Assembly (NCBI GenBank): GCA_963807605.1 | Contig: CAWECG010000003.1 | Location: forward strand, 512,001 to 576,000 | Direction: 5' to 3' | Source of the DNA: Candidatus Bathyarchaeota archaeon | GTDB lineage: Archaea; Thermoproteota; Bathyarchaeia; 40CM-2-53-6; RBG-13-38-9 | Length of the DNA: 64,000 nt | Part shown: piece after piece, positions 1 through 64,000 of the stretch | How positions within the stretch are numbered: position 1 is the stretch's first letter | Layout: every line of letters starts with the position of its first letter | Translations under genes and position numbers: made by a program | Notes under the pieces: generated by a model | Seen by the model: only the letters and a program-made list of their open reading frames with translations | What the model was told of the DNA's origin: nothing | The model's database searches: none

Positions 1-570
1 GTTGGAAAATGTCACATCTCGTTTGGATAATTACTCTTATCTTCACTTTTCTCAATACAAGTCCGTTTCAGCTATTCTTCCTCGTATCGCCTAAACCGTA
101 TATCTGGATAAAAAGCCTAGACGAATCCTTTAGAACATCTAGACTCATCTTGAGATTTCTTGCGGTGATACCGTGGCAAATAGTAGGTTGGCATTATTTT
201 AGGAGAACAATCAACGCGCGAAGGCTGTCTCTATGACTTCCGTAGGAGGAGTTCCTTAAACGAAGCAGGAGAAAACGCATAATCGTAAGGATCGGTAGTA
301 TGAACTGAGGCGGTCAATCATTTTGGCTAGGATCACAACACATTGGCTAGATGAAAAAGATTAACATGCTCGAATACCGAGTAGGGTCATCTCACCATAG
401 CGTGCGTTAGGAAAGGGATACGGACTCTCGCTCAATTATTTCTCAATCCATGATCTGAACGGAAACTCTCCATTTTCGATCATTATATGTTCTTGTTAGC
501 AGGACTGCCGGCACATTGACAGCTTGCCTAGTCCAAAACATTTAGAACGTTCGCCGCACAAGATCAAACT

Positions 571-2298
571 ATGATCGCATCCGATTTGTCTTTCAAGATA
601 GGCGGAGAGGCTGGTCAAGGGCTCCAGACTACCGGCTACATTATGTCCAGGAGCCTAGCCAAAAGCGGCCTCTACATCTTTGCTAATCAGGATAACGAAT
701 CTAGAATCAGAGGCGGTCATAACTTTTTTCAGATCCGTGTGAGCGAGAAGCCAGTCCAGAATCTGTCGGAGAATATTCACATAGTAGTTGCCATGGACAA
801 TAGAACGATCACCGAGCACAGAGATGAACTCGTTGAAGATGGCATCATAATCTTCGATGGCGAGAAAATCAAGGTAGCGGAAACGGACGCTAACCTACTG
901 AGCGTTCCTTTTGAAAGGTTGTCTAAGGAAACGACAGGTACAGCGACTATGGCTAACTCAGTGGCTGTAGCGTCGGCACTAAGCCTACTCGATTATGATT
1001 TTGAGTTGCTGACTAGCGTTCTGGATGACACCTTCAAAGAGAAGGGTGCGGAAGTCTCTGAGAAGAACACTCAGGCTGCAAGAGCCGGCTATGATTACAT
1101 TAAGAAGAATGCCGGGGGACGATTCAAGTATCAGCTTAAGATGGCCACGAAAGCTCAAGATAGAATACTGCTCAGCGGAAACGATGCTATAGCCTCCGGG
1201 GCACTGATTTGTGGTTGCAAGTTTATGTCAGGGTATCCTATGAGCCCATCAACCCCGATCCAGCAGTTCTTCGCCTCAAAAATGAAGGATTACCCAGTGG
1301 TCTTTGAGATGGGTGAGGACGAGATTGCTGTCATAAACATGGCTTTGGGCGCCTCATTCGCCGGAGTGAGGTCGATGGTCGCGACATCCGGTGGGGGTTT
1401 CTCACTTATGGTTGAGGCACTTAGCCTCGCAGGCATGACGGAGACACCGGTTGTAATAATCGTCTGTCAAAGACCTGGTCCTGCGACTGGATTTCCCACA
1501 AGGACAGAGCAGGCTGAGCTGGAGTTCGTCATTCACGCAGGTCACGGTGAGTTTCCAAAGGCGGTGCTTGCTCCTGGAAACGCCGAACAAGCCTTCTTCC
1601 TTACGTCGAAAGCCTTCAACCTAGCAGAGAAGTACCAGGTCCCTGTGATACTCCTATCTGACCAACATCTTTCGGACTCATATTTTACCACTGAAAGATT
1701 CGAGACTTCTCTCGTCAAAATCGAGAGGGGGCAGTTCTTCACCGAGTCCGATGCAAAGAAACTTGGAGAATACAAGCGACATATGATTACAGACTCCGGG
1801 GTCTCTCCAAGAATGTTTCCGGGTCAGAGTTGGGGGCTTGTAGTCGCCGATAGCGATGAGCATACGGAGGACGGCCACATTACGGAGCTTGCCGAGGTCA
1901 GAATAAAGAATGTGACTAAACGCCTGAAAAAGTTTGAACTGCTAAGCAGGGAAATCAGCCCTCCTTACACCTATGGTCCCTCAGATGCTGAAACGGTCAT
2001 GATCGGATGGGGTTCAACCTACGGGGCTCTTAGAGAAGCGGCTGATATTCTCAACACTCAGGGCTCCAAGGTCAAGATGCTTCATCTGAGCGAAATATGG
2101 CCGTTCCCCAGGGAAGCTGTAACCGGAGAGCTGAAGAGGGCAAAGTATTCAGTGTGTGTTGAGAGCAACGCAACTGGCCAGATGGCTCACCTCATTAGGG
2201 CTGAGACAGGAATTGAAGTCACTTCCAAGATTTTGAGGTTTGATGGAAGACCCATCTCTCCACAGTTTATCCTGAGAGAACTAGAGAAGGTAAGGTGA
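571..2298 (+). CDS. korA: 2-oxoacid:ferredoxin oxidoreductase subunit alpha (fused gamma-alpha)
   Basis: GGEAGQG N-terminus, YPMSPST, EDEIA, ATSGGGFSLM, QRPGPATGFPT motifs. Confidence 0.93.
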   Translation: MIASDLSFKIGGEAGQGLQTTGYIMSRSLAKSGLYIFANQDNESRIRGGHNFFQIRVSEKPVQNLSENIHIVVAMDNRTITEHRDELVEDGIIIFDGEKIKVAETDANLLSVPFERLSKETTGTATMANSVAVASALSLLDYDFELLTSVLDDTFKEKGAEVSEKNTQAARAGYDYIKKNAGGRFKYQLKMATKAQDRILLSGNDAIASGALICGCKFMSGYPMSPSTPIQQFFASKMKDYPVVFEMGEDEIAVINMALGASFAGVRSMVATSGGGFSLMVEALSLAGMTETPVVIIVCQRPGPATGFPTRTEQAELEFVIHAGHGEFPKAVLAPGNAEQAFFLTSKAFNLAEKYQVPVILLSDQHLSDSYFTTERFETSLVKIERGQFFTESDAKKLGEYKRHMITDSGVSPRMFPGQSWGLVVADSDEHTEDGHITELAEVRIKNVTKRLKKFELLSREISPPYTYGPSDAETVMIGWGSTYGALREAADILNTQGSKVKMLHLSEIWPFPREAVTGELKRAKYSVCVESNATGQMAHLIRAETGIEVTSKILRFDGRPISPQFILRELEKVR

Positions 2299-3158
2299 TA
2301 ATTTTGGTGACAATGGAGAATTACCAAGGCGGCGAAACAGCGTGGTGTCCAGGATGCGGAAACTTTGGGATCCTGACCGCGGTTAAGCGAGCGCTTGTTA
2401 AACTGAACTTGGAGCCACACCAAGTCTTGATGGTCTCAGGAATAGGACAAGCAAGCAAACTGCCACACTACATGCGATGTAATCTCTTCGACGGCCTCCA
2501 CGGCAGGATTCTGCCAGTTGCGACAGCGGCGAAAATAGCAAACCCCAAACTGACGGTGATAGCCGATGGAGGAGATGGGGAGATCTACGGAGAAGGCGGA
2601 AACCACTTAATCCATACCATCAGGAGAAACCCGGATATTACTTGTCTTGTACATGACAATCAGGTTTATGCTCTTACCAAAGGGCAGGCTTGTCCCACAA
2701 GTGAAGATGGCTACGTAACCAAGACTACCCCCCTGGGAACATTTTCAAGACGATTCAATACCACATCCTTAGCGGTTGCACTCGGGGCTTCCTTCGTCGC
2801 TCGCAGCTACGCAGGTAATGTAGCACATTTAGCAGACCTAATCGCACAGGGGATATCGAACCGGGGCTTCAGCCTAATTAATATCCTTCAACCGTGCGTG
2901 ACCTGGAACCATTTGAATACTTACCAGTGGTATGGAAGTAGAGTATACAAGCTTGATAGCTCATACAATCCTAAGGACAAGATGGCCGCGTTCCAGAAAG
3001 CCCAAGAGTGGGGAGAGCGAATCCCGATAGGAGTAATCTACACTGAAGAAAGACCGACATACGGAGATCATAACTCGAGAATCATTCAGATGCCTCTTGC
3101 TGAACAACTGCATGATCTGAAGAGTTACGAGAAGATTCTGGACGATTTCAGAGTATGA
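2295..3158 (+). CDS. korB: 2-oxoacid:ferredoxin oxidoreductase subunit beta (start may be ATG 2313)
   Basis: WCPGCGNFGIL, GDG..GEGGNH TPP-binding motif, LQPCVT; overlaps korA stop. Confidence 0.93.
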   Translation: MIILVTMENYQGGETAWCPGCGNFGILTAVKRALVKLNLEPHQVLMVSGIGQASKLPHYMRCNLFDGLHGRILPVATAAKIANPKLTVIADGGDGEIYGEGGNHLIHTIRRNPDITCLVHDNQVYALTKGQACPTSEDGYVTKTTPLGTFSRRFNTTSLAVALGASFVARSYAGNVAHLADLIAQGISNRGFSLINILQPCVTWNHLNTYQWYGSRVYKLDSSYNPKDKMAAFQKAQEWGERIPIGVIYTEERPTYGDHNSRIIQMPLAEQLHDLKSYEKILDDFRV

Positions 3159-3397
3159 ACTGAGTCGCGAGGTTACTGCAAGAAGACAGATCACGACAGG
3201 AGGATAGGGCTCAACCCTAAGTCCCACTTTTCAGAAATGACGCATCAAAATGCCGAAGTGGGAGCACACAAGGTGGGTTTGTTTTCTTGACCTTTCAACT
3301 GCAATGATCTCAGCAACAAGATCATCACTCGCGTTTTCTCTGAACGTTGACAGAATAGAATCCGCACGTAAAAGACTTTATTGACATTCGTCAGTAA

Positions 3398-3955
3398 TTA
3401 TGTTGCAGGGCTTGATCTTCTTGCCTTCTTAGGATTAACCTTAACCATTATTGCATTATCAGTGGTATCGTATGTGACATCCAAGCCGATGTCTTCCGCA
3501 TACTTCTTGATGACCTCAGCCGAGAAGATCGACCACTGACGACAAAGCCTATGTCGTATGGTAAACTGGTCCCCATATTCGCCCTTTGCATACGAAAACG
3601 GCCGCATATGCATGTGTCTCTCCATGAATTCAACCAGTCTTCTGAGAACCTCAAGGTCGCCCCACCGTAGAGCGCGTATCCCACTTCCTTAAAGATGGGA
3701 GTCCCGACTTCGTGAGCTATGTTCATCAGATCGTCATCGTCGATGTGTTGCAGGAATCCGTTTAGTAATGTTTTGCTTATTTTCACCAGTTCGAACTGAT
3801 CAGATATCGGCTCCCCTTCAAGGCTCCTCCGGAGGGTTCGGGTAACGTAGCTGTTCAGACTCAAATCCTTTCTGGAGGCTTGCCTTCTAAGTTCACTCTC
3901 AAGGTCTGAGCTGATTCTGAACGAGACTGTTCTGGAATCGTTTTTTCAAAACCAT
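3398..3955 (-). pseudogene. RHH-domain archaeal hypothetical protein split by two frameshifts
   Basis: Frame of ORF 3448..3864 continues upstream as SRTVSFRISSDLESELRRQASRKDLSLNSYV (RHH-like) but is out of frame with ATG at 3955 (A6 run); C-terminus continues in ORF 3398..3625. Confidence 0.55.
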
Positions 3956-4370
3956 CTCGATGACTGCCCATGTTCGGTATACAAGATTATATATTGCTGG
4001 ATTATTTGTGTTCTTCCGTTTATGATCATATGTATTGCAAATGCAGGTATTGTTTACAAGCAGAATCTCTGGGTGTGGTTCACTGGCTTTACAAGGGCAT
4101 TATGCTAGCAGAGATCACTGTGTACGAGTGACTGGGGCTTAACCAGGTCTATTGTTGTTGTACGCCGAAATTGTATCTGGGAGTGAGGGGTTGTGTCTTG
4201 GCAAGTCAGGAACGGGTTTCGTGATTGATACAGCGCTAGGGATCCAGGCCTTCTTCTCAGAGTGAATGACTCCATAGATTTGTTACCTGCGATTGGAAGG
4301 CAGGGTTACGCTAGGCACATATGTAGTACCTATGATATTTTGACACGCAAAATCGTGCAATCGAGACAGG

Positions 4371-4634
4371 TTGCAGGAGGTTGAGAGTTTGCCTAGGACA
4401 ATGAATGCGCTCTCCACGATGATGGCTCAGAAGAGGGTTCCAATTCGGATTCCCGGCCCCATGATGAATGAAGTGGACAGGATCGTCAGGGACCATCCAG
4501 AACTGAATTTCAATAGACAGCAGTTTGTCGAGTCTTCCTTGAGAGAGAAGATTGTGCGCATCATACTGCTTGAAGGTGTAAGGACAAACACCAATCAAGT
4601 GACAGTAGGAAACCAGATAGAAACCATATGCTAG
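4371..4634 (+). CDS. CopG/ribbon-helix-helix DNA-binding protein
   Basis: RVPIRIPGPMMNEVDRIV...NRQQFVESSLREKI RHH pattern. Confidence 0.7.
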   Translation: MQEVESLPRTMNALSTMMAQKRVPIRIPGPMMNEVDRIVRDHPELNFNRQQFVESSLREKIVRIILLEGVRTNTNQVTVGNQIETIC

Positions 4635-4808
4635 TGGCTTGAACCGCCACTCAGAAACGAACGCCTCTTCATCGGATTAGCCGCGCTCTGTCACTCCGGG
4701 TTGTCGATCCCAGTTATACAAGAGATATGTGCAATATCTGTTCTGTAAGAATAATGTATAGCGATCAGTCCAGGAGTTGAGAGGTTGCCTGGTACAATCA
4801 ACAGCTTG

Positions 4809-4895
4809 ATGAATCAGAGGCGTGTCACAATTCGGCTTCCGAGCGGCATGATGAATGAGGTCGATAGTACGTTAAGGTTGCTTCACATATTGTGA
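4809..4895 (+). pseudogene. Truncated paralog of the adjacent RHH gene
   Basis: MNQRRVTIRLPSGMMNEVDS matches MAQKRVPIRIPGPMMNEVDR; upstream CAGGAG(G)TTGAGAG.TTGCCT is also duplicated. Confidence 0.6.
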
Positions 4896-5142
4896 GTGGT
4901 ACTGAGAGGATTCTTGGGATCGATCTGACCAGCGACAAGCAACAAAAACTCGAAGACCACATTATGCAACTACTGTTGGATGAGTCCAGCCCTGAAGAGA
5001 TGACAGAAGAAAGAGTCTTCAGATGGATTGAAACAAGAATTCAGAAGCTGGACACACAATAAGTTCATGGTATTTCGCGCGCACTCATGATTGCAACATT
5101 ACTGCTCAAACCTTTTCAATTACCCCCAATTGATTATGCGCC

Positions 5143-5988
5143 ATGCGTATTCAAGTCACTTTAACGCCGCCTGAATCGAAGAAGATTATAGCCCAAGCGG
5201 TTGCAGCACTGGATGTTGTTGAGCAGGCAAGGAAGGAAGGGATAATCCTTGTCAGTACCAGCACAACGTGCACATTCATTCTCGAAGAACTGACCCACAG
5301 AAAGATCACACATGGCTACGGATGTGGTATAGTTATACCGAGAGGAACCTGCATAATGCAAGAGATGCTCGATTCCATACGTCGACGAGGATACCCAAAA
5401 GTATGGGTATTGGAAAAAGGCACCTTGCACGAAGACCCAGAACTTGACGACGTTCTAAAACAAATGGGCGCGCGGGACGTCTTCATAAAAGGTGCCAACG
5501 CTTTAGACCCACAAGGGAATGCAGGGATCTTCCTTGGCAGCCCAATAGGCGGTACAGTTGGCAGAGTCCTAGGAACCGCGATGGCCAAAGGAATCAATAT
5601 GATTATTCCAGTAGGTCTGGAGAAGATGATACCAACACCAATTTCGAAGGCAGCCGCTGAAGCGGGCATCAACAGGATGGACTATTCAATGGGTATGCCA
5701 GTAGGGTTACTCCCCCTCAATGGAACAGTCATCGATGAGGTCAAAGCATTCCAGATATTGGCTGGCGCAGAAGCGATCCCGATAGGCGCAGGCGGATTAA
5801 ATGGAGCAGAAGGCTCGATCACGCTAGTCATCAAAGGTTCAGACAGTCAGGTCGAAAAGAGTTTGAAGATAGCAAAATCCGTTAAAGGGACTCAAGAGCC
5901 TGACGTGCGGCCAGCGGAGTGTCTAGACTGCAGATATCCGAGATGTTCTCTAGGTGCAGAAGCTGCAGCCGAGAATAAATCGGAATAG
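5143..5988 (+). CDS. Conserved hypothetical protein (IKGANALD/GGTVG family, C-terminal CxxC)
   Basis: Long ORF with FIKGANALDPQGNAG and IIPVGLEK motifs; function not assignable. Confidence 0.75.
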   Translation: MRIQVTLTPPESKKIIAQAVAALDVVEQARKEGIILVSTSTTCTFILEELTHRKITHGYGCGIVIPRGTCIMQEMLDSIRRRGYPKVWVLEKGTLHEDPELDDVLKQMGARDVFIKGANALDPQGNAGIFLGSPIGGTVGRVLGTAMAKGINMIIPVGLEKMIPTPISKAAAEAGINRMDYSMGMPVGLLPLNGTVIDEVKAFQILAGAEAIPIGAGGLNGAEGSITLVIKGSDSQVEKSLKIAKSVKGTQEPDVRPAECLDCRYPRCSLGAEAAAENKSE

Positions 5989-6103
5989 CCCCGGCCATCT
6001 TTCTTCTGGTTCACCAGCCGTAGTCTCCTGTGAGATGCATCAGTGCAGTCACGATCGTGAGAATCCAGCGTAGAACAAAGTCGCAGAATACGAGGTTAGA
6101 GTA

Positions 6104-7066
6104 TTGCTCGGGACAATAGATTCAATGAGTGTTGAGATTCAAAACCAGATAGAAGATCTTCCTCGATATGCCCGCTACCTTTCCGAATTGTCGGCGGCTC
6201 CTGATAGGGAGAAGGGGGGAAGAAAATGCGTCTTCACAGGTGCCGGTGATTCCTTCGCTGCAGCTTTGGCAGCTGAACAGCTAAGCGAATACGCTGCAAG
6301 ATGCTTTGATCCTTACGAGATTAGTTTGCGACCTTCCGTAGTAACAGACTCGCACCTGTATGTTGTCTCAGTTTCAGGCAGGACAAAGAGTAACATCGAA
6401 GCCGCAAAGGCAGCCAAGAAATATGCCGCGAGAGTCACGGCAATTACTGCAAATCGAGACAGCGCCTTATCCAAGTCATCTGATGACGTCTTGGACCTTA
6501 GATTCTGCAGTGAAGGCAGACTGACTCCGGGGACTGGAAGCTTTACTGCAAGTCTCCTAGCCTGCTATTCACGTATCCAATCACTCCCCGAAATCTCCGA
6601 CCTCTCTCATATTTACGAAGAGGCCTTATTGTGGTCTGCTGAAACTGATGTTCCAATAAATTCAACTACTTTCTTCGTTGGCACGGGTTTGGCCTACCCC
6701 CTAGCCATTTATGGCAAGGCTAAGATCCACGAGGTTTTGGGATCCAAGGCTCAATCCCAGACGACTGAACAGTTCAGCCATATGGAGCTTTTCTCATTGA
6801 CAAGAGATGATCTGGTTATCGTAATGCCAGAGGATGAACATGACGATCTAGCGAGAGAACTTCATAGTCTGCTAGAGGAGATGCCTTTTCGGGCCGTGTT
6901 ATTCCCCACGAAGAATGATGACCGAATCAAAGATTCCTTGAGGGGAGCAATCTATCTTCAGACCCTGGCATGGAACACGGCAAAAGACCACGGAGTAAGA
7001 GAATGCGCGTTTGTCGATAAGAAACATCTGCTTGCGATAAGCGACAAGATGATATACATCCCATAG
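6104..7066 (+). CDS. SIS-domain sugar isomerase / GlmS-like protein
   Basis: FTGAGDS, VSVSGRT, ITANRDS, EQFSH two-SIS pattern. Confidence 0.85.
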   Translation: MLGTIDSMSVEIQNQIEDLPRYARYLSELSAAPDREKGGRKCVFTGAGDSFAAALAAEQLSEYAARCFDPYEISLRPSVVTDSHLYVVSVSGRTKSNIEAAKAAKKYAARVTAITANRDSALSKSSDDVLDLRFCSEGRLTPGTGSFTASLLACYSRIQSLPEISDLSHIYEEALLWSAETDVPINSTTFFVGTGLAYPLAIYGKAKIHEVLGSKAQSQTTEQFSHMELFSLTRDDLVIVMPEDEHDDLARELHSLLEEMPFRAVLFPTKNDDRIKDSLRGAIYLQTLAWNTAKDHGVRECAFVDKKHLLAISDKMIYIP

Positions 7067-7135
7067 GTTGATACGCCCAAAAGAGCAGATCAGCGAGCGG
7101 ACTATGTTTCAGCCAAAGAGGATGTCGCAAATATC

Positions 7136-7801
7136 ATGACAATACTTCAAGCCGATATCTTTGGAAGCCCTAACATAGGCGTCTACTGTTTCGCATGCGA
7201 AGGATGGGCAGCGGTTCCCGCCGGCACTCCCCCGAATAAGAAGAAGAAATTCAGCGAGTGCCTCGAGGTGGACGTCTGCGAGGTAGATATCGCAGGCTCC
7301 AGTCTTTTGGGCATATTGTTGGCGGGAAACGCTAACGGCTTGGCACTTCCGGATATAATCCACCCCCATGAACTCGAGACCATAAAGAAGTCCACTCAGA
7401 GTAACATCGAGACTTTGAAGGATGAGAGAAACGCTCTAGGCAACCTAATTCTGGCGAACGATCATGGGGCGATAGTCGACCCCTCCTTTTCAACAACAAC
7501 AATCAGAGCACTTGAGCAACTTCTCCAGGTTGAGGTCGTCAAAGGATACATCTCAGGTTTTCCTTACGTCGGCTCTCTGGGCGTCGCAACAAATAAAGGA
7601 GCGATTATACATCCCTTGATACGTGATGACGAGAAGGAAACTCTAGAGGAAGTATTGAAGGTTCCAATCGAACCTTCAACAGTCAATGGAGGCGTTCCCT
7701 TCATAAGGTCAGGCCTCCTAGCAACCAGCCTCGGGGTAGTAACCGGCCCGTTGACTGCAGGCAATGAGCTCATGGTTATATCAAGGATGATGGAGGTATA
7801 A
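7136..7801 (+). CDS. eif6: Translation initiation factor 6 (aIF6)
   Basis: GSPNIGVY, ALGNLILAND, TVNGGVPF repeats; canonical neighbours. Confidence 0.93.
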   Translation: MTILQADIFGSPNIGVYCFACEGWAAVPAGTPPNKKKKFSECLEVDVCEVDIAGSSLLGILLAGNANGLALPDIIHPHELETIKKSTQSNIETLKDERNALGNLILANDHGAIVDPSFSTTTIRALEQLLQVEVVKGYISGFPYVGSLGVATNKGAIIHPLIRDDEKETLEEVLKVPIEPSTVNGGVPFIRSGLLATSLGVVTGPLTAGNELMVISRMMEV

Positions 7802-7816
7802 AGAGGCGAAGTTTGA

Positions 7817-8038
7817 ATGAGCGAAGTCAAAACATTTCGGATCACTGGAGAGATCAAGAAGCCAAACGGCAACATAAACTTCTCAAAAGAAATGAAGGGC
7901 CTGCGAAAGGAGCAAGTGGTAGAAAGACTATACGCCGAACTGGGCAGCAAACATAAAGCCAAAAGATTTGAGATAACATTTAAGAAGATAACAGAAGAAA
8001 AGCCGGCGCCCGAGAAAGCAACCAAGACAAGGAAGTGA
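7817..8038 (+). CDS. rpl18a: 50S ribosomal protein LX (L18Ae/eL20)
   Basis: VKTFRITG...ERLYAELGSKHKAKR; between eif6 and pfdA. Confidence 0.9.
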   Translation: MSEVKTFRITGEIKKPNGNINFSKEMKGLRKEQVVERLYAELGSKHKAKRFEITFKKITEEKPAPEKATKTRK

Positions 8039-8044
8039 AGATAA

Positions 8045-8482
8045 CTGGCATCAAGTGAAGAGGAACTTAGGAGACTGCTTACCGAGATAAGAATGATGGA
8101 AGGCTCGGCCAACATTGTCCAGACTAGACTTAGAATAGTGTCAGCAGCATTGGACGAGACACTCATCGCGACAAGAGCCCTAGAGGGTGTCAAAGACTAC
8201 CAAAAGGGGACAGAGACGCTAATCCCTATTGGTGCAGGATCCTTCCTCCGGGTCGAGCTGGCAGATATCGATAGAGTGATAACCGGCGTTGGGGCAGGTG
8301 TCTGCATAGAGAAGAGTGTAGACTCCTCAATTCTGTCTCTCAAAGAAAGGGAGGCTGAACTTGATAAGCTAAGTAGCTCATTACAGCAGCAACTTGGACA
8401 GTTATCCACGAGCATTGAGAGTTCAAAGGACAACCTCGCAAGACTAGTCCAACAACAGAACGAGTCGCCAGCTAGAGCTTAG
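8045..8482 (+). CDS. pfdA: Prefoldin subunit alpha (probable CTG start at 8045)
   Basis: ETLIPIGAGSF and VITGVGAGVCIEK hairpins; open frame extends to CTG GCA TCA AGT GAA GAG GAA CTT directly after an in-frame TAA. Confidence 0.9.
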   Translation: MASSEEELRRLLTEIRMMEGSANIVQTRLRIVSAALDETLIATRALEGVKDYQKGTETLIPIGAGSFLRVELADIDRVITGVGAGVCIEKSVDSSILSLKEREAELDKLSSSLQQQLGQLSTSIESSKDNLARLVQQQNESPARA

Positions 8483-8521
8483 CCGCGCACACCCAGATTG
8501 AAGAAGAAAGGACGAAAAAAA

Positions 8522-9427
8522 TTGTTTGAACGGCTTAAGACTGGACTAGAGGATTTCATCGATAAAGTCTCAAAGACAGAACTTAATGAGAAGACGATAA
8601 AAAGCCTGCTTGAAGAGTTCAAGATTATACTCATCCAGAATGATGTTGCCTACTCGGTAGCTGAAGAAATCTGCAACGAACTCGGTGATGAAATCAAAAA
8701 GGTCGAAGTCCGCAGATTTGGTGATCACAAGAAGACAGCTCGGACGATTCTCCGAGAGGTCCTTTGCAAGACCTTAGAGAAAGGTGAGAAGAACGATTTC
8801 CTTGATCTAGTGAAGAGAAAACGAGAGATGAAGGAGCCTGCCATAATAGTTTTTGTAGGCATAAATGGAACGGGAAAGACTACAACCATTGCGAAGATAG
8901 CCAACTTCTTGATGAAGAATGGCTTCACAACCGTTTTAGCATGTGCAGATACTTACCGAACCGGATCCATCGAGCAGATCGAAGAACATGGTAGAAGACT
9001 GGGTGTCAAGACAATAAAACACACATACGGAGCTGATGCTGCGGCGGTAGCCTACGACACAGTGAACTATGCTAGGGCTCACAGCACTGATACGGTCTTG
9101 ATCGATACTGCCGGAAGAATGCAGACGAACAAGAATCTACTTGACGAGATGAAGAAGATCATCAGAGTCACTAAACCAGACCTTACTCTCCTCGTTGTCG
9201 ATTCGCTCACTGGAAATGACGCCGCAGAGCAGGGCGCAGTCTTCAGCGGGGCTGTGCCGATTGACGGGATAATACTTACGAAACTCGACGCTGATGCGAA
9301 AGGTGGAAGTGCAATATCTATCTCAAGAATTACAGGAAAGCCCGTCGTATTCATGGGAATCGGGCAAGGATACGGCGACCTCTTGGGCTTCGATCCGAAT
9401 TTCATCATAAACAAGATTTTGGGCTGA
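8522..9427 (+). CDS. ftsY: SRP receptor FtsY
   Basis: GINGTGKTTT, DTAGRMQ, TKLDADAKGG; TTG start giving MFERLK. Confidence 0.95.
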   Translation: MFERLKTGLEDFIDKVSKTELNEKTIKSLLEEFKIILIQNDVAYSVAEEICNELGDEIKKVEVRRFGDHKKTARTILREVLCKTLEKGEKNDFLDLVKRKREMKEPAIIVFVGINGTGKTTTIAKIANFLMKNGFTTVLACADTYRTGSIEQIEEHGRRLGVKTIKHTYGADAAAVAYDTVNYARAHSTDTVLIDTAGRMQTNKNLLDEMKKIIRVTKPDLTLLVVDSLTGNDAAEQGAVFSGAVPIDGIILTKLDADAKGGSAISISRITGKPVVFMGIGQGYGDLLGFDPNFIINKILG

Positions 9428-9949
9428 GATTTTTCTCTTAAACCGTTTTCACCCTGATCCTGCTGTCGTGTGGATCTATTTTTACGAACGAGCGTCTCAT
9501 TGACGGGTAGTAGTTTAGGTCTATTTCAGGGGTTACCAGCACGCGAATACGCTGTCACTCCTCCTGAACTGCAACAGAGACAAAATGCACTTGTAGATGC
9601 GCAGGCCACTGTCACGTGATCTGGCTTAAGACGACTTGACTGGCATCTTACCGAGGATTATGGGTATGCGTACTAATCATTTAGTTTATTGCCCAAACTG
9701 TGGTCTAGTCACTCGTGAGGATATTACTACCATCTGCTATACTGCTTCCACCTGCTTCTACTGCGGAACGAGATTAGAAGACGCTTAACGAAGTAGCGTG
9801 CTCCATAAGCGTAGAATTGCGGACAAGCAAAAAGTCACCAAATGTCCTTTCAAATCAGATGGAGAAAACGGAATAATTTCGATAGGCGGGCGCAGACGAC
9901 CGGTATTACTTATATTCCAAGTGTGCATCTAGAAGGCAGAGGTTTACGG

Positions 9950-10402
9950 TTGTCAACAGGGAACTCCGAACTTGCCAAGATGAAAGTTGCAGAATTGAGA
10001 GAACTGGCTGAGCATCTTGGTATTGAAGCCCCATCAAAGAAGACCAAGGCCCAATTGGTAAGGGCGATCACGAAGAAACAAAAGGCTCCCGCTCCAGTTG
10101 AACCGCCAAAAGTAAAGGCCAAGCCCGCTGCTCCAATTGAAAAGGTGTACGGGATCTTCGTCAACTATAGGCAAGGCATGTTTAAGCAGAACATACATAG
10201 TCTTCTGTTAAGAATCCCAGGAATAGCTGATGCTGGCTCCGCCTCAAAGTATATTGGGCGAAAGGTCGTCTGGAACTCTCAAACTGGAAAAAGAATTGTT
10301 GGCAAGGTCGTCTCGATCCACGGTCGAGGCGGCATTCTTCTGAGCCGTTTCAGAAATAGTCTACCTGGACAGGCTATTGGAACTAGAGTAGAAATAGTCT
10401 GA
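9950..10402 (+). CDS. rpl35ae: 50S ribosomal protein L35Ae (eL33) with N-terminal Rho-N/HeH-like extension
   Basis: GIFVNYRQG...YIGRKVVW...GKVVSIHGRGG...LPGQAIG; TATA-like CTTATAT at 9909 and GAGGT before TTG 9950. Confidence 0.85.
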   Translation: MSTGNSELAKMKVAELRELAEHLGIEAPSKKTKAQLVRAITKKQKAPAPVEPPKVKAKPAAPIEKVYGIFVNYRQGMFKQNIHSLLLRIPGIADAGSASKYIGRKVVWNSQTGKRIVGKVVSIHGRGGILLSRFRNSLPGQAIGTRVEIV

Positions 10403-10457
10403 CATGCGCTCCTGGACTCGGAAACGCCTGGACAGAGAACAATTAAACTTCAATGCC

Positions 10458-11123
10458 ATGCCCTCCAAAACAGATCCAAAACGTGGCGTGAAAAGTGGAA
10501 TCTCCCTAAGAAGAGGGGAGATTTACGAGATAATACTTTCCACATACAACAAAGATAAACGTCCAAATGCTGCTCCCATGGGCATAAAGTTCGTCGGAAA
10601 CAATACGATCAGTATACAATTTTACAAAGGATCGCAGACACTCGATAATGTTCTGACAAGACGTTGTGCTGTTGCCAACTTAACCCATAACCCCCTCCTA
10701 TTCTACATGACGGCCTTCAAGAGAAAGGATTCTCTCCCGTCCAAACTCTTCTCGAAGGCGAAATCAGTCGACGCCCCATCTTTGAAACGTGCAGACGGGA
10801 ATATCGAGATGAGACTCACCCGAAGCATCTCGCGAAGAGATAGGGTATTAGTGCAATTCAAAATCGTGCAAATTAGCCGAGGGCATGCGCCCTCGCTCCT
10901 CTACAGTAGAGGGGTTCCAGCTTTGATTGAGTCTACCATTCACGCTACCAGAATACGTCAATATCTGGCTGAAGGTAAGAAAGGGAAGGCTGCCAAGCTA
11001 ATCCAACTCGTAAATCATTATAAAGATGTGATCGAAAGAGTCTGCCCAGACTCGAATTATGTTAGAGCCATCAGGGAACTCCAGTCAGAGATCGATGAAT
11101 GGAAGAGCCGGAGCATACGTTAA
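10458..11123 (+). CDS. DUF447 family protein
   Basis: YEIILST...PNAAPMGI...GSQTLDN...IESTIHATR. Confidence 0.85.
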   Translation: MPSKTDPKRGVKSGISLRRGEIYEIILSTYNKDKRPNAAPMGIKFVGNNTISIQFYKGSQTLDNVLTRRCAVANLTHNPLLFYMTAFKRKDSLPSKLFSKAKSVDAPSLKRADGNIEMRLTRSISRRDRVLVQFKIVQISRGHAPSLLYSRGVPALIESTIHATRIRQYLAEGKKGKAAKLIQLVNHYKDVIERVCPDSNYVRAIRELQSEIDEWKSRSIR

Positions 11124-12087
11124 GACACCCTCTAGACTGCACTTCTGTCTTATCGACATGAACGGTGAACTTGGTCGAATAGACGGCAGTCTCGGAGTCG
11201 CAATAGACAAGCCGAACGTCGAACTGACCGCATGGCTGAGCGAAGAGATCAAAGTATCCGGAAAAGACGCAGGAAAAGTTGAATCGATGGCCAGACACTT
11301 CCTCTCGAAGACAAACTCAAAACAGAAGATATCAATCAGAGTTGAAAAGGAGATACCTGCCCATGTTGGGCTTGGATCAGAGACACAGCTCAGTCTAGCT
11401 GTCGCAGCCTCTATCAAGAAGCTCCTTAATCTGCAGCTTTCCAGTCAAGAGCTCGCGCAAATAATGGGAAGAGGAGGCACTTCAGGAATCGGTGTAGAGG
11501 CTTTCAACCGAGGAGGCTTGATTCTTGACGGAGGCCACAGCTTCGGAAAGAGGAAGGAGAAGCAATTCTTCCTGCCGTCAAATGCTTCGAAAGCTTCTCC
11601 AGCACCGGTTCTGGCCAGGTACGACTTCCCCGAAGACTGGGCATTTGTTATAGCCACCCCTGCAGTTGACAAAGGTGCACACGGCGAAAGAGAATGTGAG
11701 ATCTTCAAAGAGTATTGTCCAATTCCTAGAAACGAGGTGGACATGATCACCAGGATCATATTGATGAAACTGCTCCCTTCACTCCTTGAACATGACATAG
11801 AGACATTTGGGTCAGGCCTCACGCAACTTCAGAATCTAGGTTTTGCCAAGGCTACGAAGAATCTAATGCACCCAACAACATCAAAATGCATCAAAGCATT
11901 GTTGCAAGGAGGCGCGTATGGTGCAGGGCAGAGCTCCTTCGGACCTATTGCCTATGGACTTGTCAAACAGGATCAAAAGAAAGAGAGCCTCGCGCAGACT
12001 CTAGCAGAGTTGCTCGAGAAGACAGGGGGAGGAGAAGTATTCTTCGCCGGACCTAACAATCTTGGAGCCGAAATAACGTACTCTTAG
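11095..12087 (+). CDS. mptG: Beta-ribofuranosylaminobenzene 5'-phosphate synthase (GHMP family)
   Basis: TPSRLH, PAHVGLGS.TQ, GRGGTSGIG, DGGH, GQSSFGP. Confidence 0.9.
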   Translation: MNGRAGAYVKTPSRLHFCLIDMNGELGRIDGSLGVAIDKPNVELTAWLSEEIKVSGKDAGKVESMARHFLSKTNSKQKISIRVEKEIPAHVGLGSETQLSLAVAASIKKLLNLQLSSQELAQIMGRGGTSGIGVEAFNRGGLILDGGHSFGKRKEKQFFLPSNASKASPAPVLARYDFPEDWAFVIATPAVDKGAHGERECEIFKEYCPIPRNEVDMITRIILMKLLPSLLEHDIETFGSGLTQLQNLGFAKATKNLMHPTTSKCIKALLQGGAYGAGQSSFGPIAYGLVKQDQKKESLAQTLAELLEKTGGGEVFFAGPNNLGAEITYS

Positions 12088-12147
12088 AAAGACTTTTCGT
12101 GGTAAGCGTTTCAACTAGTTCGTAGCCGAACAGCGGAGATAGAAGTT

Positions 12148-13722
12148 TTGAGAACACTCATTGTCACGGGTCTACTTGCAAAGGACCTTGTAGTCAGGAG
12201 TCTGGCTGAAAACAGTTCCAGTTTTCAAATCTGTGCGCTTCCTGTCCCCGTCGCATCCTTGATGTCACCTGAATACATAACAAAGATGCTTGAAACGAGA
12301 GATCTCTCAAAGATTGATCTTATACTGATCCCAGGCCTGATTAAGGGAGACGCATCAAAGATCGAAGAGAGAACTCACATAAAGACCTGGAAGGGGCCTA
12401 GGAATGCAGCCGACCTGCCAAATGTCCTTGAAGTGATAGATAAGGTCAGATTCTCAACGACGTTGCCTGCAGACGAATTAGTGAGAGTGGCAAGTTCCAA
12501 GCGCGCAGAAAGGGCGCTCGCGGCAATCGAAAGGAAAGCAATACGCGCGGCATCCAGAAAGAGCCTAATTTCTGTTGGAGCTGGGAAACGAAGGATCTTT
12601 GTTGGTACATCCCTGCCCATGCGAGTCCTCGCTGAGATTGTGGATGCTTCAAGTCAGCCTACAGATGAGATTGAGAGAATAGCACTGCGCTTCGAGGCCT
12701 ATGGGGCTGATATCATAGATGTTGGGATGGTTGCCGGAGGTGGACACCCAGATGATTCGGCGAGAGCGGTGAAGGCTGTAAAGAAAAGAACCCAGAAAGC
12801 TGTGAGCATCGATGCAAGTGATCCAAAAGAGATCATGGCCGCGGTAAAGGCGGGAGCCGACCTCATACTCAGCATTAACGCTGAAAACATGGAGGAGGTA
12901 GGAAGATTCGGAGTCCACATTCCGGTCGTTGTGACCTCCGCGGGAAAGAACCACCGAGTCCCGGAGGATGTGGAGGATAGGCTCAAGCAGCTCAGCGTTA
13001 ACGTGAAACGAGCACGATCGTTGGGATTTAGGAAGATAATCGCCGACCCCGTTCTTAATCCGCTGTTGACGCCCAGCTTGTCAAAGTCTATCTTCACCTA
13101 TATGAAATACAGAAAGACGAATCCTAGTACGCCGATGCTTTTTGGCGCTGGAAATGTCACCGAATTGATTGATGCTGACTCAATTGGTGCGAACCTCCTC
13201 TTGGCAGGGCTTGCATCCGAGATCGGTGCGAACATTATTCTTACGACTGAGGCCAGCGCCAAGACTTGGGGTTCTACGATGGAGGCTGTTATAGCAGCGA
13301 GAATGATCGCCTTGGCGAAGGCCAGAAGGACAGCGCCGGAAGATCTTGGAATCGATCTTCTCAGAATGAAAGAGAAACGCTGGAGAGAGGAATCCTTCAG
13401 GATCTATAATGACGCTCGTCGATTATCAGCGAAGAACCGACCCGAGTTTATTCACGACCCTAAGGGATCCTTCAGGGTATCTGTAGATCGTCTAAAGAAG
13501 CAACTAGTCCTCATACACCACAGCTATGGTCAGATCAAGCCTGATCTAGTCATAGAGGGAAGCAGCCCAGAGAGACTAATTGAGGCCGCTATAAGCAATG
13601 GAATAATCTCCCATTTGGAGCATGCATTCTATCTTGGGAGAGAGCTTGAGAAAGCCAAGATCGCGCTGGAAACTGGAAAAAGTTACGTCCAAGATATGCC
13701 GCTTCTCTTTGGAGAAGAGTGA
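12148..13722 (+). CDS. Dihydropteroate synthase-like protein with C-terminal DUF4346-like domain
   Basis: RVLAEIVDA, GADIIDVG, GAGNVTELIDADSIG, DPKGSF, HAFYLGREL.KA. Confidence 0.88.
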   Translation: MRTLIVTGLLAKDLVVRSLAENSSSFQICALPVPVASLMSPEYITKMLETRDLSKIDLILIPGLIKGDASKIEERTHIKTWKGPRNAADLPNVLEVIDKVRFSTTLPADELVRVASSKRAERALAAIERKAIRAASRKSLISVGAGKRRIFVGTSLPMRVLAEIVDASSQPTDEIERIALRFEAYGADIIDVGMVAGGGHPDDSARAVKAVKKRTQKAVSIDASDPKEIMAAVKAGADLILSINAENMEEVGRFGVHIPVVVTSAGKNHRVPEDVEDRLKQLSVNVKRARSLGFRKIIADPVLNPLLTPSLSKSIFTYMKYRKTNPSTPMLFGAGNVTELIDADSIGANLLLAGLASEIGANIILTTEASAKTWGSTMEAVIAARMIALAKARRTAPEDLGIDLLRMKEKRWREESFRIYNDARRLSAKNRPEFIHDPKGSFRVSVDRLKKQLVLIHHSYGQIKPDLVIEGSSPERLIEAAISNGIISHLEHAFYLGRELEKAKIALETGKSYVQDMPLLFGEE

Positions 13723-13796
13723 ACGATAATGCATCCGAGTAGCTTAAGTTGTTGAGGAATGCTATCAAGGGAAACACCATGCGAGCTAGACTGAGA

Positions 13797-14549
13797 ATGA
13801 GCTCAATACGTCATCCTAGGACAAAGAGCGTAGTGCTTATTGCGACGCTGGCGGCTGTCTATGCGATCCTCAGGATCATTCCGACTTTCCCTTTCGTGGG
13901 GATCCCCGGTGCCCGGTTCTCAGCCGCAGATTTTATCGCCACGCTCTATGGGGTCATATTGGGACCCTACTCAAGTGCAGTCTCCATCATACTTGGAACC
14001 TTCGTAGGGTACTTTGCTGGTCGTCCGCCGATATTCTACGGGCTAGACTTCCTCCCTGCCATGGTCAACGGTTTCATCGTTGGACTCATCATTCGCGGCA
14101 AGAGAGGGTACGCGTTGCTGGTATATCTTGTTCTTCTAATCTTATTCGTAGCACATCCTTATGGTCCAATGCTTTACCAGGTTAACGGGAACTCCCGATA
14201 TAGTCTGGGTCTGGGTCTTTCTTTTGTGTGGTTGCATATCTTCGGCCTCATCATTTTGGCATCCCCTGTAGGCTCGCGTTTGGGAGGGTTCATCGCAAAG
14301 GGCTCGGTGACTCTTGCCACGGTTGGTTTCATGTTGATGTCTTTCATAGGGACTTTGGCGCAACATTTGACTGGAAACCTATTGTATGCCTCTATGATTC
14401 TCCCCCTTCTTTCAACACAGGCGCAGGTGACAAGCTGGAGCATAGTATTCTGGCTTTATCCGATAGAGCGTGTCATGATTGTGGTTCTATCCACAGTAAT
14501 TGGTGTGCCGATTCTTCGGACATTAGTCTCCACAGTCCGGACCATTTAG
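13797..14549 (+). CDS. ECF transporter S component-like membrane protein
   Basis: Six or more TM segments, YGVILGP, YPIER C-terminal motif. Confidence 0.7.
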   Translation: MSSIRHPRTKSVVLIATLAAVYAILRIIPTFPFVGIPGARFSAADFIATLYGVILGPYSSAVSIILGTFVGYFAGRPPIFYGLDFLPAMVNGFIVGLIIRGKRGYALLVYLVLLILFVAHPYGPMLYQVNGNSRYSLGLGLSFVWLHIFGLIILASPVGSRLGGFIAKGSVTLATVGFMLMSFIGTLAQHLTGNLLYASMILPLLSTQAQVTSWSIVFWLYPIERVMIVVLSTVIGVPILRTLVSTVRTI

Positions 14550-14666
14550 AAGAAAGGATGAGATGAAGTTAACTAAGGGAACAATGCAGATCACTAAAGT
14601 TATGATTTGATGCTGAATCAGCCATTAACTTGAGCACCAAAACAGTGTACACTGGCGACTAGCACT

Positions 14667-15290
14667 TTGATTCTAGAGACTTTGGGTCTGCTCTCGCTAG
14701 GCTTCCTAGTGGGGCTCAGCGGCGCAGCTATCCCAGGGCCGCTGCTGGCCTTCACAGTATACGACTCCACTCAGAAGGGTAAGATCACAGGTCACTTGGT
14801 GATCTTCGGTCACGTTGCATGGGAGTTCGTCGTCATTCTGATAATTCTGTTTGGGTTCGGCTGGATCATTCTTCGAGGCCAGGTTCTGGTATACGGTTTG
14901 GGGGGGCCTGTTCTGATCCTGATGGGCTTGGGAATGCTTAGAAGTAGGCTGAGCAAGGTAGAGTGGACAAGGTCAAGAACCGACTCCTCAATCTTGGGAG
15001 GCATCTTCTATACAGCGTTCAACCCGACGCAGCCCCTCTGGTGGGCGACCGCTGGATTAGCGCTACTTCTAAAGGGCCTTGAGATTATGGGCCTTCTAGG
15101 AGTAGTTTTTGTTACGATTGGTCATTGGCTCTCAGATCTTGTCTATTACACATTCATCTCAGCCATGGTACATAGACAAAGAGACTCCATACTCCCACAT
15201 CAGCAGGGCATCTCGAGACTCCTAGGCGTGTTCCTGATTGCTCTCGGAATCTACTTCCTCACAGACGCCTTGGCAAGAGTGTTAACGTAG
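14667..15290 (+). CDS. LysE family translocator
   Basis: GLSGAAIPGP, NP...WW motif, TM pattern. Confidence 0.85.
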   Translation: MILETLGLLSLGFLVGLSGAAIPGPLLAFTVYDSTQKGKITGHLVIFGHVAWEFVVILIILFGFGWIILRGQVLVYGLGGPVLILMGLGMLRSRLSKVEWTRSRTDSSILGGIFYTAFNPTQPLWWATAGLALLLKGLEIMGLLGVVFVTIGHWLSDLVYYTFISAMVHRQRDSILPHQQGISRLLGVFLIALGIYFLTDALARVLT

Positions 15291-15435
15291 GATCATGATC
15301 TGTGTCACTGGCGATTGCGGAGACTCTCCAGACTCTGGTTTCGTTTGTTTCAAGCATGAGAGAAACTCTACAGAATGAACTGCTTCTTATGGTCTGAGGC
15401 GGTTCTTGAAAAAAGAAGGGGAAATGGAAGAAAGA

Positions 15436-16641
15436 CTAGGATTTCTCCATATCCTTCTTCATTCTCAGGTAGTCTTCTCTTGTTATCTCGCCTTTGGTGT
15501 ATCTGAGGTTTAGACTGTCCATTGTGGCGCTCTTCTCTTCTTTCTTAGGTTGCAAAGCGATCTTTCTGGCTGCCACAGCGGCTACGAAGATCAGCAGTAT
15601 GATGATTATCAAGATGGCGGCTAGGATGAGGTAGGCTGTGGTGTAGTCCGGCTTCCACATCGCTGTGACGGTCATAGGGTTGTCCATGGTAACTTTTGCT
15701 GTTGGACTGTTAGGGGATCCGGTTACTCCACTCCAGCTGTTAAAGACATATTTTGCACCGAGGGAGCCCCAGAATCCTGTCATAGGCACTTCTGGAAGTA
15801 CGGAGACTGTGGCCTGGTCGCCTTGGTTGTACCATCCTGAGCCCTGGGGGCTACCTAGGTCAGATTTCACGTCCAGATAGTATTGAGTTTGGTAGTTTGC
15901 TGTGGCTGTGTGAGGAATACTCATTGTTAAGGTGATTGAGCTTGAGCTCATCTCTGTACCGTCGACGTTCCAGGACTTGAAGACGTCCCTCTCCACGTCT
16001 GACTTGTCAACCCTGTCTGGGGTGCTTAATGTTACAACTGAATCATTAGGCTTCCAGCCTGACTGGCCAATGGACTGACCTTGAGGATTGTTCACGGTCA
16101 GCATGTACTCTGAAAGGTAGGAGAATGTGTGAGAAGCCTGCATTTGATTCATGTAAGATGATGAGGGGTAATAGTACGGATAGTAGTAGTAGTTGTACGG
16201 ATAGTAGTAGAGACTGGGATAGTAGTAGGAGTAATAAGACGAGGGATAGGTGCTTGTGTATTTCTGCAGTGTCCATGAGGCATTGCTGCAGGAATACCTT
16301 ACTCCGCTCGCTCCCGAAACGTAATTGTCAACTTGGAAGGTATGGGAGTCGGTGCTGTTTACCTGGAATTGTTTTGACGCACCTCCCGCTACTGCCCCTT
16401 GGGCCTTTCCGTCGATCATGACATTTGTAGAGTAGTTGGACGGCATTCCAGATACTGATATTGTGGCGGTGTATTTGCCATAGCTCCCGTATGATGAATA
16501 GGGGATATAGTACGGAATGTAGTAGTCGTTGTACATCTGGGCTTTTGTCTCTTTGATTGAGCTGAATTGTAGGATGTTCGATAAGGGGATAGCACATAGA
16601 CTGAGAATGATTAAGGCTGTTAAGAATCTCAACGAATTCAC
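15436..16641 (-). CDS. Secreted/membrane-anchored protein with Tyr-rich tracts, beta-repeat domains and C-terminal SHOCT domain
   Basis: Signal peptide, YYxYY tracts, GSGWY/FNSWSG repeats, TM helix, LNLRYTKGEITREDY. Confidence 0.8.
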   Translation of the reverse strand: MNSLRFLTALIILSLCAIPLSNILQFSSIKETKAQMYNDYYIPYYIPYSSYGSYGKYTATISVSGMPSNYSTNVMIDGKAQGAVAGGASKQFQVNSTDSHTFQVDNYVSGASGVRYSCSNASWTLQKYTSTYPSSYYSYYYPSLYYYPYNYYYYPYYYPSSSYMNQMQASHTFSYLSEYMLTVNNPQGQSIGQSGWKPNDSVVTLSTPDRVDKSDVERDVFKSWNVDGTEMSSSSITLTMSIPHTATANYQTQYYLDVKSDLGSPQGSGWYNQGDQATVSVLPEVPMTGFWGSLGAKYVFNSWSGVTGSPNSPTAKVTMDNPMTVTAMWKPDYTTAYLILAAILIIIILLIFVAAVAARKIALQPKKEEKSATMDSLNLRYTKGEITREDYLRMKKDMEKS

Positions 16642-16774
16642 TAAGGATAAAAATCCGTTTGGAATAATTTAAACATGATCGCAATTGGAAGGCGTCTTTC
16701 TAGAATATTTGAGTTTCTTCTAGAAAGCTTGTGCGTGCCAAGTGAGAATAGTTAGTTAAGTTCGAATTTTGAAT

Positions 16775-16833
16775 TCAAGAAAGAAAAAAATGGAAAAAAG
16801 GGTTGGGTGCTGCATCAAACCAGTTGATGCAGC
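16775..16833 (-). terminator. Hairpin plus U-rich tract after the thermosome operon
   Basis: GCTGCATCAA-ACCAG-TTGATGCAGC (16809-16833) followed on the minus strand by T runs. Confidence 0.6.
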
Positions 16834-16846
16834 CAGGTTCTTGGTT

Positions 16847-18505
16847 CTAGTCGAATTCTGAGGAGCCTTCTTCTCCACCCGGCATCTTCGGAGGCCCTGC
16901 TGGCTCTTTCGGTTTGCCTGCAGCTATTACGTCATCTATCCTCAGTATCATCGTCGCTGCTTCACTCGCGGACATGACGACTTGCCTCTTGACTGCGAGG
17001 GGTTCGTAGACGTTGATCTTTGTCATATCCTTGGCCTTGCCATCATAGACATCGACGCCTGCCCATTTCTCTCCCTTCTCATGTCTTGATCTTAGGTCGA
17101 CGAGGATGTCTATCGGGTCGAGTCCAGCGTTCTCAGCCAGTGTCATCGGTATCGTTTCTAATGCTTCTGCGTAGCATATGGCTGCGAGCTGCTCTTTTCC
17201 TGTGAGCTTCTCCGCCCACCTCTTGAGTTGGGCTGCAGCCTCTAGTTCAGGTGCGCCTCCTCCGGCGACTATCCGCGGGTCGCGAACTACATCTCTGACT
17301 ACGCAGAGGGCGTCGTGGATCGAGCGTTCAGCCTCGTTTACGATTCGTTCTGTTCCTCCTCTTACGAGAATCGATACGGCTTTGGGGTTCTTGCATCCTT
17401 CTATGAAGGTCATCTTGTCGTCCGCAATCTTTCTCTCCTCGAAGAGTTCTGCGGTGCCGAGGTTCTCAGGTTTGAGATCATCCATGTTTATGACCATCTT
17501 TGCTCCTGTTGCCTTCGCCAGCTTCTCCATGTCCTTCTCGCTGACTCTTCTTACCGCGGCTATCCCTTCTCTGGCGAGGAAGTGCTGGGCGACGTCGTCT
17601 ATTCCTTTCTGGCAGAGGAGTACGTTTGCTCCTGAGGCCTTTACCTTCTGAACCATGTCTTTGAGCATCTTCTCCTCTTCGTCCAGAAAGGCCTTCATCT
17701 GTTCTGGTCTCTGGATGTTGATCTTTGCGTCGAATTCAGTCTTCTCAACCTCTATCGCCGCGTTGAGTAATGCTATCTTGGGGTTCTTTACGCTCTTGGG
17801 CATTCCGAGGTGAATGACTTCCTTGTCGATGACTACTCCTTTGATGAGTTGAGTGTCTGTGACTGAGCCTCCAGCCTTCTTCTCGACCTTTATGTCCTCG
17901 ATGTCCACCTTCCAGCCTTGAGGGCTCTGCTCAGCGACTTGGAGGACAGCGTCTACTGCAATGTCTGCTACGAAGTCAGCGTTCTCTGAGAGGAGTTTGC
18001 TGGCTTGGGAGGTTACTGCTACATCTTTGAGGGCTTTTCGATCGTTTGGGTCGACTTTGATCGCCATCTGATCGAGGATCTGTAGGGCTTTCTCGGTTGC
18101 CTGCCTGTAACCGTCAACGATGATTGTTGGGTGAACGTCTCTGTCTATTAACTCCTCGGCCTTTGAGAGCAGCTCGGATGATAAAACGACGGCTGTTGTC
18201 GTGCCGTCCCCAACTTCCTGGTCTTGAGCCTTTGCGACTTCGACCATCATCTTTGCTGCTGGGTTCTGGACGTCCATCTCTTTGAGTATTGTCGCTCCGT
18301 CATTTGTTATTGTAACATCTCCGAAGCTTGCTATGAGCATCTTGTCCATTCCTTTGGGTCCGAGTGAGGAGCGGACGCATTCTGCAACTACTTTTGCGGC
18401 AGCGATGTTGGATCTCACCGCTTCCCTGCCGGTGCTTCTGCTTGAGCCTTCTCTAAGAATCAGAACTGGTTGACCGCCAATCTTTGCTTGTATAGCTTCA
18501 GCCAT
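16847..18505 (-). CDS. Thermosome (group II chaperonin) subunit
   Basis: [28 protein letters not shown]. Confidence 0.97.
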
Positions 18506-18518
18506 TTTTCATTACCTC

Positions 18519-20156
18519 CTAATATTCCGGCATTCCGCCTCCGGGTCCACCCCTTGGGGGTGGCATTGGGGGCGGTCTTGCCGCTGCTATTACATCATCT
18601 ACTCTCAAGATCATCGAGGCTGCCTCAACTGCTGATTTCACAGCCTGTTCCTTAACCATGACGGGTTCTATCACGCCTTCGCCGATCATGTCTTTCGTCT
18701 TTCCAGTGTAGACATCAACTCCAAATGTGTATCCCTTCGGTTCGTCGTGTGCTGCCTTGAGGGCTACCATTATGTCTATCGGGTCTAGCCCTGCGTTCTC
18801 AGCCAAGTATTTTGGTATGCACTCGATGGCGTCTGAGAATTTTACGATTGCGAGTTGTTCTCTTCCGCCAATCTTAACTGCGTATTCTCTCAGTCTCTTT
18901 GCCACCTCGATTTCGGTGGCTCCGCCTCCAGCAACTATCTTGTTCTTATTGACTACGTCGGCTATGACGTATAGCGCGTCGTTCATCGCCCGTTCAGCCT
19001 CGTCGACAGACCTCTCGAGACCTGCTCTGATGAGTATGCTGACGGAGCGTGGATTCTTACAGTCCTCTATGAAGACCATTTTGTCTTCGCCCAGTCTTCT
19101 CTCCTCGGCGAGGCCTGCGTTTCCAAGATCCTTCTCTGTGAGGCCCCCGATGTTGTTTACAGTTCTTCCTCCTGTTGCTCTTGCAAGCTTCTCCATGTCT
19201 GACTCCTTTATTCTTCTGACTGCCATGATCCCTTCTTTAGCGAGGAAGTGCTGGGCGACGTCGTCTATTCCTTTCTGGCAGAGGAGTACGTTTGCTCCTG
19301 AGGCCTTTACCTTCTGAACCATGTCTTTCAGCATAGTCGTCTCTTCGTCGAGGAATGCCTTCATCTGGTCGGGGTCACTTATTCTGATCTCGGCGCTGAA
19401 TTCAGTCTTCTCAACCTCTATCGCGGCGTTGAGTAATGCTATCTTGGGGTTCTTTACGCTCTTGGGCATTCCAGGATGGACAACTTCCTTGTCAATGATT
19501 ATGCCCCTGATGAGTTGGGTATCAAGGATGCTCTTTCCGATCTTCTTCACCAGCTGGATATTGTCGATGTCAGCCATCAGTTTGTCTCCTCGCTGTTCGA
19601 TTATTTGCTTCACGGCGTCTACGGCTATCTCGGCTAGGTGATTTCTTGCGCCTCCCACATTTTTGCTGTGTAGGGCGGTCATAGCCACCTTCCTAAGGGT
19701 TGCTTTATCGTTCAAGTCTACAGGCTGACCAATTTGGTCAAGTATCTTCATAGTTTCGTCTGCGGCCTTCTTGTAGCCTGAGACTATGGTTGTGACATGG
19801 ATGTTGTCGTCGATCAGTTCCTCTGCCCCTCTAAGGAGTTCTCCTGCGAAGACTACGGCTGTTGTTGTACCGTCGCCAACCTCGTCGTCTTGGGTTTTTG
19901 CAACCTCGACCATCATCTTTGCTGCTGGGTTCTGGACATCGATCTCATCCAGGATGGTTGCTCCGTCATTGGTCACTGTTACGTCGCCTAGGCTGTCGAC
20001 TAGCATTTTGTCCATCCCTCTTGGGCCTAGGGTGGACTTTACGACTTCGCCGATTATCTTTGCAGCTGTTATATTCGATCTCTGGGCTTCTCTGCCTCGA
20101 CTTCTTGAGGCTCCCTCCTTCAGTATTAGAACTGGTTGACCTGTCAAATACGCCAA
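18519..20156 (-). CDS. Thermosome (group II chaperonin) subunit
   Basis: [15 protein letters not shown]-terminal PPP/GGM tail. Confidence 0.97.
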
Positions 20157-20228
20157 TGCATTTCACCTTACTGAATAATCCACATTTAAGATTCTATTAT
20201 GCGAGTTTTCTATTCGATACGCCCGGTT

Positions 20229-20243
20229 GATATAAACTTTGTC
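20229..20243 (-). promoter_or_regulatory. BRE/TATA of the thermosome operon
   Basis: Minus strand GACAAAG-TTTATATC about 75 nt upstream of ATG. Confidence 0.55.
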
Positions 20244-20250
20244 GCGCGTA

Positions 20251-21329
20251 TGCTGTGTTGCGCGACTAGGTTTCAGTGATGTTTTTCGCTTTTGTTGGCT
20301 GTCTTCAGGTTTCGTCTAGCCGTGTGTTGCTGTGGTTGTTTCTATCAGCATGTTGTATAGTGAGGCTTTGATCATCATCTCCTGTGCCATGTTTTGCATC
20401 GTTTTGGCTGAGACGTATTCTCCGAAGGTTCGCTTCAGCGATGAGAAGGCTGATTCAGCCATCCATCTATACCCGTAGCCATGATTGTGTTTCCAGGCTT
20501 CAGGGTCTTTGAGGTATTCTTGGGCTACGAGCTTTCTGGGCATGCATCCTCCGGCCCTGCTGGATGTGTTCTTGCGCACCTTGATGGCTGGCTCAATCCC
20601 TTTTGCGTTGAGATAGCGGAAGTTGCTTTTCATATCGTATGCTCCGTCGCCAATTGCCTTGGCGACCTTACCTTTCTTGGAGGCTTCATCAACAAGCGGC
20701 TGGAGCATCCCTCCGTCACCTGTCTTCTCATCCGTCACCTTCAAGGCGAGTATCTTCTTCCGCTTTACATCAACGGCGATATGGATCTTGAGGTATCCGC
20801 GTCTCACCTTCCATTTATGGCGTATCCATTCGCCGCGGTTAGCCACCTTGATGCCTGATGCGTCCACCGCCAGGACTATGTCGTCGCCATAATCTTTCTC
20901 ATCCAGCTTCACATCTAACCTGTTCACGCGTCTATCTATGGTTGAATAGTCAGGCACATGGATCCTTGAGTCGAATCTTCTCAGGGCTTTGAGGAATCCT
21001 TCTGTCTGCCTGTAGGGTAGGTGGAATAGCAGGTGCATGTAGCCTAGAAGCCTGATGAAGATCTCAGGGTAGACGTATTGTCCACCTTCCTTCCCAGTAT
21101 TCATCTTTTCAAGCTCAATGTTCCACCTGTCAAGGATGCGTGGGTCAAGCAGGATCTCCCCACGCTTCACGAGACCCTCATTGATGCGTCTCCAATCTCT
21201 AGCAGCCAATCACAATCGTGGAATAGTTCTCTCACAGGCAATATAGATCATCCAACCACTTCCACGTCAATAAACCGAAAACTCAAACCTACATCCATAA
21301 ACAAAAATGTCTAGTCATGCAACACAGCA
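20251..21329 (-). mobile_element. IS5-family insertion sequence, apparently complete
   Basis: TIRs TGCTGTGTTGCGCGACTAG / CTAGTCATGCAACACAGCA; 8-bp TSD CGCGCGTA at 20243-20250 and 21330-21337. Confidence 0.93.
20316..21209 (-). CDS. IS5-family DDE transposase
   Basis: PDYSTI, AVDASG, KIHIAVD, GDGAYD, YGYRWMAESAFSSLK. Confidence 0.95.
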   Translation of the reverse strand: MAARDWRRINEGLVKRGEILLDPRILDRWNIELEKMNTGKEGGQYVYPEIFIRLLGYMHLLFHLPYRQTEGFLKALRRFDSRIHVPDYSTIDRRVNRLDVKLDEKDYGDDIVLAVDASGIKVANRGEWIRHKWKVRRGYLKIHIAVDVKRKKILALKVTDEKTGDGGMLQPLVDEASKKGKVAKAIGDGAYDMKSNFRYLNAKGIEPAIKVRKNTSSRAGGCMPRKLVAQEYLKDPEAWKHNHGYGYRWMAESAFSSLKRTFGEYVSAKTMQNMAQEMMIKASLYNMLIETTTATHG

Positions 21330-21454
21330 CGCGCGTAGGTACTGTCAAGTCTTCGTCTGATCGCTAGGGTTGTAAAAATTCGTCGGATAACTATCACGAC
21401 ATAAATGGCTTCTGAGGAATGATTACATATCTTGGTGCACATTCATTTGGATGT

Positions 21455-21844
21455 ATGATTTGGTATCCTTCCGACGATGACGTAATCTGCCTCAATTGGG
21501 TGGTTCTTGAAATGTCGCGTGACAAACACCCTCACAAACTCTTGGGGTCAAGAGAAGGAATACGAGCAATCATAGATAGCGTCAAACATCAAGAGCAAGG
21601 GGGGTTAATCTTTCAAGCCGCACTCTTGTTGAAGAACTTTGCCGAGAAACATATATTTGATGGTGCAAACCATAGAACCGCCTACGCAGTGACTAAGAGT
21701 TTCTTGACAAGGAATGGTAAACGTTTCCGAGTTAGCACTCTAAATGAGGCGTATCCATTTATTAAGAACCTTGAGGTACACGATATAGAAGAAATTCAAA
21801 GGTGGATAGAGCATGGAGAAGAAGGGTTGCCAAGAAAACCCTAA
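21455..21844 (+). CDS. Fic/Doc family protein
   Basis: HIFDGANHRTA variant Fic motif. Confidence 0.8.
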   Translation: MIWYPSDDDVICLNWVVLEMSRDKHPHKLLGSREGIRAIIDSVKHQEQGGLIFQAALLLKNFAEKHIFDGANHRTAYAVTKSFLTRNGKRFRVSTLNEAYPFIKNLEVHDIEEIQRWIEHGEEGLPRKP

Positions 21845-21926
21845 CCTAGCCTTCTTTAGGGAGATTCTTGAAGAGGACATACCTCTACTGAAGATGCTCG
21901 CCACTAATGGCAAGCATAAGGAATAG
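21813..21926 (+). CDS. 37-aa putative antitoxin/partner of the Fic/Doc protein
   Basis: MEKKGCQENPNLAFFREILEEDIPLLKMLATNGKHKE overlaps the Fic 3' end; below the ORF-track length cutoff. Confidence 0.45.
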   Translation: MEKKGCQENPNLAFFREILEEDIPLLKMLATNGKHKE

Positions 21927-21943
21927 AGGTTAGAGTGGCTGTT

Positions 21944-22492
21944 TCAAGTCATTTGACTTGCGTTTTGTATCAACGTTAGCCACTTGTTCTTTCCTTCGAC
22001 TTTGATTCCACATGCTTCTGCTGGTGTCTTACCCTCTAGGGCTTCATGTGGTCGCATGTAGTTGTGGAATATCTGGTAGCCCTTCAGAATGGGAGTATCG
22101 GTTTTCTTCAGTCCTCGCATGACCTTCTCTCTATCTCTGACTTCCCCGTTGAACCGTTCCATCTTGTTATTATTTCTATCACCCTGTATTCTGATGTGGC
22201 TGATATGCTGAGGTCTAGGTTGCTGGTGTTGCCAAAACTCCTTACGATAAGCATCATGATAAGCTGGTAGTCCATCAGTGATTAGTAGCATAGGTTTCTT
22301 GCCTGTGAGTTCCTTGCCCTTGCGGAACAAGTTTCGAGCATCATGAGTAAACTTGGTATCGGCTACTTCTTGAACTATCCAGAAACGAGTCTCATCATCC
22401 ATGAGGGCGAAAACATACTTCATGTTGCCTCTGAACTTTACGAAAAGCTCGGGAACTATCTTGCGACACTCGGCGAATTTGCTGAAGCGCAA
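21944..22492 (-). pseudogene. IS6-like DDE transposase, 5'-truncated/internally deleted
   Basis: ELFVKF..KYVFALMD..TRFW, ITDGL, NNKMERFNG, HNYMRPH..L.GKTPAE; the first catalytic D (W..DE) is missing. Confidence 0.8.
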
Positions 22493-22651
22493 GGAGAGCT
22501 ATTCGCAAAAGAGATGAACCACTACTTTGATCTGATACTCTCTTCGCTGGCCCTTGACTGACCAAACTGAGGAGAACAGCCAGCTTTTCATGCGCACACC
22601 AGATCATGGTTGGCTTGAGTGATGCAGAACGCAGAGGAGTAAAACTCTTTA

Positions 22652-23035
22652 TCAGTTCATCCTCAGATGCCTGTGAAAATCTGTTACGAAATTGTCAACC
22701 AATCTTTCAAGGCTCTGAGTAATTTCCTTGACTTTAAGACTGGCCTGTTCTTTGATCTTTGACTCTTCAGCTGCGATGTAAATGTGATAGTATCCCCCCT
22801 CTTTAAGTGTCCTTACTCTCTTGTACACGAGGCTCAAGCTGACTAGCTTTGATAACGAGCGGTGAACAGTGCTTCTGTTCCTCTTCACTGCTTCTGAAAT
22901 CTCGTCGAGGGTGACCTGATCGCCTCGTGCAACCACAAAAAGGATATCAAGATCCATCTGTTTCAGGTTGTACAGGCAGGTAAGAAGCTCCGAGCATGTC
23001 GCGCCTTTTCTCGTAAGGAATTGTATGCTTTCCAT
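22652..23035 (-). CDS. TrmB/MarR-like HTH transcriptional regulator
   Basis: LTCLYNL, TLDEISEAVKRNRSTVHRSL, GGYYHIY. Confidence 0.85.
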   Translation of the reverse strand: MESIQFLTRKGATCSELLTCLYNLKQMDLDILFVVARGDQVTLDEISEAVKRNRSTVHRSLSKLVSLSLVYKRVRTLKEGGYYHIYIAAEESKIKEQASLKVKEITQSLERLVDNFVTDFHRHLRMN

Positions 23036-23148
23036 TTGACCTTAAGATAGGGAATGAGATGGAATATAAGTATTGCATGGTATTGGCAAGACTCTGATAC
23101 ATTAATAAACCCATTTCGCACTGATGAATGAACTGGTAGATTGTAACA

Positions 23149-23628
23149 ATGAGCGTAGATACTGAGAACAATAAAGACCAGGAAATCGAGAAGATCAAAA
23201 TGAGAGCCTTGCATGAGATCCAGAAGCAAGCAAAGACCCAGCAGAGTCAGACTGAAGCCCTGAAGGCTTTGGGCGGTAAACCGATAGACCTTACGGATTC
23301 AAACTTTTTTTCTGTTGTTAACAAGTACCCACTGATGCTGATCGATTTCTGGGCGCCATGGTGTGGGCCTTGCAGAATGGTTTCCCCTACTATAGATCAA
23401 CTGGCAAAGCAGTATTCGGGCAACATTGCATTTGGAAGAGTCAATGTTGACGAAAATCCAACGACTGCAAGTCAATTTGAGGTACAGGGCATCCCCACGC
23501 TCTTGATCTTTCAGCATGGGAAAGCAATTGATAGACTCGTCGGCGCATATCCAAAGAACACCATCGAATCGCGGCTCCAGGCACATCTAGGGAATGGTTC
23601 TGCTCCATCTGCCGGCGCATATCGATAA
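23149..23628 (+). CDS. trxA: Thioredoxin
   Basis: DFWAPWCGPC, GIPT. Confidence 0.95.
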   Translation: MSVDTENNKDQEIEKIKMRALHEIQKQAKTQQSQTEALKALGGKPIDLTDSNFFSVVNKYPLMLIDFWAPWCGPCRMVSPTIDQLAKQYSGNIAFGRVNVDENPTTASQFEVQGIPTLLIFQHGKAIDRLVGAYPKNTIESRLQAHLGNGSAPSAGAYR

Positions 23629-23680
23629 TCAATCAAAATGCGTTTTGATTGAAACGTTGGGAGATGGAACTGTAAGCGAA

Positions 23681-23820
23681 ATGATTCCAGCAACAACCTC
23701 AAACGGCCAGCAAGTTCTTATTATGAAAGAGCGGTCTCAGCAGACAAAGGGAAAGAAAGCGCAGCAAAACAACATATTTGCTGGCAAACTGCTAGCCGAA
23801 CTCATCAAAACAAGCTTGGG
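23681..23820 (+). pseudogene. 5' fragment of a third thermosome gene
   Basis: GQQVLIMKERSQQTKGKKAQQNNIFAGKLLAELIKTSLG aligns with [39 protein letters not shown]; ends at ACGCGCGCGT. Confidence 0.85.
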
Positions 23821-23831
23821 ACGCGCGCGTA

Positions 23832-23945
23832 AATTATCAAGATCGAGAACGCATGAAACGGTGCCTAGGCATTTTCGAAGACTTCTGCATTGTTACCCAA
23901 AGCGTCAGGAATGGCATCAATGTCCAGGTTGCCGTCCAGTCCTGA
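23832..23945 (+). pseudogene. 3' fragment of an OsmC-family gene
   Basis: RMKRCLGIFEDFCIVTQSVRNGINVQV* begins right after ACGCGCGCGT. Confidence 0.7.
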
Positions 23946-23961
23946 GTGGAGGTGATTGCAT

Positions 23962-24138
23962 ATGGCGAAGAAGTTCAAATGCGCTGATATTGGTATGAAG
24001 TGTGGCTTCGAAGCTACGGCCAACACGACCGATGAACTAATGCCCAAAATTGCCGACCACGCTAAGGCTGCACATGGAATGACCGAGATACCCAAAGATA
24101 TACTTGCAAAGGTCCAAGCGGCGATAAAGGACATTTAG
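23962..24138 (+). CDS. DUF1059 small metal-binding protein
   Basis: FKCADIGMKCGFEA...DHAKAAHGM; GGAGGTGA SD. Confidence 0.88.
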   Translation: MAKKFKCADIGMKCGFEATANTTDELMPKIADHAKAAHGMTEIPKDILAKVQAAIKDI

Positions 24139-24150
24139 AAGTCGAAGAGA

Positions 24151-24831
24151 GTGAAGCGCACCGGAGGGACGCCGACGTCAAAGTCAAGGCGACATAGCGG
24201 CGGCTCCCTCAAGCTCCCTATTCCATTCTACCATCAAGCTTCGCAATTCACCTGCGGACCCGCTTGCTTGATGATGGCGATGAAGTTCTTCAAACCATCT
24301 CTGCATCTGAATCGAAAATTTGAGTTTGACATTTGGCGTGAAGCCAACCTGGTGGAGTGCTACGGAACAAGCAAAGAAGGGTTGGCGCTAGCAGCGGCTA
24401 GGCGAGGTTTTGACGTTTACATGCTCGGAAGAGCACTGCGGCATTCCTTCGTAGACGCCATCGATACCAAAATACCTAACATTGACTACCAAATGCTCGA
24501 GTTGCTTTACAATGACACAAAAGCGAAATTGCGCGCCATGGGAGTCAAGAACGTTGCTCGCGAAGTCCAGTTGTCCAACCTCAAGGGTGCTTTGCGTAAC
24601 TCGCAAGTTCCAATTCTGCTCACAAGCACATCATTGTTCGGGAAAAAAGAAGCCCTTCCACACTGGGTGGTCCTCACGGGGTACGGAAAAGACTGGTATC
24701 TAAATAATCCATTAGCAAACTCGCCAAATACGAGACTTAGCGGCCGGACTTTAGAGAACAATTTGGGGTACAAGGAAATTCGCTGCGCCGTCATTGTCCA
24801 AGGCTTAAAGCGGCGAGTTGAACCCAAGTGA
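24151..24831 (+). CDS. Peptidase C39-like protein (DUF3335-like)
   Basis: YHQASQFTCGPACLMMA, IWREAN, PHWVVLTG. Confidence 0.8.
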   Translation: MKRTGGTPTSKSRRHSGGSLKLPIPFYHQASQFTCGPACLMMAMKFFKPSLHLNRKFEFDIWREANLVECYGTSKEGLALAAARRGFDVYMLGRALRHSFVDAIDTKIPNIDYQMLELLYNDTKAKLRAMGVKNVAREVQLSNLKGALRNSQVPILLTSTSLFGKKEALPHWVVLTGYGKDWYLNNPLANSPNTRLSGRTLENNLGYKEIRCAVIVQGLKRRVEPK

Positions 24832-24912
24832 ATTGTAGGTAAAGTTTGGATACATGGTTGTCGCTAAGCGATTCTCAAGGTCTAAAGTGAGTACCCTATA
24901 GGAGATGAGAAG

Positions 24913-25704
24913 ATGCCTGATATCTTTGAGGAGATTGTGCGGATAAGGCGAGAAAGAACTAGGGCTGCGCTTGCAACGGTCGTCGGCGGCGAAAAGGGAG
25001 TTCCAGGGAAAACGGGGTTCCGAATGCTAGTCTACTCGGATGGCAGCAGCCTGGGCACAATTGGAGGTGGCCTACTTGAAGCCAAAGTCCGAGAGGAAGC
25101 TCTACACTGCCTCGATGACAGGAAAACAAAGCTTCTGGAATATACCCTTGATGAGCAGAGTGCTGACGGGATTGGTGCATTATGCGGCGGCAAGGTCCAA
25201 ATTTTCGTGGAGCCGATCGAGGGGTCACCGAAGTTGTATGTCTTCGGAGGTGGTCACATCGCAGTTCCACTAGTCCAGTTTGCGAACACCCTGGGATTTT
25301 CTGTTATCGTGGTGGATGACCGAGAAGAATTCGCTAACAAAACACGCTTCCCGCAAACCGAAGTGAAGTTAGGCAACTTCGTCGATGTAACCAAGTCCTT
25401 CGACTTTCGTGAAGACGACTCTGTTGTTATAGTGACACGTGGGCATGAGCATGATGAGGTTGTGTTAAAGGAGTGCCTCTCCAAAGACAGGCTTCCAAAC
25501 TATATCGGCATGATCGGGAGCCGAGACAAGGTTGCTGCAACTTTCTCTCATCTCAAGGAACAAGGCGTATCAGAAAAACTGCTTGCGAAAGTTAAGGCTC
25601 CCATAGGAATAAACATAGGAGCTCGGACGCAGGCGGAAATCGCGTTGAGTATAATGGCTCAGATCGTTGCCCTTCTACATGAAGAGTCAACTAAATTACC
25701 CTGA
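24913..25704 (+). CDS. xdhC: XdhC/CoxI family Moco maturation factor
   Basis: GTIGGG, CGG, FGGGHI, TRGHEHD, YIGMIGS, APIG..EIA.SI. Confidence 0.9.
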   Translation: MPDIFEEIVRIRRERTRAALATVVGGEKGVPGKTGFRMLVYSDGSSLGTIGGGLLEAKVREEALHCLDDRKTKLLEYTLDEQSADGIGALCGGKVQIFVEPIEGSPKLYVFGGGHIAVPLVQFANTLGFSVIVVDDREEFANKTRFPQTEVKLGNFVDVTKSFDFREDDSVVIVTRGHEHDEVVLKECLSKDRLPNYIGMIGSRDKVAATFSHLKEQGVSEKLLAKVKAPIGINIGARTQAEIALSIMAQIVALLHEESTKLP

Positions 25705-25720
25705 GCTTCAGCTCAGGGTA
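25697..25720. other. Perfect 10-bp hairpin at the edge of the long inverted repeat
   Basis: TACCCTGAGC-TTCA-GCTCAGGGTA. Confidence 0.8.
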
Positions 25721-25950
25721 TTTCAGCTCCTTTTCTTATAACTGCTTCAAGCATTCTCTCTATGTTGTAGTATCCCTGCGGTGTGCACACACAATAATTT
25801 CTCTGTAGGAAGTGGAAAACCTCTAAGACCTCTCTTTAATTAGGCAGATACATTTGCCATCTGAGGACGTGCTTAGAATGTAACAATTTTCTCGCAATCC
25901 CTTATCATCTCATACAAATCTTTCATCGTTGACAGTGGACACATTTCAGA
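25721..25950 (-). repeat. ~230-bp inverted repeat, left arm (partner 32618..32845)
   Basis: Reverse complement matches TCTGAAATGT...AGAAAAGGAGCT with scattered substitutions. Confidence 0.92.
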
Positions 25951-26193
25951 GCCTGAAGATTGTCGGATCTTGAGACAGCTGCCACATGCAAATATTTTGC
26001 CAGCGTTATCAACAAAGGAACGCATCTGCTCCGTTATTTTGAATTTATCAGTATCAAGATATTCGCACTCTACTCCTTTTGCTATAAGAAACACCTTTAC
26101 TTCATCACGTTCTTTCAGAGCAAAATTTCCAAACCGAAAAGCATTCCACACGGTTTCTGGGTCGTTCGAGTAGATAACAATGCCAATTTTCAT
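25873..26193 (-). CDS. DsrE family protein
   Basis: NDPETVWNAFRF, VFLIAKGVE, ACGSCLKIR, CPLSTM. Confidence 0.88.
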   Translation of the reverse strand: MKIGIVIYSNDPETVWNAFRFGNFALKERDEVKVFLIAKGVECEYLDTDKFKITEQMRSFVDNAGKIFACGSCLKIRQSSGSEMCPLSTMKDLYEMIRDCEKIVTF

Positions 26194-26268
26194 ATTTGTA
26201 ACTCCTTAATTTTTTGTCATGATCACAAACAGGAGTCTTAGTCTTGCTGTCAACACTGGCTTCTAAGA

Positions 26269-27421
26269 CTAGGCCTCAAGCTTTTGTCTAATTCTGCCCA
26301 CGTTCTTGGAGACCAAGTCTACGGTATAGTCAACCTCCTCTTTGCTAGTCCATCTTCCCAGGCTGAATCTGACAGCGCCCAACGCAGTCTCTCTGGATAA
26401 TCCCATTGCTGTTAGTACTGGGGATGGCTCCATGGAGTCTGAGTGGCAGGCTGAACCTGTGGACGCCGCAATCTCTGGAATGCTCCTCAGAAGCTCTTCT
26501 CCGACTAGGCCTTTGAAGCTTAGATTCAGGGTATTCGGGAGCCTCTCCTCTGGGTGTCCATTCAATACCACGGAATCCCCACCCAGCTTGTCCAAGATGC
26601 CTTGGTAAAGCCCTTCTCTGAGAATCCTTGATTCTAGGTTTGAAGTCTGGGAGGTCTCTCTTCGCTATCTCGCAGGCCTTGCCCAACCCTACAATGTAGG
26701 GGACGTTCTCAGTGCCTGCACGTCTGCCCCGCTCCTGGCCTCCTCCATGGATCAGACTGTCCAGCTGTGTTCCGTTTCGAATGTAAAGCGCTCCTATGCC
26801 TTTTGGAGCATACAACTTGTGACCTGCTATGGTAAGGAGATCCACCTCAAGACTGTCTACATCCACGTCAGTCTTACCACAGGACTGGGCTGCATCAGTA
26901 TGGAATAGGATTCCTCTTTCGTTCAGAATCTTGCTGATCTCTTCGATGGGCTGAATCGTTCCAGTCTCATTGTTGGCATGCATAATCGTGACGAGGACAG
27001 TCTCGTCTGTGATGGCTTTCTCCAAGTCTTCTGTGCTTATGATCCCAAACTTGTCGACTGGAAGATATGTGACTCTGTATCCCAGTCTCTCCCTAAGATA
27101 ATTGCATGTTTTCAATACTGCTGGATGTTCTGTCTGAGATGTGACTATGTGCCCCTTCCTTCCGTGTGCAGTTGCAGTCCCTGTGATGGCTTGGTTGTTG
27201 CTTTCTGATCCGCTGCTGGTGAAGACGATCTCATCAGGTTCGCAGCCTATCAGTGCAGCGGTCTTCTCGCGGGCTGCGACTACTGCTTCATGGGCTCGCT
27301 GGCCGTAAACATGGTTGCTTGAAGGGTTACCGAACTCGTCCTTTAGATATGGAAGCATGGCCTCCAGGACTTGTGGGTCTGTGGGTGTAGTGGCGTTGTA
27401 GTCCATGTAGACTGGCTTCAA
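26269..27421 (-). pseudogene. iscS: Cysteine desulfurase (IscS/NifS) with a single frameshift near 26630
   Basis: YMDYNATTP, HTDAAQ, AGHKLY in 26345..27421; catalytic STGSACH in the other-frame ORF 26269..26595. Confidence 0.88.
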
Positions 27422-27426
27422 TCTCT

Positions 27427-27795
27427 CTACTTCCTCTGAAGTATGCTCTTGACGAGCCTCTCTTCGCTGGTGAGATGCTCGAAAAGCGTCTCTCTAATCA
27501 TCTCGCATGCCTGAGTGATCTTCGGATTCGATATTCTGTAGTAAATGCTGGTTCCCTCTCTTCTAGTTAGGACAATGTTCTTGTCTCTCAAGACGGCCAA
27601 GTGCTGTGAGACGTTAGCCTGAGGTAGCCTGAGCATCTGGGCAAGTTCGTTAACTGATTTTTCGCCGCTTCTGAGAAGGTAGAGTATCTTCAACCTGACA
27701 GGGTTCGCAAGGGTCTGGCACATGGCTGCATGTAACTCAAAGACCCTATCCTCTGATGAACTTAGATGAGGCATTCTTGTTTCCTTCCTCTCCAC
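27427..27795 (-). CDS. ArsR/SmtB transcriptional regulator
   Basis: LANPVRLKIL, SVNEL, NVSQHLAVL. Confidence 0.9.
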   Translation of the reverse strand: MERKETRMPHLSSSEDRVFELHAAMCQTLANPVRLKILYLLRSGEKSVNELAQMLRLPQANVSQHLAVLRDKNIVLTRREGTSIYYRISNPKITQACEMIRETLFEHLTSEERLVKSILQRK

Positions 27796-27865
27796 ATATG
27801 ACTAGCACATGATATAAAACAATATTCTTATATATTAATATGATTATAACTAACAACAATATAAA

Positions 27866-28273
27866 ATGGAGACTAAGCATGTGAGTGAAAGAAACGGTGG
27901 GTGGATAGCCCTCCTAGTAATACTCTTGATATTTCTGTTCGCAGGCCCCATGATGTTCATGGGAGGAGGTTTTATGGGCCCAGGCATGATGGGTGGCTAC
28001 GGCCCGAACGGTGGGTACCGTGGCATGATGGGCTACGGAGGATATGGCTATGGTTACGGCTTCAACTGGCTCGGCGCAATAGTCCGGATAATCGTATTCC
28101 TGATCTTTCTTGGCCTGATAGCGTTTGGAGTCTACTACCTTGTCGGTGGAGGCAGACCAACACCCACGAGTCCAACACCAAGCAGCAGACCACTTGAGAT
28201 CCTAAAGGAACGATATGCCAAGGGCGAGATAACGAAGGAAGAGTATGAGCAGATGAAGCAGGAACTCTCCTAG
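27866..28273 (+). CDS. Gly/Met-rich membrane protein with SHOCT domain
   Basis: GMMG tracts, two TMs, LEILKERYAKGEITKEEY. Confidence 0.85.
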   Translation: METKHVSERNGGWIALLVILLIFLFAGPMMFMGGGFMGPGMMGGYGPNGGYRGMMGYGGYGYGYGFNWLGAIVRIIVFLIFLGLIAFGVYYLVGGGRPTPTSPTPSSRPLEILKERYAKGEITKEEYEQMKQELS

Positions 28274-28286
28274 GAGGACTAACAGA

Positions 28287-29057
28287 ATGAACAGAAGGAT
28301 CCTACTTGGAGTAATCCTAATCATAATAGGCATCGTAGGGTTAGTCGCATTCTCAACAGTACAATGGGCACCAACATACACAGGCCCAACACCTGCACCT
28401 TATCCAACATCGACCGCGCCTTTCCAAATAACTCCAACGCCGACCCCGGGACAATACCAACCTTACCCAGCAATTCCAAGGAATATAGATGAGGCAGCAC
28501 AGGTGGCGAAGAGCTGGGTAGCATCCTTAGGATACCCTGACTTAGCCGTCAAGGAGATCATGGAGTTCCAGTATAACTACTACTTCATCGTCTACGAGAA
28601 GAGCACAGGGATCGACGCCTTCGAAGGAATCATCGAGAAAGCAGTCGGCCTAAGCGGAATGGGCGGGATGATGGGAATAGTACATCCAGAGCAAGGGCCG
28701 AGCATGATGTGGAACACCAAGTACGGACAGATGGCCAGTTGGGGCCCGACGGGTGGTAGCTGGAATCAAGGCGGAGGAATGATGAGCCGTGGATGGGGCT
28801 ACCAACCATACAGTGGAGTGCCCACCGCCAATATGTCGGTTACAAAGACAGATGCAAAGCAACTAGCCCAAACCTACCTAGACTCGAACCTTCCAGGCAC
28901 CTCACTAGAAGAACCAGAAACCTTCTACGGATACTATACCCTGCATGTCCTCAAGGATGGCAATATATACGGAATGTTAAGCGTCAACGGCTACACCGGT
29001 CAGGTATGGTACCACACCTGGCACGGCGCCTTCATACAAGAGAAAGCTCTGACCTAA
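28287..29057 (+). CDS. Exported GMM-rich protein with PepSY-like repeats
   Basis: Signal anchor, MMWNTKYG, FYGYYTLH, LSVNGYTGQVWYHTWHG. Confidence 0.75.
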   Translation: MNRRILLGVILIIIGIVGLVAFSTVQWAPTYTGPTPAPYPTSTAPFQITPTPTPGQYQPYPAIPRNIDEAAQVAKSWVASLGYPDLAVKEIMEFQYNYYFIVYEKSTGIDAFEGIIEKAVGLSGMGGMMGIVHPEQGPSMMWNTKYGQMASWGPTGGSWNQGGGMMSRGWGYQPYSGVPTANMSVTKTDAKQLAQTYLDSNLPGTSLEEPETFYGYYTLHVLKDGNIYGMLSVNGYTGQVWYHTWHGAFIQEKALT

Positions 29058-29098
29058 GAAACGCCACACCTTCTTTACCACAAGGAGTCGGACTGCCA

Positions 29099-29198
29099 GT
29101 GAATAACGTCAATACGGAACAGTTGCAGAAGTTCATGGAGACTGTGAAGAAAGATCCAAAGCAAGCGTTGAAGGAGAAGAATGTCACCGGGGAATGGG
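29099..29198 (+). pseudogene. 5' fragment of an OsmC-like gene
   Basis: VNNVNTEQLQKFMETVKKDPKQA...VTGEW ends at GCGCGCG. Confidence 0.6.
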
Positions 29199-29422
29199 GC
29201 GCGCGAACGTAATTTGAATCAAAATCTTGTCATCGTGTTAGTTCTATTGATTGTAGTCAGTGGAGCCTTAGCAATACTCGGCTACTATGGTGTTAGAACC
29301 CCCTAAGACAGAAGACCTAACACCTTCTCCAACCATAAGCCCCGACACCCAGTAATAAGGCCAAGAATCGGCAAAGCGAAATCTAGCGCGCTATTCTTTT
29401 TCTTTGCGTAATGCCTATATAA

Positions 29423-29456
29423 TATAGCCGACGTGCTATATAGCATGCCAGCTATA
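29423..29456. promoter_or_regulatory. Two overlapping palindromes TATAGC-N6-GCTATA, likely ArsR auto-operator
   Basis: 29423-29440 and 29439-29456, overlapping ATG 29445. Confidence 0.6.
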
Positions 29457-29783
29457 GATGAGATTAGTATAATTAATTTCAAGTCAACTGTATTCGAGGC
29501 ATTGGGCGATCCAAGTAGATTGAAAATACTGGACTTTTTGAGAGATGGCGAAAAATGTGCCTGCGATGTCGTTCCAACTGTTGGTTTCGCTCAACCAACT
29601 GTTTCCAGGCATTTGAAGGTTCTCATCGATTGCGGCATCCTCAAAAGGCGCAAGGAAGGAAACAAAATGCTCTACTCAGTCACATCTCCAAAAATCTATG
29701 ACGTAATAGACTTGGTAGATTCACGCTTTATCGATTCCCTCAGTAGAAACGTCATCGCCAGAATACGACAGGGGTGTCGATAG
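29445..29783 (+). CDS. ArsR/SmtB regulator with CxC metal-sensing motif
   Basis: ALGDPSRLKIL, EKCACD, VSRHLK. Confidence 0.9.
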   Translation: MPAIDEISIINFKSTVFEALGDPSRLKILDFLRDGEKCACDVVPTVGFAQPTVSRHLKVLIDCGILKRRKEGNKMLYSVTSPKIYDVIDLVDSRFIDSLSRNVIARIRQGCR

Positions 29784-29787
29784 AGAA

Positions 29788-30189
29788 ATGGACAGTGACA
29801 GAATGGAGAGTAAGAACGATGGCTCAGGCGATAAGAAGGTTGGCTTCATATTCTGTGTCTGCACAGGCAAATGTCCAGGATTCAAAGACATGGACATGTG
29901 GGATTTCATAAACACAATTAGAGCAACCTATCCGGTTGAGTATGCATTCATTCATCCCATGCTTTGCGACGAGGATGGAGACCGATTCTTTCAGGACTTC
30001 TTACGAAAAGATAGGAGGTACTTCATAGCGGGATGTGCCCCCATAATGCAGAAGAAACTCTTTCGAGACGCGTTCGCAAGGGCTGGACTCGACATAAACC
30101 AAGACCTTGTCTCACTCGATGTTAGAAACATGACCACACAAAAAGCGCTTGAAACCGTGAAGAAAACTCTGGAAGAGGCGGCAGCTTGA
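29788..30189 (+). CDS. Stand-alone HdrA N-terminal-like Cys-rich domain protein
   Basis: KVGFIFCVC..., HPMLC, IAGCAP, FRDAF.RAGL, LDVRN resemble the HdrA N-terminal domain. Confidence 0.6.
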   Translation: MDSDRMESKNDGSGDKKVGFIFCVCTGKCPGFKDMDMWDFINTIRATYPVEYAFIHPMLCDEDGDRFFQDFLRKDRRYFIAGCAPIMQKKLFRDAFARAGLDINQDLVSLDVRNMTTQKALETVKKTLEEAAA

Positions 30190-30470
30190 CCGAAGAAACA
30201 TACATGGGGGTACCACGAAATAAGATTCCATGGTGCCCGGCCATTAACAGCGAGAAATGTAATCTTTGTGACGGAGATCCACAGTGTCTCAAGTTCTGCC
30301 CGCATGGAGTGTTCGAATACGACAAAGAAAACAAGAAATTAACTGTCAAGAACCCGAATAATTGTGTCGTATTCTGCAGGGTCTGCTCCAAAGTGTGCTC
30401 TGCAGATGCATTGAGTTTCCCAAACAAAAAGGAAATCTTGGAGTTAATAAAAAACGTCAGAGCAAACTAA
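30186..30470 (+). CDS. 4Fe-4S dicluster ferredoxin
   Basis: CNLC....CLKFCP and CVVFCRVCSKVC. Confidence 0.88.
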   Translation: MTEETYMGVPRNKIPWCPAINSEKCNLCDGDPQCLKFCPHGVFEYDKENKKLTVKNPNNCVVFCRVCSKVCSADALSFPNKKEILELIKNVRAN

Positions 30471-30852
30471 GCATATCATAATCCCATGCAGTGGCATAGG
30501 AAAGGCCCTGGGCACGATTGCGCGTAGAGCCACATACATGGTAACGGATCAGATGTTGCCAGCACAGACAGAAACTACATGTCTCCCATTATTGACAATC
30601 GAAGACAAAGAAGCAGTGGAGAAAGTAAGAGGAAACCCGTGCATAACGATAGACGGTTGTATAGCTCAATGCGCAAAGAAGAACGTGGAGTATCACAAAG
30701 GAAATCTGAAAACAGCCATAAACGTACTCGACGTTTTGAAGCAAAATCCAGGGTTGAAACCTGGTACAGTCCTTGACATCGGTCCAGACGGGGAAAAGCT
30801 CGCCAGCAGAATCTCGGAAAAAATAGTAAAAATCATCGGTGAGACAAGTTGA
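30454..30852 (+). CDS. DGC-domain putative zinc-binding protein 1 (probable ACG start)
   Basis: Frame open upstream of ATG 30538: SEQTKHIIIPCSGIGKALGTIARRA; TIDGCIAQC. Confidence 0.75.
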   Translation, partial: TSEQTKHIIIPCSGIGKALGTIARRATYMVTDQMLPAQTETTCLPLLTIEDKEAVEKVRGNPCITIDGCIAQCAKKNVEYHKGNLKTAINVLDVLKQNPGLKPGTVLDIGPDGEKLASRISEKIVKIIGETS

Positions 30853-31259
30853 AAATCAATTCAAGGAAGATCGGGCTGATCTCCTGCAGCGGCGAAGACC
30901 TGCCCGAAGGTACGATCTCAAGAGTTGCCACAAGAAGGATTCTCGAACGGCGAGACGACACAGTAACAATATGTCTACCACTGTTTTTGGCAGGAGGGCA
31001 GGGAGAAAGGGATTTCGCCAAAGAAAATCCCTGTATAACCGTCGACGGATGCAAGAAGATGTGTGCCGCCGTAGGCGTAAAGAAGTATGGTGGAGTGACT
31101 CCGTGCTCTACGATAGTGATTTCGGATGTGGTGGAAACCTTTGAGTGTCCGAAACCAACGTCGAAAAGCAAAATCGTATCACAGGATGAAGAACTCGTTA
31201 GAAAGACTATGAATGTTATAGATGAAAAAATCAAGATTGTAAGGGAAGGCAAGAACTGA
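30849..31259 (+). CDS. DGC-domain putative zinc-binding protein 2
   Basis: ISCSGE, TICLP, VDGCKKMC. Confidence 0.85.
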   Translation: MKINSRKIGLISCSGEDLPEGTISRVATRRILERRDDTVTICLPLFLAGGQGERDFAKENPCITVDGCKKMCAAVGVKKYGGVTPCSTIVISDVVETFECPKPTSKSKIVSQDEELVRKTMNVIDEKIKIVREGKN

Positions 31260-31261
31260 AA

Positions 31262-31675
31262 TTGTCATCGGAAAAGAAAGTGGCAGTAGCCGTGTGCACC
31301 GGAATGGATCAGCCACTCGCGACCGTAGCCAGATACGCTGGATACCACGTCTTGGAAAAACTAAGACCCGACAAGACGGTGCTTCTTTGCACTCCAGCCC
31401 TTCTAGGAGGAGTACAGGAAGATGTGGACTTTGTCAAAAACAACCCTGTCTTGATCATAGATGGCTGCGATGAGAAATGTTGCGAAAAGATCGTCAGGAA
31501 CTCTGATGGAAGAATACGCGCCATGATAAACGTGAAAGATGTCTTGAAAGAACACGGAGAACTACAGCCTGAGTCAAGAGTCAAACTTGGACCAATGGGA
31601 ATGGAACTTGCAGAGATAGTGGGAGACATCGCTGCAAAGAAGGTGGACCAAATACTGGAGGACGAGAAAGCTTGA
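31262..31675 (+). CDS. DGC-domain putative zinc-binding protein 3
   Basis: VCTGM, LLCTP, IDGCDEKC. Confidence 0.85.
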   Translation: MSSEKKVAVAVCTGMDQPLATVARYAGYHVLEKLRPDKTVLLCTPALLGGVQEDVDFVKNNPVLIIDGCDEKCCEKIVRNSDGRIRAMINVKDVLKEHGELQPESRVKLGPMGMELAEIVGDIAAKKVDQILEDEKA

Positions 31676-32067
31676 ACGAGAAGAAAGTTGCCATAGTTGC
31701 CTGTACTGGAATGGGGAAAGCCCTCGGAACGGTAGCCCGACAGGTTGCATACAAGGTTTCAGATGAACTACAACCGGAAAAAACGGTTTTAATATGCATT
31801 CCATCGATGGCTGCCAACGTGGGAGAATACAGGAATCAAGTGAAGAATTACCCATCAATCATCCTAGATGGCTGTGTGGAAAGATGTGCTACAAAAATCA
31901 TATCTAACAATAATGGCATGATCAAAGGAAGATTTTTCCTCCCACAACTTGTGAAGAAATACGGGTTAAAACCAGGACCCAGAACAAACATTGGACCCGA
32001 AGGAGACGAACTAGTAACCAAGATCGCTGAAGAAGTTGCAGCGCAAATTGACAAACTTCTACTGTGA
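31672..32067 (+). CDS. DGC-domain putative zinc-binding protein 4
   Basis: ACTGMGKALGT, LICIP, LDGCVERC. Confidence 0.85.
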   Translation: MNEKKVAIVACTGMGKALGTVARQVAYKVSDELQPEKTVLICIPSMAANVGEYRNQVKNYPSIILDGCVERCATKIISNNNGMIKGRFFLPQLVKKYGLKPGPRTNIGPEGDELVTKIAEEVAAQIDKLLL

Positions 32068-32534
32068 ACCTCATGGAATACTTGGAATTTAAGCTCGACA
32101 AATGGACCTTCAAAGTTCCAACGGATCTCCTCTACAACGAGAATGATTGCTGGGCAAGGATTGATGACAACACAGCTACGATAGGCATAACAGATTTTCT
32201 CCAAAACCTCATGAGCGACATAGTCTTTGTTGAGCTACCTAAAATAGGCGAAAAGATCGAACAATTCGACGAAGCCGGATCACTAGAATCAACAAAGACC
32301 ACACTTGACATAATCTCCCCAGTATCCGGAACAGTTCAAGAGGTAAACGAGGAATTATCCAACGCTCCAGACATCGCAAATACCGATCCGTACGGTAAAG
32401 GATGGTTTCTAAAAGTTCAGCTCGCAAACTTCGAATCTGACAGAGAGAACCTGATCAATGCAGAGGCTTACCTGGAAGTCTTGAAAAAGAAGGCTGGCAA
32501 AGAGCAGCAGAAACTGAAGAAGATTCCATCTTAA
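32064..32534 (+). CDS. gcvH: Glycine cleavage H-like lipoyl carrier protein
   Basis: IGITDF, VELP, LESTK (lipoyl Lys), SPVSG, DPYGKGW. Confidence 0.88.
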   Translation: MNLMEYLEFKLDKWTFKVPTDLLYNENDCWARIDDNTATIGITDFLQNLMSDIVFVELPKIGEKIEQFDEAGSLESTKTTLDIISPVSGTVQEVNEELSNAPDIANTDPYGKGWFLKVQLANFESDRENLINAEAYLEVLKKKAGKEQQKLKKIPS

Positions 32535-32617
32535 CGCAAAAGGAACATGCGCATTTGATGGAATTCTATAGGTCAATATTCAACGACTGTCAAATGAACA
32601 AAAGATTTTGATGGGTT

Positions 32618-32845
32618 TCTGAAATGTGACCACTGTCAACGATGAAAGATTTGTATGAGATGATAAGGGATTGTGAGAAAATTGTTACATTCTAAGCACG
32701 TCCTCAGATGGCGAATGTATCTGCTAAATCAAGAGAGGTCTGAGAGGTTTTCCACTTCCTGGAGAGAAATTATTGTGTGTGCACACCGCAGGGATACTAC
32801 AACATAGAGAGAATGCTTGAAGCAGTCATAAGAAAAGGAGCTAAA
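32618..32845 (+). repeat. ~230-bp inverted repeat, right arm (partner 25721..25950)
   Basis: Carries the 3' end of the DsrE gene (Cys TGT appears as TGA) and the start of a second DsrE fragment. Confidence 0.92.
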
Positions 32846-32977
32846 GTGAAGATCTGCGGCAGCTGCATAGGTGCTCGCGGCATAGAAGAACTGAAGCTGA
32901 TCGAGGGATTAGAGGCAAGCAACAGGGACGAGCTAGCCAACCGGGTGGTGGAGTCCGACAAGGTACTTACATTCTAG
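32777..32977 (+). pseudogene. 3' part of a DsrE/YchN-family gene
   Basis: TPQGYYNIERML, CGSCIGARG, SDKVLTF; N-terminus absent. Confidence 0.75.
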
Positions 32978-32979
32978 GG

Positions 32980-33501
32980 ATGCGGCTAGATACAATGGAT
33001 CAGGCAAGATTATGCGAGATAGTTTCAAGAAAATTTGAGGGAGCCAATAAACTCGTAGATATTGGTTGCGGAGACGGCTACCTAGTTAGCTGTCTAGCCA
33101 AGAAGCTAGGCAGAAAGATAGTGGGTTTAGACACGGCACTAGAAGGATTCGTCAGGGCGCACAATCAATGCAGAAGATTTGGTGTCTGTGACCTAATCGA
33201 ATGCGTGAAAGGAGACGCTCACGATATGAAGATGTTCGGAAGCAACGAGTTTGACGCCGTGTTATTGGCCTACTCGTTACATCATATGGCCCATCCTGAT
33301 GCGGTATTGAAGGAAGCAAAACGCATTCTGAGACCTAAGGGAAAGATTGTAGTCGTAGAGTATGTTGTTAGGAAGAATAGAAGCAAATGCCACAGATTCG
33401 TGAAGAAAGAGATCAATGACATGATGAAGAGCAGTGGATTCAGAAATACGTTTACACGAGAACTAGAGGAAGCCCTTGTTCTGGCTGAAGCTGAGAAATA
33501 G
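32980..33501 (+). CDS. Class I SAM-dependent methyltransferase
   Basis: VDIGCGDG, GDA, RILRPKG. Confidence 0.88.
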   Translation: MRLDTMDQARLCEIVSRKFEGANKLVDIGCGDGYLVSCLAKKLGRKIVGLDTALEGFVRAHNQCRRFGVCDLIECVKGDAHDMKMFGSNEFDAVLLAYSLHHMAHPDAVLKEAKRILRPKGKIVVVEYVVRKNRSKCHRFVKKEINDMMKSSGFRNTFTRELEEALVLAEAEK

Positions 33502-33517
33502 GCCGTGAACATGCCTA

Positions 33518-34138
33518 TTGCAGGATCAAAACGGTGTCAGTGACGTGGAGAAGTTTGTCAGATTCTACGATTCTGAATTTGGCAAGAAGATAACACAGTT
33601 TGAAGCAGAATACATATACAAAGGGTTGAGAAACTGCCGCAAAATTTTGGATGTGGGCTGCGGCATAGGATCCATCGAATCTAATCTTCCACAACTAGAC
33701 ATCATCGGACTAGACAATTCTGAGAACATGCTTAACGTGGCCAAAAAGAGAAATAAGGCCGAATATGCTCAGGGGGATGCAGCGAAGCTTGGATTCAAGA
33801 GCGCCTCCTTTGACGCCGTTCTTTACGTCACAACCCTAGAATTCCTTCACAGCTATCAAAAGGGTATTGAAGAAGCGCATAGAATCTTGAAAACGGGCGG
33901 TGGACTGTTGGCGATGATTCTGAATCCAATATCAAGATATTTCACGAAGCATATTGGTCAAGAGAACTCTTACTTTCTTAAAGTAAGACACAGGGATCCA
34001 AAGGCGATTCAAAGCTATATATCAAATCTCTTCACGGTGAAGACAGAATACCTCTTGGGAATCGACAAGGAAAACATATTCGATTCAAATAATCCAGAAA
34101 CAGCAAGCCTGTATGTTATTAAAGGAAAGAGAAAATGA
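33518..34138 (+). CDS. Class I SAM-dependent methyltransferase
   Basis: LDVGCGIG, GDA, SFDAV, RILKTGG. Confidence 0.88.
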   Translation: MQDQNGVSDVEKFVRFYDSEFGKKITQFEAEYIYKGLRNCRKILDVGCGIGSIESNLPQLDIIGLDNSENMLNVAKKRNKAEYAQGDAAKLGFKSASFDAVLYVTTLEFLHSYQKGIEEAHRILKTGGGLLAMILNPISRYFTKHIGQENSYFLKVRHRDPKAIQSYISNLFTVKTEYLLGIDKENIFDSNNPETASLYVIKGKRK

Positions 34139-34218
34139 CCCTATCAGAGCTAATGGAAGATTTTGGCGCACGCTAGATTCGGCATTCTACTTTAGAAAAT
34201 GCATAGAGAGGACCCTTT

Positions 34219-34557
34219 TTGTTCAGACATGATTCTCTTAGAAAGAGAGCTGAGCAAGTGCTCGGCCTAAAATCGGGCGCAAAGGAGGATCAGGTAACGA
34301 GAGCGTTTCGGCGACTTGCTCTAAAATACCACCCTGATAGATGCATGATGGATTCATGCAACAAAAAGATGCAGCTACTCGTCCAAGCTCGCGATCTCCT
34401 AATGAAGAAGCAATACGATGACTTCGACAATTACAAGCTACTGGAAGACGATGAGTTACTGCTTTCCATCCTTCCAAATGGAATTAAGTTAGACCCGCTT
34501 GCACCTACCTACGAAGAGTGGCACAAGAAACACTTCTATGGTTTTGGAGGAATATAG
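34219..34557 (+). CDS. Small J-domain protein
   Basis: AFRRLALKYHPDR. Confidence 0.8.
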   Translation: MFRHDSLRKRAEQVLGLKSGAKEDQVTRAFRRLALKYHPDRCMMDSCNKKMQLLVQARDLLMKKQYDDFDNYKLLEDDELLLSILPNGIKLDPLAPTYEEWHKKHFYGFGGI

Positions 34558-35015
34558 CTCGTGATCCTGATTTCTACATTAATCTCATGGAGGGAAACTG
34601 ATCCCTCTTACAGCAACCGTATTCGCGGACAGCTTTAGGTCGAGCCTAGCAATTCTTTTTGCCTTTTCTAAGACCTCAACCTCATAGGGCAAAGACCGGG
34701 TTAGTTGAACTCTTGCGGTATCGAGGAAAACCACTACGGCAGGGTAGGCTTGCCAAGCTGTCACATCTGAATCGCACGACTTGAATTTCTCTTGTTGGTT
34801 TGTTGGAATGGGATAGTCAAGGCAGTGTAGGGCAGTACACGTTACTCTGCATACTGTCTTACTCGGATTTTGCAGAGCAACTTTATCGTTGGAAAAATGA
34901 AATGTCTATACGTACTAGGGCATCTTTTAGAACCGTCGTACTCGCACAGGATTGTTACGCCGTTACATGTCTGACGGTTTAAATAGATCAATTAGTCATC
35001 AGCTGGACGAGGAAC

Positions 35016-35651
35016 ATGGTCTCTCTTACAGGTTTTATGCATCTTGTACATAGTAACTGGCTGATTGTTGTTCTGTCAATAGTGCTGTTCACGTTCTTTG
35101 TAATCGCTCTCCTGAAACCCTTCAAGAAGCGGAACTGGGCCTCTTTGGGTGTCACCGAAGCTTTCATCGTATCCTTGTTTACTGAGATGTTTGGAGTGCC
35201 ATTAACGATCTTCATCCTAAGTAGCTTCTTTGGTGTACCTCTTCAGCCAGATTACTTGCACGGGCATCTCCTCGCCGCTACCCTTGCGCTCTTGGGTTTG
35301 TGGACACTTGAAACGGGAGTCTTAGTCGTCATGGTAGTCAGCATTGTAATGTTGCTCGTAGCGGCATACTTGGTCGTACAGGGCTGGAGGACAGTATATC
35401 ATGGAAAAGCAGGGCTGGTTACGACGGGCGTGTACGGTCACATGCGTCACCCACAGTACTTTGGCATAATCTTTGGTTCAATCGCCTTTCTCATCCAGTG
35501 GCCGACAATTCCAACCTTGATTATGTTCCCAATACTTGTTGTTTCGTATTATCGTTTAGCAAAGAATGAGGAGAAGGAGATGGTTGAGAGATACGGAAAG
35601 GAGTACCTGGAGTACCAAAGAAGGGTGCCGATGTTCCTGCCGCGCCTCTAA
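35016..35651 (+). CDS. Isoprenylcysteine carboxylmethyltransferase family membrane protein
   Basis: LFTEMFG.PLT, LVTTGVYGHMRHPQY, EE..M..RYG..Y..Y..RVP. Confidence 0.88.
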   Translation: MVSLTGFMHLVHSNWLIVVLSIVLFTFFVIALLKPFKKRNWASLGVTEAFIVSLFTEMFGVPLTIFILSSFFGVPLQPDYLHGHLLAATLALLGLWTLETGVLVVMVVSIVMLLVAAYLVVQGWRTVYHGKAGLVTTGVYGHMRHPQYFGIIFGSIAFLIQWPTIPTLIMFPILVVSYYRLAKNEEKEMVERYGKEYLEYQRRVPMFLPRL

Positions 35652-35749
35652 GAGTGATTGAGTATCAAAGCTTTAGACCAATATCTTTTCTAGATCTAAA
35701 AGACTTCCAGGCACGCGTGTATATCGATCTTCAATTCGTATATCATCTG

Positions 35750-36148
35750 TCACTTGATCTTTTTTATCCGGTGAGCTGGCATCTCCCTATATGTGGCGAC
35801 GCACCTTCGCCTTCCAGCAGGGATTCTCGTAGACGACCATTTCAAAAGCGGCAGAATAGCCGTCCTCAACTTGGCGCCGTCTATTGTTAGGGAGTATTCC
35901 ACCCTCGGAGGTATCTCTGCAAAGCTTTCCCTTTTGATCAATCCTTCTCTTTGAAGCTCTTTGAGCGTGTCCGCGAGGGTTGTTGGGCTAATGCCTTTCA
36001 ATTGATCTATTAGCTGGTTGAACCTAAGCTTGCTACTATTTCCAATAGCGTTAATCAAAAGCAGAGACCACTTCTTACCTATCGTGTCTATGATGCCCTC
36101 CAGGGGGCAGAGGCAGACCTGCTCTGTTTCATTACTTCGTTCGCACAT
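35750..36148 (-). CDS. HxlR family winged-helix regulator
   Basis: CPLEGIIDTIGKKW, LRFNQL, IPPRVEYSLT. Confidence 0.9.
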   Translation of the reverse strand: MCERSNETEQVCLCPLEGIIDTIGKKWSLLLINAIGNSSKLRFNQLIDQLKGISPTTLADTLKELQREGLIKRESFAEIPPRVEYSLTIDGAKLRTAILPLLKWSSTRIPAGRRRCVATYREMPAHRIKKIK

Positions 36149-36214
36149 AGTTGCTCCGCCACTACATACTTTGTAATTCAAATACTACACTTATTGTAAT
36201 TTAAGACTTGTGAG

Positions 36215-36421
36215 GTGAAGAACATGTGTGATGAATGCATGCCCATGCACTCCTTGTGGAAGACTGGACGCTGCGGCTGCAGGTTCAGGCAGTTCCTATC
36301 GTCTGAGGAAGAAGTTGAAAGCTTAGAAGGTTACAGGAACGAGCTTCAGAGGGAGATTGCAGGAGTAGAACGGAGAATCGAAGAGCTAAACAGAAAAAGT
36401 AGAATACTCATTACATCATGA
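36215..36421 (+). CDS. Small Cys-rich coiled-coil protein (DUF5320-like)
   Basis: CGCRFRQFLS.EEE..LE.Y..LQ.EIAGVE; paralog at 38537. Confidence 0.7.
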   Translation: MKNMCDECMPMHSLWKTGRCGCRFRQFLSSEEEVESLEGYRNELQREIAGVERRIEELNRKSRILITS

Positions 36422-37446
36422 AGCCAACAGCGGTCGCAGGCAAACATAGGCGGACATTGATGACAGGATGGGAGAGAGTAGAAAACGCGATTGAAGCACA
36501 TGATTTGACGAAACGCTTCGGCGATGTAGTGGCAGTCGATGGTGTTAGCTTCGAAGTGGGAAAAGGCAAAGTCTTCGGCTTCCTCGGTCCAAATGGAGCG
36601 GGCAAGACCACAACCATCCGTATGCTTACCGGGGTAACAAAGCCTACGTCGGGTGCAGCCTTAATCTCCGGCTTCAATGTCACAAGCGAGCCAATAAGGG
36701 TGAAAGAGCAGATCGGAGTAGTGCCGGATAACCTTTATGATGAAATGTCGGCGTGGGATAACCTCATCTTCAACGCAAAACTCCACGGCGTACCTATAGA
36801 GCAGAGATCGAGCCGGGCAAAAGAATTCCTTGAACGCTTTGGTTTATATGATAGGCGCAAAGACCGCGTTGGCACTTTTTCAAGAGGGATGAAAAGCCGT
36901 TTAATGATAGCTACGGCCCTAATACACGAACCAGCGATACTCTTCTTGGACGAGCCAACCACCGGACTTGATGTTCAGAGTTCAAGACAGATTCGAGACC
37001 TAGTAAGAGAGCTGAACAGAAAAGGCGCAACAATCTTTCTCACAACTCATTATATCGAGGAGGCAGACCAGTTGTGCCATCGGGTCGCAATCATCAACAA
37101 AGGGAAGATAGTTGCCGTAGATACTCCTGAGAAGCTTAAGGCCACGATTCAAGTGGAGCACACAATTGAAATTTCATTTGAACATGCAGGGGAAATAGTT
37201 GGCGAGCTCAAAAGACTGAGCAATGTCAAGCAGGTGGTTACTGCTGGAGATAAATTCAGGCTGTATGTTGAAGATCCTGCGGAAGCATTGCCATCTATTT
37301 TCGATTTCGTCAACAAGAATCACCTAAGGGTTGTTTCTATCAATACGTTAAGGCCGACACTGGAAGATGCCTTTGTCAAGCTTACTGGCTTACAGCGTGA
37401 AGTCATGGCTATCGAAAAGGAACACGTAAAATCAGCTGGAGGCTAG
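36418..37446 (+). CDS. ABC-2 (DrrA-like) ATP-binding protein
   Basis: GPNGAGKT, FSRGM, LDEPT, TTH. Confidence 0.92.
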   Translation: MKPTAVAGKHRRTLMTGWERVENAIEAHDLTKRFGDVVAVDGVSFEVGKGKVFGFLGPNGAGKTTTIRMLTGVTKPTSGAALISGFNVTSEPIRVKEQIGVVPDNLYDEMSAWDNLIFNAKLHGVPIEQRSSRAKEFLERFGLYDRRKDRVGTFSRGMKSRLMIATALIHEPAILFLDEPTTGLDVQSSRQIRDLVRELNRKGATIFLTTHYIEEADQLCHRVAIINKGKIVAVDTPEKLKATIQVEHTIEISFEHAGEIVGELKRLSNVKQVVTAGDKFRLYVEDPAEALPSIFDFVNKNHLRVVSINTLRPTLEDAFVKLTGLQREVMAIEKEHVKSAGG

Positions 37447-37450
37447 AAAA

Positions 37451-38185
37451 ATGGTCAAAGCATTGATTAAAGACGCAAAGATAGCCCTCTACATAGCGGA
37501 GAAAGATGTCAAAATATACTTTCTTAAAGGACCGAACTTGACATTTGGGCTCCTTCTACCAGTGGTCCTCTATTTAGCCTTCGCCATAGGCAAGACCGTG
37601 GACCCAACCTCAGCTGTACCCGGTTTAGTCTCTATAGCATCATTCTTCGGAGCAGGAGCGATTCAAGCCATATCGCTTCCGCTGGAGAGAAGAACAGGAA
37701 CATTCAGTATACTTCTCGCAGCACCTACACGGTTATTCACGATAATTTTTGGAAAAGCCTTGGCAGGCTCTCTCTTTGGGATCGTCCTCTCGTTAGCTTA
37801 TACTATAATCATGATGCCTCTTTCTCAACCATCAAATGTACCCCTATTTCTCATCGGGGTCACACTCTCTTCATTTATGTTCTCCACATTCGGGCTGTTC
37901 TTGTCTGCACCTTTCCGAGATATCCCTCAAGCTATGCCTCCTGCGACTGTAGTGCGTATCGCGATGGTCTTCCTTTGTGGCGTGTTCACACCGATAGAGA
38001 CCATGCCCCCGTCTCTACAAGCTGTTGCATATTCATTACCGCTCACCTATTCAGTGGATGCACTCCGTCAGGCAATGAGCAGCTCCGCAAACATCATGCT
38101 TTTTGTGGATCTCGGAGTTCAAGTCCTCTACTCTATTATCTTCTTAGTCGCCACTACCAAAATACTCGAGAGAACCGTCAAATGA
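37451..38185 (+). CDS. ABC-2 permease
   Basis: ERRTGT, FLCGVFTP, PLTYSVDALR. Confidence 0.9.
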   Translation: MVKALIKDAKIALYIAEKDVKIYFLKGPNLTFGLLLPVVLYLAFAIGKTVDPTSAVPGLVSIASFFGAGAIQAISLPLERRTGTFSILLAAPTRLFTIIFGKALAGSLFGIVLSLAYTIIMMPLSQPSNVPLFLIGVTLSSFMFSTFGLFLSAPFRDIPQAMPPATVVRIAMVFLCGVFTPIETMPPSLQAVAYSLPLTYSVDALRQAMSSSANIMLFVDLGVQVLYSIIFLVATTKILERTVK

Positions 38186-38384
38186 TGTGAAGACCTACGC
38201 TAAAGTAAGTCGCAGATGTAACAGTTTGATTCAAAGAGTGAGTCTGTATGCGCTGACTGACTCTTGACTAATCGAGTATAGCGTGTCCGAAACAATATTG
38301 TGGCGGGCACAACGGGTTCCGATGCGTCATTGGTGCTGGAACTGATTTCAAAATTCGCAAAGGTTCGGGCCTCGAACCGCGCGC

Positions 38385-38461
38385 TTCTTACCTATCGTGT
38401 TTATGATGCCCTCCAGGGGGCAGAGGCAGACCTGCCCTGTTTCATTACTTCGTTCGCACAT
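38385..38461 (-). pseudogene. 5' fragment of a duplicate HxlR gene
   Basis: MCERSNETGQVCLCPLEGIINTIGKK is near-identical to the gene starting at 36148 and breaks at GCGCGCG. Confidence 0.85.
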
Positions 38462-38536
38462 AGTTGCTACGCCACTACATACTTGATAGTCTAAATACTT
38501 CATTTTGTGTATTAAGCTTACAATTAAGTTTGTGAG

Positions 38537-38722
38537 GTGAGAAATATGTGCCATGAATGCATGCCCGCCCATTCAATGCAGAGAATAGGCCACTGCGGCT
38601 GCAGGTTCAGACAATTTCTATCGCCCAAGGAAGAGATCGAGCGCCTTGAAGACTACAAGGAGCAGCTGCAGAAAGAGATCGCAGGCGTAGAGAATAGGAT
38701 TAAGGAATTGAAGAAAGACTGA
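38537..38722 (+). CDS. Small Cys-rich coiled-coil protein (paralog of 36215..36421)
   Basis: MCHECMP..CGCRFRQFLSPKEE. Confidence 0.72.
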   Translation: MRNMCHECMPAHSMQRIGHCGCRFRQFLSPKEEIERLEDYKEQLQKEIAGVENRIKELKKD

Positions 38723-38734
38723 AGATGGAAGAGA

Positions 38735-39724
38735 ATGGAAAACGCGATCGAAGTCAATGATCTTACAAAGCGCTATGGCGAAGTAATTGCCGTAGACGGT
38801 CTAAGCTTCGAGATAGCAAGAGGTGAAATCTTTGGACTACTTGGACCAAACGGCGCTGGAAAGACAACAACTATCCGCATGCTAACAGGCTTGTCAAGAC
38901 CGACATTCGGAAGTGCTAGGATCGCCGGTCGAGACTGTGTCCGAGAAAGCCTAGCGGTTAAGCAGAGGATAGGAGTAGTTTCAGAGTTGAGCAACCTATA
39001 CAATGAGATGTCCGCATGGGACAACCTGATGTTCATAGGTGAACTCTACGGCGTCGACAAGAATACAAGAACTGAGCGAGCCAAGCAACTCCTTGAACTC
39101 TTCCAACTTTACGACAGAAGAAATGCTCACATGATCGAGTATTCCAAAGGAATGAAACGCAGGGTTCGCATTGCCACCGCACTCATCCACCGTCCGGAGG
39201 TCCTCTTTCTCGATGAACCTACCAGCGGCTTAGACGTCGAAAGCTCCCGGCTTATCCGTTCACTTGTTAGAAGCCTGAATGAGGAAGGCATGACCGTTTT
39301 TCTAACAACTCACTACATCGACGAGGCTGACCAGCTCTGCGACCGGGTTGCCATAATAAAACAAGGGAAGATCATCGCGGAAGATTCGCCTGAAAGACTA
39401 AAGTCATCGCTACAAGAAGACTATATCATTGAGATTGCGTTCGACAGAATCGACTCAGAGGTGGAAACACTTCTTCAAACCGACCCAGCTGTGAAAGATG
39501 TCGAAAAACACGGAGACAAGTATCATGTTCATACAACAACTCCCGACAGCATAATCAAGAAACTGGTCCAGTACGCTGCATCGAATAATCTTGGGATAAT
39601 TAGTATAGATACGAAACAGCCGAGCCTCGAAGATGTTTTTGTAAAGTACACCGGGCTTGATGCTGTTCAGCTTGAGAGGATGGAGCTGCTTCGAGCCGTC
39701 AAGTTAGGTGGTCAACGTGCCTAA
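38735..39724 (+). CDS. ABC-2 (DrrA-like) ATP-binding protein
   Basis: GPNGAGKT, YSKGM, LDEPT. Confidence 0.92.
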   Translation: MENAIEVNDLTKRYGEVIAVDGLSFEIARGEIFGLLGPNGAGKTTTIRMLTGLSRPTFGSARIAGRDCVRESLAVKQRIGVVSELSNLYNEMSAWDNLMFIGELYGVDKNTRTERAKQLLELFQLYDRRNAHMIEYSKGMKRRVRIATALIHRPEVLFLDEPTSGLDVESSRLIRSLVRSLNEEGMTVFLTTHYIDEADQLCDRVAIIKQGKIIAEDSPERLKSSLQEDYIIEIAFDRIDSEVETLLQTDPAVKDVEKHGDKYHVHTTTPDSIIKKLVQYAASNNLGIISIDTKQPSLEDVFVKYTGLDAVQLERMELLRAVKLGGQRA

Positions 39725-40481
39725 CTCCTTCGCAGGACATCCAACCAAAGTCTTCTCTGACTTTGCGGCCAAGGGAGTCTGCATGGCGAAGAAAGACGCA
39801 AAGTGCTACTACTTCAAACCCCAGATAGCCGGATTCGGCATACTGATACCTGCCTTCATCTACCTCTCCTTCTCACTTGGACGCGAAATTCCACCTAATC
39901 TTTTGATTCCCGGTCTTGTCGGAATGGTCTCTCTTTTCGGCGCTTCCTCTATTGAGGCGATATCCATCCCGATTGAGAAGCAGACCGGCACCTATGAGCT
40001 TCTTCAAACTGCTCCAGTCTCAACGGCGAATGTGATCTTCGGCAAGTCCTTGGCAGGTTCAGCCTTTGGCATCCTGCTCTCACTTGTAACAGCATTCGGG
40101 GCGGCCATCTTGACTGGAGGCGCCATAAACAATCTCCTCCTGTTTGTGATTGCGTTGATTGCGGGGGCTTTTGCTTTCAGTGCTCTTGGAATGTTGGTTG
40201 CTTCCGCTGCGAAGGATATGCCGACCGCCAACATGGCGCTTACCGCTTTGAGGCTGCCTATGGTCTTTATCAGCGGAGTCTTCATACCTACACAAGATCT
40301 GCCGATTCAACTGCGCTTCGTCTCCTATCTGACACCGCTTACCTACATGGTTGATGCGTTAAGAGCGGCTATGAGTGGCCCAGACATTACTTTTGCTGTA
40401 GATGTGGCAGCTCTGCTTGTGTGGGTCGTCGTATTGCAAATGCTAGCAGTCATCGTGTTGAACAAGAAGATGGAATTTTAG
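39717..40481 (+). CDS. ABC-2 permease
   Basis: EKQTGT, FISGVFIP, PLTYMVDALR. Confidence 0.9.
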   Translation: MPNSFAGHPTKVFSDFAAKGVCMAKKDAKCYYFKPQIAGFGILIPAFIYLSFSLGREIPPNLLIPGLVGMVSLFGASSIEAISIPIEKQTGTYELLQTAPVSTANVIFGKSLAGSAFGILLSLVTAFGAAILTGGAINNLLLFVIALIAGAFAFSALGMLVASAAKDMPTANMALTALRLPMVFISGVFIPTQDLPIQLRFVSYLTPLTYMVDALRAAMSGPDITFAVDVAALLVWVVVLQMLAVIVLNKKMEF

Positions 40482-40687
40482 TCGAATCGGGGGCGTTTTC
40501 CAGCGCGCGCTAGACTGGTATACATTTCATAGATACTCAAATCCCTTCATCTGAGCGTCGTGGTAAGTGTCTATGTTTACGCCCGCATGCGCGTGTCCCT
40601 ACGCACGGGTGAAAAGCCTAAAAGACTGGAACTTGGGAGGGTAATGCTGGGTCTTAAAAAACGCCATTTTTTGGTGGAGGTCTAGGG

Positions 40688-42691
40688 ATGCGCGAAAAGT
40701 GCGCTCAGCATCAAATAAGGATCCTCCTCTTGACAGCCTTAGTCGTGCTCTTGCTTCTGCCAGGATACACACTGGCCCAGAGGTTGGATTCAGCGTACGG
40801 CAAACACACGATAGTAACTCCCCTTCAGAGAAACCTTGACGCTTACGAACAGGGACCTCTCTGTGTGGGATGCCATAATATGCCGTACCCTCTTCCTCCT
40901 GAGCAGGTGCCACTTTTGGTAACCCGCCCCGCATACGGACCTGTCGATATGGAGGCGGGATTGAAACGGCTAACATATAATTCAGGAAGAAATGTGGGAG
41001 CAGTCTGCAGTCCTAAGGAGAATAAGATAGTCTGGGAGACCGACAGTCTTGGCAACTGGACCATCTGGATAATGAATGACGATGGAAGCGACAAGAAGCA
41101 GTTAACTTCCGAGAATGTGATTAGCGGTTGGCCTTCATGGAGTCCAGACGGCCAACAACTAACATACTGGTCCTATGATCCAACATCAAAGACCACTGAC
41201 ATATGGAAGATGAATAACGACGGAACCTCCAAGGCGAGACTGACAACTGATGGAACCTTCAAAGGCTCTCCACAGTGGAGTCCAAGAGGCGACCGAATAG
41301 CCTACACAGCAAACACGACAGGAAACACGGAAGTATACATCATCAACACCAATGGAACCGGAGAAAGACAGATCACCCACAACCATACATCAACACACTT
41401 TGTAACAACACTCATCACCTGGCACCCAGACGGCCAACGACTATACTATCAAGTAATAACCTCCCCTCTCCCTCCGAATACTTTTCCAACTATAACTGGA
41501 GACGATGTGTTCGAAGAGATATTCGTGGTGAATGTGGACACAGGCTACGAGGCCAATCTGACTCCTCAACTACATGACTATGTTAGAAGCGTAAGCTCAG
41601 ACGGCAAGAAGATGGCCTACATCTCCCTACGCTCACCCAACTACGGCCTCTGGATAATGAATACTGACGGAACCAACCAGACCCGCCTCACCTGGGATGG
41701 TAAGGGTGACAGGGCTCCCAGATTCAGCCCAGACGGCAAGAAAATAGTATACTGGTCAGCGGATTTTGAAATCCCACCCAACATATATATGATAAATGCT
41801 GACGGAAGCAACAAGACATGGTTGAGCACAAGCCCATATCCGAACATGTATCCTTCATGGAGCCCTGATGGCAAAAAGATAATATTCGAATCAAGTAGGG
41901 TCGGCAGCTTCAACATATGGCAGCTCTCACTAGACAGAAAGATAGATGCTGATGTGAGATTCGATGCCTGCCTAGAGAGAGGAGGCAGGGGCATAGCCTC
42001 ATTGACCATCAAGCCAACAGTTAACACTAGCAGCTTGATAAGAGTGGAGAAGGTTGGGCTGCACTTCTACTGGGACGATGATGGTAAGTACATTGAGAAT
42101 TCGAGTTTGGCCCCAACTAATCTCTCTAGCCAGGGTAATGTATTTCAAATCGAATTCTTTGTTCCTGAGAATGCTACGCTGGGGTATCACTTCTACGATG
42201 TCAAGGTTCAGTATTCAGAGGTGAACGACGGGGTTCCCGGTCCGATCAAGGTGTATGAACACTCAGCCGGAGATTTGGAGGTGGGGACCCCAGAACAGGC
42301 ACAATGTGACAGACTTTACGTGGAGCTTGGTGGAAAGCTGGAAGAGCTCCATGGGCAAGCGATAAACCGCTCATTCGCGCTCGGCACCGCTACGTCAGAA
42401 GATACTTTGCCTCTGAAAGGGTACTTCGATTACCTCCGGGGAAAAGACGCAGAATCCTTCCTCAACGCAAACGATGAATTCAACGAAGGAAGATATCTGT
42501 ATCTTGCTGGAGACTATGGTTCAGCTCTATCGCACTTCCAAAGAGTGAAGACTCTTGTCAGTCAGATATCATTAGAATCGATGGGGCAGAGCCCATCCAG
42601 TTTGTCGGTTTTGCTGGCATTATTACCAGTCGCTTTGATCGTAGCCATACTCACCTTCCACATCACGCGAAGAAGAAGAGTAAACCAATAG
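40688..42691 (+). CDS. TolB-like beta-propeller (PD40 repeats), exported and C-terminally anchored, with a CxxCH motif
   Basis: Repeated PSWSPDG; signal peptide; C-terminal TM + RRRR; CVGCH. Confidence 0.85.
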   Translation: MREKCAQHQIRILLLTALVVLLLLPGYTLAQRLDSAYGKHTIVTPLQRNLDAYEQGPLCVGCHNMPYPLPPEQVPLLVTRPAYGPVDMEAGLKRLTYNSGRNVGAVCSPKENKIVWETDSLGNWTIWIMNDDGSDKKQLTSENVISGWPSWSPDGQQLTYWSYDPTSKTTDIWKMNNDGTSKARLTTDGTFKGSPQWSPRGDRIAYTANTTGNTEVYIINTNGTGERQITHNHTSTHFVTTLITWHPDGQRLYYQVITSPLPPNTFPTITGDDVFEEIFVVNVDTGYEANLTPQLHDYVRSVSSDGKKMAYISLRSPNYGLWIMNTDGTNQTRLTWDGKGDRAPRFSPDGKKIVYWSADFEIPPNIYMINADGSNKTWLSTSPYPNMYPSWSPDGKKIIFESSRVGSFNIWQLSLDRKIDADVRFDACLERGGRGIASLTIKPTVNTSSLIRVEKVGLHFYWDDDGKYIENSSLAPTNLSSQGNVFQIEFFVPENATLGYHFYDVKVQYSEVNDGVPGPIKVYEHSAGDLEVGTPEQAQCDRLYVELGGKLEELHGQAINRSFALGTATSEDTLPLKGYFDYLRGKDAESFLNANDEFNEGRYLYLAGDYGSALSHFQRVKTLVSQISLESMGQSPSSLSVLLALLPVALIVAILTFHITRRRRVNQ

Positions 42692-42838
42692 GAGAAAGCC
42701 GAAAACCTCAAGAACTGTAGCCTCTACCTCGCGCGCTACAGAATAACCGAAACGACGACGTCGAGGTGGGTTCAGACTAGAATTGAACTATACAGTGAAA
42801 AATCAATATAGTTCGTCATCCTGAGTAATCCGAATAAG

Positions 42839-43576
42839 ATGATCACTCAAAGCACAGCTCTGATGTTTCTACTTGTGCTCTTGATCAGCCTAACTTTTGC
42901 ACCAAATGTGCAGGCACAGACGACGAGTATTACTAACCTACAATACCCTAACCAGGCAGTATTGCAGAACGGAGTAGCTCATGCAACCGTGACTTATACG
43001 GTTAGTTTTTCCGGTCTTCCCTCGGGTGATATTCTGGCTTTTGGTATCCTTTATGGAGGCACTACAAACTATGTTACGGGATCGGGCACGTCAACGCCTG
43101 ACTCTCCTCAGCCGGTTTTTGCAGGAACAAGGTTTGCTAACTCTGCATTCATCGCAACTCCCCCCGCTTCAAGTTTCGGGACAGAGTCTGTTTCATTCAG
43201 CCTTACATTCAACGCGCCTCAACAGCCCACTCTTATTGCTTTTGCTGTGATAGAGGATAAGACGTTCAAAGTAATTGGCGTGTCCACTGCTGAATCAGAT
43301 TTCACAATTTCTGTAACCGGTCAAGCTGTTCCAACAAACCCGCAAACGACTACAGTCCCGCAAACCACAACGCCTACATCCACACCCACAGAAACACCTA
43401 GTCAAACTCCACCGACAACAGCAACACCTACGCCTACCATAGGACCATCTACCGCTCAACCAAGCTTAGACACCAGTACTCTCGAAATGTTAGCTGGAGG
43501 GGTAATAGTCGTTCTTGTAGTTGCTGGAGTCTTCATCAGAAAGAGAAGGAAAGCCCCCACGAAGGCTTCAGAATAA
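42839..43576 (+). CDS. Secreted protein with Thr/Pro-rich linker and C-terminal membrane anchor
   Basis: Signal peptide, TP-rich stalk, TM + RKRRK. Confidence 0.78.
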   Translation: MITQSTALMFLLVLLISLTFAPNVQAQTTSITNLQYPNQAVLQNGVAHATVTYTVSFSGLPSGDILAFGILYGGTTNYVTGSGTSTPDSPQPVFAGTRFANSAFIATPPASSFGTESVSFSLTFNAPQQPTLIAFAVIEDKTFKVIGVSTAESDFTISVTGQAVPTNPQTTTVPQTTTPTSTPTETPSQTPPTTATPTPTIGPSTAQPSLDTSTLEMLAGGVIVVLVVAGVFIRKRRKAPTKASE

Positions 43577-43744
43577 ACTCACCAGTGGAGCTTTGTTTAT
43601 CTTATTACGCATCTTTGCCAAGTTTTCTATCCTGCTAACACTCTCTTCGATTGACGCTAAGCATCAGTCGTCCAGCCTAGCAAGCCTTCAGATTCTAGTG
43701 GTGGGTATCTTTTGATGAGGGCGGCCAAATCTGAACCGCTAGGC

Positions 43745-43848
43745 ACTAGAGTACTAATTGCTGCATCCAGTAAATTCATTTGACCAAGCGCGATGTAATG
43801 ATGCGGCCGCCGGGACTTGATTTGCCAGACATGAATTAGTACTCTAGT
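43745..43848. repeat. 15-bp perfect inverted repeat enclosing a tRNA-3'-end-like sequence
   Basis: ACTAGAGTACTAATT (43745-43759) ... AATTAGTACTCTAGT (43834-43848). Confidence 0.8.
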
Positions 43849-43869
43849 TGAATGGTTCAATTTTAGATG

Positions 43870-43946
43870 CTCTCACCAGTTATGGCACACACACAATTCT
43901 AACGTTCAAATTACGACCCTCTCACCAGCTATGGCACACACAATTC
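43870..43946 (+). repeat. ~28-30-bp direct repeat pair
   Basis: CTCTCACCAG(T/C)TATGGCACAC(AC)ACAATTC at 43870 and 43919. Confidence 0.8.
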
Positions 43947-44096
43947 CTCCCCTCATGTTGGGGAAAGAATTCCCCAAACCCCTTCTTTATTTTACGGATG
44001 GCTCGCTACGCTCGCTCAGAGATACACACAGCGACGCGCGCTAGATACTCAAATCTTTATGAACGTCTAAAACAAGCCAAAATCTGAGGGATTGTA

Positions 44097-44735
44097 ATGT
44101 TTGTCGGCCACTTCGCTGTGGCGTTTCTGTTAATGTGGCTTTTTCCGAATGTGAATCCACTAGTGCCGCTCATTGGCGTGAGCTTTCCCGATTTGCTTTG
44201 GCCATTCCTTGTTCTTTCAGGAGTCGAGAAAGTTTCTGTGAATCCTGATTCTCCGTTACAGAAGGATCTTAATTTTCTGAGTTATCCTTTCTCTCATTCT
44301 CTGGTCGTAGGGACAGTTATTGCGTCGGGCTTTGGGGTAATCCTCAGTTTGGTATTGGGTCCCTTGTCTGGTGCTGTGTTTGTACTTGCTTCCGCGTCTC
44401 ATTGGATTCTTGACATTTCAGTGCACATGAAAAATCTGCCAGTGACAGGGATGCGCAGAGATAGAAAGGTGGGGTTTGGATTGTGGGGGCGTCCAAAACT
44501 TGCCTTCATCTTGGAATATCTATTCTACGCGGTGATGACATTACTGTTTGTGCCGTCATCCCAAGTTATGGCGATATTGATTCTTGGAGGCGTCTTTCAT
44601 CTGATCAACTCCAACTCATTCTTAGGATTTACGAAGAGGAACCCTACGAGAACACCGAGAGCTTATGCTGGACTGACGTTGTTCGGATTCAGCGCCTTCA
44701 TCCTCGCCTTTGTGCTTGTTATTGGGAAGCTGTGA
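44097..44735 (+). CDS. Membrane protein, metal-dependent hydrolase-like
   Basis: MFVGH, PDLL, FSHS, SHWILD..VH. Confidence 0.75.
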   Translation: MFVGHFAVAFLLMWLFPNVNPLVPLIGVSFPDLLWPFLVLSGVEKVSVNPDSPLQKDLNFLSYPFSHSLVVGTVIASGFGVILSLVLGPLSGAVFVLASASHWILDISVHMKNLPVTGMRRDRKVGFGLWGRPKLAFILEYLFYAVMTLLFVPSSQVMAILILGGVFHLINSNSFLGFTKRNPTRTPRAYAGLTLFGFSAFILAFVLVIGKL

Positions 44736-45112
44736 ATCGAGTCTGAGGAATAAGAGATGGAGGAAAAATCGAAATCCCTTAAACGCGTCTGGCTGGCACT
44801 GGGCCTGCCGCCCGTCTTTTTCCTGCTCCCATAGTCGTCGCGATGGTTTACTTCGGCGCGAAAGGCCAAACCGATCCGGGACAGATCAGCCACTCTGTGG
44901 CCAACTCCATGCCGTATGTTCTCGTCATCATCCAGCCCATTCTGCTCTTCTTCTGTGGCTGGGTCGTCAGTTCACCGACGCCAGCCAAGGTGTACAAACA
45001 AAAAGAGGTTATCAATAGATAGATCTTAGGCTATGAAGTGGGGTTGACCTTTGTGCATGTGCTCTGAATACGGACTGGCTTAGGTGGAAGGCTTCGTCTG
45101 GCTGTCTGCGAC

Positions 45113-45397
45113 TTACCGTTTTCGCTTCAATTCTTCATATTCTTTTTCAGTCATTCTCTCCAGAGCAGCTCTTCCTGGAAAAACAAAGACAGCTAAGAAG
45201 TGAAAGAAAAGTCCTACTCCCCATCCCGCAAGTGGAAAAATAAACCATGGAAAACCTCTAGAGGTGAAAAACCAGATGACAAAGAGCAGAGCATTAATCA
45301 CGATATAAACCACAAAATGCCAATAGAACCCGAGTTTTGCTTCTGCACGTCTTCTCGCTTCCTTCCTCAATTCGGCATCTTCCAAGAGTATCCCCAA
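45113..45397 (-). CDS. 2TM domain protein
   Basis: GFYWHFVVY..IN, WFIFPLAGWG.GL..H. Confidence 0.85.
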   Translation of the reverse strand: MGILLEDAELRKEARRRAEAKLGFYWHFVVYIVINALLFVIWFFTSRGFPWFIFPLAGWGVGLFFHFLAVFVFPGRAALERMTEKEYEELKRKR

Positions 45398-45543
45398 CAG
45401 ATAGGCGATCTATATCGTATATAACCTCTGGCACGGCTAACAAGTTATGCCAGAACCACTAGTACAGATCCTAACGCACTCAATTCATAACCGGCAACCA
45501 GACATGAGCGTGCGCATCTGTGTCGCTACTGTTAGAATTAGCG

Positions 45544-45918
45544 CTAGCCCTTAGGTCTTGACGACAGTGCAAGTGCACCGCCAATGATGCCGAGTATCGC
45601 CCCAACAAGGAAGCCGCTCATAGATCCTCCGAAGAGGCTAACGATGGAGAAGACTAGTATCATAGTTCCCCACATGGTACAGCACGCGCGCATGCCGTGC
45701 ATAGCTTCTCCAGGACGAATCTTAAGCATGATGGCGGAAATCAACACGATTATTCCCGATATTAATCCGAGAACCCTCGTTCCTGCCATTGCGGCGTAAG
45801 CTAGCTTCCCCATCGTCCCGATCCCCCACATCGTTGTATAGATGTTGCCCAGAATAATCAAGATCCCCGCAACTAGTGAGATGATAAATGCTGTTGTCAG
45901 CTTCTCAGTTTCTGACAT
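45544..45918 (-). CDS. Four-TM membrane protein (DUF6114-like)
   Basis: AFIISLVAGILI, GLISG, GFLVGAILGIIGG. Confidence 0.75.
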   Translation of the reverse strand: MSETEKLTTAFIISLVAGILIILGNIYTTMWGIGTMGKLAYAAMAGTRVLGLISGIIVLISAIMLKIRPGEAMHGMRACCTMWGTMILVFSIVSLFGGSMSGFLVGAILGIIGGALALSSRPKG

Positions 45919-46120
45919 CTTTTCACCTCTGCAAAGACTTCAACGTACAGAATATATAACCTGACTTCAGTGGTTACTATAGCAGAGCGGGCGCTGCAAT
46001 TTGATTTGTTTGTTCTTTGGAGATTCAACGAAGCCTGTGGATCGGCGAAATTTCATCCTTTGATACGCGCTCGTGTACCAATAAATATCAGAAAGCGGTA
46101 ATATCTTACGCTGATAATGT

Positions 46121-46357
46121 ATGCCTGTAGCGTTTGTCCTAATAAATGCTGAACTTGGAGAAGAGCAGGGTATCCTCAAGGAACTGAGAAGCATCCCCAG
46201 CGTCAAGGAAGCACACTTCGTTTACGGCGTCTACGACATCATCGTCAAAGTCGAAGCAGAGAGTGCGGAGAAACTTAAGGAGATTGTGACAGTCAGGATC
46301 CGAAGGTTACCAGATGTTAGAAGCACCTTAACCATGACCGTGGCTGAGGGCATTTAG
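46121..46357 (+). CDS. Lrp/AsnC ligand-binding-domain-only protein
   Basis: AFVLINAE.G, VYGVYDIIVKV, VRSTLT. Confidence 0.9.
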   Translation: MPVAFVLINAELGEEQGILKELRSIPSVKEAHFVYGVYDIIVKVEAESAEKLKEIVTVRIRRLPDVRSTLTMTVAEGI

Positions 46358-46610
46358 AGCCCGCGTGCGTGATTGCTTTTTTGTCTTCAATTCTGAGATC
46401 CACAATTTACTAACAGCAGCGGATCATTTGCAAGTTGCTAGTCAAGAATTAGTTCGTCTCTTTCTTGGAAAGAAATACGATTCAGTTTAACCGCTGGGAC
46501 CATTATTCGGGTTAGATCTGGTAGCAAAGTGGGGTAAATTCTGGAAATTCCCTAAATAGGCTGTGATGCCATGCAGCTAAAAGAACACAGGATGTTGCTA
46601 GCGCGCGCTT

Positions 46611-46694
46611 GTTGATTTGGCAGCTCTGTTGGCATGGATCGTCGTGCTACAGGCACTAGCAATCATCGTATTGAACAAAAAGTCACGGGTTTAG
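46611..46694 (+). pseudogene. 3' fragment of a third ABC-2 permease paralog
   Basis: VDLAALLAWIVVLQALAIIVLNKKSRV* vs VDVAALLVWVVVLQMLAVIVLNKKMEF*; starts right after AGCGCGCGCT. Confidence 0.8.
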
Positions 46695-46773
46695 TTAACT
46701 AGAGGCGTGATATCCAATCAGAAGCACGCTGGCTTGCTTTCGTTCTAAGGTCACGCGCGCGAACCTTATGGAA

Positions 46774-47133
46774 TCAGATTGATGTCCCTACGTACGATAC
46801 TTGTGTTGACTGAAGAGGTGTCTTCCCACTTATCCACTTAGCTTTAAACATTGAGAATCCGGGTAACTGATCTGACATAACAGTCGCATTTGCTTCTCCG
46901 TTAACCAACGTTAGTTTCACATTTTTAGATGAGTCTTTGAAGTGTATGCGACTTTCATTGTTTATTGAGAGTTCCACGACATCATCCCTGGAGGTTGCAA
47001 TCTGGCCTCCGTCGGTCACAGCGGCGACTCGAATTGTCTTTTCAGTTGACCTCTCTATTCCTGGCAAAAATATTACCAGGCGCGTTGCTTCTAGTTCTTT
47101 CTTCTGGTCGGGTTCAGACTTCGTTTTATCCAT
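46774..47133 (-). CDS. Small Ig-like beta protein, paralog of 59946..60410
   Basis: ATRL, SR.D.V.L, L.NG.A shared with 59946..60410. Confidence 0.65.
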   Translation of the reverse strand: MDKTKSEPDQKKELEATRLVIFLPGIERSTEKTIRVAAVTDGGQIATSRDDVVELSINNESRIHFKDSSKNVKLTLVNGEANATVMSDQLPGFSMFKAKWISGKTPLQSTQVSYVGTSI

Positions 47134-47173
47134 TATGCGGATCCTTCTAAAGTGATTGCAGCTACGCGCGCGT

Positions 47174-47345
47174 AACCGTTGAAGAGTAGGAGTAATAAGG
47201 CTTCTCATCATCCTTGGTGACGCCTAAGCCTATCAACACATCATCAGCATCAAGGAACCTGTAGAGTTCCTCACAGCTTTCGACCCGCCTCAAACGTTTA
47301 ACAAGCTCAGCCCTGAACATGCCAAGCATGACTGGGTATGGGGCT
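47174..47345 (-). pseudogene. Transposase-like N-terminal fragment
   Basis: PYPVMLGMFRAELVKRLRRVESCEELYRFL resembles IS4/IS5-type (DUF772-like) N-termini; ends at ACGCGCGCGT. Confidence 0.45.
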
Positions 47346-47548
47346 CATCGATCTTCTCATCAAAAACTAGTATACGTCTACATGTTAACCAATAGAATAT
47401 AGCAAGAAGCTCGACCGTATGAATCAGTACTGCCTAGTTAGTGTCGAGAATGGTCTGATAACCCTAAAGACGATACGCAAGTCAGGTTTAACACGCGCGC
47501 GTTCGCGCCCATTCATGTCCTAGTGAGTCTCACTTTTCTTAAAGACAT

Positions 47549-47950
47549 CTAGAGCTTTGATATAGACACCGCAATTTTTGGAGGATTCATCAAAGTATTG
47601 TGGACAGTGCAATGCTTGACCATTCTGATGATTGCCTGCTCCAGATCGGGATTAATGTCTTGTTTTAGGCCTATCCTTGCTTTGACCTCACCGATTCTTG
47701 AGGGGTTTTTGGTCATTTGCCATTCCAAGTCTATTTTCATGTTCTCAGATGGAATTTTGTGGCGGTCACAGAAGATTTTGGCGTAGACTCCTATGCAGCA
47801 GCCTAGTGATGAGGCGAATAATTCAACAGGGGTCATCCCGGTGTCTTCACCTTCTTCCTCAAGAGGCTGGTCTGAGACTATTTGGTGTCCTCTACATTCT
47901 GCATTAAACTTCCAACGCCCTACGTTGGATATCTCTATGCGCATACTCAC
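47549..47950 (-). CDS. OsmC family protein
   Basis: DQP...GEDTGMTPVELFASSLGCC, HCTVHNTL. Confidence 0.9.
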   Translation of the reverse strand: MSMRIEISNVGRWKFNAECRGHQIVSDQPLEEEGEDTGMTPVELFASSLGCCIGVYAKIFCDRHKIPSENMKIDLEWQMTKNPSRIGEVKARIGLKQDINPDLEQAIIRMVKHCTVHNTLMNPPKIAVSISKL

Positions 47951-48076
47951 ATCTCTATCTGGGTAAGTTCACCCTCTATGACCAAAGCAATTCCCCGTGT
48001 CGATTACGTGCCAACGTACCTAATTGGCAGGCAAAGGTGTAACCCCAAGGTCCGTCTCGGCAAATGTCTACGTTTG

Positions 48077-48586
48077 CTAGACCACATCCAGCAGAATTTC
48101 GACAGTCCACTTTGCAGCTTTCCCAACAACATCCGGACACTTATCTGTGTGTCCTCCTGCTTTGTTGAATTCTTCACGTTCCTTGGGATCCCACAAGTTG
48201 TAGGATCTTCCCATGATCTTCGTCTGGACATCTTTGCAGAGGATGCTTCCATATTCTTCTATGAATTTGTCGTGGAGCTTTTTGGAAAGGGTCATACATT
48301 TCTCTCTTTGTCCGAGGTTTGGGAATTCTTCACGACCATATCTTTGACTTATAGCCGCCACACCGCCTGAAAGAGCACCGCACGTTCCGTTTCCTGTGCG
48401 ACCTAATCCTCCAGCCAGTCCATCGATCGCTTTAAAGATCTCCTCGTTTCTTTTTCCTAGAACTTCGCTGAAAGCTGCAAAGACACATTGTGAACAGCTA
48501 CCGTATTCCCTCTCAAAATTGAAACCTAGCTCATAAGCACGTTTCATCAAGTCTTCTTTGTCTGACTTAACCAAACACTTCACCAT
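48077..48586 (-). CDS. C-GCAxxG-C-C family redox protein
   Basis: CSQ, GGLG..G.TCGALSG, GSILC, KC. Confidence 0.88.
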   Translation of the reverse strand: MVKCLVKSDKEDLMKRAYELGFNFEREYGSCSQCVFAAFSEVLGKRNEEIFKAIDGLAGGLGRTGNGTCGALSGGVAAISQRYGREEFPNLGQREKCMTLSKKLHDKFIEEYGSILCKDVQTKIMGRSYNLWDPKEREEFNKAGGHTDKCPDVVGKAAKWTVEILLDVV

Positions 48587-48682
48587 AGATTGCGTGAGCG
48601 GCAATAGCGTGCTTTGCAATTAATGAATATTCCGAATCTACATGTACGATCTTCGATGTTTACCATGGAATGATAAGATACT

Positions 48683-49654
48683 TCAGTTTTGGTATGCCTT
48701 CTTTTTGAAACCTGCTTCCCATAGGAGCCTTTGGCACTGTTCAACTGAAAATCCTCTGCTTCCGATGCTCGATGTATCTCTTGGATTAGGGCCTGTCTCA
48801 GCCCAGATCAGGTTTGCCCCAGCAAGAAGCGACGCCAGGTTCGGTTCATGAGTACAGTGTGCAATTACTGAGTTCCCCATAACTATTCTTGTGATCGCGA
48901 CAATCTTTGCCAAGTCTATCCACTCGATTTCCCCATACTTGCAAAGTGGTGTGCCTGAGGCTGAGGTTCTCCTCATCGCTCCACTAAAGGCCACACCAAG
49001 CTCCTTGCCGAGAAACATCAGGTCAACAATTTCCTCGTCTTGATGTTCTGGACCTATTGGTTCAACGCAGAAGAAGACCTTCAAACCAGCCCTCTTCGAG
49101 TGCGCAATAGTTGCCTTCCTCGTTTCCGGGCTGATCTCTGTATCTTTTCCCTCCCTCAATCTCACTGCATGATAAACCGCTGTAAAGCCGGTGTCTGAGA
49201 GTTCCTGAGCCTCAGCCGACCCAAAATCACCAATATTGGCAACCAGCGGTATTCTTGGAGAAATCGCCTTCCTGACATCTCTTCCAATACTTATGTATTT
49301 ATCGAAGTCAAACCCCGCGGTCGTCATAAGATAGACGGCAGCAGCCCCAGCTCTCTCAAAGTCCTTTGCCCTAACAACAACCTCTTCCTTTCTGAGTTCA
49401 ATGTGTTCCAAAGCAGTGTTTCCGAAAACACAGAAACGACATTTCTTCGGGCATTGCGCATAATCGATCCCTATCTGAGCATGAACCTCACCCACACCAT
49501 CAGACATGTTTCTGGTGAGCCTATTCGCTACAAAAAACAACTCGTACATTTCTGAAGAGTGATGTTCGATCTCAATCAGCCTCAAACATTGGCTTCTCGA
49601 TATCTTCTCTCCAGCAAGAGACCGCTGAAGAATCTCCCTGACATTCTCGGCCAT
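48683..49654 (-). CDS. BioB-like radical SAM protein
   Basis: CPKKCRFC, YHAVRLREG, CVEPIGPEH, CTHEP, AETGPNPRD. Confidence 0.85.
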   Translation of the reverse strand: MAENVREILQRSLAGEKISRSQCLRLIEIEHHSSEMYELFFVANRLTRNMSDGVGEVHAQIGIDYAQCPKKCRFCVFGNTALEHIELRKEEVVVRAKDFERAGAAAVYLMTTAGFDFDKYISIGRDVRKAISPRIPLVANIGDFGSAEAQELSDTGFTAVYHAVRLREGKDTEISPETRKATIAHSKRAGLKVFFCVEPIGPEHQDEEIVDLMFLGKELGVAFSGAMRRTSASGTPLCKYGEIEWIDLAKIVAITRIVMGNSVIAHCTHEPNLASLLAGANLIWAETGPNPRDTSSIGSRGFSVEQCQRLLWEAGFKKKAYQN

Positions 49655-49741
49655 ATGTATCCGCTCAAGATACTCTACAGGTTTTTAGGCCTCATGCGCT
49701 CCGAGGGCTGTCCGCTTAGAACGCACGCATTCCTTGACTCC

Positions 49742-50116
49742 TCATTCGTTCAGGTGAGATTGGCACAAGCTATCTTCTGTTATTGGAAGGGTCTTGTCCG
49801 TCAGGTACGATTCAATAGCGTCTGCCACAGTTCCGGTGATCCCGCACCGCACCTCGATTCCTAGTTGTCTGCAGGCCGAATACGGACGCATCCCCATACC
49901 GGTTACTAAAATCAAACCGACTCCATTTTCCACAAGCATCCGAACCGTGCCAGCGCATTCAGTGTGTGCCGTGTTCGAAAGTGACTCGACATCCTTTATC
50001 TTCCCACTCTCCAGCTTTACTATCGCGTAAGAATCGCATCGCCCAAAGTGAGGTGATACAAGCGCTCCAAGATTCGCTTGACCGACGCAGGGTACCGCTA
50101 CTGTTCCTTTATTCAT
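49742..50116 (-). CDS. NifB/NifX family FeMo-cluster-binding protein
   Basis: VSPHFGRC, GMG.R; true start MNKGTVAVP at 50116. Confidence 0.88.
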   Translation of the reverse strand: MNKGTVAVPCVGQANLGALVSPHFGRCDSYAIVKLESGKIKDVESLSNTAHTECAGTVRMLVENGVGLILVTGMGMRPYSACRQLGIEVRCGITGTVADAIESYLTDKTLPITEDSLCQSHLNE

Positions 50117-50129
50117 ATCCCTAACCGGG

Positions 50130-50160
50130 ATAGCGAATACATATTCATAACTAATAAATA
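50130..50160 (-). promoter_or_regulatory. TATA plus palindromic operator GTTATGAATA-NN-TATTCGCTAT
   Basis: Minus strand TATTTATTA directly followed by the palindrome, upstream of the NifX gene. Confidence 0.65.
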
Positions 50161-50527
50161 TTTTGAATTGGTAAAGTACATAGCGCAAGCTTAAATTGAG
50201 ATGCGTGTTGGCTAACTCCCGTCCGAGCAGTCTGTTGTTTTGAGCAGTGCGTGCAGGGGATGCCGACGACCCCTCGCTCATGATTTCGCGATAGTAAAAT
50301 AGTCATATATGCCCTGTACAAATACATCAAGCCCTAGGCAGACTCACACATCGACGACAACTGTTACTAAGTTCCATCTCTTTTCTTCCACAACTATTTT
50401 CTGACCTCGATCCTAATTACACATCAACAGAGTGCGCTAGAATCGATTTGGTGATGAGGCGCTCACACGCGCGCGAAACGAACGAAAGGACATGGTGGAC
50501 TGGTCGGGGTCCGCAGCGTTTTCGCTT

Positions 50528-50728
50528 CTAGAATGGGGTACGAGATTCACTCAGGTTCATACGCGCCCCCAAGACCAGACGGCCGATAATGACGTCGGGA
50601 CCCGCAAGACCGGCAGTTATTCCCGTTACAGCGAATATGCCTGCGCCTATAATAGCACCTATGCCCACGGCCGTGGCGTCGAATACTCCTAAACTCGGCT
50701 TGAGCTGACCTCTTGAAGGTCTATCCAT
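50528..50728 (-). pseudogene. 5' fragment of an APC amino-acid permease
   Basis: LKPSLGVFDATAVGIGAIIGAGIF..TG..AGLAGP then similarity is lost. Confidence 0.8.
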
Positions 50729-50780
50729 TCTGTATCCCGAGTCAACGGCTATTTCAAGAATCTTCGCGCTTGAAAACAGG

Positions 50781-51925
50781 TTATGGGCATAGCAATTGGG
50801 AGATGTTCAAAGAGTCTGCTTTGAAGTGGACGTAAACCTTCTTTCCTTCATTCAAGTCAAGATCTTTTAGGGAACTCAAGGTCAGCTCGGACCTTATTGG
50901 AAAACCCACATCTACCAGTACCTTTGCACTGGACTTCATCCGAACTATCTCAACAATTGTCCCTGCGAGGTTGTTGCAGGTGCATCCACACCATTTTTGA
51001 TTCCTGATAACCGGTTCGCATGAGAGGATAACATCTTCAGGCTTGACAGTCACCAGTACCTGTTCTCCGTTCGCATTTCCAACTGAGTTTGCGAGGATCT
51101 CTGTTGCATTTATTTCGATCTTGGCAAGATTAGGTGAATCATGAATGATTCTCCCTTCATAGACATTGAGTCCAAGGAACTCTGCTACAAATCTTGAATT
51201 TGGTTTCTCCAAGACTTCGTTGCGGTGACCAATCTGTTCGATTCCGCCCATTACCCATGACTGCTATTTTATCAGAAAGGGCATATGCCTCAGCCAAGTC
51301 GTGGGTTACATAGATAGATGTTATCCCAAGGATTTTCAGGCGACTCTTAAGCTCGGTTCTCAGGGTTTCTCTGATTTGTGGATCAAGTGCAGCAAGAGGC
51401 TCATCAAGAAGCAAGACTTCCGGATTTGTGGCTGCAGACCTTACAAGGGCGACACGTTGTTGCTGTCCCCCACTGAGCATGTGAGGATGCGACTGAGAAC
51501 GATTCTTGAAGCCCTACAAACTCAAGGAGTAAGTTAGTCTGCTTCTTGATCTCATGCTTGGGTAAGTGCATAGCCTTCAAGCCATAAGATACATTCCCAT
51601 GTACCTTCATATGGGGAAAGAGGGCGTAGTTCTGGAAGACATATCCTATCTTCCGCCTTGCTGGCATCACATGAATTCTGCGTCTCCCCACGCGTCCCTC
51701 AACAAGGACTTTGTCGATGAAGACCTCTCCTTCGTCAGGTTGGCAAAGGCCAGCGATTATGTTGAGCATTGTCGTCTTTCCGCATCCACTGGGTCCCACA
51801 ACCGCGAGAATCTCATTTCTGTTCACATGTAGCATGAGCTTTCTCAGCACCTCTCTGTCCCCGAATCGCTTACAAACTGCCCTAAGCTCAATCACATTCT
51901 TGCACCATGACTCCGGTTCAGCCAC
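50781..51925 (-). pseudogene. Molybdate/tungstate ABC ATPase with TOBE domain, split into three frames
   Basis: GPSGCGKT in 51404..51925; [13 protein letters not shown] in 51157..51480; TOBE in 50781..51251. Confidence 0.85.
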
Positions 51926-52129
51926 CTAAGAATGAAAGAAAAGAGAAAGGAACAGCACTATGATTGACATAGCCCTCATTCTATGTTTCATTTTTTTCGG
52001 CCATTAGCAGGCAAACGCCCAGGACGTGCGCGTGGGACGCTGTACAGCCAAGGTTGATAATGCAAGCGTCAGGAAAACTAGTCCTGCCGCGACTTTCATC
52101 TGAGCGTTCTCTAGCACGTTTCATTCATC

Positions 52130-53104
52130 TTAAGGTGTGGCGCCGAAACCGTAATCCGCCAACAACCTTTGGCCTTCCTCTGAAAGCCAGAAGTCTACAT
52201 ATTTCGTTGCCAGATCACGATTGGAGGGATTCTTTATCACGGCCATTCCAAACGCTCCTATTGTGTTGACTGATGAAGGTATCTCGATGTACTGAAGTTT
52301 GGGTCCCACAAACTTGGCTTCAGAAACGAATACGATGCCTGCATCAACGACGCCCAGTAGAACTTTAGTGGTTACACTTGTGACCATGGGCTCATAGGAG
52401 ACAACATTGCTTATGATTTTGTCTCGGTAATGCTCCCATTGTGGCCCTTTGTATCTTGGGTCCGATCTATTTCCCCAAGTTTTCTGGATCTTTGTCAGTG
52501 TCATATTGGTATATGTTCCTACGGGGATTCTCCAAGTTCCCAGAGCAATCTTGGTATTAGGTCGAGTCAGATCCAATAATGAAGTGATGTTTCCTGGATT
52601 GTCAGCTGGAAGTATGACTATGAGCTTGTTGGTTGTGAAATTCCAGTACTGATCATTATCGAGAAGCCCATCTGTCTTCAGTTTCTTGGTCCATTTCGAG
52701 TCGGCGGACATGAAAACGTCGCATGGAAAACCGGAGTATATCTGTGTATAGAGGATATCGGAACTGGCAAAATTGACCATTACTTTGGCATTGTTTTCTC
52801 TTTCGAAGCTCTCCGTCTGCTTCTCCATAACATGGATTAAGCCGCCCGCGGCAAAAACCCGTAATTCTGTTGGAGTTTTATTGGCAGGTTGTTCAGCAGG
52901 TGTCTGGGTCGGTGATGGTGTTGTCAGAGTAATGATGGCGGATGGTGTAGTAGGTGTAGACGTTGTTCCAAGTCTCGACATGTAGGTTGCGGATCCTGCG
53001 ACCGCCGCAACGATAATTATGGCCAACAATATTAGAGTTATGTTACGCTTGCGCTGTGATGTTTTCCCAACATTCGTTTTCTGTTTATCTTGTGTCATTG
53101 TCAC
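52130..53104 (-). CDS. modA: Molybdate ABC transporter substrate-binding protein
   Basis: LRVFAA, NFASS, DVFMSA, PVG.Y, DAGIVF.S. Confidence 0.88.
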   Translation of the reverse strand: MTMTQDKQKTNVGKTSQRKRNITLILLAIIIVAAVAGSATYMSRLGTTSTPTTPSAIITLTTPSPTQTPAEQPANKTPTELRVFAAGGLIHVMEKQTESFERENNAKVMVNFASSDILYTQIYSGFPCDVFMSADSKWTKKLKTDGLLDNDQYWNFTTNKLIVILPADNPGNITSLLDLTRPNTKIALGTWRIPVGTYTNMTLTKIQKTWGNRSDPRYKGPQWEHYRDKIISNVVSYEPMVTSVTTKVLLGVVDAGIVFVSEAKFVGPKLQYIEIPSSVNTIGAFGMAVIKNPSNRDLATKYVDFWLSEEGQRLLADYGFGATP

Positions 53105-53495
53105 TTCACCCTTATTGTAGCACTAATGGCGACAGCCCGCCGCAGTACTAGAACATCGAGATTTCTCTTCACATTACGTCTCCTCCATATCTCTATCCTC
53201 CACATCGTAAGTATGTTATATATAGTGTTTACCGAGTGGCCAATTGTAAGCATAGAAGCTTACAAAAATACCAAAATTCTGTTATTTCAAAGCATTGTTG
53301 CTCATCCAAGACATTAGGTCTCATTTTGGAGAGAGAGTCTCCAGAACGCTTGCGTTCCGTCTTCTGGTGAGCAGCCACGCTATTCCATCGATGCTGGGAT
53401 GTGGGAGAAATCAGTTTGAGCCATAATGCTTAACAGTAGATAGAGCATATGGAAAATTCAGTTGCTCTTTATTCGCAAGACTTGAGGGAGGATGC

Positions 53496-54002
53496 TTGCC
53501 GGAAAACCAAGTTGTAAGTGAAATAACCTACAGGCCAATTGGAATTGTTCATTCTCCATTCAGAGAACCTTACGGTACACCCATACAATCAGTCTCCGCC
53601 CAAAATGCTGAAGGAGTAGTTGAGGTCTTTCCTGAGTATGCTGCAGGGCTGGAGGATATTGATGGGTTCTCGCACATCATTTTGATATATCATTTTCATT
53701 TGTGTAAGAGATTTTCATTGATGGTAAAGCCATTCCTCGATAACCCGTCACATGGCGTCTTTGCTTGCAGGGCACCAGCCCGTCCGAACCCAATAGGAAT
53801 CTCCATAGTGCGACTCACTAGAGTCGAAAAGGAGAGGCTCTACATCCAAGATGTAGACATCGTAGACGGCACACCTCTTCTAGACATCAAACCCTACGTT
53901 CCAGAGTTCGACAACAGAGAAGCAGACAGGAAAGGATGGCTTGAAGGGAATTTGGGTAAGCTCTATGAGACGAAAGATGATGGTCGATTTGCACACTCCT
54001 AA
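53496..54002 (+). CDS. tsaA: tRNA m6t6A37 methyltransferase TrmO
   Basis: PIGIVHS, GVFA.RAP.RPNPIG, DGTPLLDIKPY. Confidence 0.92.
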   Translation: MPENQVVSEITYRPIGIVHSPFREPYGTPIQSVSAQNAEGVVEVFPEYAAGLEDIDGFSHIILIYHFHLCKRFSLMVKPFLDNPSHGVFACRAPARPNPIGISIVRLTRVEKERLYIQDVDIVDGTPLLDIKPYVPEFDNREADRKGWLEGNLGKLYETKDDGRFAHS

Positions 54003-54077
54003 GACGTGCAAAGAATTACTTCAAACCCCGAAATCTCTCAAACGTACAACGTCGCGTGCGCCCTAAAATTCGAAATG

Positions 54078-54133
54078 CTTATATGGCGTTATGAATAGCT
54101 ATTCAATTGCAGTTATGAATATACATGCATAAT
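54078..54133 (+). promoter_or_regulatory. TATA plus two tandem GTTATGAATA-type operator sites
   Basis: CTTATAT, then GTTATGAATAGCTATTCAATTG (54088) and GTTATGAATATACATGCATAAT (54112). Confidence 0.65.
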
Positions 54134-54147
54134 CGGAGGTGAGGTAT

Positions 54148-54393
54148 GTGCCGTGTGGAGATGGAACAGGTCCTTGGTGGGCGAAGGAAGGAAATTGCAG
54201 ACACGGAGAATGAAGAAGAGGACACCACTGGAGAAGATCTTCTAGTGAGACAACATTCGAATTAACAGAGCTGACAAAGGAAGAGCAGAGGAAAATATTG
54301 CAGGTCGAGCTTATAGAAATTGATGCCGAAAGACGAAGGGTGGAGAAGAGACTGAAGGAATTGGGGTCATCGGAATCAAAGAATGAAAACTAA
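54148..54393 (+). pseudogene. DUF5320-family protein with one in-frame TGA (54211-54213)
   Basis: GGAGGTGA SD; MPCGDGTGPWW...E*RRGHHW...LTKEEQRKIL..E...VEKRLKEL in one frame. Confidence 0.65.
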
Positions 54394-55468
54394 CGCAGAT
54401 ATTGCAGTGCGTGTGGCGGAAGAGAGAATATCTATAATGGGTTTAGCCGTGAATTTTGCCCTTTCAGTGGGGAAACTCATCATAGGATTTCTCTCTCAGT
54501 CGACAGCGATTGTGGCTGAAGGATTACATTCCGCAATGGATGTATTCTCTTCAGTAATTAGTTGCGTCGGGATCAGAGTAAGCAAGAAGCCGGCGGACAC
54601 TGAACACCCTTACGGTCATTACAAGGCGGAGGTTGTATCGGGATTCATAATAACAATCATTTTACTTTTGACAGCTGTATGGATACTCTACGAGTCAATT
54701 ACCTCATTCTTGTCGCCAATACAAAAGGTCATTGTAAACCATGTTTCAATTGGAATTATGATAACTTCTGCGATATTGAATGAAGTTATGTATCATGTGA
54801 AAATAAGGAACGGAAAAAAATACGATAGCGTGAGTTTGATTTCAGATGGGATGCATAGCAGAATCGATGTGTTAACCTCTATCACCGTCCTAGTTGGAGT
54901 TGCGGCTTCCCAATATTCCATACGCACAGATTCTATTGCGGCTTTTGTCGTAGGACTCTATATACTCAAGGAGTCTTTCAGCTTAGGCAAGAGGGCAACC
55001 GACTCGCTGTTAGATGTTTCTGCCGGAGCAGATGTTGAAGGTAGAATCAGGGTAACAGCTGCAAAAGAGAAAGTAAAGATAAAAGCTTTGAAAACTCAGA
55101 AAAGGGGACCAAAGATCTTTGCGCAGCTAGACGTAATTCTTCCAGATAATCTAAGAGTTGATGAGGCTTCTTCTATAACCAAGAATCTTGAGCAAAGATT
55201 GGTAGGCAGTATAGAAAACCTTGATTATGTCACTATACAGATAGCTTCACATGAAATAGGGGAGAGTTACTACAGAGGAATCTTTGGGAGAGCCTTCGGC
55301 TGGCAGAGAAGAGGCCGGATGGAGAAAGTGGAAGGTGTGCGAGCACTTGGACCTGGTGGTTATTGCATCTGTCCTAATTGCGGACATAGGATCAAACATG
55401 AAATAGGTATCCCATGTTCATCTCTAAAGTGTCCGAAATGCAACGCTAATCTGACTAGGGAAGTCTAA
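54383..55468 (+). CDS. Cation diffusion facilitator with C-terminal double CxxC zinc-ribbon
   Basis: AEGLHS..D, HPYGH.K.E, DG.H...D; GPGGYCICPNCG...PC...KCPKC. Confidence 0.9.
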   Translation: MKTNADIAVRVAEERISIMGLAVNFALSVGKLIIGFLSQSTAIVAEGLHSAMDVFSSVISCVGIRVSKKPADTEHPYGHYKAEVVSGFIITIILLLTAVWILYESITSFLSPIQKVIVNHVSIGIMITSAILNEVMYHVKIRNGKKYDSVSLISDGMHSRIDVLTSITVLVGVAASQYSIRTDSIAAFVVGLYILKESFSLGKRATDSLLDVSAGADVEGRIRVTAAKEKVKIKALKTQKRGPKIFAQLDVILPDNLRVDEASSITKNLEQRLVGSIENLDYVTIQIASHEIGESYYRGIFGRAFGWQRRGRMEKVEGVRALGPGGYCICPNCGHRIKHEIGIPCSSLKCPKCNANLTREV

Positions 55469-55917
55469 TGCCAAGACCACAGTGTTTCCGGAGAGTCTGG
55501 TTCGAACCAAATTTCACTTATTTCAAGCCAGCAGGAATAAGGATGATTGATTTGGAAGAATCGATCCTCACCGTAGATGAATTCGAGGCCGTTAGACTGA
55601 AAGATTTAGAGGCGTTGGATGAACATGCAGCAGCCAAGAAAATGAACATATCTCAACCTACTTTTAACAGAATCGTTTCCTCAGCAAGAAAAAAAATCTC
55701 TGATGCCATTGTAAACGGAAAAGCAATCAAAATCGAGGGAGGCAACTTCAAACTGGTTCGAGCGCCAAAGAGAAGATTCAGATGCTGTGATTGTGGTAAT
55801 GCATGGGAACTTGCACAGATGCGAGCTCCTTCATTGTGTCCAAAATGCAAAGGCAAGAACATTCAGAGACCTCATACACACGCGAATAGTGCACCGGATC
55901 GTAAACTCTCTCGATGA
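55468..55917 (+). CDS. DUF134 (UPF0251) HTH protein with C-terminal zinc ribbon
   Basis: MPRP..R, YFKPAG, DEFEAVRLKD, ISQPTF.RI..SARKK, GKAIKIEGG, C..C...CPKC. Confidence 0.9.
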   Translation: MPRPQCFRRVWFEPNFTYFKPAGIRMIDLEESILTVDEFEAVRLKDLEALDEHAAAKKMNISQPTFNRIVSSARKKISDAIVNGKAIKIEGGNFKLVRAPKRRFRCCDCGNAWELAQMRAPSLCPKCKGKNIQRPHTHANSAPDRKLSR

Positions 55918-56049
55918 AGTTACGCGCGCACAAGAGGTAACCATGCACACCTCTGAAGGAATTAGCTACAGGGTGTCTCGTCGAAGCTTGCTGGCTAGAG
56001 CGTACGCACATTTATTCTTGTAAGAAGAGTACTCTTGACAAGGGGCGAA

Positions 56050-57918
56050 TTATCTTCCCATAGACGGGAAGAGTTCTGGGTTTCCGGGAATGTAGAGAGC
56101 TGCATTATACTCTTCCATGAAGTCAGAGTCGACTGTTAAGTCATAGTAAGTCATCGTCTCAGCGATCTCTTCCGCCTCTGCACGCTTCTTTGCCGATAGC
56201 AGGGCAATATATGCGCCTGCAATTGAACCATTCCCAAGCTGAACCGTTTCTGCCTTTGGAAATTCTGGAAAGAGCCCGAGAGTCGTTGCGCTTCTTTGGT
56301 CTATATATCTGCCAAAGGCTCCAGCAAGATAGAGGTTTTCAATATCACTAACGGTTACACCGATTTTCTTCATCAGAACTGCTACTGAACCGCAGAGGGC
56401 AGCCTTTGAATCCATCAAGTTGTTAATGTCTCTTTGGGTGATCACTATGTCTTTTTGTAGGTCGTTTTCAGAGGTTGGAGACACAACATACTCCAAACCG
56501 TCGATACCTTCCCTTATGAAATCTGATTTCTTTTCTATTATCTTCCCACAGAAGTCAATTATCCCAGACCGGTACATCTCTGCCGCAGCATCTATAATTC
56601 CGGACCCGCATATGCCTCGGGGTTTACGTTCGGGGCCACCAATCACCTGGTAGGTCGATCTTAGAGTCTTCGGTTCTATCTTTATGCGCTCTATGGCTCC
56701 TTCTACAGAGCGGATACCAAATCTTATTCCCCAACCTTCGAAGGCCGGGCCTGCTGCACATGACGTGGAGAGGAGCCAACCTTTACTTCCAATAACGATT
56801 TCCCCGTTCGTTCCCATATCCACTAGAATTGAGATTTCGGTCGATTGACACATTCCAGACGTTAAGACATCGGCTACTGCATCCCCCCCAACAAACCTGC
56901 TGACGTTAGGTAGGCAATACACTGAAGCGTTAGGGTTAGTCGTAATTCCGAATTTTTGAGCCTTACGTTGGATTGGATCTCGTGAAACCTGAACATTTGC
57001 ATTGACAAGATGCAATGGATCTAATCCTGCGAAAAGATATGTCATAACCGTATTTCCTGCGACAGTGAGATCGATTATCTCATCTGGAGCTATGTTGTTC
57101 CGGCTGATGATGGTTTCAACTATCTTATTTATAGTGTCGACAGAGGCTTTCTGTAATCTGTACAAACCTTCACTGCTTCTAAAGACGTAGTCAATTCTTG
57201 AGAGCAAATCTTCTCCATAGTTCAATTGTTCATTGTAACCTGACTCGATATCTATTATGCTGCCATCTCTAAAGTCTACTAGGTATGTTACAATCTTGGT
57301 CGTGCCAAGATCGATAGCTAACCCATAATTCCGCAGAGAAGTATCTCCAATATCGATGTCGACAACCTCAGACTGGCTGGCACACTTGTCCACGGTCACA
57401 GTGAGACCTTCGGCCCCTTGAATTTCCATTTTGTCAAGTTTCAGTAACGCGAGGTCGGAGAAAGGGATCTGTCGTCCGAATACATCTGTTACAAGACTAG
57501 AAATCTTTTGAACGCGTTCCGATCTCTCTTTAAGCTCGGCAAGATTCGCTCTCAGAAATTGCTTCCTACAACATGGGTCAAATTCGACTCTTGAGAAGAA
57601 CGCATTTGTTAGTATTTGTTGTCCTTCGAATCGACTTTCAGGCGGAATAACTACTCTAGTGTCAGCTAGCAATTGAGCCTGGCATGCAAGATGATATCCT
57701 CTAGTGTTATCATCTTGGAAGATGAACTTCTTGTATGAGTCTGATCTTTCGAGTACGTTACCTTCTTCAACAATGACTTTGCATTTACCGCAAGCTCCAA
57801 CACCCGCGCAAACACTTCGAATTTCGACACCAGCTTCTTGCGCTGCCTCTAGAATCGTTGAACCTTTCTTAACATTGACGCGCTTCCCTGTGGGTTGAAA
57901 TTCTACAGTAACCGTCAT
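56050..57918 (-). CDS. ASKHA-domain/2Fe-2S reductive activator of corrinoid proteins (RACo, DUF4445)
   Basis: CAGVGACGKC, DLGTT, DMGTNGE, AAGPAFEG, GICGSG, LAGAFG. Confidence 0.9.
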   Translation of the reverse strand: MTVTVEFQPTGKRVNVKKGSTILEAAQEAGVEIRSVCAGVGACGKCKVIVEEGNVLERSDSYKKFIFQDDNTRGYHLACQAQLLADTRVVIPPESRFEGQQILTNAFFSRVEFDPCCRKQFLRANLAELKERSERVQKISSLVTDVFGRQIPFSDLALLKLDKMEIQGAEGLTVTVDKCASQSEVVDIDIGDTSLRNYGLAIDLGTTKIVTYLVDFRDGSIIDIESGYNEQLNYGEDLLSRIDYVFRSSEGLYRLQKASVDTINKIVETIISRNNIAPDEIIDLTVAGNTVMTYLFAGLDPLHLVNANVQVSRDPIQRKAQKFGITTNPNASVYCLPNVSRFVGGDAVADVLTSGMCQSTEISILVDMGTNGEIVIGSKGWLLSTSCAAGPAFEGWGIRFGIRSVEGAIERIKIEPKTLRSTYQVIGGPERKPRGICGSGIIDAAAEMYRSGIIDFCGKIIEKKSDFIREGIDGLEYVVSPTSENDLQKDIVITQRDINNLMDSKAALCGSVAVLMKKIGVTVSDIENLYLAGAFGRYIDQRSATTLGLFPEFPKAETVQLGNGSIAGAYIALLSAKKRAEAEEIAETMTYYDLTVDSDFMEEYNAALYIPGNPELFPSMGR

Positions 57919-58178
57919 AGACCGCTACAACTCTTGCAGTTGACTTCACTGATGTCGAACATACCGGAACCCGCGTTGCACTCAAGATGTTTTGTCATGG
58001 CACAATCCTAACAGGGGCAGACGGAAAGTTTGCAGCTTAACACGCACTATCTGCATCCTTGCGTCTGGGCTTTTTCAACAGTCATATCTTAGACCATTTT
58101 TCTCCATGTAAGTGAGGAGGCCGATTTCTCCTTCGGCGAAGCGCGCGTACAAATCATAGAAAGGTTAGCGCGTTAAAC

Positions 58179-58212
58179 GAAACTTTATTAGTTATGAATA
58201 TTTATTCGTTAC
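58179..58212 (+). promoter_or_regulatory. BRE/TATA plus palindromic operator GTTATGAATATTTATTCGTTAC
   Basis: GAAA-CTTTATTA directly followed by the palindrome at 58191, upstream of mrp. Confidence 0.65.
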
Positions 58213-58455
58213 TATTGTTAAGCCAAGAAGATGTAGATCGGTGAGTCGTTCATTATATACTTCAAACCGATTGGTGTGTCTTTGACGGTGCTGGAACAGT
58301 TTAGCTTGGTAGTCGATAGGCTCGAAGCAGGACGCTCAAGATGTTGGAAGGACAAACACTAGAGGGCTACTTGCAGGTGTATGGAATTCATTGTTTTACC
58401 AGACTCGTGCAAGAAAGCACATGCTACATGACGTAATAAAACAAGGTGAAGTTAG

Positions 58456-59376
58456 ATGAAAACTGAATGCGAGGGAGAATGTGATTCTTGCGAAGAACCG
58501 GATAATTGTGATGATAATAAAAAACGCATTTACGATGAGCAGAAGATGCTTAAGATCAGAATGGGAAAGGTGAAGCATAAGATAGCCGTAATCAGCGGCA
58601 AGGGTGGAGTTGGAAAAAGCATCACCACCGTCAATTTGGCCATCGCCCTTGCCGGACACAGCCATACTCACGAAGTAGGTATACTGGACGCCGATATTCA
58701 CGGTCCATGTGTTCCTAAGATGCTGGGCATGAGAAGTCAGCGACTTAATGCCGGACCTCGAGGAGTCTTCCCAGCAACCGGTCCACTTGGAGTAAAAGTC
58801 GTTTCAACCGATTTCCTCCTTCCAAAAGACGAAACCCCAGTCATCTGGCGCGGTCCGCTCAAGATGGCAGCCATACGCCAATTCCTATCAGAGATCATCT
58901 GGGGCAATCTGGACTTTCTTCTTATCGATCTTCCCCCAGGAACCGGGGATGAGTCCTTGAGCGTCATGCAGTTACTGCCAGAGATGGACGGTGTAGTAAT
59001 AGTCACAATTCCGTCAGAGGTCTCGCAGATTGTAGTCAAGAAGGCAGTAACCTTTGCTAGGCAATTGAAGATCCCAATAATAGGCATAGTGGAAAACATG
59101 AGCGGGTTCGTCTGTCCAAAATGCGGCGAAGAATCCAACATTTTCAAATCTGGTGGCGGCAGAAAAGTCGCAGAGGATCTAAAGGTTCCCTTCCTCGGAA
59201 GTATACCTCTAGACCCTAGAATCTGCGAGGATTCCGATAATGGCAGACCGTTCATACTGGAGAATCCAAACTCTCCGTCAGCAGGAGCATTCATGGAGAT
59301 CGTTGAGAGAATAGAGACATTTCTAAGAGAAAAGGCGGATGAGCCGGGACCTTCAACCCTTGCAGAATGGAAATGA
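58456..59376 (+). CDS. mrp: Mrp/NBP35 Fe-S cluster carrier ATPase
   Basis: N-terminal Cys cluster, SGKGGVGKS, DADIHGP, WRGP, DLPPGTGD, ENMS.F.CPKC. Confidence 0.93.
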   Translation: MKTECEGECDSCEEPDNCDDNKKRIYDEQKMLKIRMGKVKHKIAVISGKGGVGKSITTVNLAIALAGHSHTHEVGILDADIHGPCVPKMLGMRSQRLNAGPRGVFPATGPLGVKVVSTDFLLPKDETPVIWRGPLKMAAIRQFLSEIIWGNLDFLLIDLPPGTGDESLSVMQLLPEMDGVVIVTIPSEVSQIVVKKAVTFARQLKIPIIGIVENMSGFVCPKCGEESNIFKSGGGRKVAEDLKVPFLGSIPLDPRICEDSDNGRPFILENPNSPSAGAFMEIVERIETFLREKADEPGPSTLAEWK

Positions 59377-59402
59377 CATCGAATTTTCAAAGGTGAGTCG
59401 AT

Positions 59403-59837
59403 ATGCCGATTAACATGGGAGATGATGTTTTGGTTCATTATACTCTGAAGCTTGAGAGTGGAGATATTATTGAAACGACCCGAAAAGGAGAGCCTTTCTT
59501 AGCCAAGATCGGTTCACATGATCTGTTACCAGAATTAGAACGAGTCCTCATCGGACTGGACAAAGGACATAGAAAGGAGGTCAAGATCCCTCCAAGTAAA
59601 GGGTATGGCGAGAGAAGAGAAGGGCTGCTTCATGAGATTCCCAAATCTAGACTTACAAGCGAACATGAACCTTCCAAGAATATGTTTGTTGACATCTTCA
59701 GTAAAGACGGAAATCGCAGTGTGGTTACCATTCACGATGTAAAGGAAGACTCCGTAGTCTTAGATCTTAACCATCCTCTAGCCGGACGAACTTTAGTGGT
59801 TGACATCGAAGTAGTCGACATATTTCCCGGCGCGTAA
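59403..59837 (+). CDS. slyD: FKBP-type peptidyl-prolyl isomerase (SlyD-like)
   Basis: VHYTL, GYGER, LDLNHPLAGRTL. Confidence 0.88.
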   Translation: MPINMGDDVLVHYTLKLESGDIIETTRKGEPFLAKIGSHDLLPELERVLIGLDKGHRKEVKIPPSKGYGERREGLLHEIPKSRLTSEHEPSKNMFVDIFSKDGNRSVVTIHDVKEDSVVLDLNHPLAGRTLVVDIEVVDIFPGA

Positions 59838-59945
59838 TATGAGGAATGTAAACCAAGACTCGGCTTAATTCTGGGGGGTTTTAGTTTCCCTGTGTAGTTT
59901 GTAGCTGAAGTACATGTTGCTTAGTGTCATGAGGAGGAAAATGAT

Positions 59946-60410
59946 ATGCGCACGAAACTCACGCCACCAGAGATAAGGAGCATACAACGGGTATTTTCTT
60001 TAGTCCTCCTTATCGCGATTATTCTCGTAGTTTCTTCCAGTCTGTGGTCTGAAGTCAGATTTACAACGCCAAATGAGCAGGGCGCCACCAGACTGATAAT
60101 TGTCCTTGAGCGTGTCCACGTAGGAGTTGGCGATTCCAAAGAAATGACTATAAGAGCAGTTGACCAAGCTGGAGTTGTCGACAAAAGCCGAAATGACCTG
60201 GTGCAACTGAATCTAACCTCGTTGAGCCGTGAAAACACCACTACCAAGCTGAGTGTCAATGAGCTCAGACTGGAAAATGGCTCAGCTAACGTGTATATTA
60301 CAGGTCCCATAGCAGACCTAGTGAAGGTAACTGTAACTTGGAAGGAGGGAAGATCAAAACTTGAGCCTGGAGAAACCCTCATCCAAGTTGGGAGTTTCGA
60401 AGGAACATGA
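59946..60410 (+). CDS. Membrane-anchored Ig-like protein, paralog of 46774..47133
   Basis: N-terminal TM, beta-rich domain. Confidence 0.7.
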   Translation: MRTKLTPPEIRSIQRVFSLVLLIAIILVVSSSLWSEVRFTTPNEQGATRLIIVLERVHVGVGDSKEMTIRAVDQAGVVDKSRNDLVQLNLTSLSRENTTTKLSVNELRLENGSANVYITGPIADLVKVTVTWKEGRSKLEPGETLIQVGSFEGT

Positions 60411-60527
60411 TCTACATGCGCGCTTTGGTTCTAGCCTGATCTTGATATCCTAAGAACTTCTAGGCAAATAGGTGATATTGCCGCAACAACGTTAGGTAAG
60501 CAACAAGAGCACTCATCTCTAGAGGTG

Positions 60528-60622
60528 ATGAGACTAGTGATTAGCTTGAGATGTCCCATTGGCGAATGTGTCTTTGAGATAGATGTTCACACCTTCCAAG
60601 AAGCAATCCAAAAGGCTAGAGA
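60528..60622 (+). pseudogene. Small CxxxxC metal-binding gene fragment (DUF1059-like)
   Basis: GAGGTG SD; LRCPIGECVFEI...EAIQKARE ends at AGCGCGCGCT. Confidence 0.45.
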
Positions 60623-60741
60623 GCGCGCGCTGCAAAAGTTCTATTGGGGATCACTATAGGCTATTCATAGAAGCATAACCAAGGGCCAAAGCAACTCGTA
60701 AAAGCGTTGAGAACGATGATCTCTTTTTGAAGGCGTGATAA

Positions 60742-61653
60742 GTGATAGGCCAAGACAGGACGATAGAACTTGTGAGTATGTCAAGGCAGCCTATGCCTTC
60801 AGTCGAGAAGCTGAGGGTGACTGTTCTTGTCGAAGATTCAGTGACTATGGAGAAGCCTGATCTGGTAGCCAAACATGGCTTGTCTTTTCTAATTGAAACA
60901 AGCTTCGCAGGCACCAATTCTAGAATTCTTGTCGATGCTGGCCCTCCACCTGACATAGCATTACAGAACGCGGACATAATGGGCGTTAGCTTGCAAAAAG
61001 TAGATGCAATATTCATCAGCCATGGACACTACGACCATGCAGGAGGACTGCTAGAGATTCTGAAGAGCATAAACAAACCGATACCTGTGCTCGCTCACCC
61101 AAGAATCTTCAGCCCCAAGTTTGCTCATAAACCAAATCTGAAGTACATCGGGCTAGGATACGATCCATCATCCATCACGAACACAAGAGGAGCGTTGATC
61201 CTAGCGCGAAATCCGGTCAAAATAATGGATGGTGTAACAACAAGTGGTGAAGTTGCGAGAGAGACCATTTTCGAGAAAGCCGAAGGATTATGGACCGTGG
61301 AGAATGAATGTTTCATGCAGGACGCTGTCATCGACGATCAAGCCCTAATTGTCAATGTCAGTGGCAAAGGTCTTGTTGTTGTAACGGGCTGTGCACACTC
61401 GGGAATCATAAATACGGTTAAACATGTCCAGAAGACAACTGGAATAAACAATGTCCACGCCATCCTAGGAGGCTTACATCTAGCCAATGCGGACGACAAG
61501 AGAGTTCAAACAAGCATAGACGAACTTGTAAGAAACAAGGTTGGGTCTATCTATCCTTGTCACTGCACAGGTTCCAAAGCGATCCATCAACTTCAAGAAA
61601 CCCTAGGATACCGTTGCAAACCTATTCATACTGGAGACATAATCGAACTCTGA
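60742..61653 (+). CDS. MBL-fold hydrolase of the archaeal dihydropterin-RFAP synthase-like family
   Basis: HGLSFLIE, ISHGHYDH.GG, DDQAL, TGCAHSG, GGLHL, PCHCTG. Confidence 0.85.
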   Translation: MIGQDRTIELVSMSRQPMPSVEKLRVTVLVEDSVTMEKPDLVAKHGLSFLIETSFAGTNSRILVDAGPPPDIALQNADIMGVSLQKVDAIFISHGHYDHAGGLLEILKSINKPIPVLAHPRIFSPKFAHKPNLKYIGLGYDPSSITNTRGALILARNPVKIMDGVTTSGEVARETIFEKAEGLWTVENECFMQDAVIDDQALIVNVSGKGLVVVTGCAHSGIINTVKHVQKTTGINNVHAILGGLHLANADDKRVQTSIDELVRNKVGSIYPCHCTGSKAIHQLQETLGYRCKPIHTGDIIEL

Positions 61654-61719
61654 CTCTGTACACCATAAAGATCAGTCGTATGCGATTAGTTCCGTTAAAT
61701 TGCAAATGAGCGTGATGAA

Positions 61720-62535
61720 GTGCCCGGCCAAATCATTAGGGAATTGTTGGCACATATAGAAAAGAAGATCCCCGACATAGACAACCTGAAAGTATGTGAT
61801 GTCCGCATTGGACTCGGTTACACGGGCGTAAAGTTGAGTACGGGCCAAGCTGGCGTGTGTCACACCTTAGCAGATGAACCAGTTTGTTGCCAGAAAATCG
61901 ACCGTGCCGGAACATTCTCTGGGAGCTTGGCTCTGGAAATCGCTAGATTGGCAGATTCCTGGAAGCTTGGAGAGGCTGTGGTTGGCGTCGCAACCATAAA
62001 CGCTCTTTCCGAGATAGTGCTTCAAACAAGTACTGACAGATATTCGATTACTGAGAACGCAGACTGCACAGATCAAATAGAGATCAACAATGATGATACC
62101 GTAGCGATGGCAGGTTACATCAGACCGTTCATCCCCTTCATTAGAAGCAAAGCCAAGACACTCTACATAATGGAAAGGAATCCAAGAGTGCAGGATGAAG
62201 ACGTATTACCCGACAGTGCATGCTCAGAGATAATTCCAAAAGCTGACATAGTCATCATCACGGGAACTGCAGTCGCAAACGGAACGATAGACACCCTCCT
62301 TGAGCTGTCGAGAAATGCCAGAGAAGTCGCGGTGGTAGGCCCTACTGCAAGTATGATCCCCGACCCCTTATTCAAGCGCGGAGCAACTATGATGGGTGGA
62401 ATCAGCGTCACCAACAGTGAGAGGCTGCTGCAAGTGATATCGGAGGGCGGTGGAGTACCTCAATTCAAGAACGCTTGTAGACAGATGGTGATCAGACCGA
62501 GAAAGGGACGTGCTCTGAATTCACGTGTTAAGTGA
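61720..62535 (+). CDS. DUF364 domain protein
   Basis: VRIGLGYT, GVATINA, DIVIITGT...NGT, VGPTAS. Confidence 0.85.
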   Translation: MPGQIIRELLAHIEKKIPDIDNLKVCDVRIGLGYTGVKLSTGQAGVCHTLADEPVCCQKIDRAGTFSGSLALEIARLADSWKLGEAVVGVATINALSEIVLQTSTDRYSITENADCTDQIEINNDDTVAMAGYIRPFIPFIRSKAKTLYIMERNPRVQDEDVLPDSACSEIIPKADIVIITGTAVANGTIDTLLELSRNAREVAVVGPTASMIPDPLFKRGATMMGGISVTNSERLLQVISEGGGVPQFKNACRQMVIRPRKGRALNSRVK

Positions 62536-62553
62536 AGCCGAGGATATCAATCA

Positions 62554-62833
62554 ATGTCTCAGAACGAAGATATTTTGGCCTTCGGCCCTGTTCCATCGAG
62601 GCGCCTAGGGCGAAGCCTGGGCATAAACAATATCCCAGCAAAGGTATGCACCTATTCTTGCATCTACTGCCAATTGGTAGAACAACAAGGCTTCGGATTG
62701 ACAGACAACGATTTCATGACCTCGAATCGATATCTGCACAGGTGGAAAAGAAGGTTAACCAATCCAGAACTGCGCAGCAACCCATAGATTATCTCACTTT
62801 CGTCCCTGATGGAGAACCAACTCTAGACGTAAA
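62554..62833 (+). pseudogene. Radical SAM gene, frameshifted and truncated
   Basis: [26 protein letters not shown], then DYLTFVPDGEPTLD in another frame; ends at GCGCGCG. Confidence 0.85.
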
Positions 62834-62885
62834 GCGCGCGAACCGCGAGTTAACATACTAGGCAACGAAAAGGAGGTGAACACGT

Positions 62886-63029
62886 TTGGCGAAAGATCCC
62901 GTATGTGGAATGAACGTAGATGAGAAGACGGCTAAGATCAAATCAGAATATAGTGGAAAGTCATACTACTTCTGCAATCTGGCATGCAAACAGACTTTTG
63001 ACAAGAATCCGAGTAAATTCACAAAGTAG
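62886..63029 (+). CDS. YHS/TRASH domain metal-binding protein (47 aa)
   Basis: GGAGGTGA SD; AKDPVCGM.VD...YYFC...C...F.KNP. Confidence 0.85.
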   Translation: MAKDPVCGMNVDEKTAKIKSEYSGKSYYFCNLACKQTFDKNPSKFTK

Positions 63030-63094
63030 AGCTGTAATGAAGCATCACTAGCTAGACAGAGCCTTCTTCTTATATGAAATGGTTATGTTAGATT

Positions 63095-64000
63095 CTAGAG
63101 TTTTGGCTTGAACCTGTTCAGCAGCAGTGAGTTGCTTACCACGGTGACAGAACTGAATGCCATTGCTCCGGCCGCTAGGAAAGGAAGAACATTGTAGATC
63201 TGTGGACCGAAGAAGGGAACCAAGCCTCCTGCAGCAACAGGAATCAGGCCGATGTTGTAGAAGAACGCCCAAAAGAGGTTCTGCTTTATCTTAGCAACAG
63301 TCTTCCGACTGAGTTCTATAGCGGTGACTACTCCTCTCAAATCATCTCTAATGAGGACTACCCCGCTAGTCTCTTTTGCTACATCTGTTCCGCTCCCAAT
63401 TGCAATTCCGAGGTCTGCTTTCGCCAATGCGGGTGCATCGTTGACACCGTCTCCCACCATTCCGACCCTGTTGCCTCCTTCTTTGAGCTTGTCGATGACC
63501 TCCACTTTCTGGTGTGGCAAGACATTAGCGATAACCTTCTGTATCCCGAGCTTCTTCGCAATAGAGTTGGCTGTACGCTCATTATCTCCCGTCAACATGA
63601 CGACCTCGATTCCCATATCTCTGAGTTGTTGAATTGCTTCAACCGAATACTCCTTCAGTGTATCAGCCACCGCAATTAGGCCGACGAGGCGTTCGTCTGA
63701 GGCCTCCATCATCACTGTTTTTCCGTCTTCCTCCAATCGTCTAATCTTTTTTTCAGCAGTCTCGAAGATGATTCCATTTTCCGTCATCAGTGTTCTGTTG
63801 CCCAGGAGAACTCTGTGTCCGGAAATCTCGGCTAAGACTCCTTTCCCAGGGATTGCTTCGAAAGACTCAGCTTCCTCGATTAGCAGTTGTTTCTCTGTGG
63901 CTGCTCTTACTATGGCTTCGCCAAGTGGGTGCTCTGATCCTTTCTCAGCAACGGCGGCCAGCCGCAGAATCTCATCTTCGGGCAGGTCACTTGTTACAGC
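63095..64000 (-). CDS. copA: Heavy-metal (Cu) P1B-type ATPase, C-terminal part; continues beyond the window
   Basis: SEHPL, GKG, MLTGDN, GDGVNDAPAL, QNLFWAF.YN, MAFSS. Confidence 0.92.
   Translation of the reverse strand, partial: AVTSDLPEDEILRLAAVAEKGSEHPLGEAIVRAATEKQLLIEEAESFEAIPGKGVLAEISGHRVLLGNRTLMTENGIIFETAEKKIRRLEEDGKTVMMEASDERLVGLIAVADTLKEYSVEAIQQLRDMGIEVVMLTGDNERTANSIAKKLGIQKVIANVLPHQKVEVIDKLKEGGNRVGMVGDGVNDAPALAKADLGIAIGSGTDVAKETSGVVLIRDDLRGVVTAIELSRKTVAKIKQNLFWAFFYNIGLIPVAAGGLVPFFGPQIYNVLPFLAAGAMAFSSVTVVSNSLLLNRFKPKL

Follow-up and report, generated by a model that had tools for sequence, protein, structure and literature searches.

Short alternating G/C palindromes at DNA joints in an uncultured Bathyarchaeia archaeon: possible scars of break repair with a fixed filler

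The 2.65-Mb genome of an uncultured Bathyarchaeia archaeon contains short palindromic runs of alternating G and C that mark joints between unrelated DNA segments and the points of gene truncation; as the original prediction had it for part of the window (the whole 64-kb stretch analyzed here), this holds genome-wide and in comparison with the congeneric genome G001. The intact source or ortholog almost never has a run at the corresponding breakpoint, that is, the run is new at the joint. The motif therefore looks like a fixed patch added when ends are sealed rather than a pre-existing site for cutting and shuffling, and we favor, with moderate confidence, the interpretation that the runs are scars of break repair in which ends are joined through a fixed self-complementary filler.

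The motif unit is tA(GC)4Ta, with the ten-letter palindrome A-GCGCGCGC-T inside it; A precedes the run in 82% of cases and T follows it in 81%, and no conservation is seen beyond two positions on either side. Genome-wide, GCGCGCGC is found 298 times vs about 17 expected, CGCGCGCG 214 times vs about 14, and A(GC)4T 106 times vs 1.4, whereas T(GC)4A is found once, with one expected; symmetric forms are favored. The lengths of the runs (6 nt, 321; 7 nt, 127; 8 nt, 198; 9 nt, 74; 10 nt, 36) show a secondary peak at 8. The excess over the Markov background, which the original prediction proposed to count, is thus strong; the run positions that it listed are all correct. Under order-1 to order-3 models, chance yields about 0.8 runs of at least 8 nt per 64 kb; the window has eight 8-nt runs (at 23822, 40503, 46601, 46754, 47165, 47494, 50468 and 60623), ten of 7 nt and eight of 6 nt. 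The window has one run per 8 kb, which is also the mean density for the genome; the feature is therefore one of the genome and the lineage and not, as had been suggested, of a local cassette-like region: the motif is spread across the whole genome and several genera of the family.

About 87% of the runs of at least 8 nt are non-coding, vs 21% of the genome according to a crude gene finder, and in the window only the runs at 5468 and 45685 are inside real CDSs, so that the reported avoidance of coding DNA stands. The intergenic location, and a palindrome that would suit a dimeric binding protein, would be expected of a regulatory or transcription-termination signal. This reading is nevertheless highly improbable: convergent, divergent and tandem spacers all hold runs roughly in proportion to their length, with no preferred orientation or position relative to genes, at variable distances from starts and stops, and without a T tract, conserved spacing or Rfam match; the runs are absent at orthologous positions and spacers of G001, and they sit at joints of fragments.

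The association with joints is quantitative. Among the 279 non-coding runs, 63 are located within 3 nt of a boundary of self-similarity, vs 10.0±3.2 for random non-coding 8-mers (49 vs 5.4 expected when only low-copy repeats are considered). The partner end is run-free in 150 of 182 HSP ends, which argues against recombination between pre-existing copies of the motif, and for 24 of the 72 joint sides with a run-free partner, the partner breakpoint is inside an intact predicted gene. The polarity of events was judged by gene integrity and parsimony. For example, C3:253659 (C1, C3, C4 and the like denote contigs) corresponds to C3:49070-49598 lacking 252 bp of an intact 145-aa ORF, with exactly GCGCGCGC in their place. 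The copy at C3:842697-843422 retains 58434-58615 and 59895-60428 of the window, the intervening 1279 bp, most of the NUBPL/ParA gene 58456-59376, being replaced by GAGCACGCGC; this copy, which corresponds to 47.5-60.6 kb of the window, also lacks 48615-58433 (9.8 kb), the seal being GGTAAGCGCGCGATT, and none of the four window breakpoints of these two deletions has a run. In a repeat-free region, both large indels relative to G001 (1.1 kb with a 393-aa ORF, and 837 bp inside a 302-aa open frame) have a run precisely where the short allele is joined, and G001 is run-free there. Among 19 metagenome loci with the 20-mer, 17 have the homologous radical SAM gene, uninterrupted and without a CG run at the equivalent of 62834, and two are unrelated sequence. 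Smaller replacements, of 4-6 nt overall, occur between otherwise collinear paralogs, in which 6 nt are swapped for a run of 9-10 nt.

That the run is new at the joint argues against the proposed cutting of CGCG or GCGC sites with a 4-nt stagger, followed by filling and rejoining: in every polarizable case the intact source or ortholog has neither GCGC nor a CG run. The other proposal, excision of an element with a 4-bp target duplication, is not supported either, since in no polarizable case are the flanks contiguous in the ancestor. As only 2-3 of 15 indels between collinear paralogs carry a run, run-bearing joining is at most one of several joining routes.

The joints have a characteristic anatomy: homology ends at the flanking A in 16 cases, where one extra base is unmatched it is A in 13 of 17 cases, and in 26 of 76 homology reaches 1-7 nt into the run. 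At 62834, for instance, the only extra letters are GCGC, GCG coming from the incoming segment. Under the favored interpretation, chromosome breaks in this lineage, whether due to a deletion, the capture of stray DNA or a duplication joint, would be sealed without a homologous template through a short filler with the core GCGCGCGC, usually with A before and T after it, sometimes as TA...TA. Most likely, a short tail of alternating G and C, often preceded by A, would be added to each 3' end, presumably by a dedicated enzyme; since the tails would be identical and palindromic, two of them could anneal, with gap filling and nick ligation to follow, and a G, C or A already present at an end would serve as microhomology. 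Because an insert of 8-10 bp breaks a reading frame, such scars would persist only in non-coding or already dead DNA; they would accumulate in the flexible parts of the genome and later decay through CpG transitions.

A different reading of the same joints is that pre-existing palindromes are hotspots of breakage or recombination, A(GC)4T having some other primary role or origin: it may be prone to form Z-DNA, bind a protein, or be a HIP1-like iterated palindrome maintained by biased repair. Several joints have the run in both copies (46754, C3:584290 and G001:C137; 50468 and C1:254610; 44035 and C1:520809), which also fits a run that traveled with its segment; runs occur in repeat-free bins too (0.27 per non-coding kb, where a joint is not demonstrable from one genome); and paralog pairs that differ by CpG transitions in the run, e.g., CGCGCGCG vs CGTGCACG, can be read in either direction. 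There is also a precedent, HIP1 (GCGATCGC), an 8-bp GC-rich lineage-specific palindrome of cyanobacteria that is tens to hundreds of times (15-300-fold) over-represented (PMC5861425, PMC4390886). The archaeal motif resembles it in being short, GC-rich, palindromic, over-represented and lineage-specific. HIP1 was first noticed at the borders of a deletion; however, it is abundant in genes, kept by selection and tied to orphan methyltransferases, whereas the present motif is nearly excluded from genes and unconserved at orthologous sites, and most motif-rich genomes gave no match to the C5-methylase family PF00145. The first two of these points speak against a HIP1-like iterated palindrome. Given, in addition, that the intact counterparts in polarizable cases are run-free at either breakpoint, that fragments with a full run on each side are not derivable from one broken run, and that the runs have no preference with respect to genes, a role as hotspots is unlikely.

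Within the window (Table 1), the truncations that had been claimed for the HxlR copy, the ABC-permease 3' fragment and the radical SAM gene are all found at runs (38378, 46601 and 62834, respectively), and the transposase fragment is an internal piece flanked by the runs at 47165 and 47494. The second HxlR copy is reduced to residues 1-37 (38384-38494, minus strand), and at the run at 62834 a duplication begins as well, at least 2.4 kb long and 99.9% identical to its copy at C3:309950. Two fragments of small genes can be added: the run at 29199 leaves only the first 56 residues in the copy of a 193-aa gene, whose source (C3:305990-306571) continues without a run, and at the site of the run at 60623 three intact paralogs read '...gctagaga' directly followed by 'TCAYGCG...'. 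The fragments reported for the thermosome, OsmC and a DUF1059-like gene could not be reproduced: the thermosome gene (18519-20156) is full length, and OsmC (47549-47950) is intact, the run at 47494 being located 48 nt beyond the OsmC stop codon, where a duplicated segment has its edge. The copies 50300-50474 and C1:254441-254616 both contain the run and diverge beyond it, and the edge of the 119-aa gene cassette bears a run in its paralog at C3:584290 and at G001:C137:20003 as well.

Table 1. Alternating G/C runs and related features of the window
Position	Strand	Feature	Remark
20243..21337	-	1079-bp IS (20251-21329), IS5 family, plus target duplication	
23822..23829		ACGCGCGCGT, between thioredoxin and DUF1059 genes	No joint shown
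29199..29205		GCGCGCG, end of duplicated segment 27852-29197	
38378..38384		CGCGCGC, joint of tandem HxlR-ABC module duplication	Modules 36071-38185 and 38384-40481
40503..40510		AGCGCGCGCT, 22 nt past ABC-2 permease stop codon	No joint shown by self-comparison
42730..42736		CGCGCGC, 39 nt past PD40-repeat gene	Similarity to C4 paralog stops at 42696
44035..44041		CGCGCGC, end of short repeat common to C1:520705-520815	Run in both
46390..48117		Mosaic of five unrelated fragments	8-nt run between each
46390-46600		segA, copy of C3:304543-304751	
46601..46608		AGCGCGCGCT, segA/segB joint	Both source copies without run: '...gttgcta' directly followed by 'AATA...'
46610-46682		segB, 3' end of ABC-2 permease gene	Copy of 40397-40469
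46754..46761		ACGCGCGCGA, 3' side of 119-aa gene cassette	
46757-47144		segC, near-complete copy of 119-aa gene	
47165..47172		ACGCGCGCGT, between 119-aa cassette and IS-X internal fragment	
47192-47411		Internal piece of IS X	Transposase aa 57-106
47494..47501		ACGCGCGCGT, between IS-X fragment and duplicated OsmC segment	Homology to C3:841708 begins 10 nt on
from 47512		OsmC segment	Copy relation with C3:841708
50468..50475		ACGCGCGCGA, end of segment 50300-50474	95% match to C1:254441-254616
55923..55929		CGCGCGC, spacer of the convergent genes DUF134 and RACo	No joint shown
58141..58147		GCGCGCG, upstream of RACo	No joint shown
58434..60428	+	Intact source sequence	Deletion derivative, C3:842697-843422
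60623..60630		AGCGCGCGCT, cuts copy of 61-aa gene after residue 35	
62834..62840		GCGCGCG, truncation of radical SAM 5' fragment	ORF 62532-62861, end ...FVPDGEPTLD

The mosaic at 46390-48117 resembles an array, and copied fragments of 52-1011 bp with runs on both sides, the sources having none, are found in the genome. Together with the favored symmetric forms and the presence in the genome of solo Cas1 genes and several DDE transposases, these structures are compatible with site-directed insertion, a mechanism not far from the original proposal, in which an integrase, transposase or nuclease would cut an 8-bp palindrome with an 8-nt stagger and insert arbitrary DNA, so that the palindrome would be duplicated, run-flanked cassettes formed and the number of runs increased. 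Such a mechanism leaves unexplained both the run-sealed deletions derived from a run-free ancestor and the replacements of 4-6 nt; for none of the flanked fragments did an empty site with one run turn up; and Cas1 was found in genus g5, which is free of the motif, but not in g4 and g7, which are rich in it. It is, accordingly, quite unlikely. An integron-like cassette system is not supported, because the partner end mostly lacks the site, the sources of run-flanked fragments lack it, and neither Cas1 nor the IS5-family X/Y transposases follow the sites across 31 genomes. Integron attC sites, REP/BIME elements and the mobile GC clusters of yeast mitochondria are 30-140 bp long, have structured arms and depend on dedicated recombinases or transposases; the likeness lies in short palindromes at cassette borders or rearrangement hotspots of non-coding DNA, whereas conservation in the present case is limited to 8-12 bp and the element is missing from the source copies.

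An assembly or library artefact, with chimeric joins through a GC linker, has no specific point in its favor and is scarcely credible: the excess of the motif is found in at least 10 genomes of the family from different assemblies, other genomes having none; run-bordered copies have diverged to 70-95% identity; the run at 47165 is bridged by a contig of an independent peat metagenome, 92% identical; and G001 shows run-marked breaks of its own.

The motif-rich genera of the family include g3, besides g4 and g7. Of the 16 genomes of the family, G000 alone gave a match to Ku and the other motif-rich genomes did not (MAG incompleteness applies); two motif-poor genomes of another family have Ku too. 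A Ku-dependent NHEJ filler is not supported, since Ku was not found in all genomes with scars. Neither an RVT_1 nor a Prim-Pol domain was found in G000, the genome in which they were sought, and Cas1 and the X/Y transposases do not track the motif across the 31 genomes. None of Ku, Cas1, C5-methylase and the GCGCGC-ended IS5 family follows the motif across relatives, and none of them, nor RVT_1 or Prim-Pol in G000, was identified as the enzyme behind the runs.

The closest known systems all differ, and no known enzyme explains the motif. The filler DNA of end joining includes N-nucleotides, templated insertions of NHEJ and alt-EJ, synthesis-dependent MMEJ and the terminal-transferase modes of Pol theta (PMC2943611, PMC4912351). 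It shares with the present runs extra nucleotides at deletion, capture and rearrangement joints, microhomology at the ends and capture of stray fragments, but known fillers vary or copy nearby DNA, whereas here one fixed palindrome of 8-10 bp is found, which does not imply a homolog of Pol theta, TdT or Pol mu and whose distribution is not matched by that of Ku. De novo telomere addition ('chromosome healing') likewise puts a short, fixed sequence on arbitrary broken ends; here, however, the addition is self-complementary, the ends are rejoined and uncapped, and no reverse transcriptase domain was found in the genome.

Among resident elements, the two related IS5-family groups X (~1137 bp) and Y (~1118 bp) have GCGCGC at their ends, mostly bordered by TA: 14 of 14 copies read (TA)GCGCGC...GCGCGC(TA), and the hexamer is part of the inverted repeat, also in homologs from other genomes. 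The footprint of Tc1/mariner-type excision consists of TA, end nucleotides and TA, and the 'nearly precise excision' of Tn10 leaves remnants. The runs could thus be TA(GC)4TA left by excision of X/Y or by nearly precise excision across their terminal repeats, with joints from IS-mediated deletions and composite transposition; the palindromic, TA-flanked form of the remnant fits, TA(GC)4TA is found 25 times vs 0.05 expected and TA(GC)3TA 9 times vs 1.07, and an internal X fragment lies between two runs of the mosaic. Nevertheless, such an origin is distinctly unlikely. The element ends match but the phyletic pattern does not: seven genomes (genera g3, g4 and g7) are rich in the motif but yielded no X/Y, and the motif-poor G008 and G012 have these elements. 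The outer T/A are at only ~41-49% vs 82% for the inner A/T; the product of the longest overlap, (GC)3, is almost without excess (A(GC)3T, 44 vs 27); there are 320 runs vs 14 IS copies; and the joints link unrelated DNA, with no TA target at the breakpoints of polarizable cases and no collinear 10-bp insertion among 13 runs inside paralog alignments.

The motif had also been taken for the target duplication of the IS5-family element in the window. An identical 8-bp direct repeat, CGCGCGTA, does flank this IS on both sides (at 20243 and 21330), but it accounts only for those two runs and is one of eight differing duplications. Each of the seven further full-length copies is flanked by an 8-bp duplication of its own, of arbitrary sequence, so that the element shows no preferred target; the window IS is not part of the motif phenomenon.

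The run coordinates of the original prediction are all correct, the window containing eight runs of 8 nt, ten of 7 nt and eight of 6 nt. The window corresponds to C3:512001-576000 of genome G000. Across the 2.65-Mb genome of this archaeon (G000; five contigs, 47% G+C), the run-length histogram declines from 4 to 7 nt and rises again at 8 nt (321 runs of 6 nt, 127 of 7 nt, 198 of 8 nt, 74 of 9 nt and 36 of 10 nt), and CGCGCGCG and GCGCGCGC are present in 214 and 298 copies, compared with about 14 and 17, respectively, expected under Markov models of order 1 to 3. The conserved unit is tA(GC)4Ta, with A at position -1 in 82% and T at position +1 in 81%; the outer T/A is present in 41-49%, and there is no conservation further out. 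The main form, the ten-letter palindrome A(GC)4T, occurs 106 times in the genome (1.4 expected), A(CG)4T 30 times (0.8 expected) and A(CG)5T 19 times (0.04 expected); T(GC)4A occurs once, with one expected, and A(GC)3T shows almost no excess. The 10-mer is likewise plentiful in the congener, G001, with 119 copies; it reaches 16-63 copies in several further genera of the family, and is scarce or absent in two genera of the family and in nine other sampled families of the order.

The predicted avoidance of coding DNA extends to the whole genome: by a crude gene finder, 87% of the runs of at least 8 nt are non-coding, compared with 21% of the genome. The share of runs in tandem, convergent and divergent spacers roughly follows spacer length. 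A function as regulatory or terminator signal is highly improbable given that the runs have no positional preference and are not conserved at orthologous sites; Rfam, promoter and terminator scans reveal nothing associated with them. Run density in the window, one per 8 kb, equals the genome average; along the contigs it is uneven, and repeat-rich bins contain 2.5 times as many runs per non-coding kb as repeat-free bins.

A self-comparison of the genome shows that the runs mark joints, i.e., meeting points of unrelated or rearranged DNA, as had been proposed from the window sequence: 63 of the 279 non-coding runs of at least 8 nt lie within 3 nt of a similarity boundary, compared with 10.0±3.2 expected for random non-coding 8-mers (500 trials, maximum 22). 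With low-copy repeats only, 49 runs are at boundaries (5.4±2.3 expected), and G001 has synteny breaks of its own marked by runs. Breaks at a run had been predicted for the HxlR copy and the radical SAM gene, and both are found (see the table). The predicted fragments of an ABC permease 3' end and of a transposase are likewise bounded by runs, as the mosaic divided by runs 46601 to 47494 contains the last part (73 bp) of an ABC-2 permease gene, a 119-aa gene present nearly in full and an internal stretch of an IS transposase.

Joints at runs in the window, and loci of IS X and Y
Feature	Position	Structure	Effect or related sequence
Run	29199	End of 1.35-kb duplicated segment	193-aa gene copy cut after residue 56
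Run	38378	Joint of tandem HxlR-ABC transporter module duplication	Second HxlR cut to 37 residues
Runs	46601, 46754, 47165, 47494	Dividers between five unrelated fragments	
Run	60623		61-aa gene copy cut after residue 35
Run	62834	Start of duplication of at least 2.4 kb, 99.9% identical	Radical SAM gene cut directly after GEPTLD motif
IS X/Y	L013 (G000:C3:162625-163743), L014 (G000:C3:1079166-1080302)	IS loci	Internal fragment at window 47192-47411

Three other predicted breaks were not reproduced. The thermosome gene (18519-20156) is full length, and its alignment with contig C4 reflects only paralogous coding similarity plus the IS; OsmC (47549-47950) is intact; and no DUF1059-like fragment is found. 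Pfam returned no match at E<=1 for ORFs 23594-23998 and 62532-62861 and none above its thresholds for ORF 46774-47211. The thermosome gene is one of two full-length tandem paralogues (16847-18505 and 18519-20156, 68% DNA identity), and further paralogues are encoded on C1 and C4. No joint is demonstrable at runs 23822, 40503, 42730, 55923 and 58141. In the area of the last two, RACo-anchored loci from 80 genomes show a neighborhood conserved within the genus only, and the 36-52 kb region of the window yields only scattered matches to G001 (70-92%), owing to the variability of the region and the fragmented state of G001.

Where the source of the rearranged DNA is available, it typically lacks the run. 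For 150 of the 182 similarity ends touching a run, none stands at the matching point of the partner copy, and of the 72 joint sides for which the best partner lacks a CG run within 15 nt, 24 have the partner breakpoint inside an intact predicted gene. At C3:253659, for example, a copy of C3:49070-49598 has exactly GCGCGCGC in place of 252 bp of an intact 145-aa ORF. Similarly, C3:841.7-844.3 kb is a collinear copy of the 47.5-60.6 kb region of the window with deletions of 9.8 kb, sealed by GGTAAGCGCGCGATT, and of 1279 bp, sealed by GAGCACGCGC; none of the four matching window breakpoints has a run, and the shorter deletion takes most of a NUBPL/ParA gene that is intact in the window. In otherwise collinear paralogues, 4-6 nt are exchanged for a 9-10-nt run. 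Among the 19 metagenome loci containing the 20-mer, 17 possess an uninterrupted homologous radical SAM gene with no CG run at the position of the window break, and two are unrelated sequence. Comparison of the repeat-free region C3:260-280 kb with G001 identifies two large indels, of 1.1 kb (holding a 393-aa ORF) and of 837 bp (within a 302-aa open frame), and in both cases the short allele, that of G000, has a run precisely at its joint whereas G001 has none there. Judged from these sequence comparisons, the run is new at the joint.

The possibility that pre-existing palindromes are hotspots for rearrangement agrees with the few joints at which both copies have a run; it disagrees with the polarisable cases, i.e., the joints whose intact source or orthologue shows the ancestral state, and is rather unlikely. 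Some of the copied fragments (52-1011 bp) have runs at both sides and a source without any, which is what a site-directed integrase duplicating an 8-bp target would yield; the deletions disagree with such an enzyme, and we consider it slightly less likely still.

The anatomy of 76 joint sides was compared. Homology ends exactly at the run in 17, of which 16 were re-scored and all have A as the flanking base; another 17 have a single additional unmatched base (A in 13 of them); at 26 joint sides, homology continues 1-7 nt into the run; and the remaining 16 have 2-6 additional bases, often with TA or AA at the end. At run 62834, GCGC alone is extra because the incoming segment already begins with GCG. 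Paralogue pairs sharing a run often differ by CpG transitions (e.g., CGCGCGCG and CGTGCACG), and some sealing sequences are the consensus with one transition; the CpG-transition differences fit the decay of what would be old scars.

The run pair at 20243/21330, described as an IS5 target duplication, does flank a 1079-bp IS as an 8-bp target duplication; the sequence of the pair reflects coincidence and no target preference, because seven other full-length copies have seven unrelated 8-bp duplications. Such arbitrary duplications eliminate this IS as an explanation of the runs. The element itself (20251-21329; DDE_Tnp_1 and DDE_Tnp_1_5) has eight copies in the genome that are 99.9-100% identical, and has been active recently, given the near-identity of the copies and their arbitrary target duplications. 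A different connection is suggested by two related IS5-family elements, X and Y (DDE_Tnp_1 and DUF772; 41% identical, seven copies each), all copies of which read (TA)GCGCGC...GCGCGC(TA) and are mostly TA-flanked. The GC hexamer is part of the inverted repeats, likewise in homologues from other genomes, and insertion of X/Y into the motif center with a 4-bp duplication was rejected on these grounds. All copies of Y have one in-frame TGA in the transposase frame. The runs could be remnants of these elements, as the unit tA(GC)4Ta resembles two abutted IS ends, TA-GCGC|GCGC-TA; however, no member of the X/Y family was found in seven motif-rich genomes, two motif-poor genomes do possess the family, the polarisable joints have neither a TA target nor a collinear insertion, and the longest-overlap product, (GC)3, is not enriched, so that this is a minor and improbable rival.

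The best-supported reading, in which we have moderate confidence, is that the runs are marks of a break-repair route that seals ends via a fixed self-complementary filler. Each 3' end would gain a short tail of alternating G and C, in many cases following an A; identical palindromic tails would pair, with a terminal G, C or A already present serving as microhomology; and gap filling and ligation would follow. Tail pairing would account for the fixed core and the preference for symmetric forms, for the sharp length peak at 8 nt and the lower numbers of 10- and 12-nt forms, and for the deletions, small replacements and captured fragments with a run on each side; the exclusion from coding DNA would result from selection removing a frame-breaking insert. 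Run-marked sealing is not the sole joining route, because only 2-3 of the 15 indels between collinear paralogues have a run.

Among candidate enzymes, the distributions of Ku, Cas1, C5-methylase and the X/Y transposase do not track the motif. A Ku homolog (L041, G000:C1:590767-591306, 137 bits) is found in G000 and not in other motif-rich genomes; among the 16 genomes of the family Ku was found in G000 alone, and it is also present in two genomes of a neighboring family. RVT_1 and Prim-Pol domains were not found in G000. A more speculative proposal, offered tentatively, is that several archaeal lineages possess a dedicated end-healing activity that uses a protein or a small nucleic acid as template to add a self-complementary (A)GCGC... 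tail of defined sequence to broken ends; any two ends would thereby become mutually sticky, driving gene loss, fragment capture and module shuffling and leaving a readable, datable scar per event.

An artefact is the least probable of the explanations considered, given the lineage distribution of the motif, the divergence of the copies and an independent peat-metagenome contig that spans run 47165. Only two public sequencing data sets, both peat metagenomes, match in small shares; their contigs are short and derive from relatives, and apart from the one spanning run 47165 they cover no joint.

The closest known phenomena include transposon footprints and telomere healing; the latter resembles the runs in the addition of a fixed sequence but differs in that the ends are capped. 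The filler DNA of end-joining junctions varies in sequence or is copied from a local template (PMC2943611, PMC4912351), unlike the fixed A(GC)4T of the proposed filler. The iterated palindrome HIP1 is located inside genes and linked to a methylase (PMC5861425, PMC4390886), in contrast to the mostly non-coding runs; a C5-methylase was not found in most motif-rich genomes. In none of these four does a fixed palindromic octamer arise de novo at non-homologous joints, and a literature search found no description of the octamer in archaea.

How double-strand breaks are repaired in the absence of homology is poorly understood for most archaea. Should the runs prove to be repair scars, they would document the sites and approximate times of DNA breakage and rejoining in an uncultured archaeon, so that events of gene loss, duplication and fragment capture could be read off and counted in genome sequences. 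They would in that case also indicate an end-joining chemistry based on a fixed palindromic filler, with no described counterpart in any domain of life, which might serve as a sequence-defined DNA-joining activity. The signature is lineage-specific and can be profiled against gene content; therefore, the repair question can be tested directly. In annotation, the runs show where pseudogenes end and where modules border.

Several other features of the window deserve mention. Comparison with contig C346 of G001 shows that the small ORF 50528-50728 is what is left of a longer gene for a membrane protein, and that G000 has 154 additional bp (50710-50863). The ABC ATPase ORF 51404-51925 spans only profile positions 1-96 of 137 and is probably a truncated gene, and 21944-22492 is an IS6/IS240-type transposase fragment with several diverged copies elsewhere in the genome. 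The segment 43850-44015 contains two copies of a ~45-bp unit (..GCTCTCACCAGCTATGGCACACACA..) and one GGCTCGCTACGCTCGC block, both repeated at dozens of genome sites. A 229-bp inverted repeat (25722-25950 and 32618-32845, 95% identical) encloses a 6.7-kb segment with ArsR-type regulators, a cysteine desulfurase-like gene and a row of small genes, which may be invertible or mobile.

Follow-up and report, generated by a model that had tools for sequence, protein, structure and literature searches.

A putative arsenite-responsive operon combining a GcvH-type lipoyl carrier with DGC-domain and iron-sulfur proteins in a Bathyarchaeota genome

Protein-bound lipoate is the textbook target of arsenite and the classic site of arsenite poisoning, As(III) being bound tightly by vicinal dithiols. 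Lipoyl proteins also feed thiol relays, such as Lpd-DlaT-AhpD-AhpC of M. tuberculosis and the lipoyl-dependent Ohr/OsmC peroxidases, and within arsenic resistance ArsD hands arsenite to ArsA. In the sHdr pathway of sulfur oxidation, the lipoate-binding protein LbpA possesses two conserved cysteines, near the N- and C-terminus, that are absent from GcvH (Cao et al. 2018, PMC6067878). For the DGC domain (PF08859), zinc is Pfam's guess at the metal, and a PF08859 gene adjoining ArsP in the ars operon of P. mercurii ND132 was the only relevant literature record found.

Here, an operon of a Candidatus Bathyarchaeota genome was analysed within the window, that is, the whole 64,000-nt stretch of DNA under study. 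Judged by its genes, it is the Bathyarchaeia form (split genes, four DGCs) of a widespread and apparently undescribed module, of which a full-text literature search found no description. New here are the classes of DGC proteins, the predicted heterodimer of two of them, a simpler operon type defining the core of the module, and, for the local copy, its lateral acquisition, the ACG in place of a DGC1 start codon, and its separation from the main ars cluster of the host.

Organization of the operon, its regulator, and the carrier proteins

Eight ORFs, all on the + strand and either overlapping by 4 nt or lying no more than 4 nt apart, encoded ArsR, an HdrA-N-terminal-domain-like (HdrA-N-like) protein, a dicluster ferredoxin, DGC1 to DGC4, and GcvH, in this order (Table 1). 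An ORF check confirmed the tight coupling claimed in a preliminary description made from the sequence, and profile matches (Pfam/NCBIfam) agreed with the identities that it had given to ArsR, the ferredoxin, the four DGC paralogs, and GcvH.

Table 1. Features of the operon (positions in the window)
Feature	Position	Strand	Basis
Promoter/operator	29416..29456	+	TATA box and two overlapping inverted repeats; operator role inferred from sequence
ArsR/SmtB regulator	29433..29783	+	HTH_5 E 6e-15; NF033788 87 bits
HdrA-N-terminal-domain-like protein, stand-alone	29788..30189	+	Structure and profile match to HdrA; 443 homologues
Ferredoxin, 94 aa, 2x[4Fe-4S] type	30186..30470	+	Fer4_7/Fer4_6/Fer4_10 matches
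DGC1, class A	30472..30852	+	PF08859; class A clade support 100/97
DGC2, class B	30849..31259	+	PF08859 E 9e-15; class B clade; predicted DGC1 partner
DGC3, extra paralog	31262..31675	+	PF08859 E 5e-13; tree sister of class B
DGC4, class C	31672..32067	+	PF08859 E 9e-17; class C set 100/97
GcvH-family lipoyl carrier	32064..32534	+	PF01597 E 2e-35; TIGR00527 132.8 bits vs cut-off 115.85

A TATATAA box (nt 29416-29422) preceded two overlapping TATAGC-N6-GCTATA inverted repeats (nt 29423-29440 and 29439-29456) that spanned a likely leaderless start, ATG 29445, which is the most likely start of ArsR rather than GTG 29433. The TATA box, the TATAGC half-site, and the GCTATATAGC palindrome were conserved across four orthologous loci, and of only three occurrences of ATAGC-N6-GCTAT genome-wide, two lay at this promoter; the repeats are the putative operator. 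ArsR carried CAC (CxC) at residues 42-44, the classical As(III) site, located before the DNA-recognition helix, and CxC[D/E] was present in 47 of the 48 ArsR orthologues adjacent to the module. Regulators of this CxC type can also sense other thiophilic species, among them Sb(III).

The 133-aa product of the second gene had no match in a Pfam search, and its likeness to a stand-alone HdrA N-terminus, proposed in the preliminary description, was upheld by structure comparison and cysteine alignment. Its model (pLDDT 86) matched the HdrA chains 7bkb_A (E 1e-4, TMq 0.72, rmsd 2.7), 5odc_A, and 8rvu_A of solved Hdr complexes with Foldseek probability 1.00, and its CxC...C...GC cysteines fell on HdrA residues 5-93 in a profile alignment. 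The match was limited to HdrA residues about 1-130, the FAD and ferredoxin domains of HdrA being absent from the chain, and the score against NF041891 was 14.8 bits vs a cut-off of 1300. Homologues shared 60-95% identity, five cysteines (C23, C25, C29, C60, and C83) were invariant, and the protein presumably binds a [4Fe-4S] cluster. Common ancestry of its fold (HdrA-N/MvhD) with that of the DGC proteins was unsupported (hhalign probability 8%). The ferredoxin gene, located after the HdrA-N-like gene in 79 of the 80 loci, encoded 8 cysteines in two cluster motifs and matched Fer4_7 at E 1e-5, slightly below the gathering score; an HgcB identity was rejected, the similarity being weak and generic (26.6 bits vs a cut-off of 99).

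GcvH, for which an alternative start at ATG 32073 would give 153 aa, possessed an N-terminal FNENDCW motif with the only cysteine of the protein, C29, shared by 42 of 50 orthologues; its lipoyl lysine, K78, was invariant (50/50). GcvP (PF02347) and GcvT (PF01571) had no match in the window, as had been noted before, nor anywhere in the 94%-complete genome, in which control profiles did match. GcvH therefore does not serve glycine cleavage, and the earlier caveat that it might belong to a canonical cleavage system encoded elsewhere was not borne out. The host encoded LipA, four LplA/LipB-type proteins (all outside the window), two E2 proteins, and Lpd, a gene set by which it is able to lipoylate proteins. 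Across orthologous loci, LplA adjoined the module in 7 of 80 and Lpd likewise in 7; no LplA gene was adjacent in the window.

DGC proteins and their predicted pairing

All four DGC proteins matched PF08859 above the cut-off (E 3e-9 to 9e-17). Since these were the only four matches in the 2.65-Mb genome, and all lay in the operon, the tandem array is not due to chance. In the classification introduced here, DGC proteins fall by sequence into three orthologous classes, A, B, and C, in each of which the columns of four cysteines, including those of the DGC motif, were invariant or nearly so. Class C, represented by DGC4, is the one that occurs as a GcvH fusion in bacteria and Asgard archaea. DGC3 is a paralog limited to some Bathyarchaeia, and its origin is unsure because its best BLAST matches were of class C, though its four-row clade (99/94) was nested with class B in the tree (98/91).

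The DGC4 model (pLDDT 94) showed a flavodoxin-like alpha/beta fold, for which Foldseek gave nothing at E <= 0.001 and a wide structure search with VIA gave generic flavodoxin/Rossmann-like matches only (best, 3pu6_A, Z 9.2). Neither search found a specific solved relative or a likeness to thioredoxin or ArsD, although such a likeness may exist nonetheless. The cysteines of the DGC and HdrA-N-like proteins were observed to occupy equivalent strand ends.

Complex prediction for DGC1 with DGC2 gave an ipSAE of 0.78, the best control giving 0.00, with contact agreement between runs of at least 98% and partner pLDDT of at least 85. Among solved complexes, 58 of 80 reached the mark passed by this pair, as did 2 of 110 mismatched pairs. 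The prediction is thus of an A/B heterodimer in which eight conserved cysteines face one another, the modelled interface including the cysteine loops (e.g., A:C37 with B:C72). This gives in silico support to the DGC hetero-oligomer suggested beforehand; the signal may reflect a general mode of DGC-DGC dimerization, not A/B specificity.

Arsenic context and proposed function

Species-representative genomes contained the module at 327 loci, and all 80 loci kept for context counts possessed the HdrA-N-like protein, the ferredoxin, one or more DGCs, and GcvH. Such conservation, for which a gene-neighbourhood check had been proposed, bears out the earlier idea of a lipoyl/thiol-redox type of module without previous description. 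DGC class C was fused to GcvH in 49 of 70 complete copies, from Asgard archaea and bacteria. Acr3, ArsC, ArsM, or ArsP was encoded within the flanks of 52 of the 80 loci, the first three being the commonest structural neighbours; an LMWP-type ArsC gene immediately followed the module in several loci, and ArsM (NF008823, 358 bits) was translationally coupled to GcvH in genome G027. Genes for Usp, thioredoxin-like, and DsbD_2 proteins were also frequent neighbours.

In a simpler arrangement, designated type II as distinct from the type I loci above, three metagenome contigs carried arsR-acr3-gcvH-DGC(A)-DGC(B)-OsmC-arsC-arsM; in a genome of the same genus, the operon had a single DGC (A) and lacked arsC. 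Structural ars genes were present in all four type II operons. The type II arrangement, which lacks the ferredoxin and the HdrA-N-like protein, shows that the core consists of GcvH and DGC A/B. Single DGC genes adjoined ArsR or Acr3 in relatives. Because an arsenic-type sensor switches the lipoic-acid carrier, the DGC proteins, and the iron-sulfur proteins, the module, judged from gene context, probably acts on arsenic and not on sulfur or glycine.

On balance, we lean towards reading the operon as As(III)-responsive and its module as an accessory part of arsenic-resistance islands, centred on a lipoylated carrier of the GcvH type. ArsR would sit on the TATAGC-N6-GCTATA repeats and be released by arsenite; low-potential electrons from the ferredoxin and from the [4Fe-4S] cluster of the HdrA-N-like protein would pass through DGC class C, bound or fused to GcvH, and keep the lipoyl arm as dithiol. 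The dihydrolipoyl arm and the DGC A/B heterodimer would then act as dithiol donor or carrier in arsenic handling, the arm possibly reducing Trx-type ArsC, ArsM, or OsmC and, alternatively or additionally, carrying As(III)/MAs(III) to Acr3, ArsP, or ArsM.

The type II operon also bears on a non-redox role, in which the lipoyl arm and the DGC Cys3-4 sites would form an arsenite sink or chaperone, analogous to ArsD, that passes As(III)/MAs(III) to Acr3, ArsP, or ArsM, with the iron-sulfur proteins accessory or regulatory. Such a role would suit the tight binding of As(III) by vicinal dithiols, the position of GcvH and DGC A/B between acr3 and arsC/arsM with neither ferredoxin nor HdrA-N-like protein, and the single DGC genes beside ArsR/Acr3 and, in P. 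mercurii, beside ArsP. It is nevertheless rather unlikely: two dedicated Fe-S electron carriers were strictly kept in type I (79-80 of 80 loci), and the Lpd genes beside the module in 7 loci point to lipoyl redox turnover, not passive binding.

Lipoyl-dependent Ohr/OsmC activity was reportedly described by Cussiol et al. in 2010, and OsmC directly followed the DGC gene(s) in 3 of 4 type II operons; together with the common Usp, thioredoxin-like, and DsbD_2 neighbours, this would fit a general thiol/peroxide stress module, merely co-regulated with ars genes, whose lipoyl-GcvH reduces OsmC/Ohr-type peroxidases. However, OsmC was missing from type I loci, the window included, the As(III)-type CxC site was kept in nearly all adjacent regulators, and Acr3, ArsC, and ArsM were the most frequent structural neighbours, so that a stress module of this kind is improbable.

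A more tentative proposal is that strict anaerobes could employ protein-bound lipoate as the working cofactor in an enzyme system dedicated to arsenic. The DGC A/B heterodimer and lipoyl-GcvH would be its catalytic core, recharged by ferredoxin via the HdrA-N-like [4Fe-4S] protein and a third DGC where these are present. Such a system would carry out a reaction without a known anaerobic enzyme or provide a new reductant pathway; as candidates, it might reduce As(V) or methyl-As(V) in a lipoyl-dependent manner, regenerate ArsC/ArsM, or transfer As(III)/MAs(III). A lipoyl carrier controlled by an arsenite sensor, and conserved within the arsenic islands of anaerobes that number in the hundreds across archaea and bacteria, would put an old cofactor to a new use and fill a gap in anaerobic arsenic biochemistry. 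It could help to explain the source of reducing power for ArsC/ArsM, the trafficking of As(III)/MAs(III), and possibly the turnover of methylarsenicals. The DGC family, as yet uncharacterised, and the free-standing HdrA N-domain would also gain a first link to function. The split (Bathyarchaeia), fused (Asgard, bacterial), and minimal GcvH-DGC(A)-DGC(B) forms together delimit the core parts, and the cultured carriers Acetobacterium malicum and Terrisporobacter vanillatitrophus make the module testable.

The local copy and its relation to known systems

The local operon copy is laterally acquired. It lay apart from the arsR-acr3-arsC/arsM cluster of the host, whose acr3, arsC, and arsM were on contig C4; the ArsR of that main cluster was only 38% identical to the operon ArsR, and a genome motif search did not find the TATAGC-type motif there. 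Neither Acr3, ArsC, nor ArsM was encoded beside the operon within the window, the two small methyltransferases of which were generic class I enzymes, not ArsM. Inverted repeats of 229 bp, built of DsrE gene parts, flanked the operon, the downstream 'DsrE' consisting of two C-terminal gene fragments, one of which formed a repeat arm.

In DGC1, ACG at nt 30454-30456 replaced the ATG/GTG start of relatives; the first ATG, at 30538, lay downstream of the first cysteine motif, so that the ATG-started ORF (30538-30852, 104 aa) lacked the motif, which was encoded by read-through translation of the open frame extending upstream to about 30472. An assembly error is unlikely because two other, independent metagenome contigs shared the ACG, and the ACG start may impair the local copy slightly. 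It might be asked whether this copy is merely carried along in a rearranged island, decaying and no longer functional, as would also suit the flanking repeats, the frameshifted iscS, the absence of the ArsM gene that follows GcvH in G027, and the second G027 copy, which was full of frameshifts. Against this, all eight frames were open, every conserved cysteine and K78 were retained, and the upstream part of DGC1 was intact, differing from the two contigs at only two positions, both synonymous; decay to loss of function is hardly probable.

The preliminary description had taken the neighbouring iscS, DsrE, and methyltransferase genes to fit its reading of a lipoyl/thiol-redox or sulfur-relay complex. 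In an sHdr-LbpA-like relay, Cys-rich partners would pass sulfane sulfur to one another by way of the lipoyl protein, perhaps in thioarsenate or persulfide chemistry, and a GcvH-like lipoyl carrier next to an Hdr-derived domain, the rhodanese (9 loci) and TauE (8 loci) genes near some copies, and the iscS, DsrE, and BigR-like ArsR genes adjacent in the window would be in keeping with it. However, DsrE and the small methyltransferases, rejected as functional partners, adjoined none of 80 orthologous modules (a count covering these genes), iscS was not seen among the recurrent neighbour clusters, and the local iscS and downstream DsrE were themselves damaged as described. All 11 CCG-domain (HdrB-like) matches of the genome lay outside the window, none was found among the recurrent neighbours of the 80 loci, and no C-terminal cysteine column as in LbpA (PMC6067878) was present in 50 GcvH orthologues. 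Membership in sHdr-type sulfur oxidation was thus rejected, and a sulfur relay is very unlikely, the conserved surroundings being those of arsenic resistance.

The arsenic-linked module can be set beside several known systems. Like sHdr-LbpA (PMC6067878), it has a GcvH-like single lipoyl-domain protein outside glycine cleavage beside Hdr-derived Fe-S proteins and, near some loci though not beside the window operon, LplA-type ligases; it differs in having only the N-terminal domain of HdrA, with neither FAD domain nor HdrB/C, in a GcvH devoid of the C-terminal cysteine of LbpA, and in its context, which is arsenic in strictly anaerobic hosts, not sulfur oxidation. The window GcvH exceeds the TIGR00527 cut-off and retains the lipoyl lysine as does the H protein of glycine cleavage, but has a distinct N-terminal extension (FNENDCW) in a genome without GcvP/GcvT, and in most lineages the module GcvH is fused to a DGC domain. 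As in lipoyl thiol relays, the lipoyl domain would donate dithiol electrons to small Cys proteins, with Lpd or, in type II, OsmC nearby, whereas its acceptors would be DGC domains, electrons apparently enter from ferredoxin and an Fe-S protein, not from NADH, and the link is to arsenic. With ars operons that carry thiol or reductant accessories (ArsD-ArsA; Trx-coupled LMWP ArsC; thioredoxin-like/DsbD_2 genes in anaerobes), it shares a CxC-type ArsR heading or facing the operon, small Cys-rich products, and, in orthologous loci, interleaving with acr3, arsC, arsM, and arsP. Unlike these, the window operon has no adjacent structural ars gene, no module protein belongs to a characterised Ars family, and the module employs a lipoyl carrier, DGC domains, and an HdrA-N-like Fe-S protein.

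Gene content and start sites of the module

The module consisted of eight tightly coupled ORFs, all on the + strand, for which the Pfam and NCBIfam families and the HdrA-N model agreed with the preliminary description, whose account of the block was correct. In the whole host genome (2.65 Mb, 94% complete), the only matches to PF08859, the domain defining the DGC proteins, were the four DGC genes of the module. For the 133-aa protein, the AlphaFold model (pLDDT 86) matched the HdrA N-terminal domain of three solved Hdr complexes, namely 7bkb_A (E 1e-4, TMq 0.72), 5odc_A, and 8rvu_A, and a profile built from 20 homologues placed its CxC, C and GC cysteines in line with HdrA residues 5-93; 443 close homologues with 60-95% identity were found.

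Features of the module and its surroundings in the window
Feature	Position	Strand	Basis or remark
DUF3335 (C39-like peptidase) and XdhC genes	24151-25704		upstream of the repeat-flanked block
Inverted repeat, left arm	25722-25950		229-bp repeat, arms 94-95% complementary
DsrE gene	25873-26193		
Cysteine desulfurase (IscS/NifS-like)	26269-27421	-	interrupted by one frameshift near 26600
Second ArsR-family regulator	27427-27795	-	no CxC site; two Cys, positions 26 and 97
Candidate ArsR operator	29423-29456		TATAGC-N6-GCTATA, two overlapping repeats
ArsR	29433/29445-29783	+	Pfam and NCBIfam confirm
HdrA-N-like Cys-rich protein, 133 aa	29788-30189	+	no Pfam family; AlphaFold model match
Ferredoxin, 94 aa	30186-30470	+	Fer4 motifs
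DGC1	30472/30538-30852	+	PF08859
DGC2	30849-31259	+	PF08859
DGC3	31262-31675	+	PF08859
DGC4	31672-32067	+	PF08859
GcvH	32064-32534	+	above TIGR00527 cut-off
Inverted repeat, right arm	32618-32845		DsrE C-terminal fragment
Second, different DsrE C-terminal fragment	32777-32977		

Translation of ArsR probably starts at ATG 29445; a TATATAA box lies about 25 nt upstream of this codon, a spacing that suits a leaderless archaeal mRNA. The overlapping inverted repeats between this box and the ArsR start were kept in four orthologous loci and otherwise almost absent from the host genome, and are plausibly an autoregulatory operator of ArsR. If read from its first ATG (30538), DGC1 would lack the first Cys motif, which is encoded upstream in a frame open from about 30454. 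The corresponding start codon was ATG in a Bathyarchaeota MAG of another family (G027), GTG in the relative's locus L037, and ACG in the window copy. Decay of the window copy is a rival explanation to be weighed here. The same ACG was present in two independent metagenome contigs, which makes an assembly error unlikely, and the upstream stretch differed from these contigs at only two sites, both synonymous; the ACG is thus a trait of the lineage, and judging from the sequence the N-terminus of DGC1 is probably still made.

Conservation, DGC classes and predicted pairing

The one-genome-per-species scan gave 327 loci of the module, distributed over Bathyarchaeia, several Asgard lineages, Nezhaarchaeota, Bacillota, Bacteroidales, Synergistia, and others, with Acetobacterium malicum, Terrisporobacter vanillatitrophus, and Ca. 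Formimonas warabiya among the cultured carriers. The arrangement is conserved in other genomes: wherever the contig extended, the HdrA-N-like gene was followed by ferredoxin, DGC genes and GcvH in all 80 loci kept for context counts. Two gene orders were observed, separate genes in the order DGC-DGC-(DGC)-DGC-GcvH in Bathyarchaeia (21 loci) and a DGC::GcvH fusion (about 290 aa) with two DGC genes downstream in Asgard archaea and bacteria (49 of 70 loci). As this fusion shows, DGC4 and GcvH function together as a unit. Other apparent fusions and extensions in relatives (L113 11838-13070, L045 10436-11242, L073 7032-7733, L083 8235-8930) included LMWP ArsC with ArsM in one protein of 410 aa, DGC3 with DGC4 (268 aa), and class B DGC proteins extended at the C terminus by about 100 aa that belong to an unknown family.

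Three orthologous classes were resolved in a maximum-likelihood tree built from 90 DGC domains: A, comprising DGC1 and, in other lineages, the gene directly after the fusion (support 100/97); B, comprising DGC2 and the second gene after the fusion; and C, comprising DGC4 and the other GcvH-linked or GcvH-fused domains (100/97). DGC3, an extra paralog restricted to some Bathyarchaeia, was sister to class B (98/91), although its best BLAST matches were of class C. The DGC4 model (pLDDT 94) was a four-stranded flavodoxin-like alpha/beta domain with its four conserved cysteines at the C-terminal ends of strands 1-3 and the following helix. Structure searches found no specific solved relative of this fold, and homology to the HdrA-N-like family, with a probability of 8%, had no support.

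The preliminary description had proposed a DGC hetero-oligomer, an idea in line with the predicted pair of DGC1 and DGC2, which had a median ipSAE of 0.78 over three runs versus 0.00 for the best control; among reference pairs, 58 of the 80 solved complexes and 2 of the 110 mismatched ones reached this mark, counts that hold only approximately here because own alignments were used. At least 98% of contacts agreed between runs, with partner pLDDT of at least 85. In the model, the loops that carry the cysteines meet at the interface (A 4-10, 35-45, 65-68; B 12-18, 40-49, 70-76), with A:C37 contacting B:C72. In silico, DGC1 is thus predicted to bind DGC2 as a class A/B heterodimer; alternatively, the model may reflect a general mode of DGC-DGC dimerization.

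Arsenic and sulfur genes around the module

The host genome had three GcvH genes; neither GcvP nor GcvT was found in it (94% complete), and a role of the module GcvH in glycine cleavage was rejected. With LipA, four LplA/LipB-type proteins, two E2 acyltransferases, and Lpd encoded in its genome, the host is able to lipoylate the carrier. In 50 orthologues the lipoyl lysine (K78) was invariant, and an N-terminal extension was marked by an FNENDCW motif with one Cys.

Of the 48 ArsR genes lying no more than 1.2 kb from the module, 47 had CxC[D/E] as the classical As(III) site, where the window ArsR had CAC. Acr3, LMWP-type ArsC, ArsM or ArsP occurred in the fetched flanks of 52 of 80 loci, and in G027 an arsenite methyltransferase gene (NF008823, 358 bits) overlapped the GcvH stop. 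LplA lay beside the module in 7 loci, Lpd in 7, and DsbD_2 in 23. A simpler conserved operon (type II), without ferredoxin, HdrA-N-like protein and class C DGC, was arranged as arsR-acr3-gcvH-DGC-OsmC-arsM in a same-genus genome (L030 3585-7654) and as arsR-acr3-gcvH-DGC-DGC on three metagenome contigs (L131, L132, L133), the DGCs of which were of classes A and B by best match. OsmC and arsC came next on two of these contigs; one contig had arsM in line with the other genes, and another had it on the opposite strand. Metagenomes contain more than 260 members of the type II GcvH family. Thus, GcvH with DGC A/B is the common core, set directly in a canonical ars operon, and class C, the HdrA-N-like protein and ferredoxin are an addition to it in type I, the module with Fe-S proteins.

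A sulfur relay is a rival explanation, and neighbouring iscS, DsrE and methyltransferase genes had been taken to fit it. This reading was not supported: neither DsrE nor the two small methyltransferases neighboured any of the 80 orthologous modules, iscS, not itself a query, was absent from the recurrent neighbour clusters, the window iscS was frameshifted (either a pseudogene or an indel error), and the downstream "DsrE" was two C-terminal fragments. No CCG-domain gene was present in the 64-kb window, and the module GcvH lacks the C-terminal Cys that sHdr LbpA proteins typically possess (PMC6067878). The conserved context of the module is arsenic, not sulfur.

The inverted repeats flank a 6.7-kb block containing DsrE, iscS, the second ArsR, a SHOCT protein, a 256-aa protein and the module. 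In the right arm, the 3' end of this DsrE gene is duplicated together with the DNA downstream of it. The second ArsR heads the iscS-DsrE genes; its second-best NCBIfam match was BigR, a sulfite/persulfide sensor (64.6 bits, under cut-off), and these genes may be a reactive-sulfur-responsive unit apart from the module. The DUF3335 and XdhC genes recur beside Acr3/ArsR/module genes on Bathyarchaeia contigs (L033, L044, L045, L133), and the region may be a remnant of a larger arsenic island.

Lateral transfer and possible function

The eight module proteins were 77-87% identical to their G027 counterparts, whereas housekeeping genes around the G027 copy were only 66-71% identical to the host orthologues; eRF1 and M48 peptidase, which with three other genes bracket the G027 copy, abut in the host. 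These comparisons indicate that the module moves laterally between genomes. A second G027 copy (contig C3, L027/L056), with multiple frameshifts in the HdrA-N-like gene, DGC2, DGC3, and GcvH, is a decaying duplicate. The host's own arsR-acr3-arsC and arsM, without GcvH or DGC, are on contig C4 (18000-28000, L122). In this main ars cluster an MtrA-like gene lies upstream of arsR, acr3 is directly followed by a 44-codon N-terminal fragment of ArsM, and a full arsM is on the opposite strand next to MazE-like and flavodoxin-like genes.

A literature search found no published description of the module, and one preprint noted a PF08859 gene in an ars operon. New here are the split four-DGC form of Bathyarchaeia, the three DGC classes with the predicted A/B heterodimer, the minimal type II operon and candidate ArsR operator, and the evidence for lateral transfer and the ACG start of DGC1. 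In the proposed mechanism, arsenite would release ArsR, ferredoxin and the HdrA-N-like [4Fe-4S] protein would pass electrons via class C DGC to the lipoyl arm, and the dihydrolipoyl arm with DGC A/B would serve as a dithiol donor or As(III) carrier for ArsC, ArsM, OsmC or Acr3. Rivals to this mechanism are a passive As(III) sink and a module for general peroxide or thiol stress. A dithiol-donating role would have counterparts in known systems, as lipoyl proteins are dithiol donors in the Lpd-DlaT-AhpD-AhpC system and for lipoyl-dependent Ohr/OsmC.
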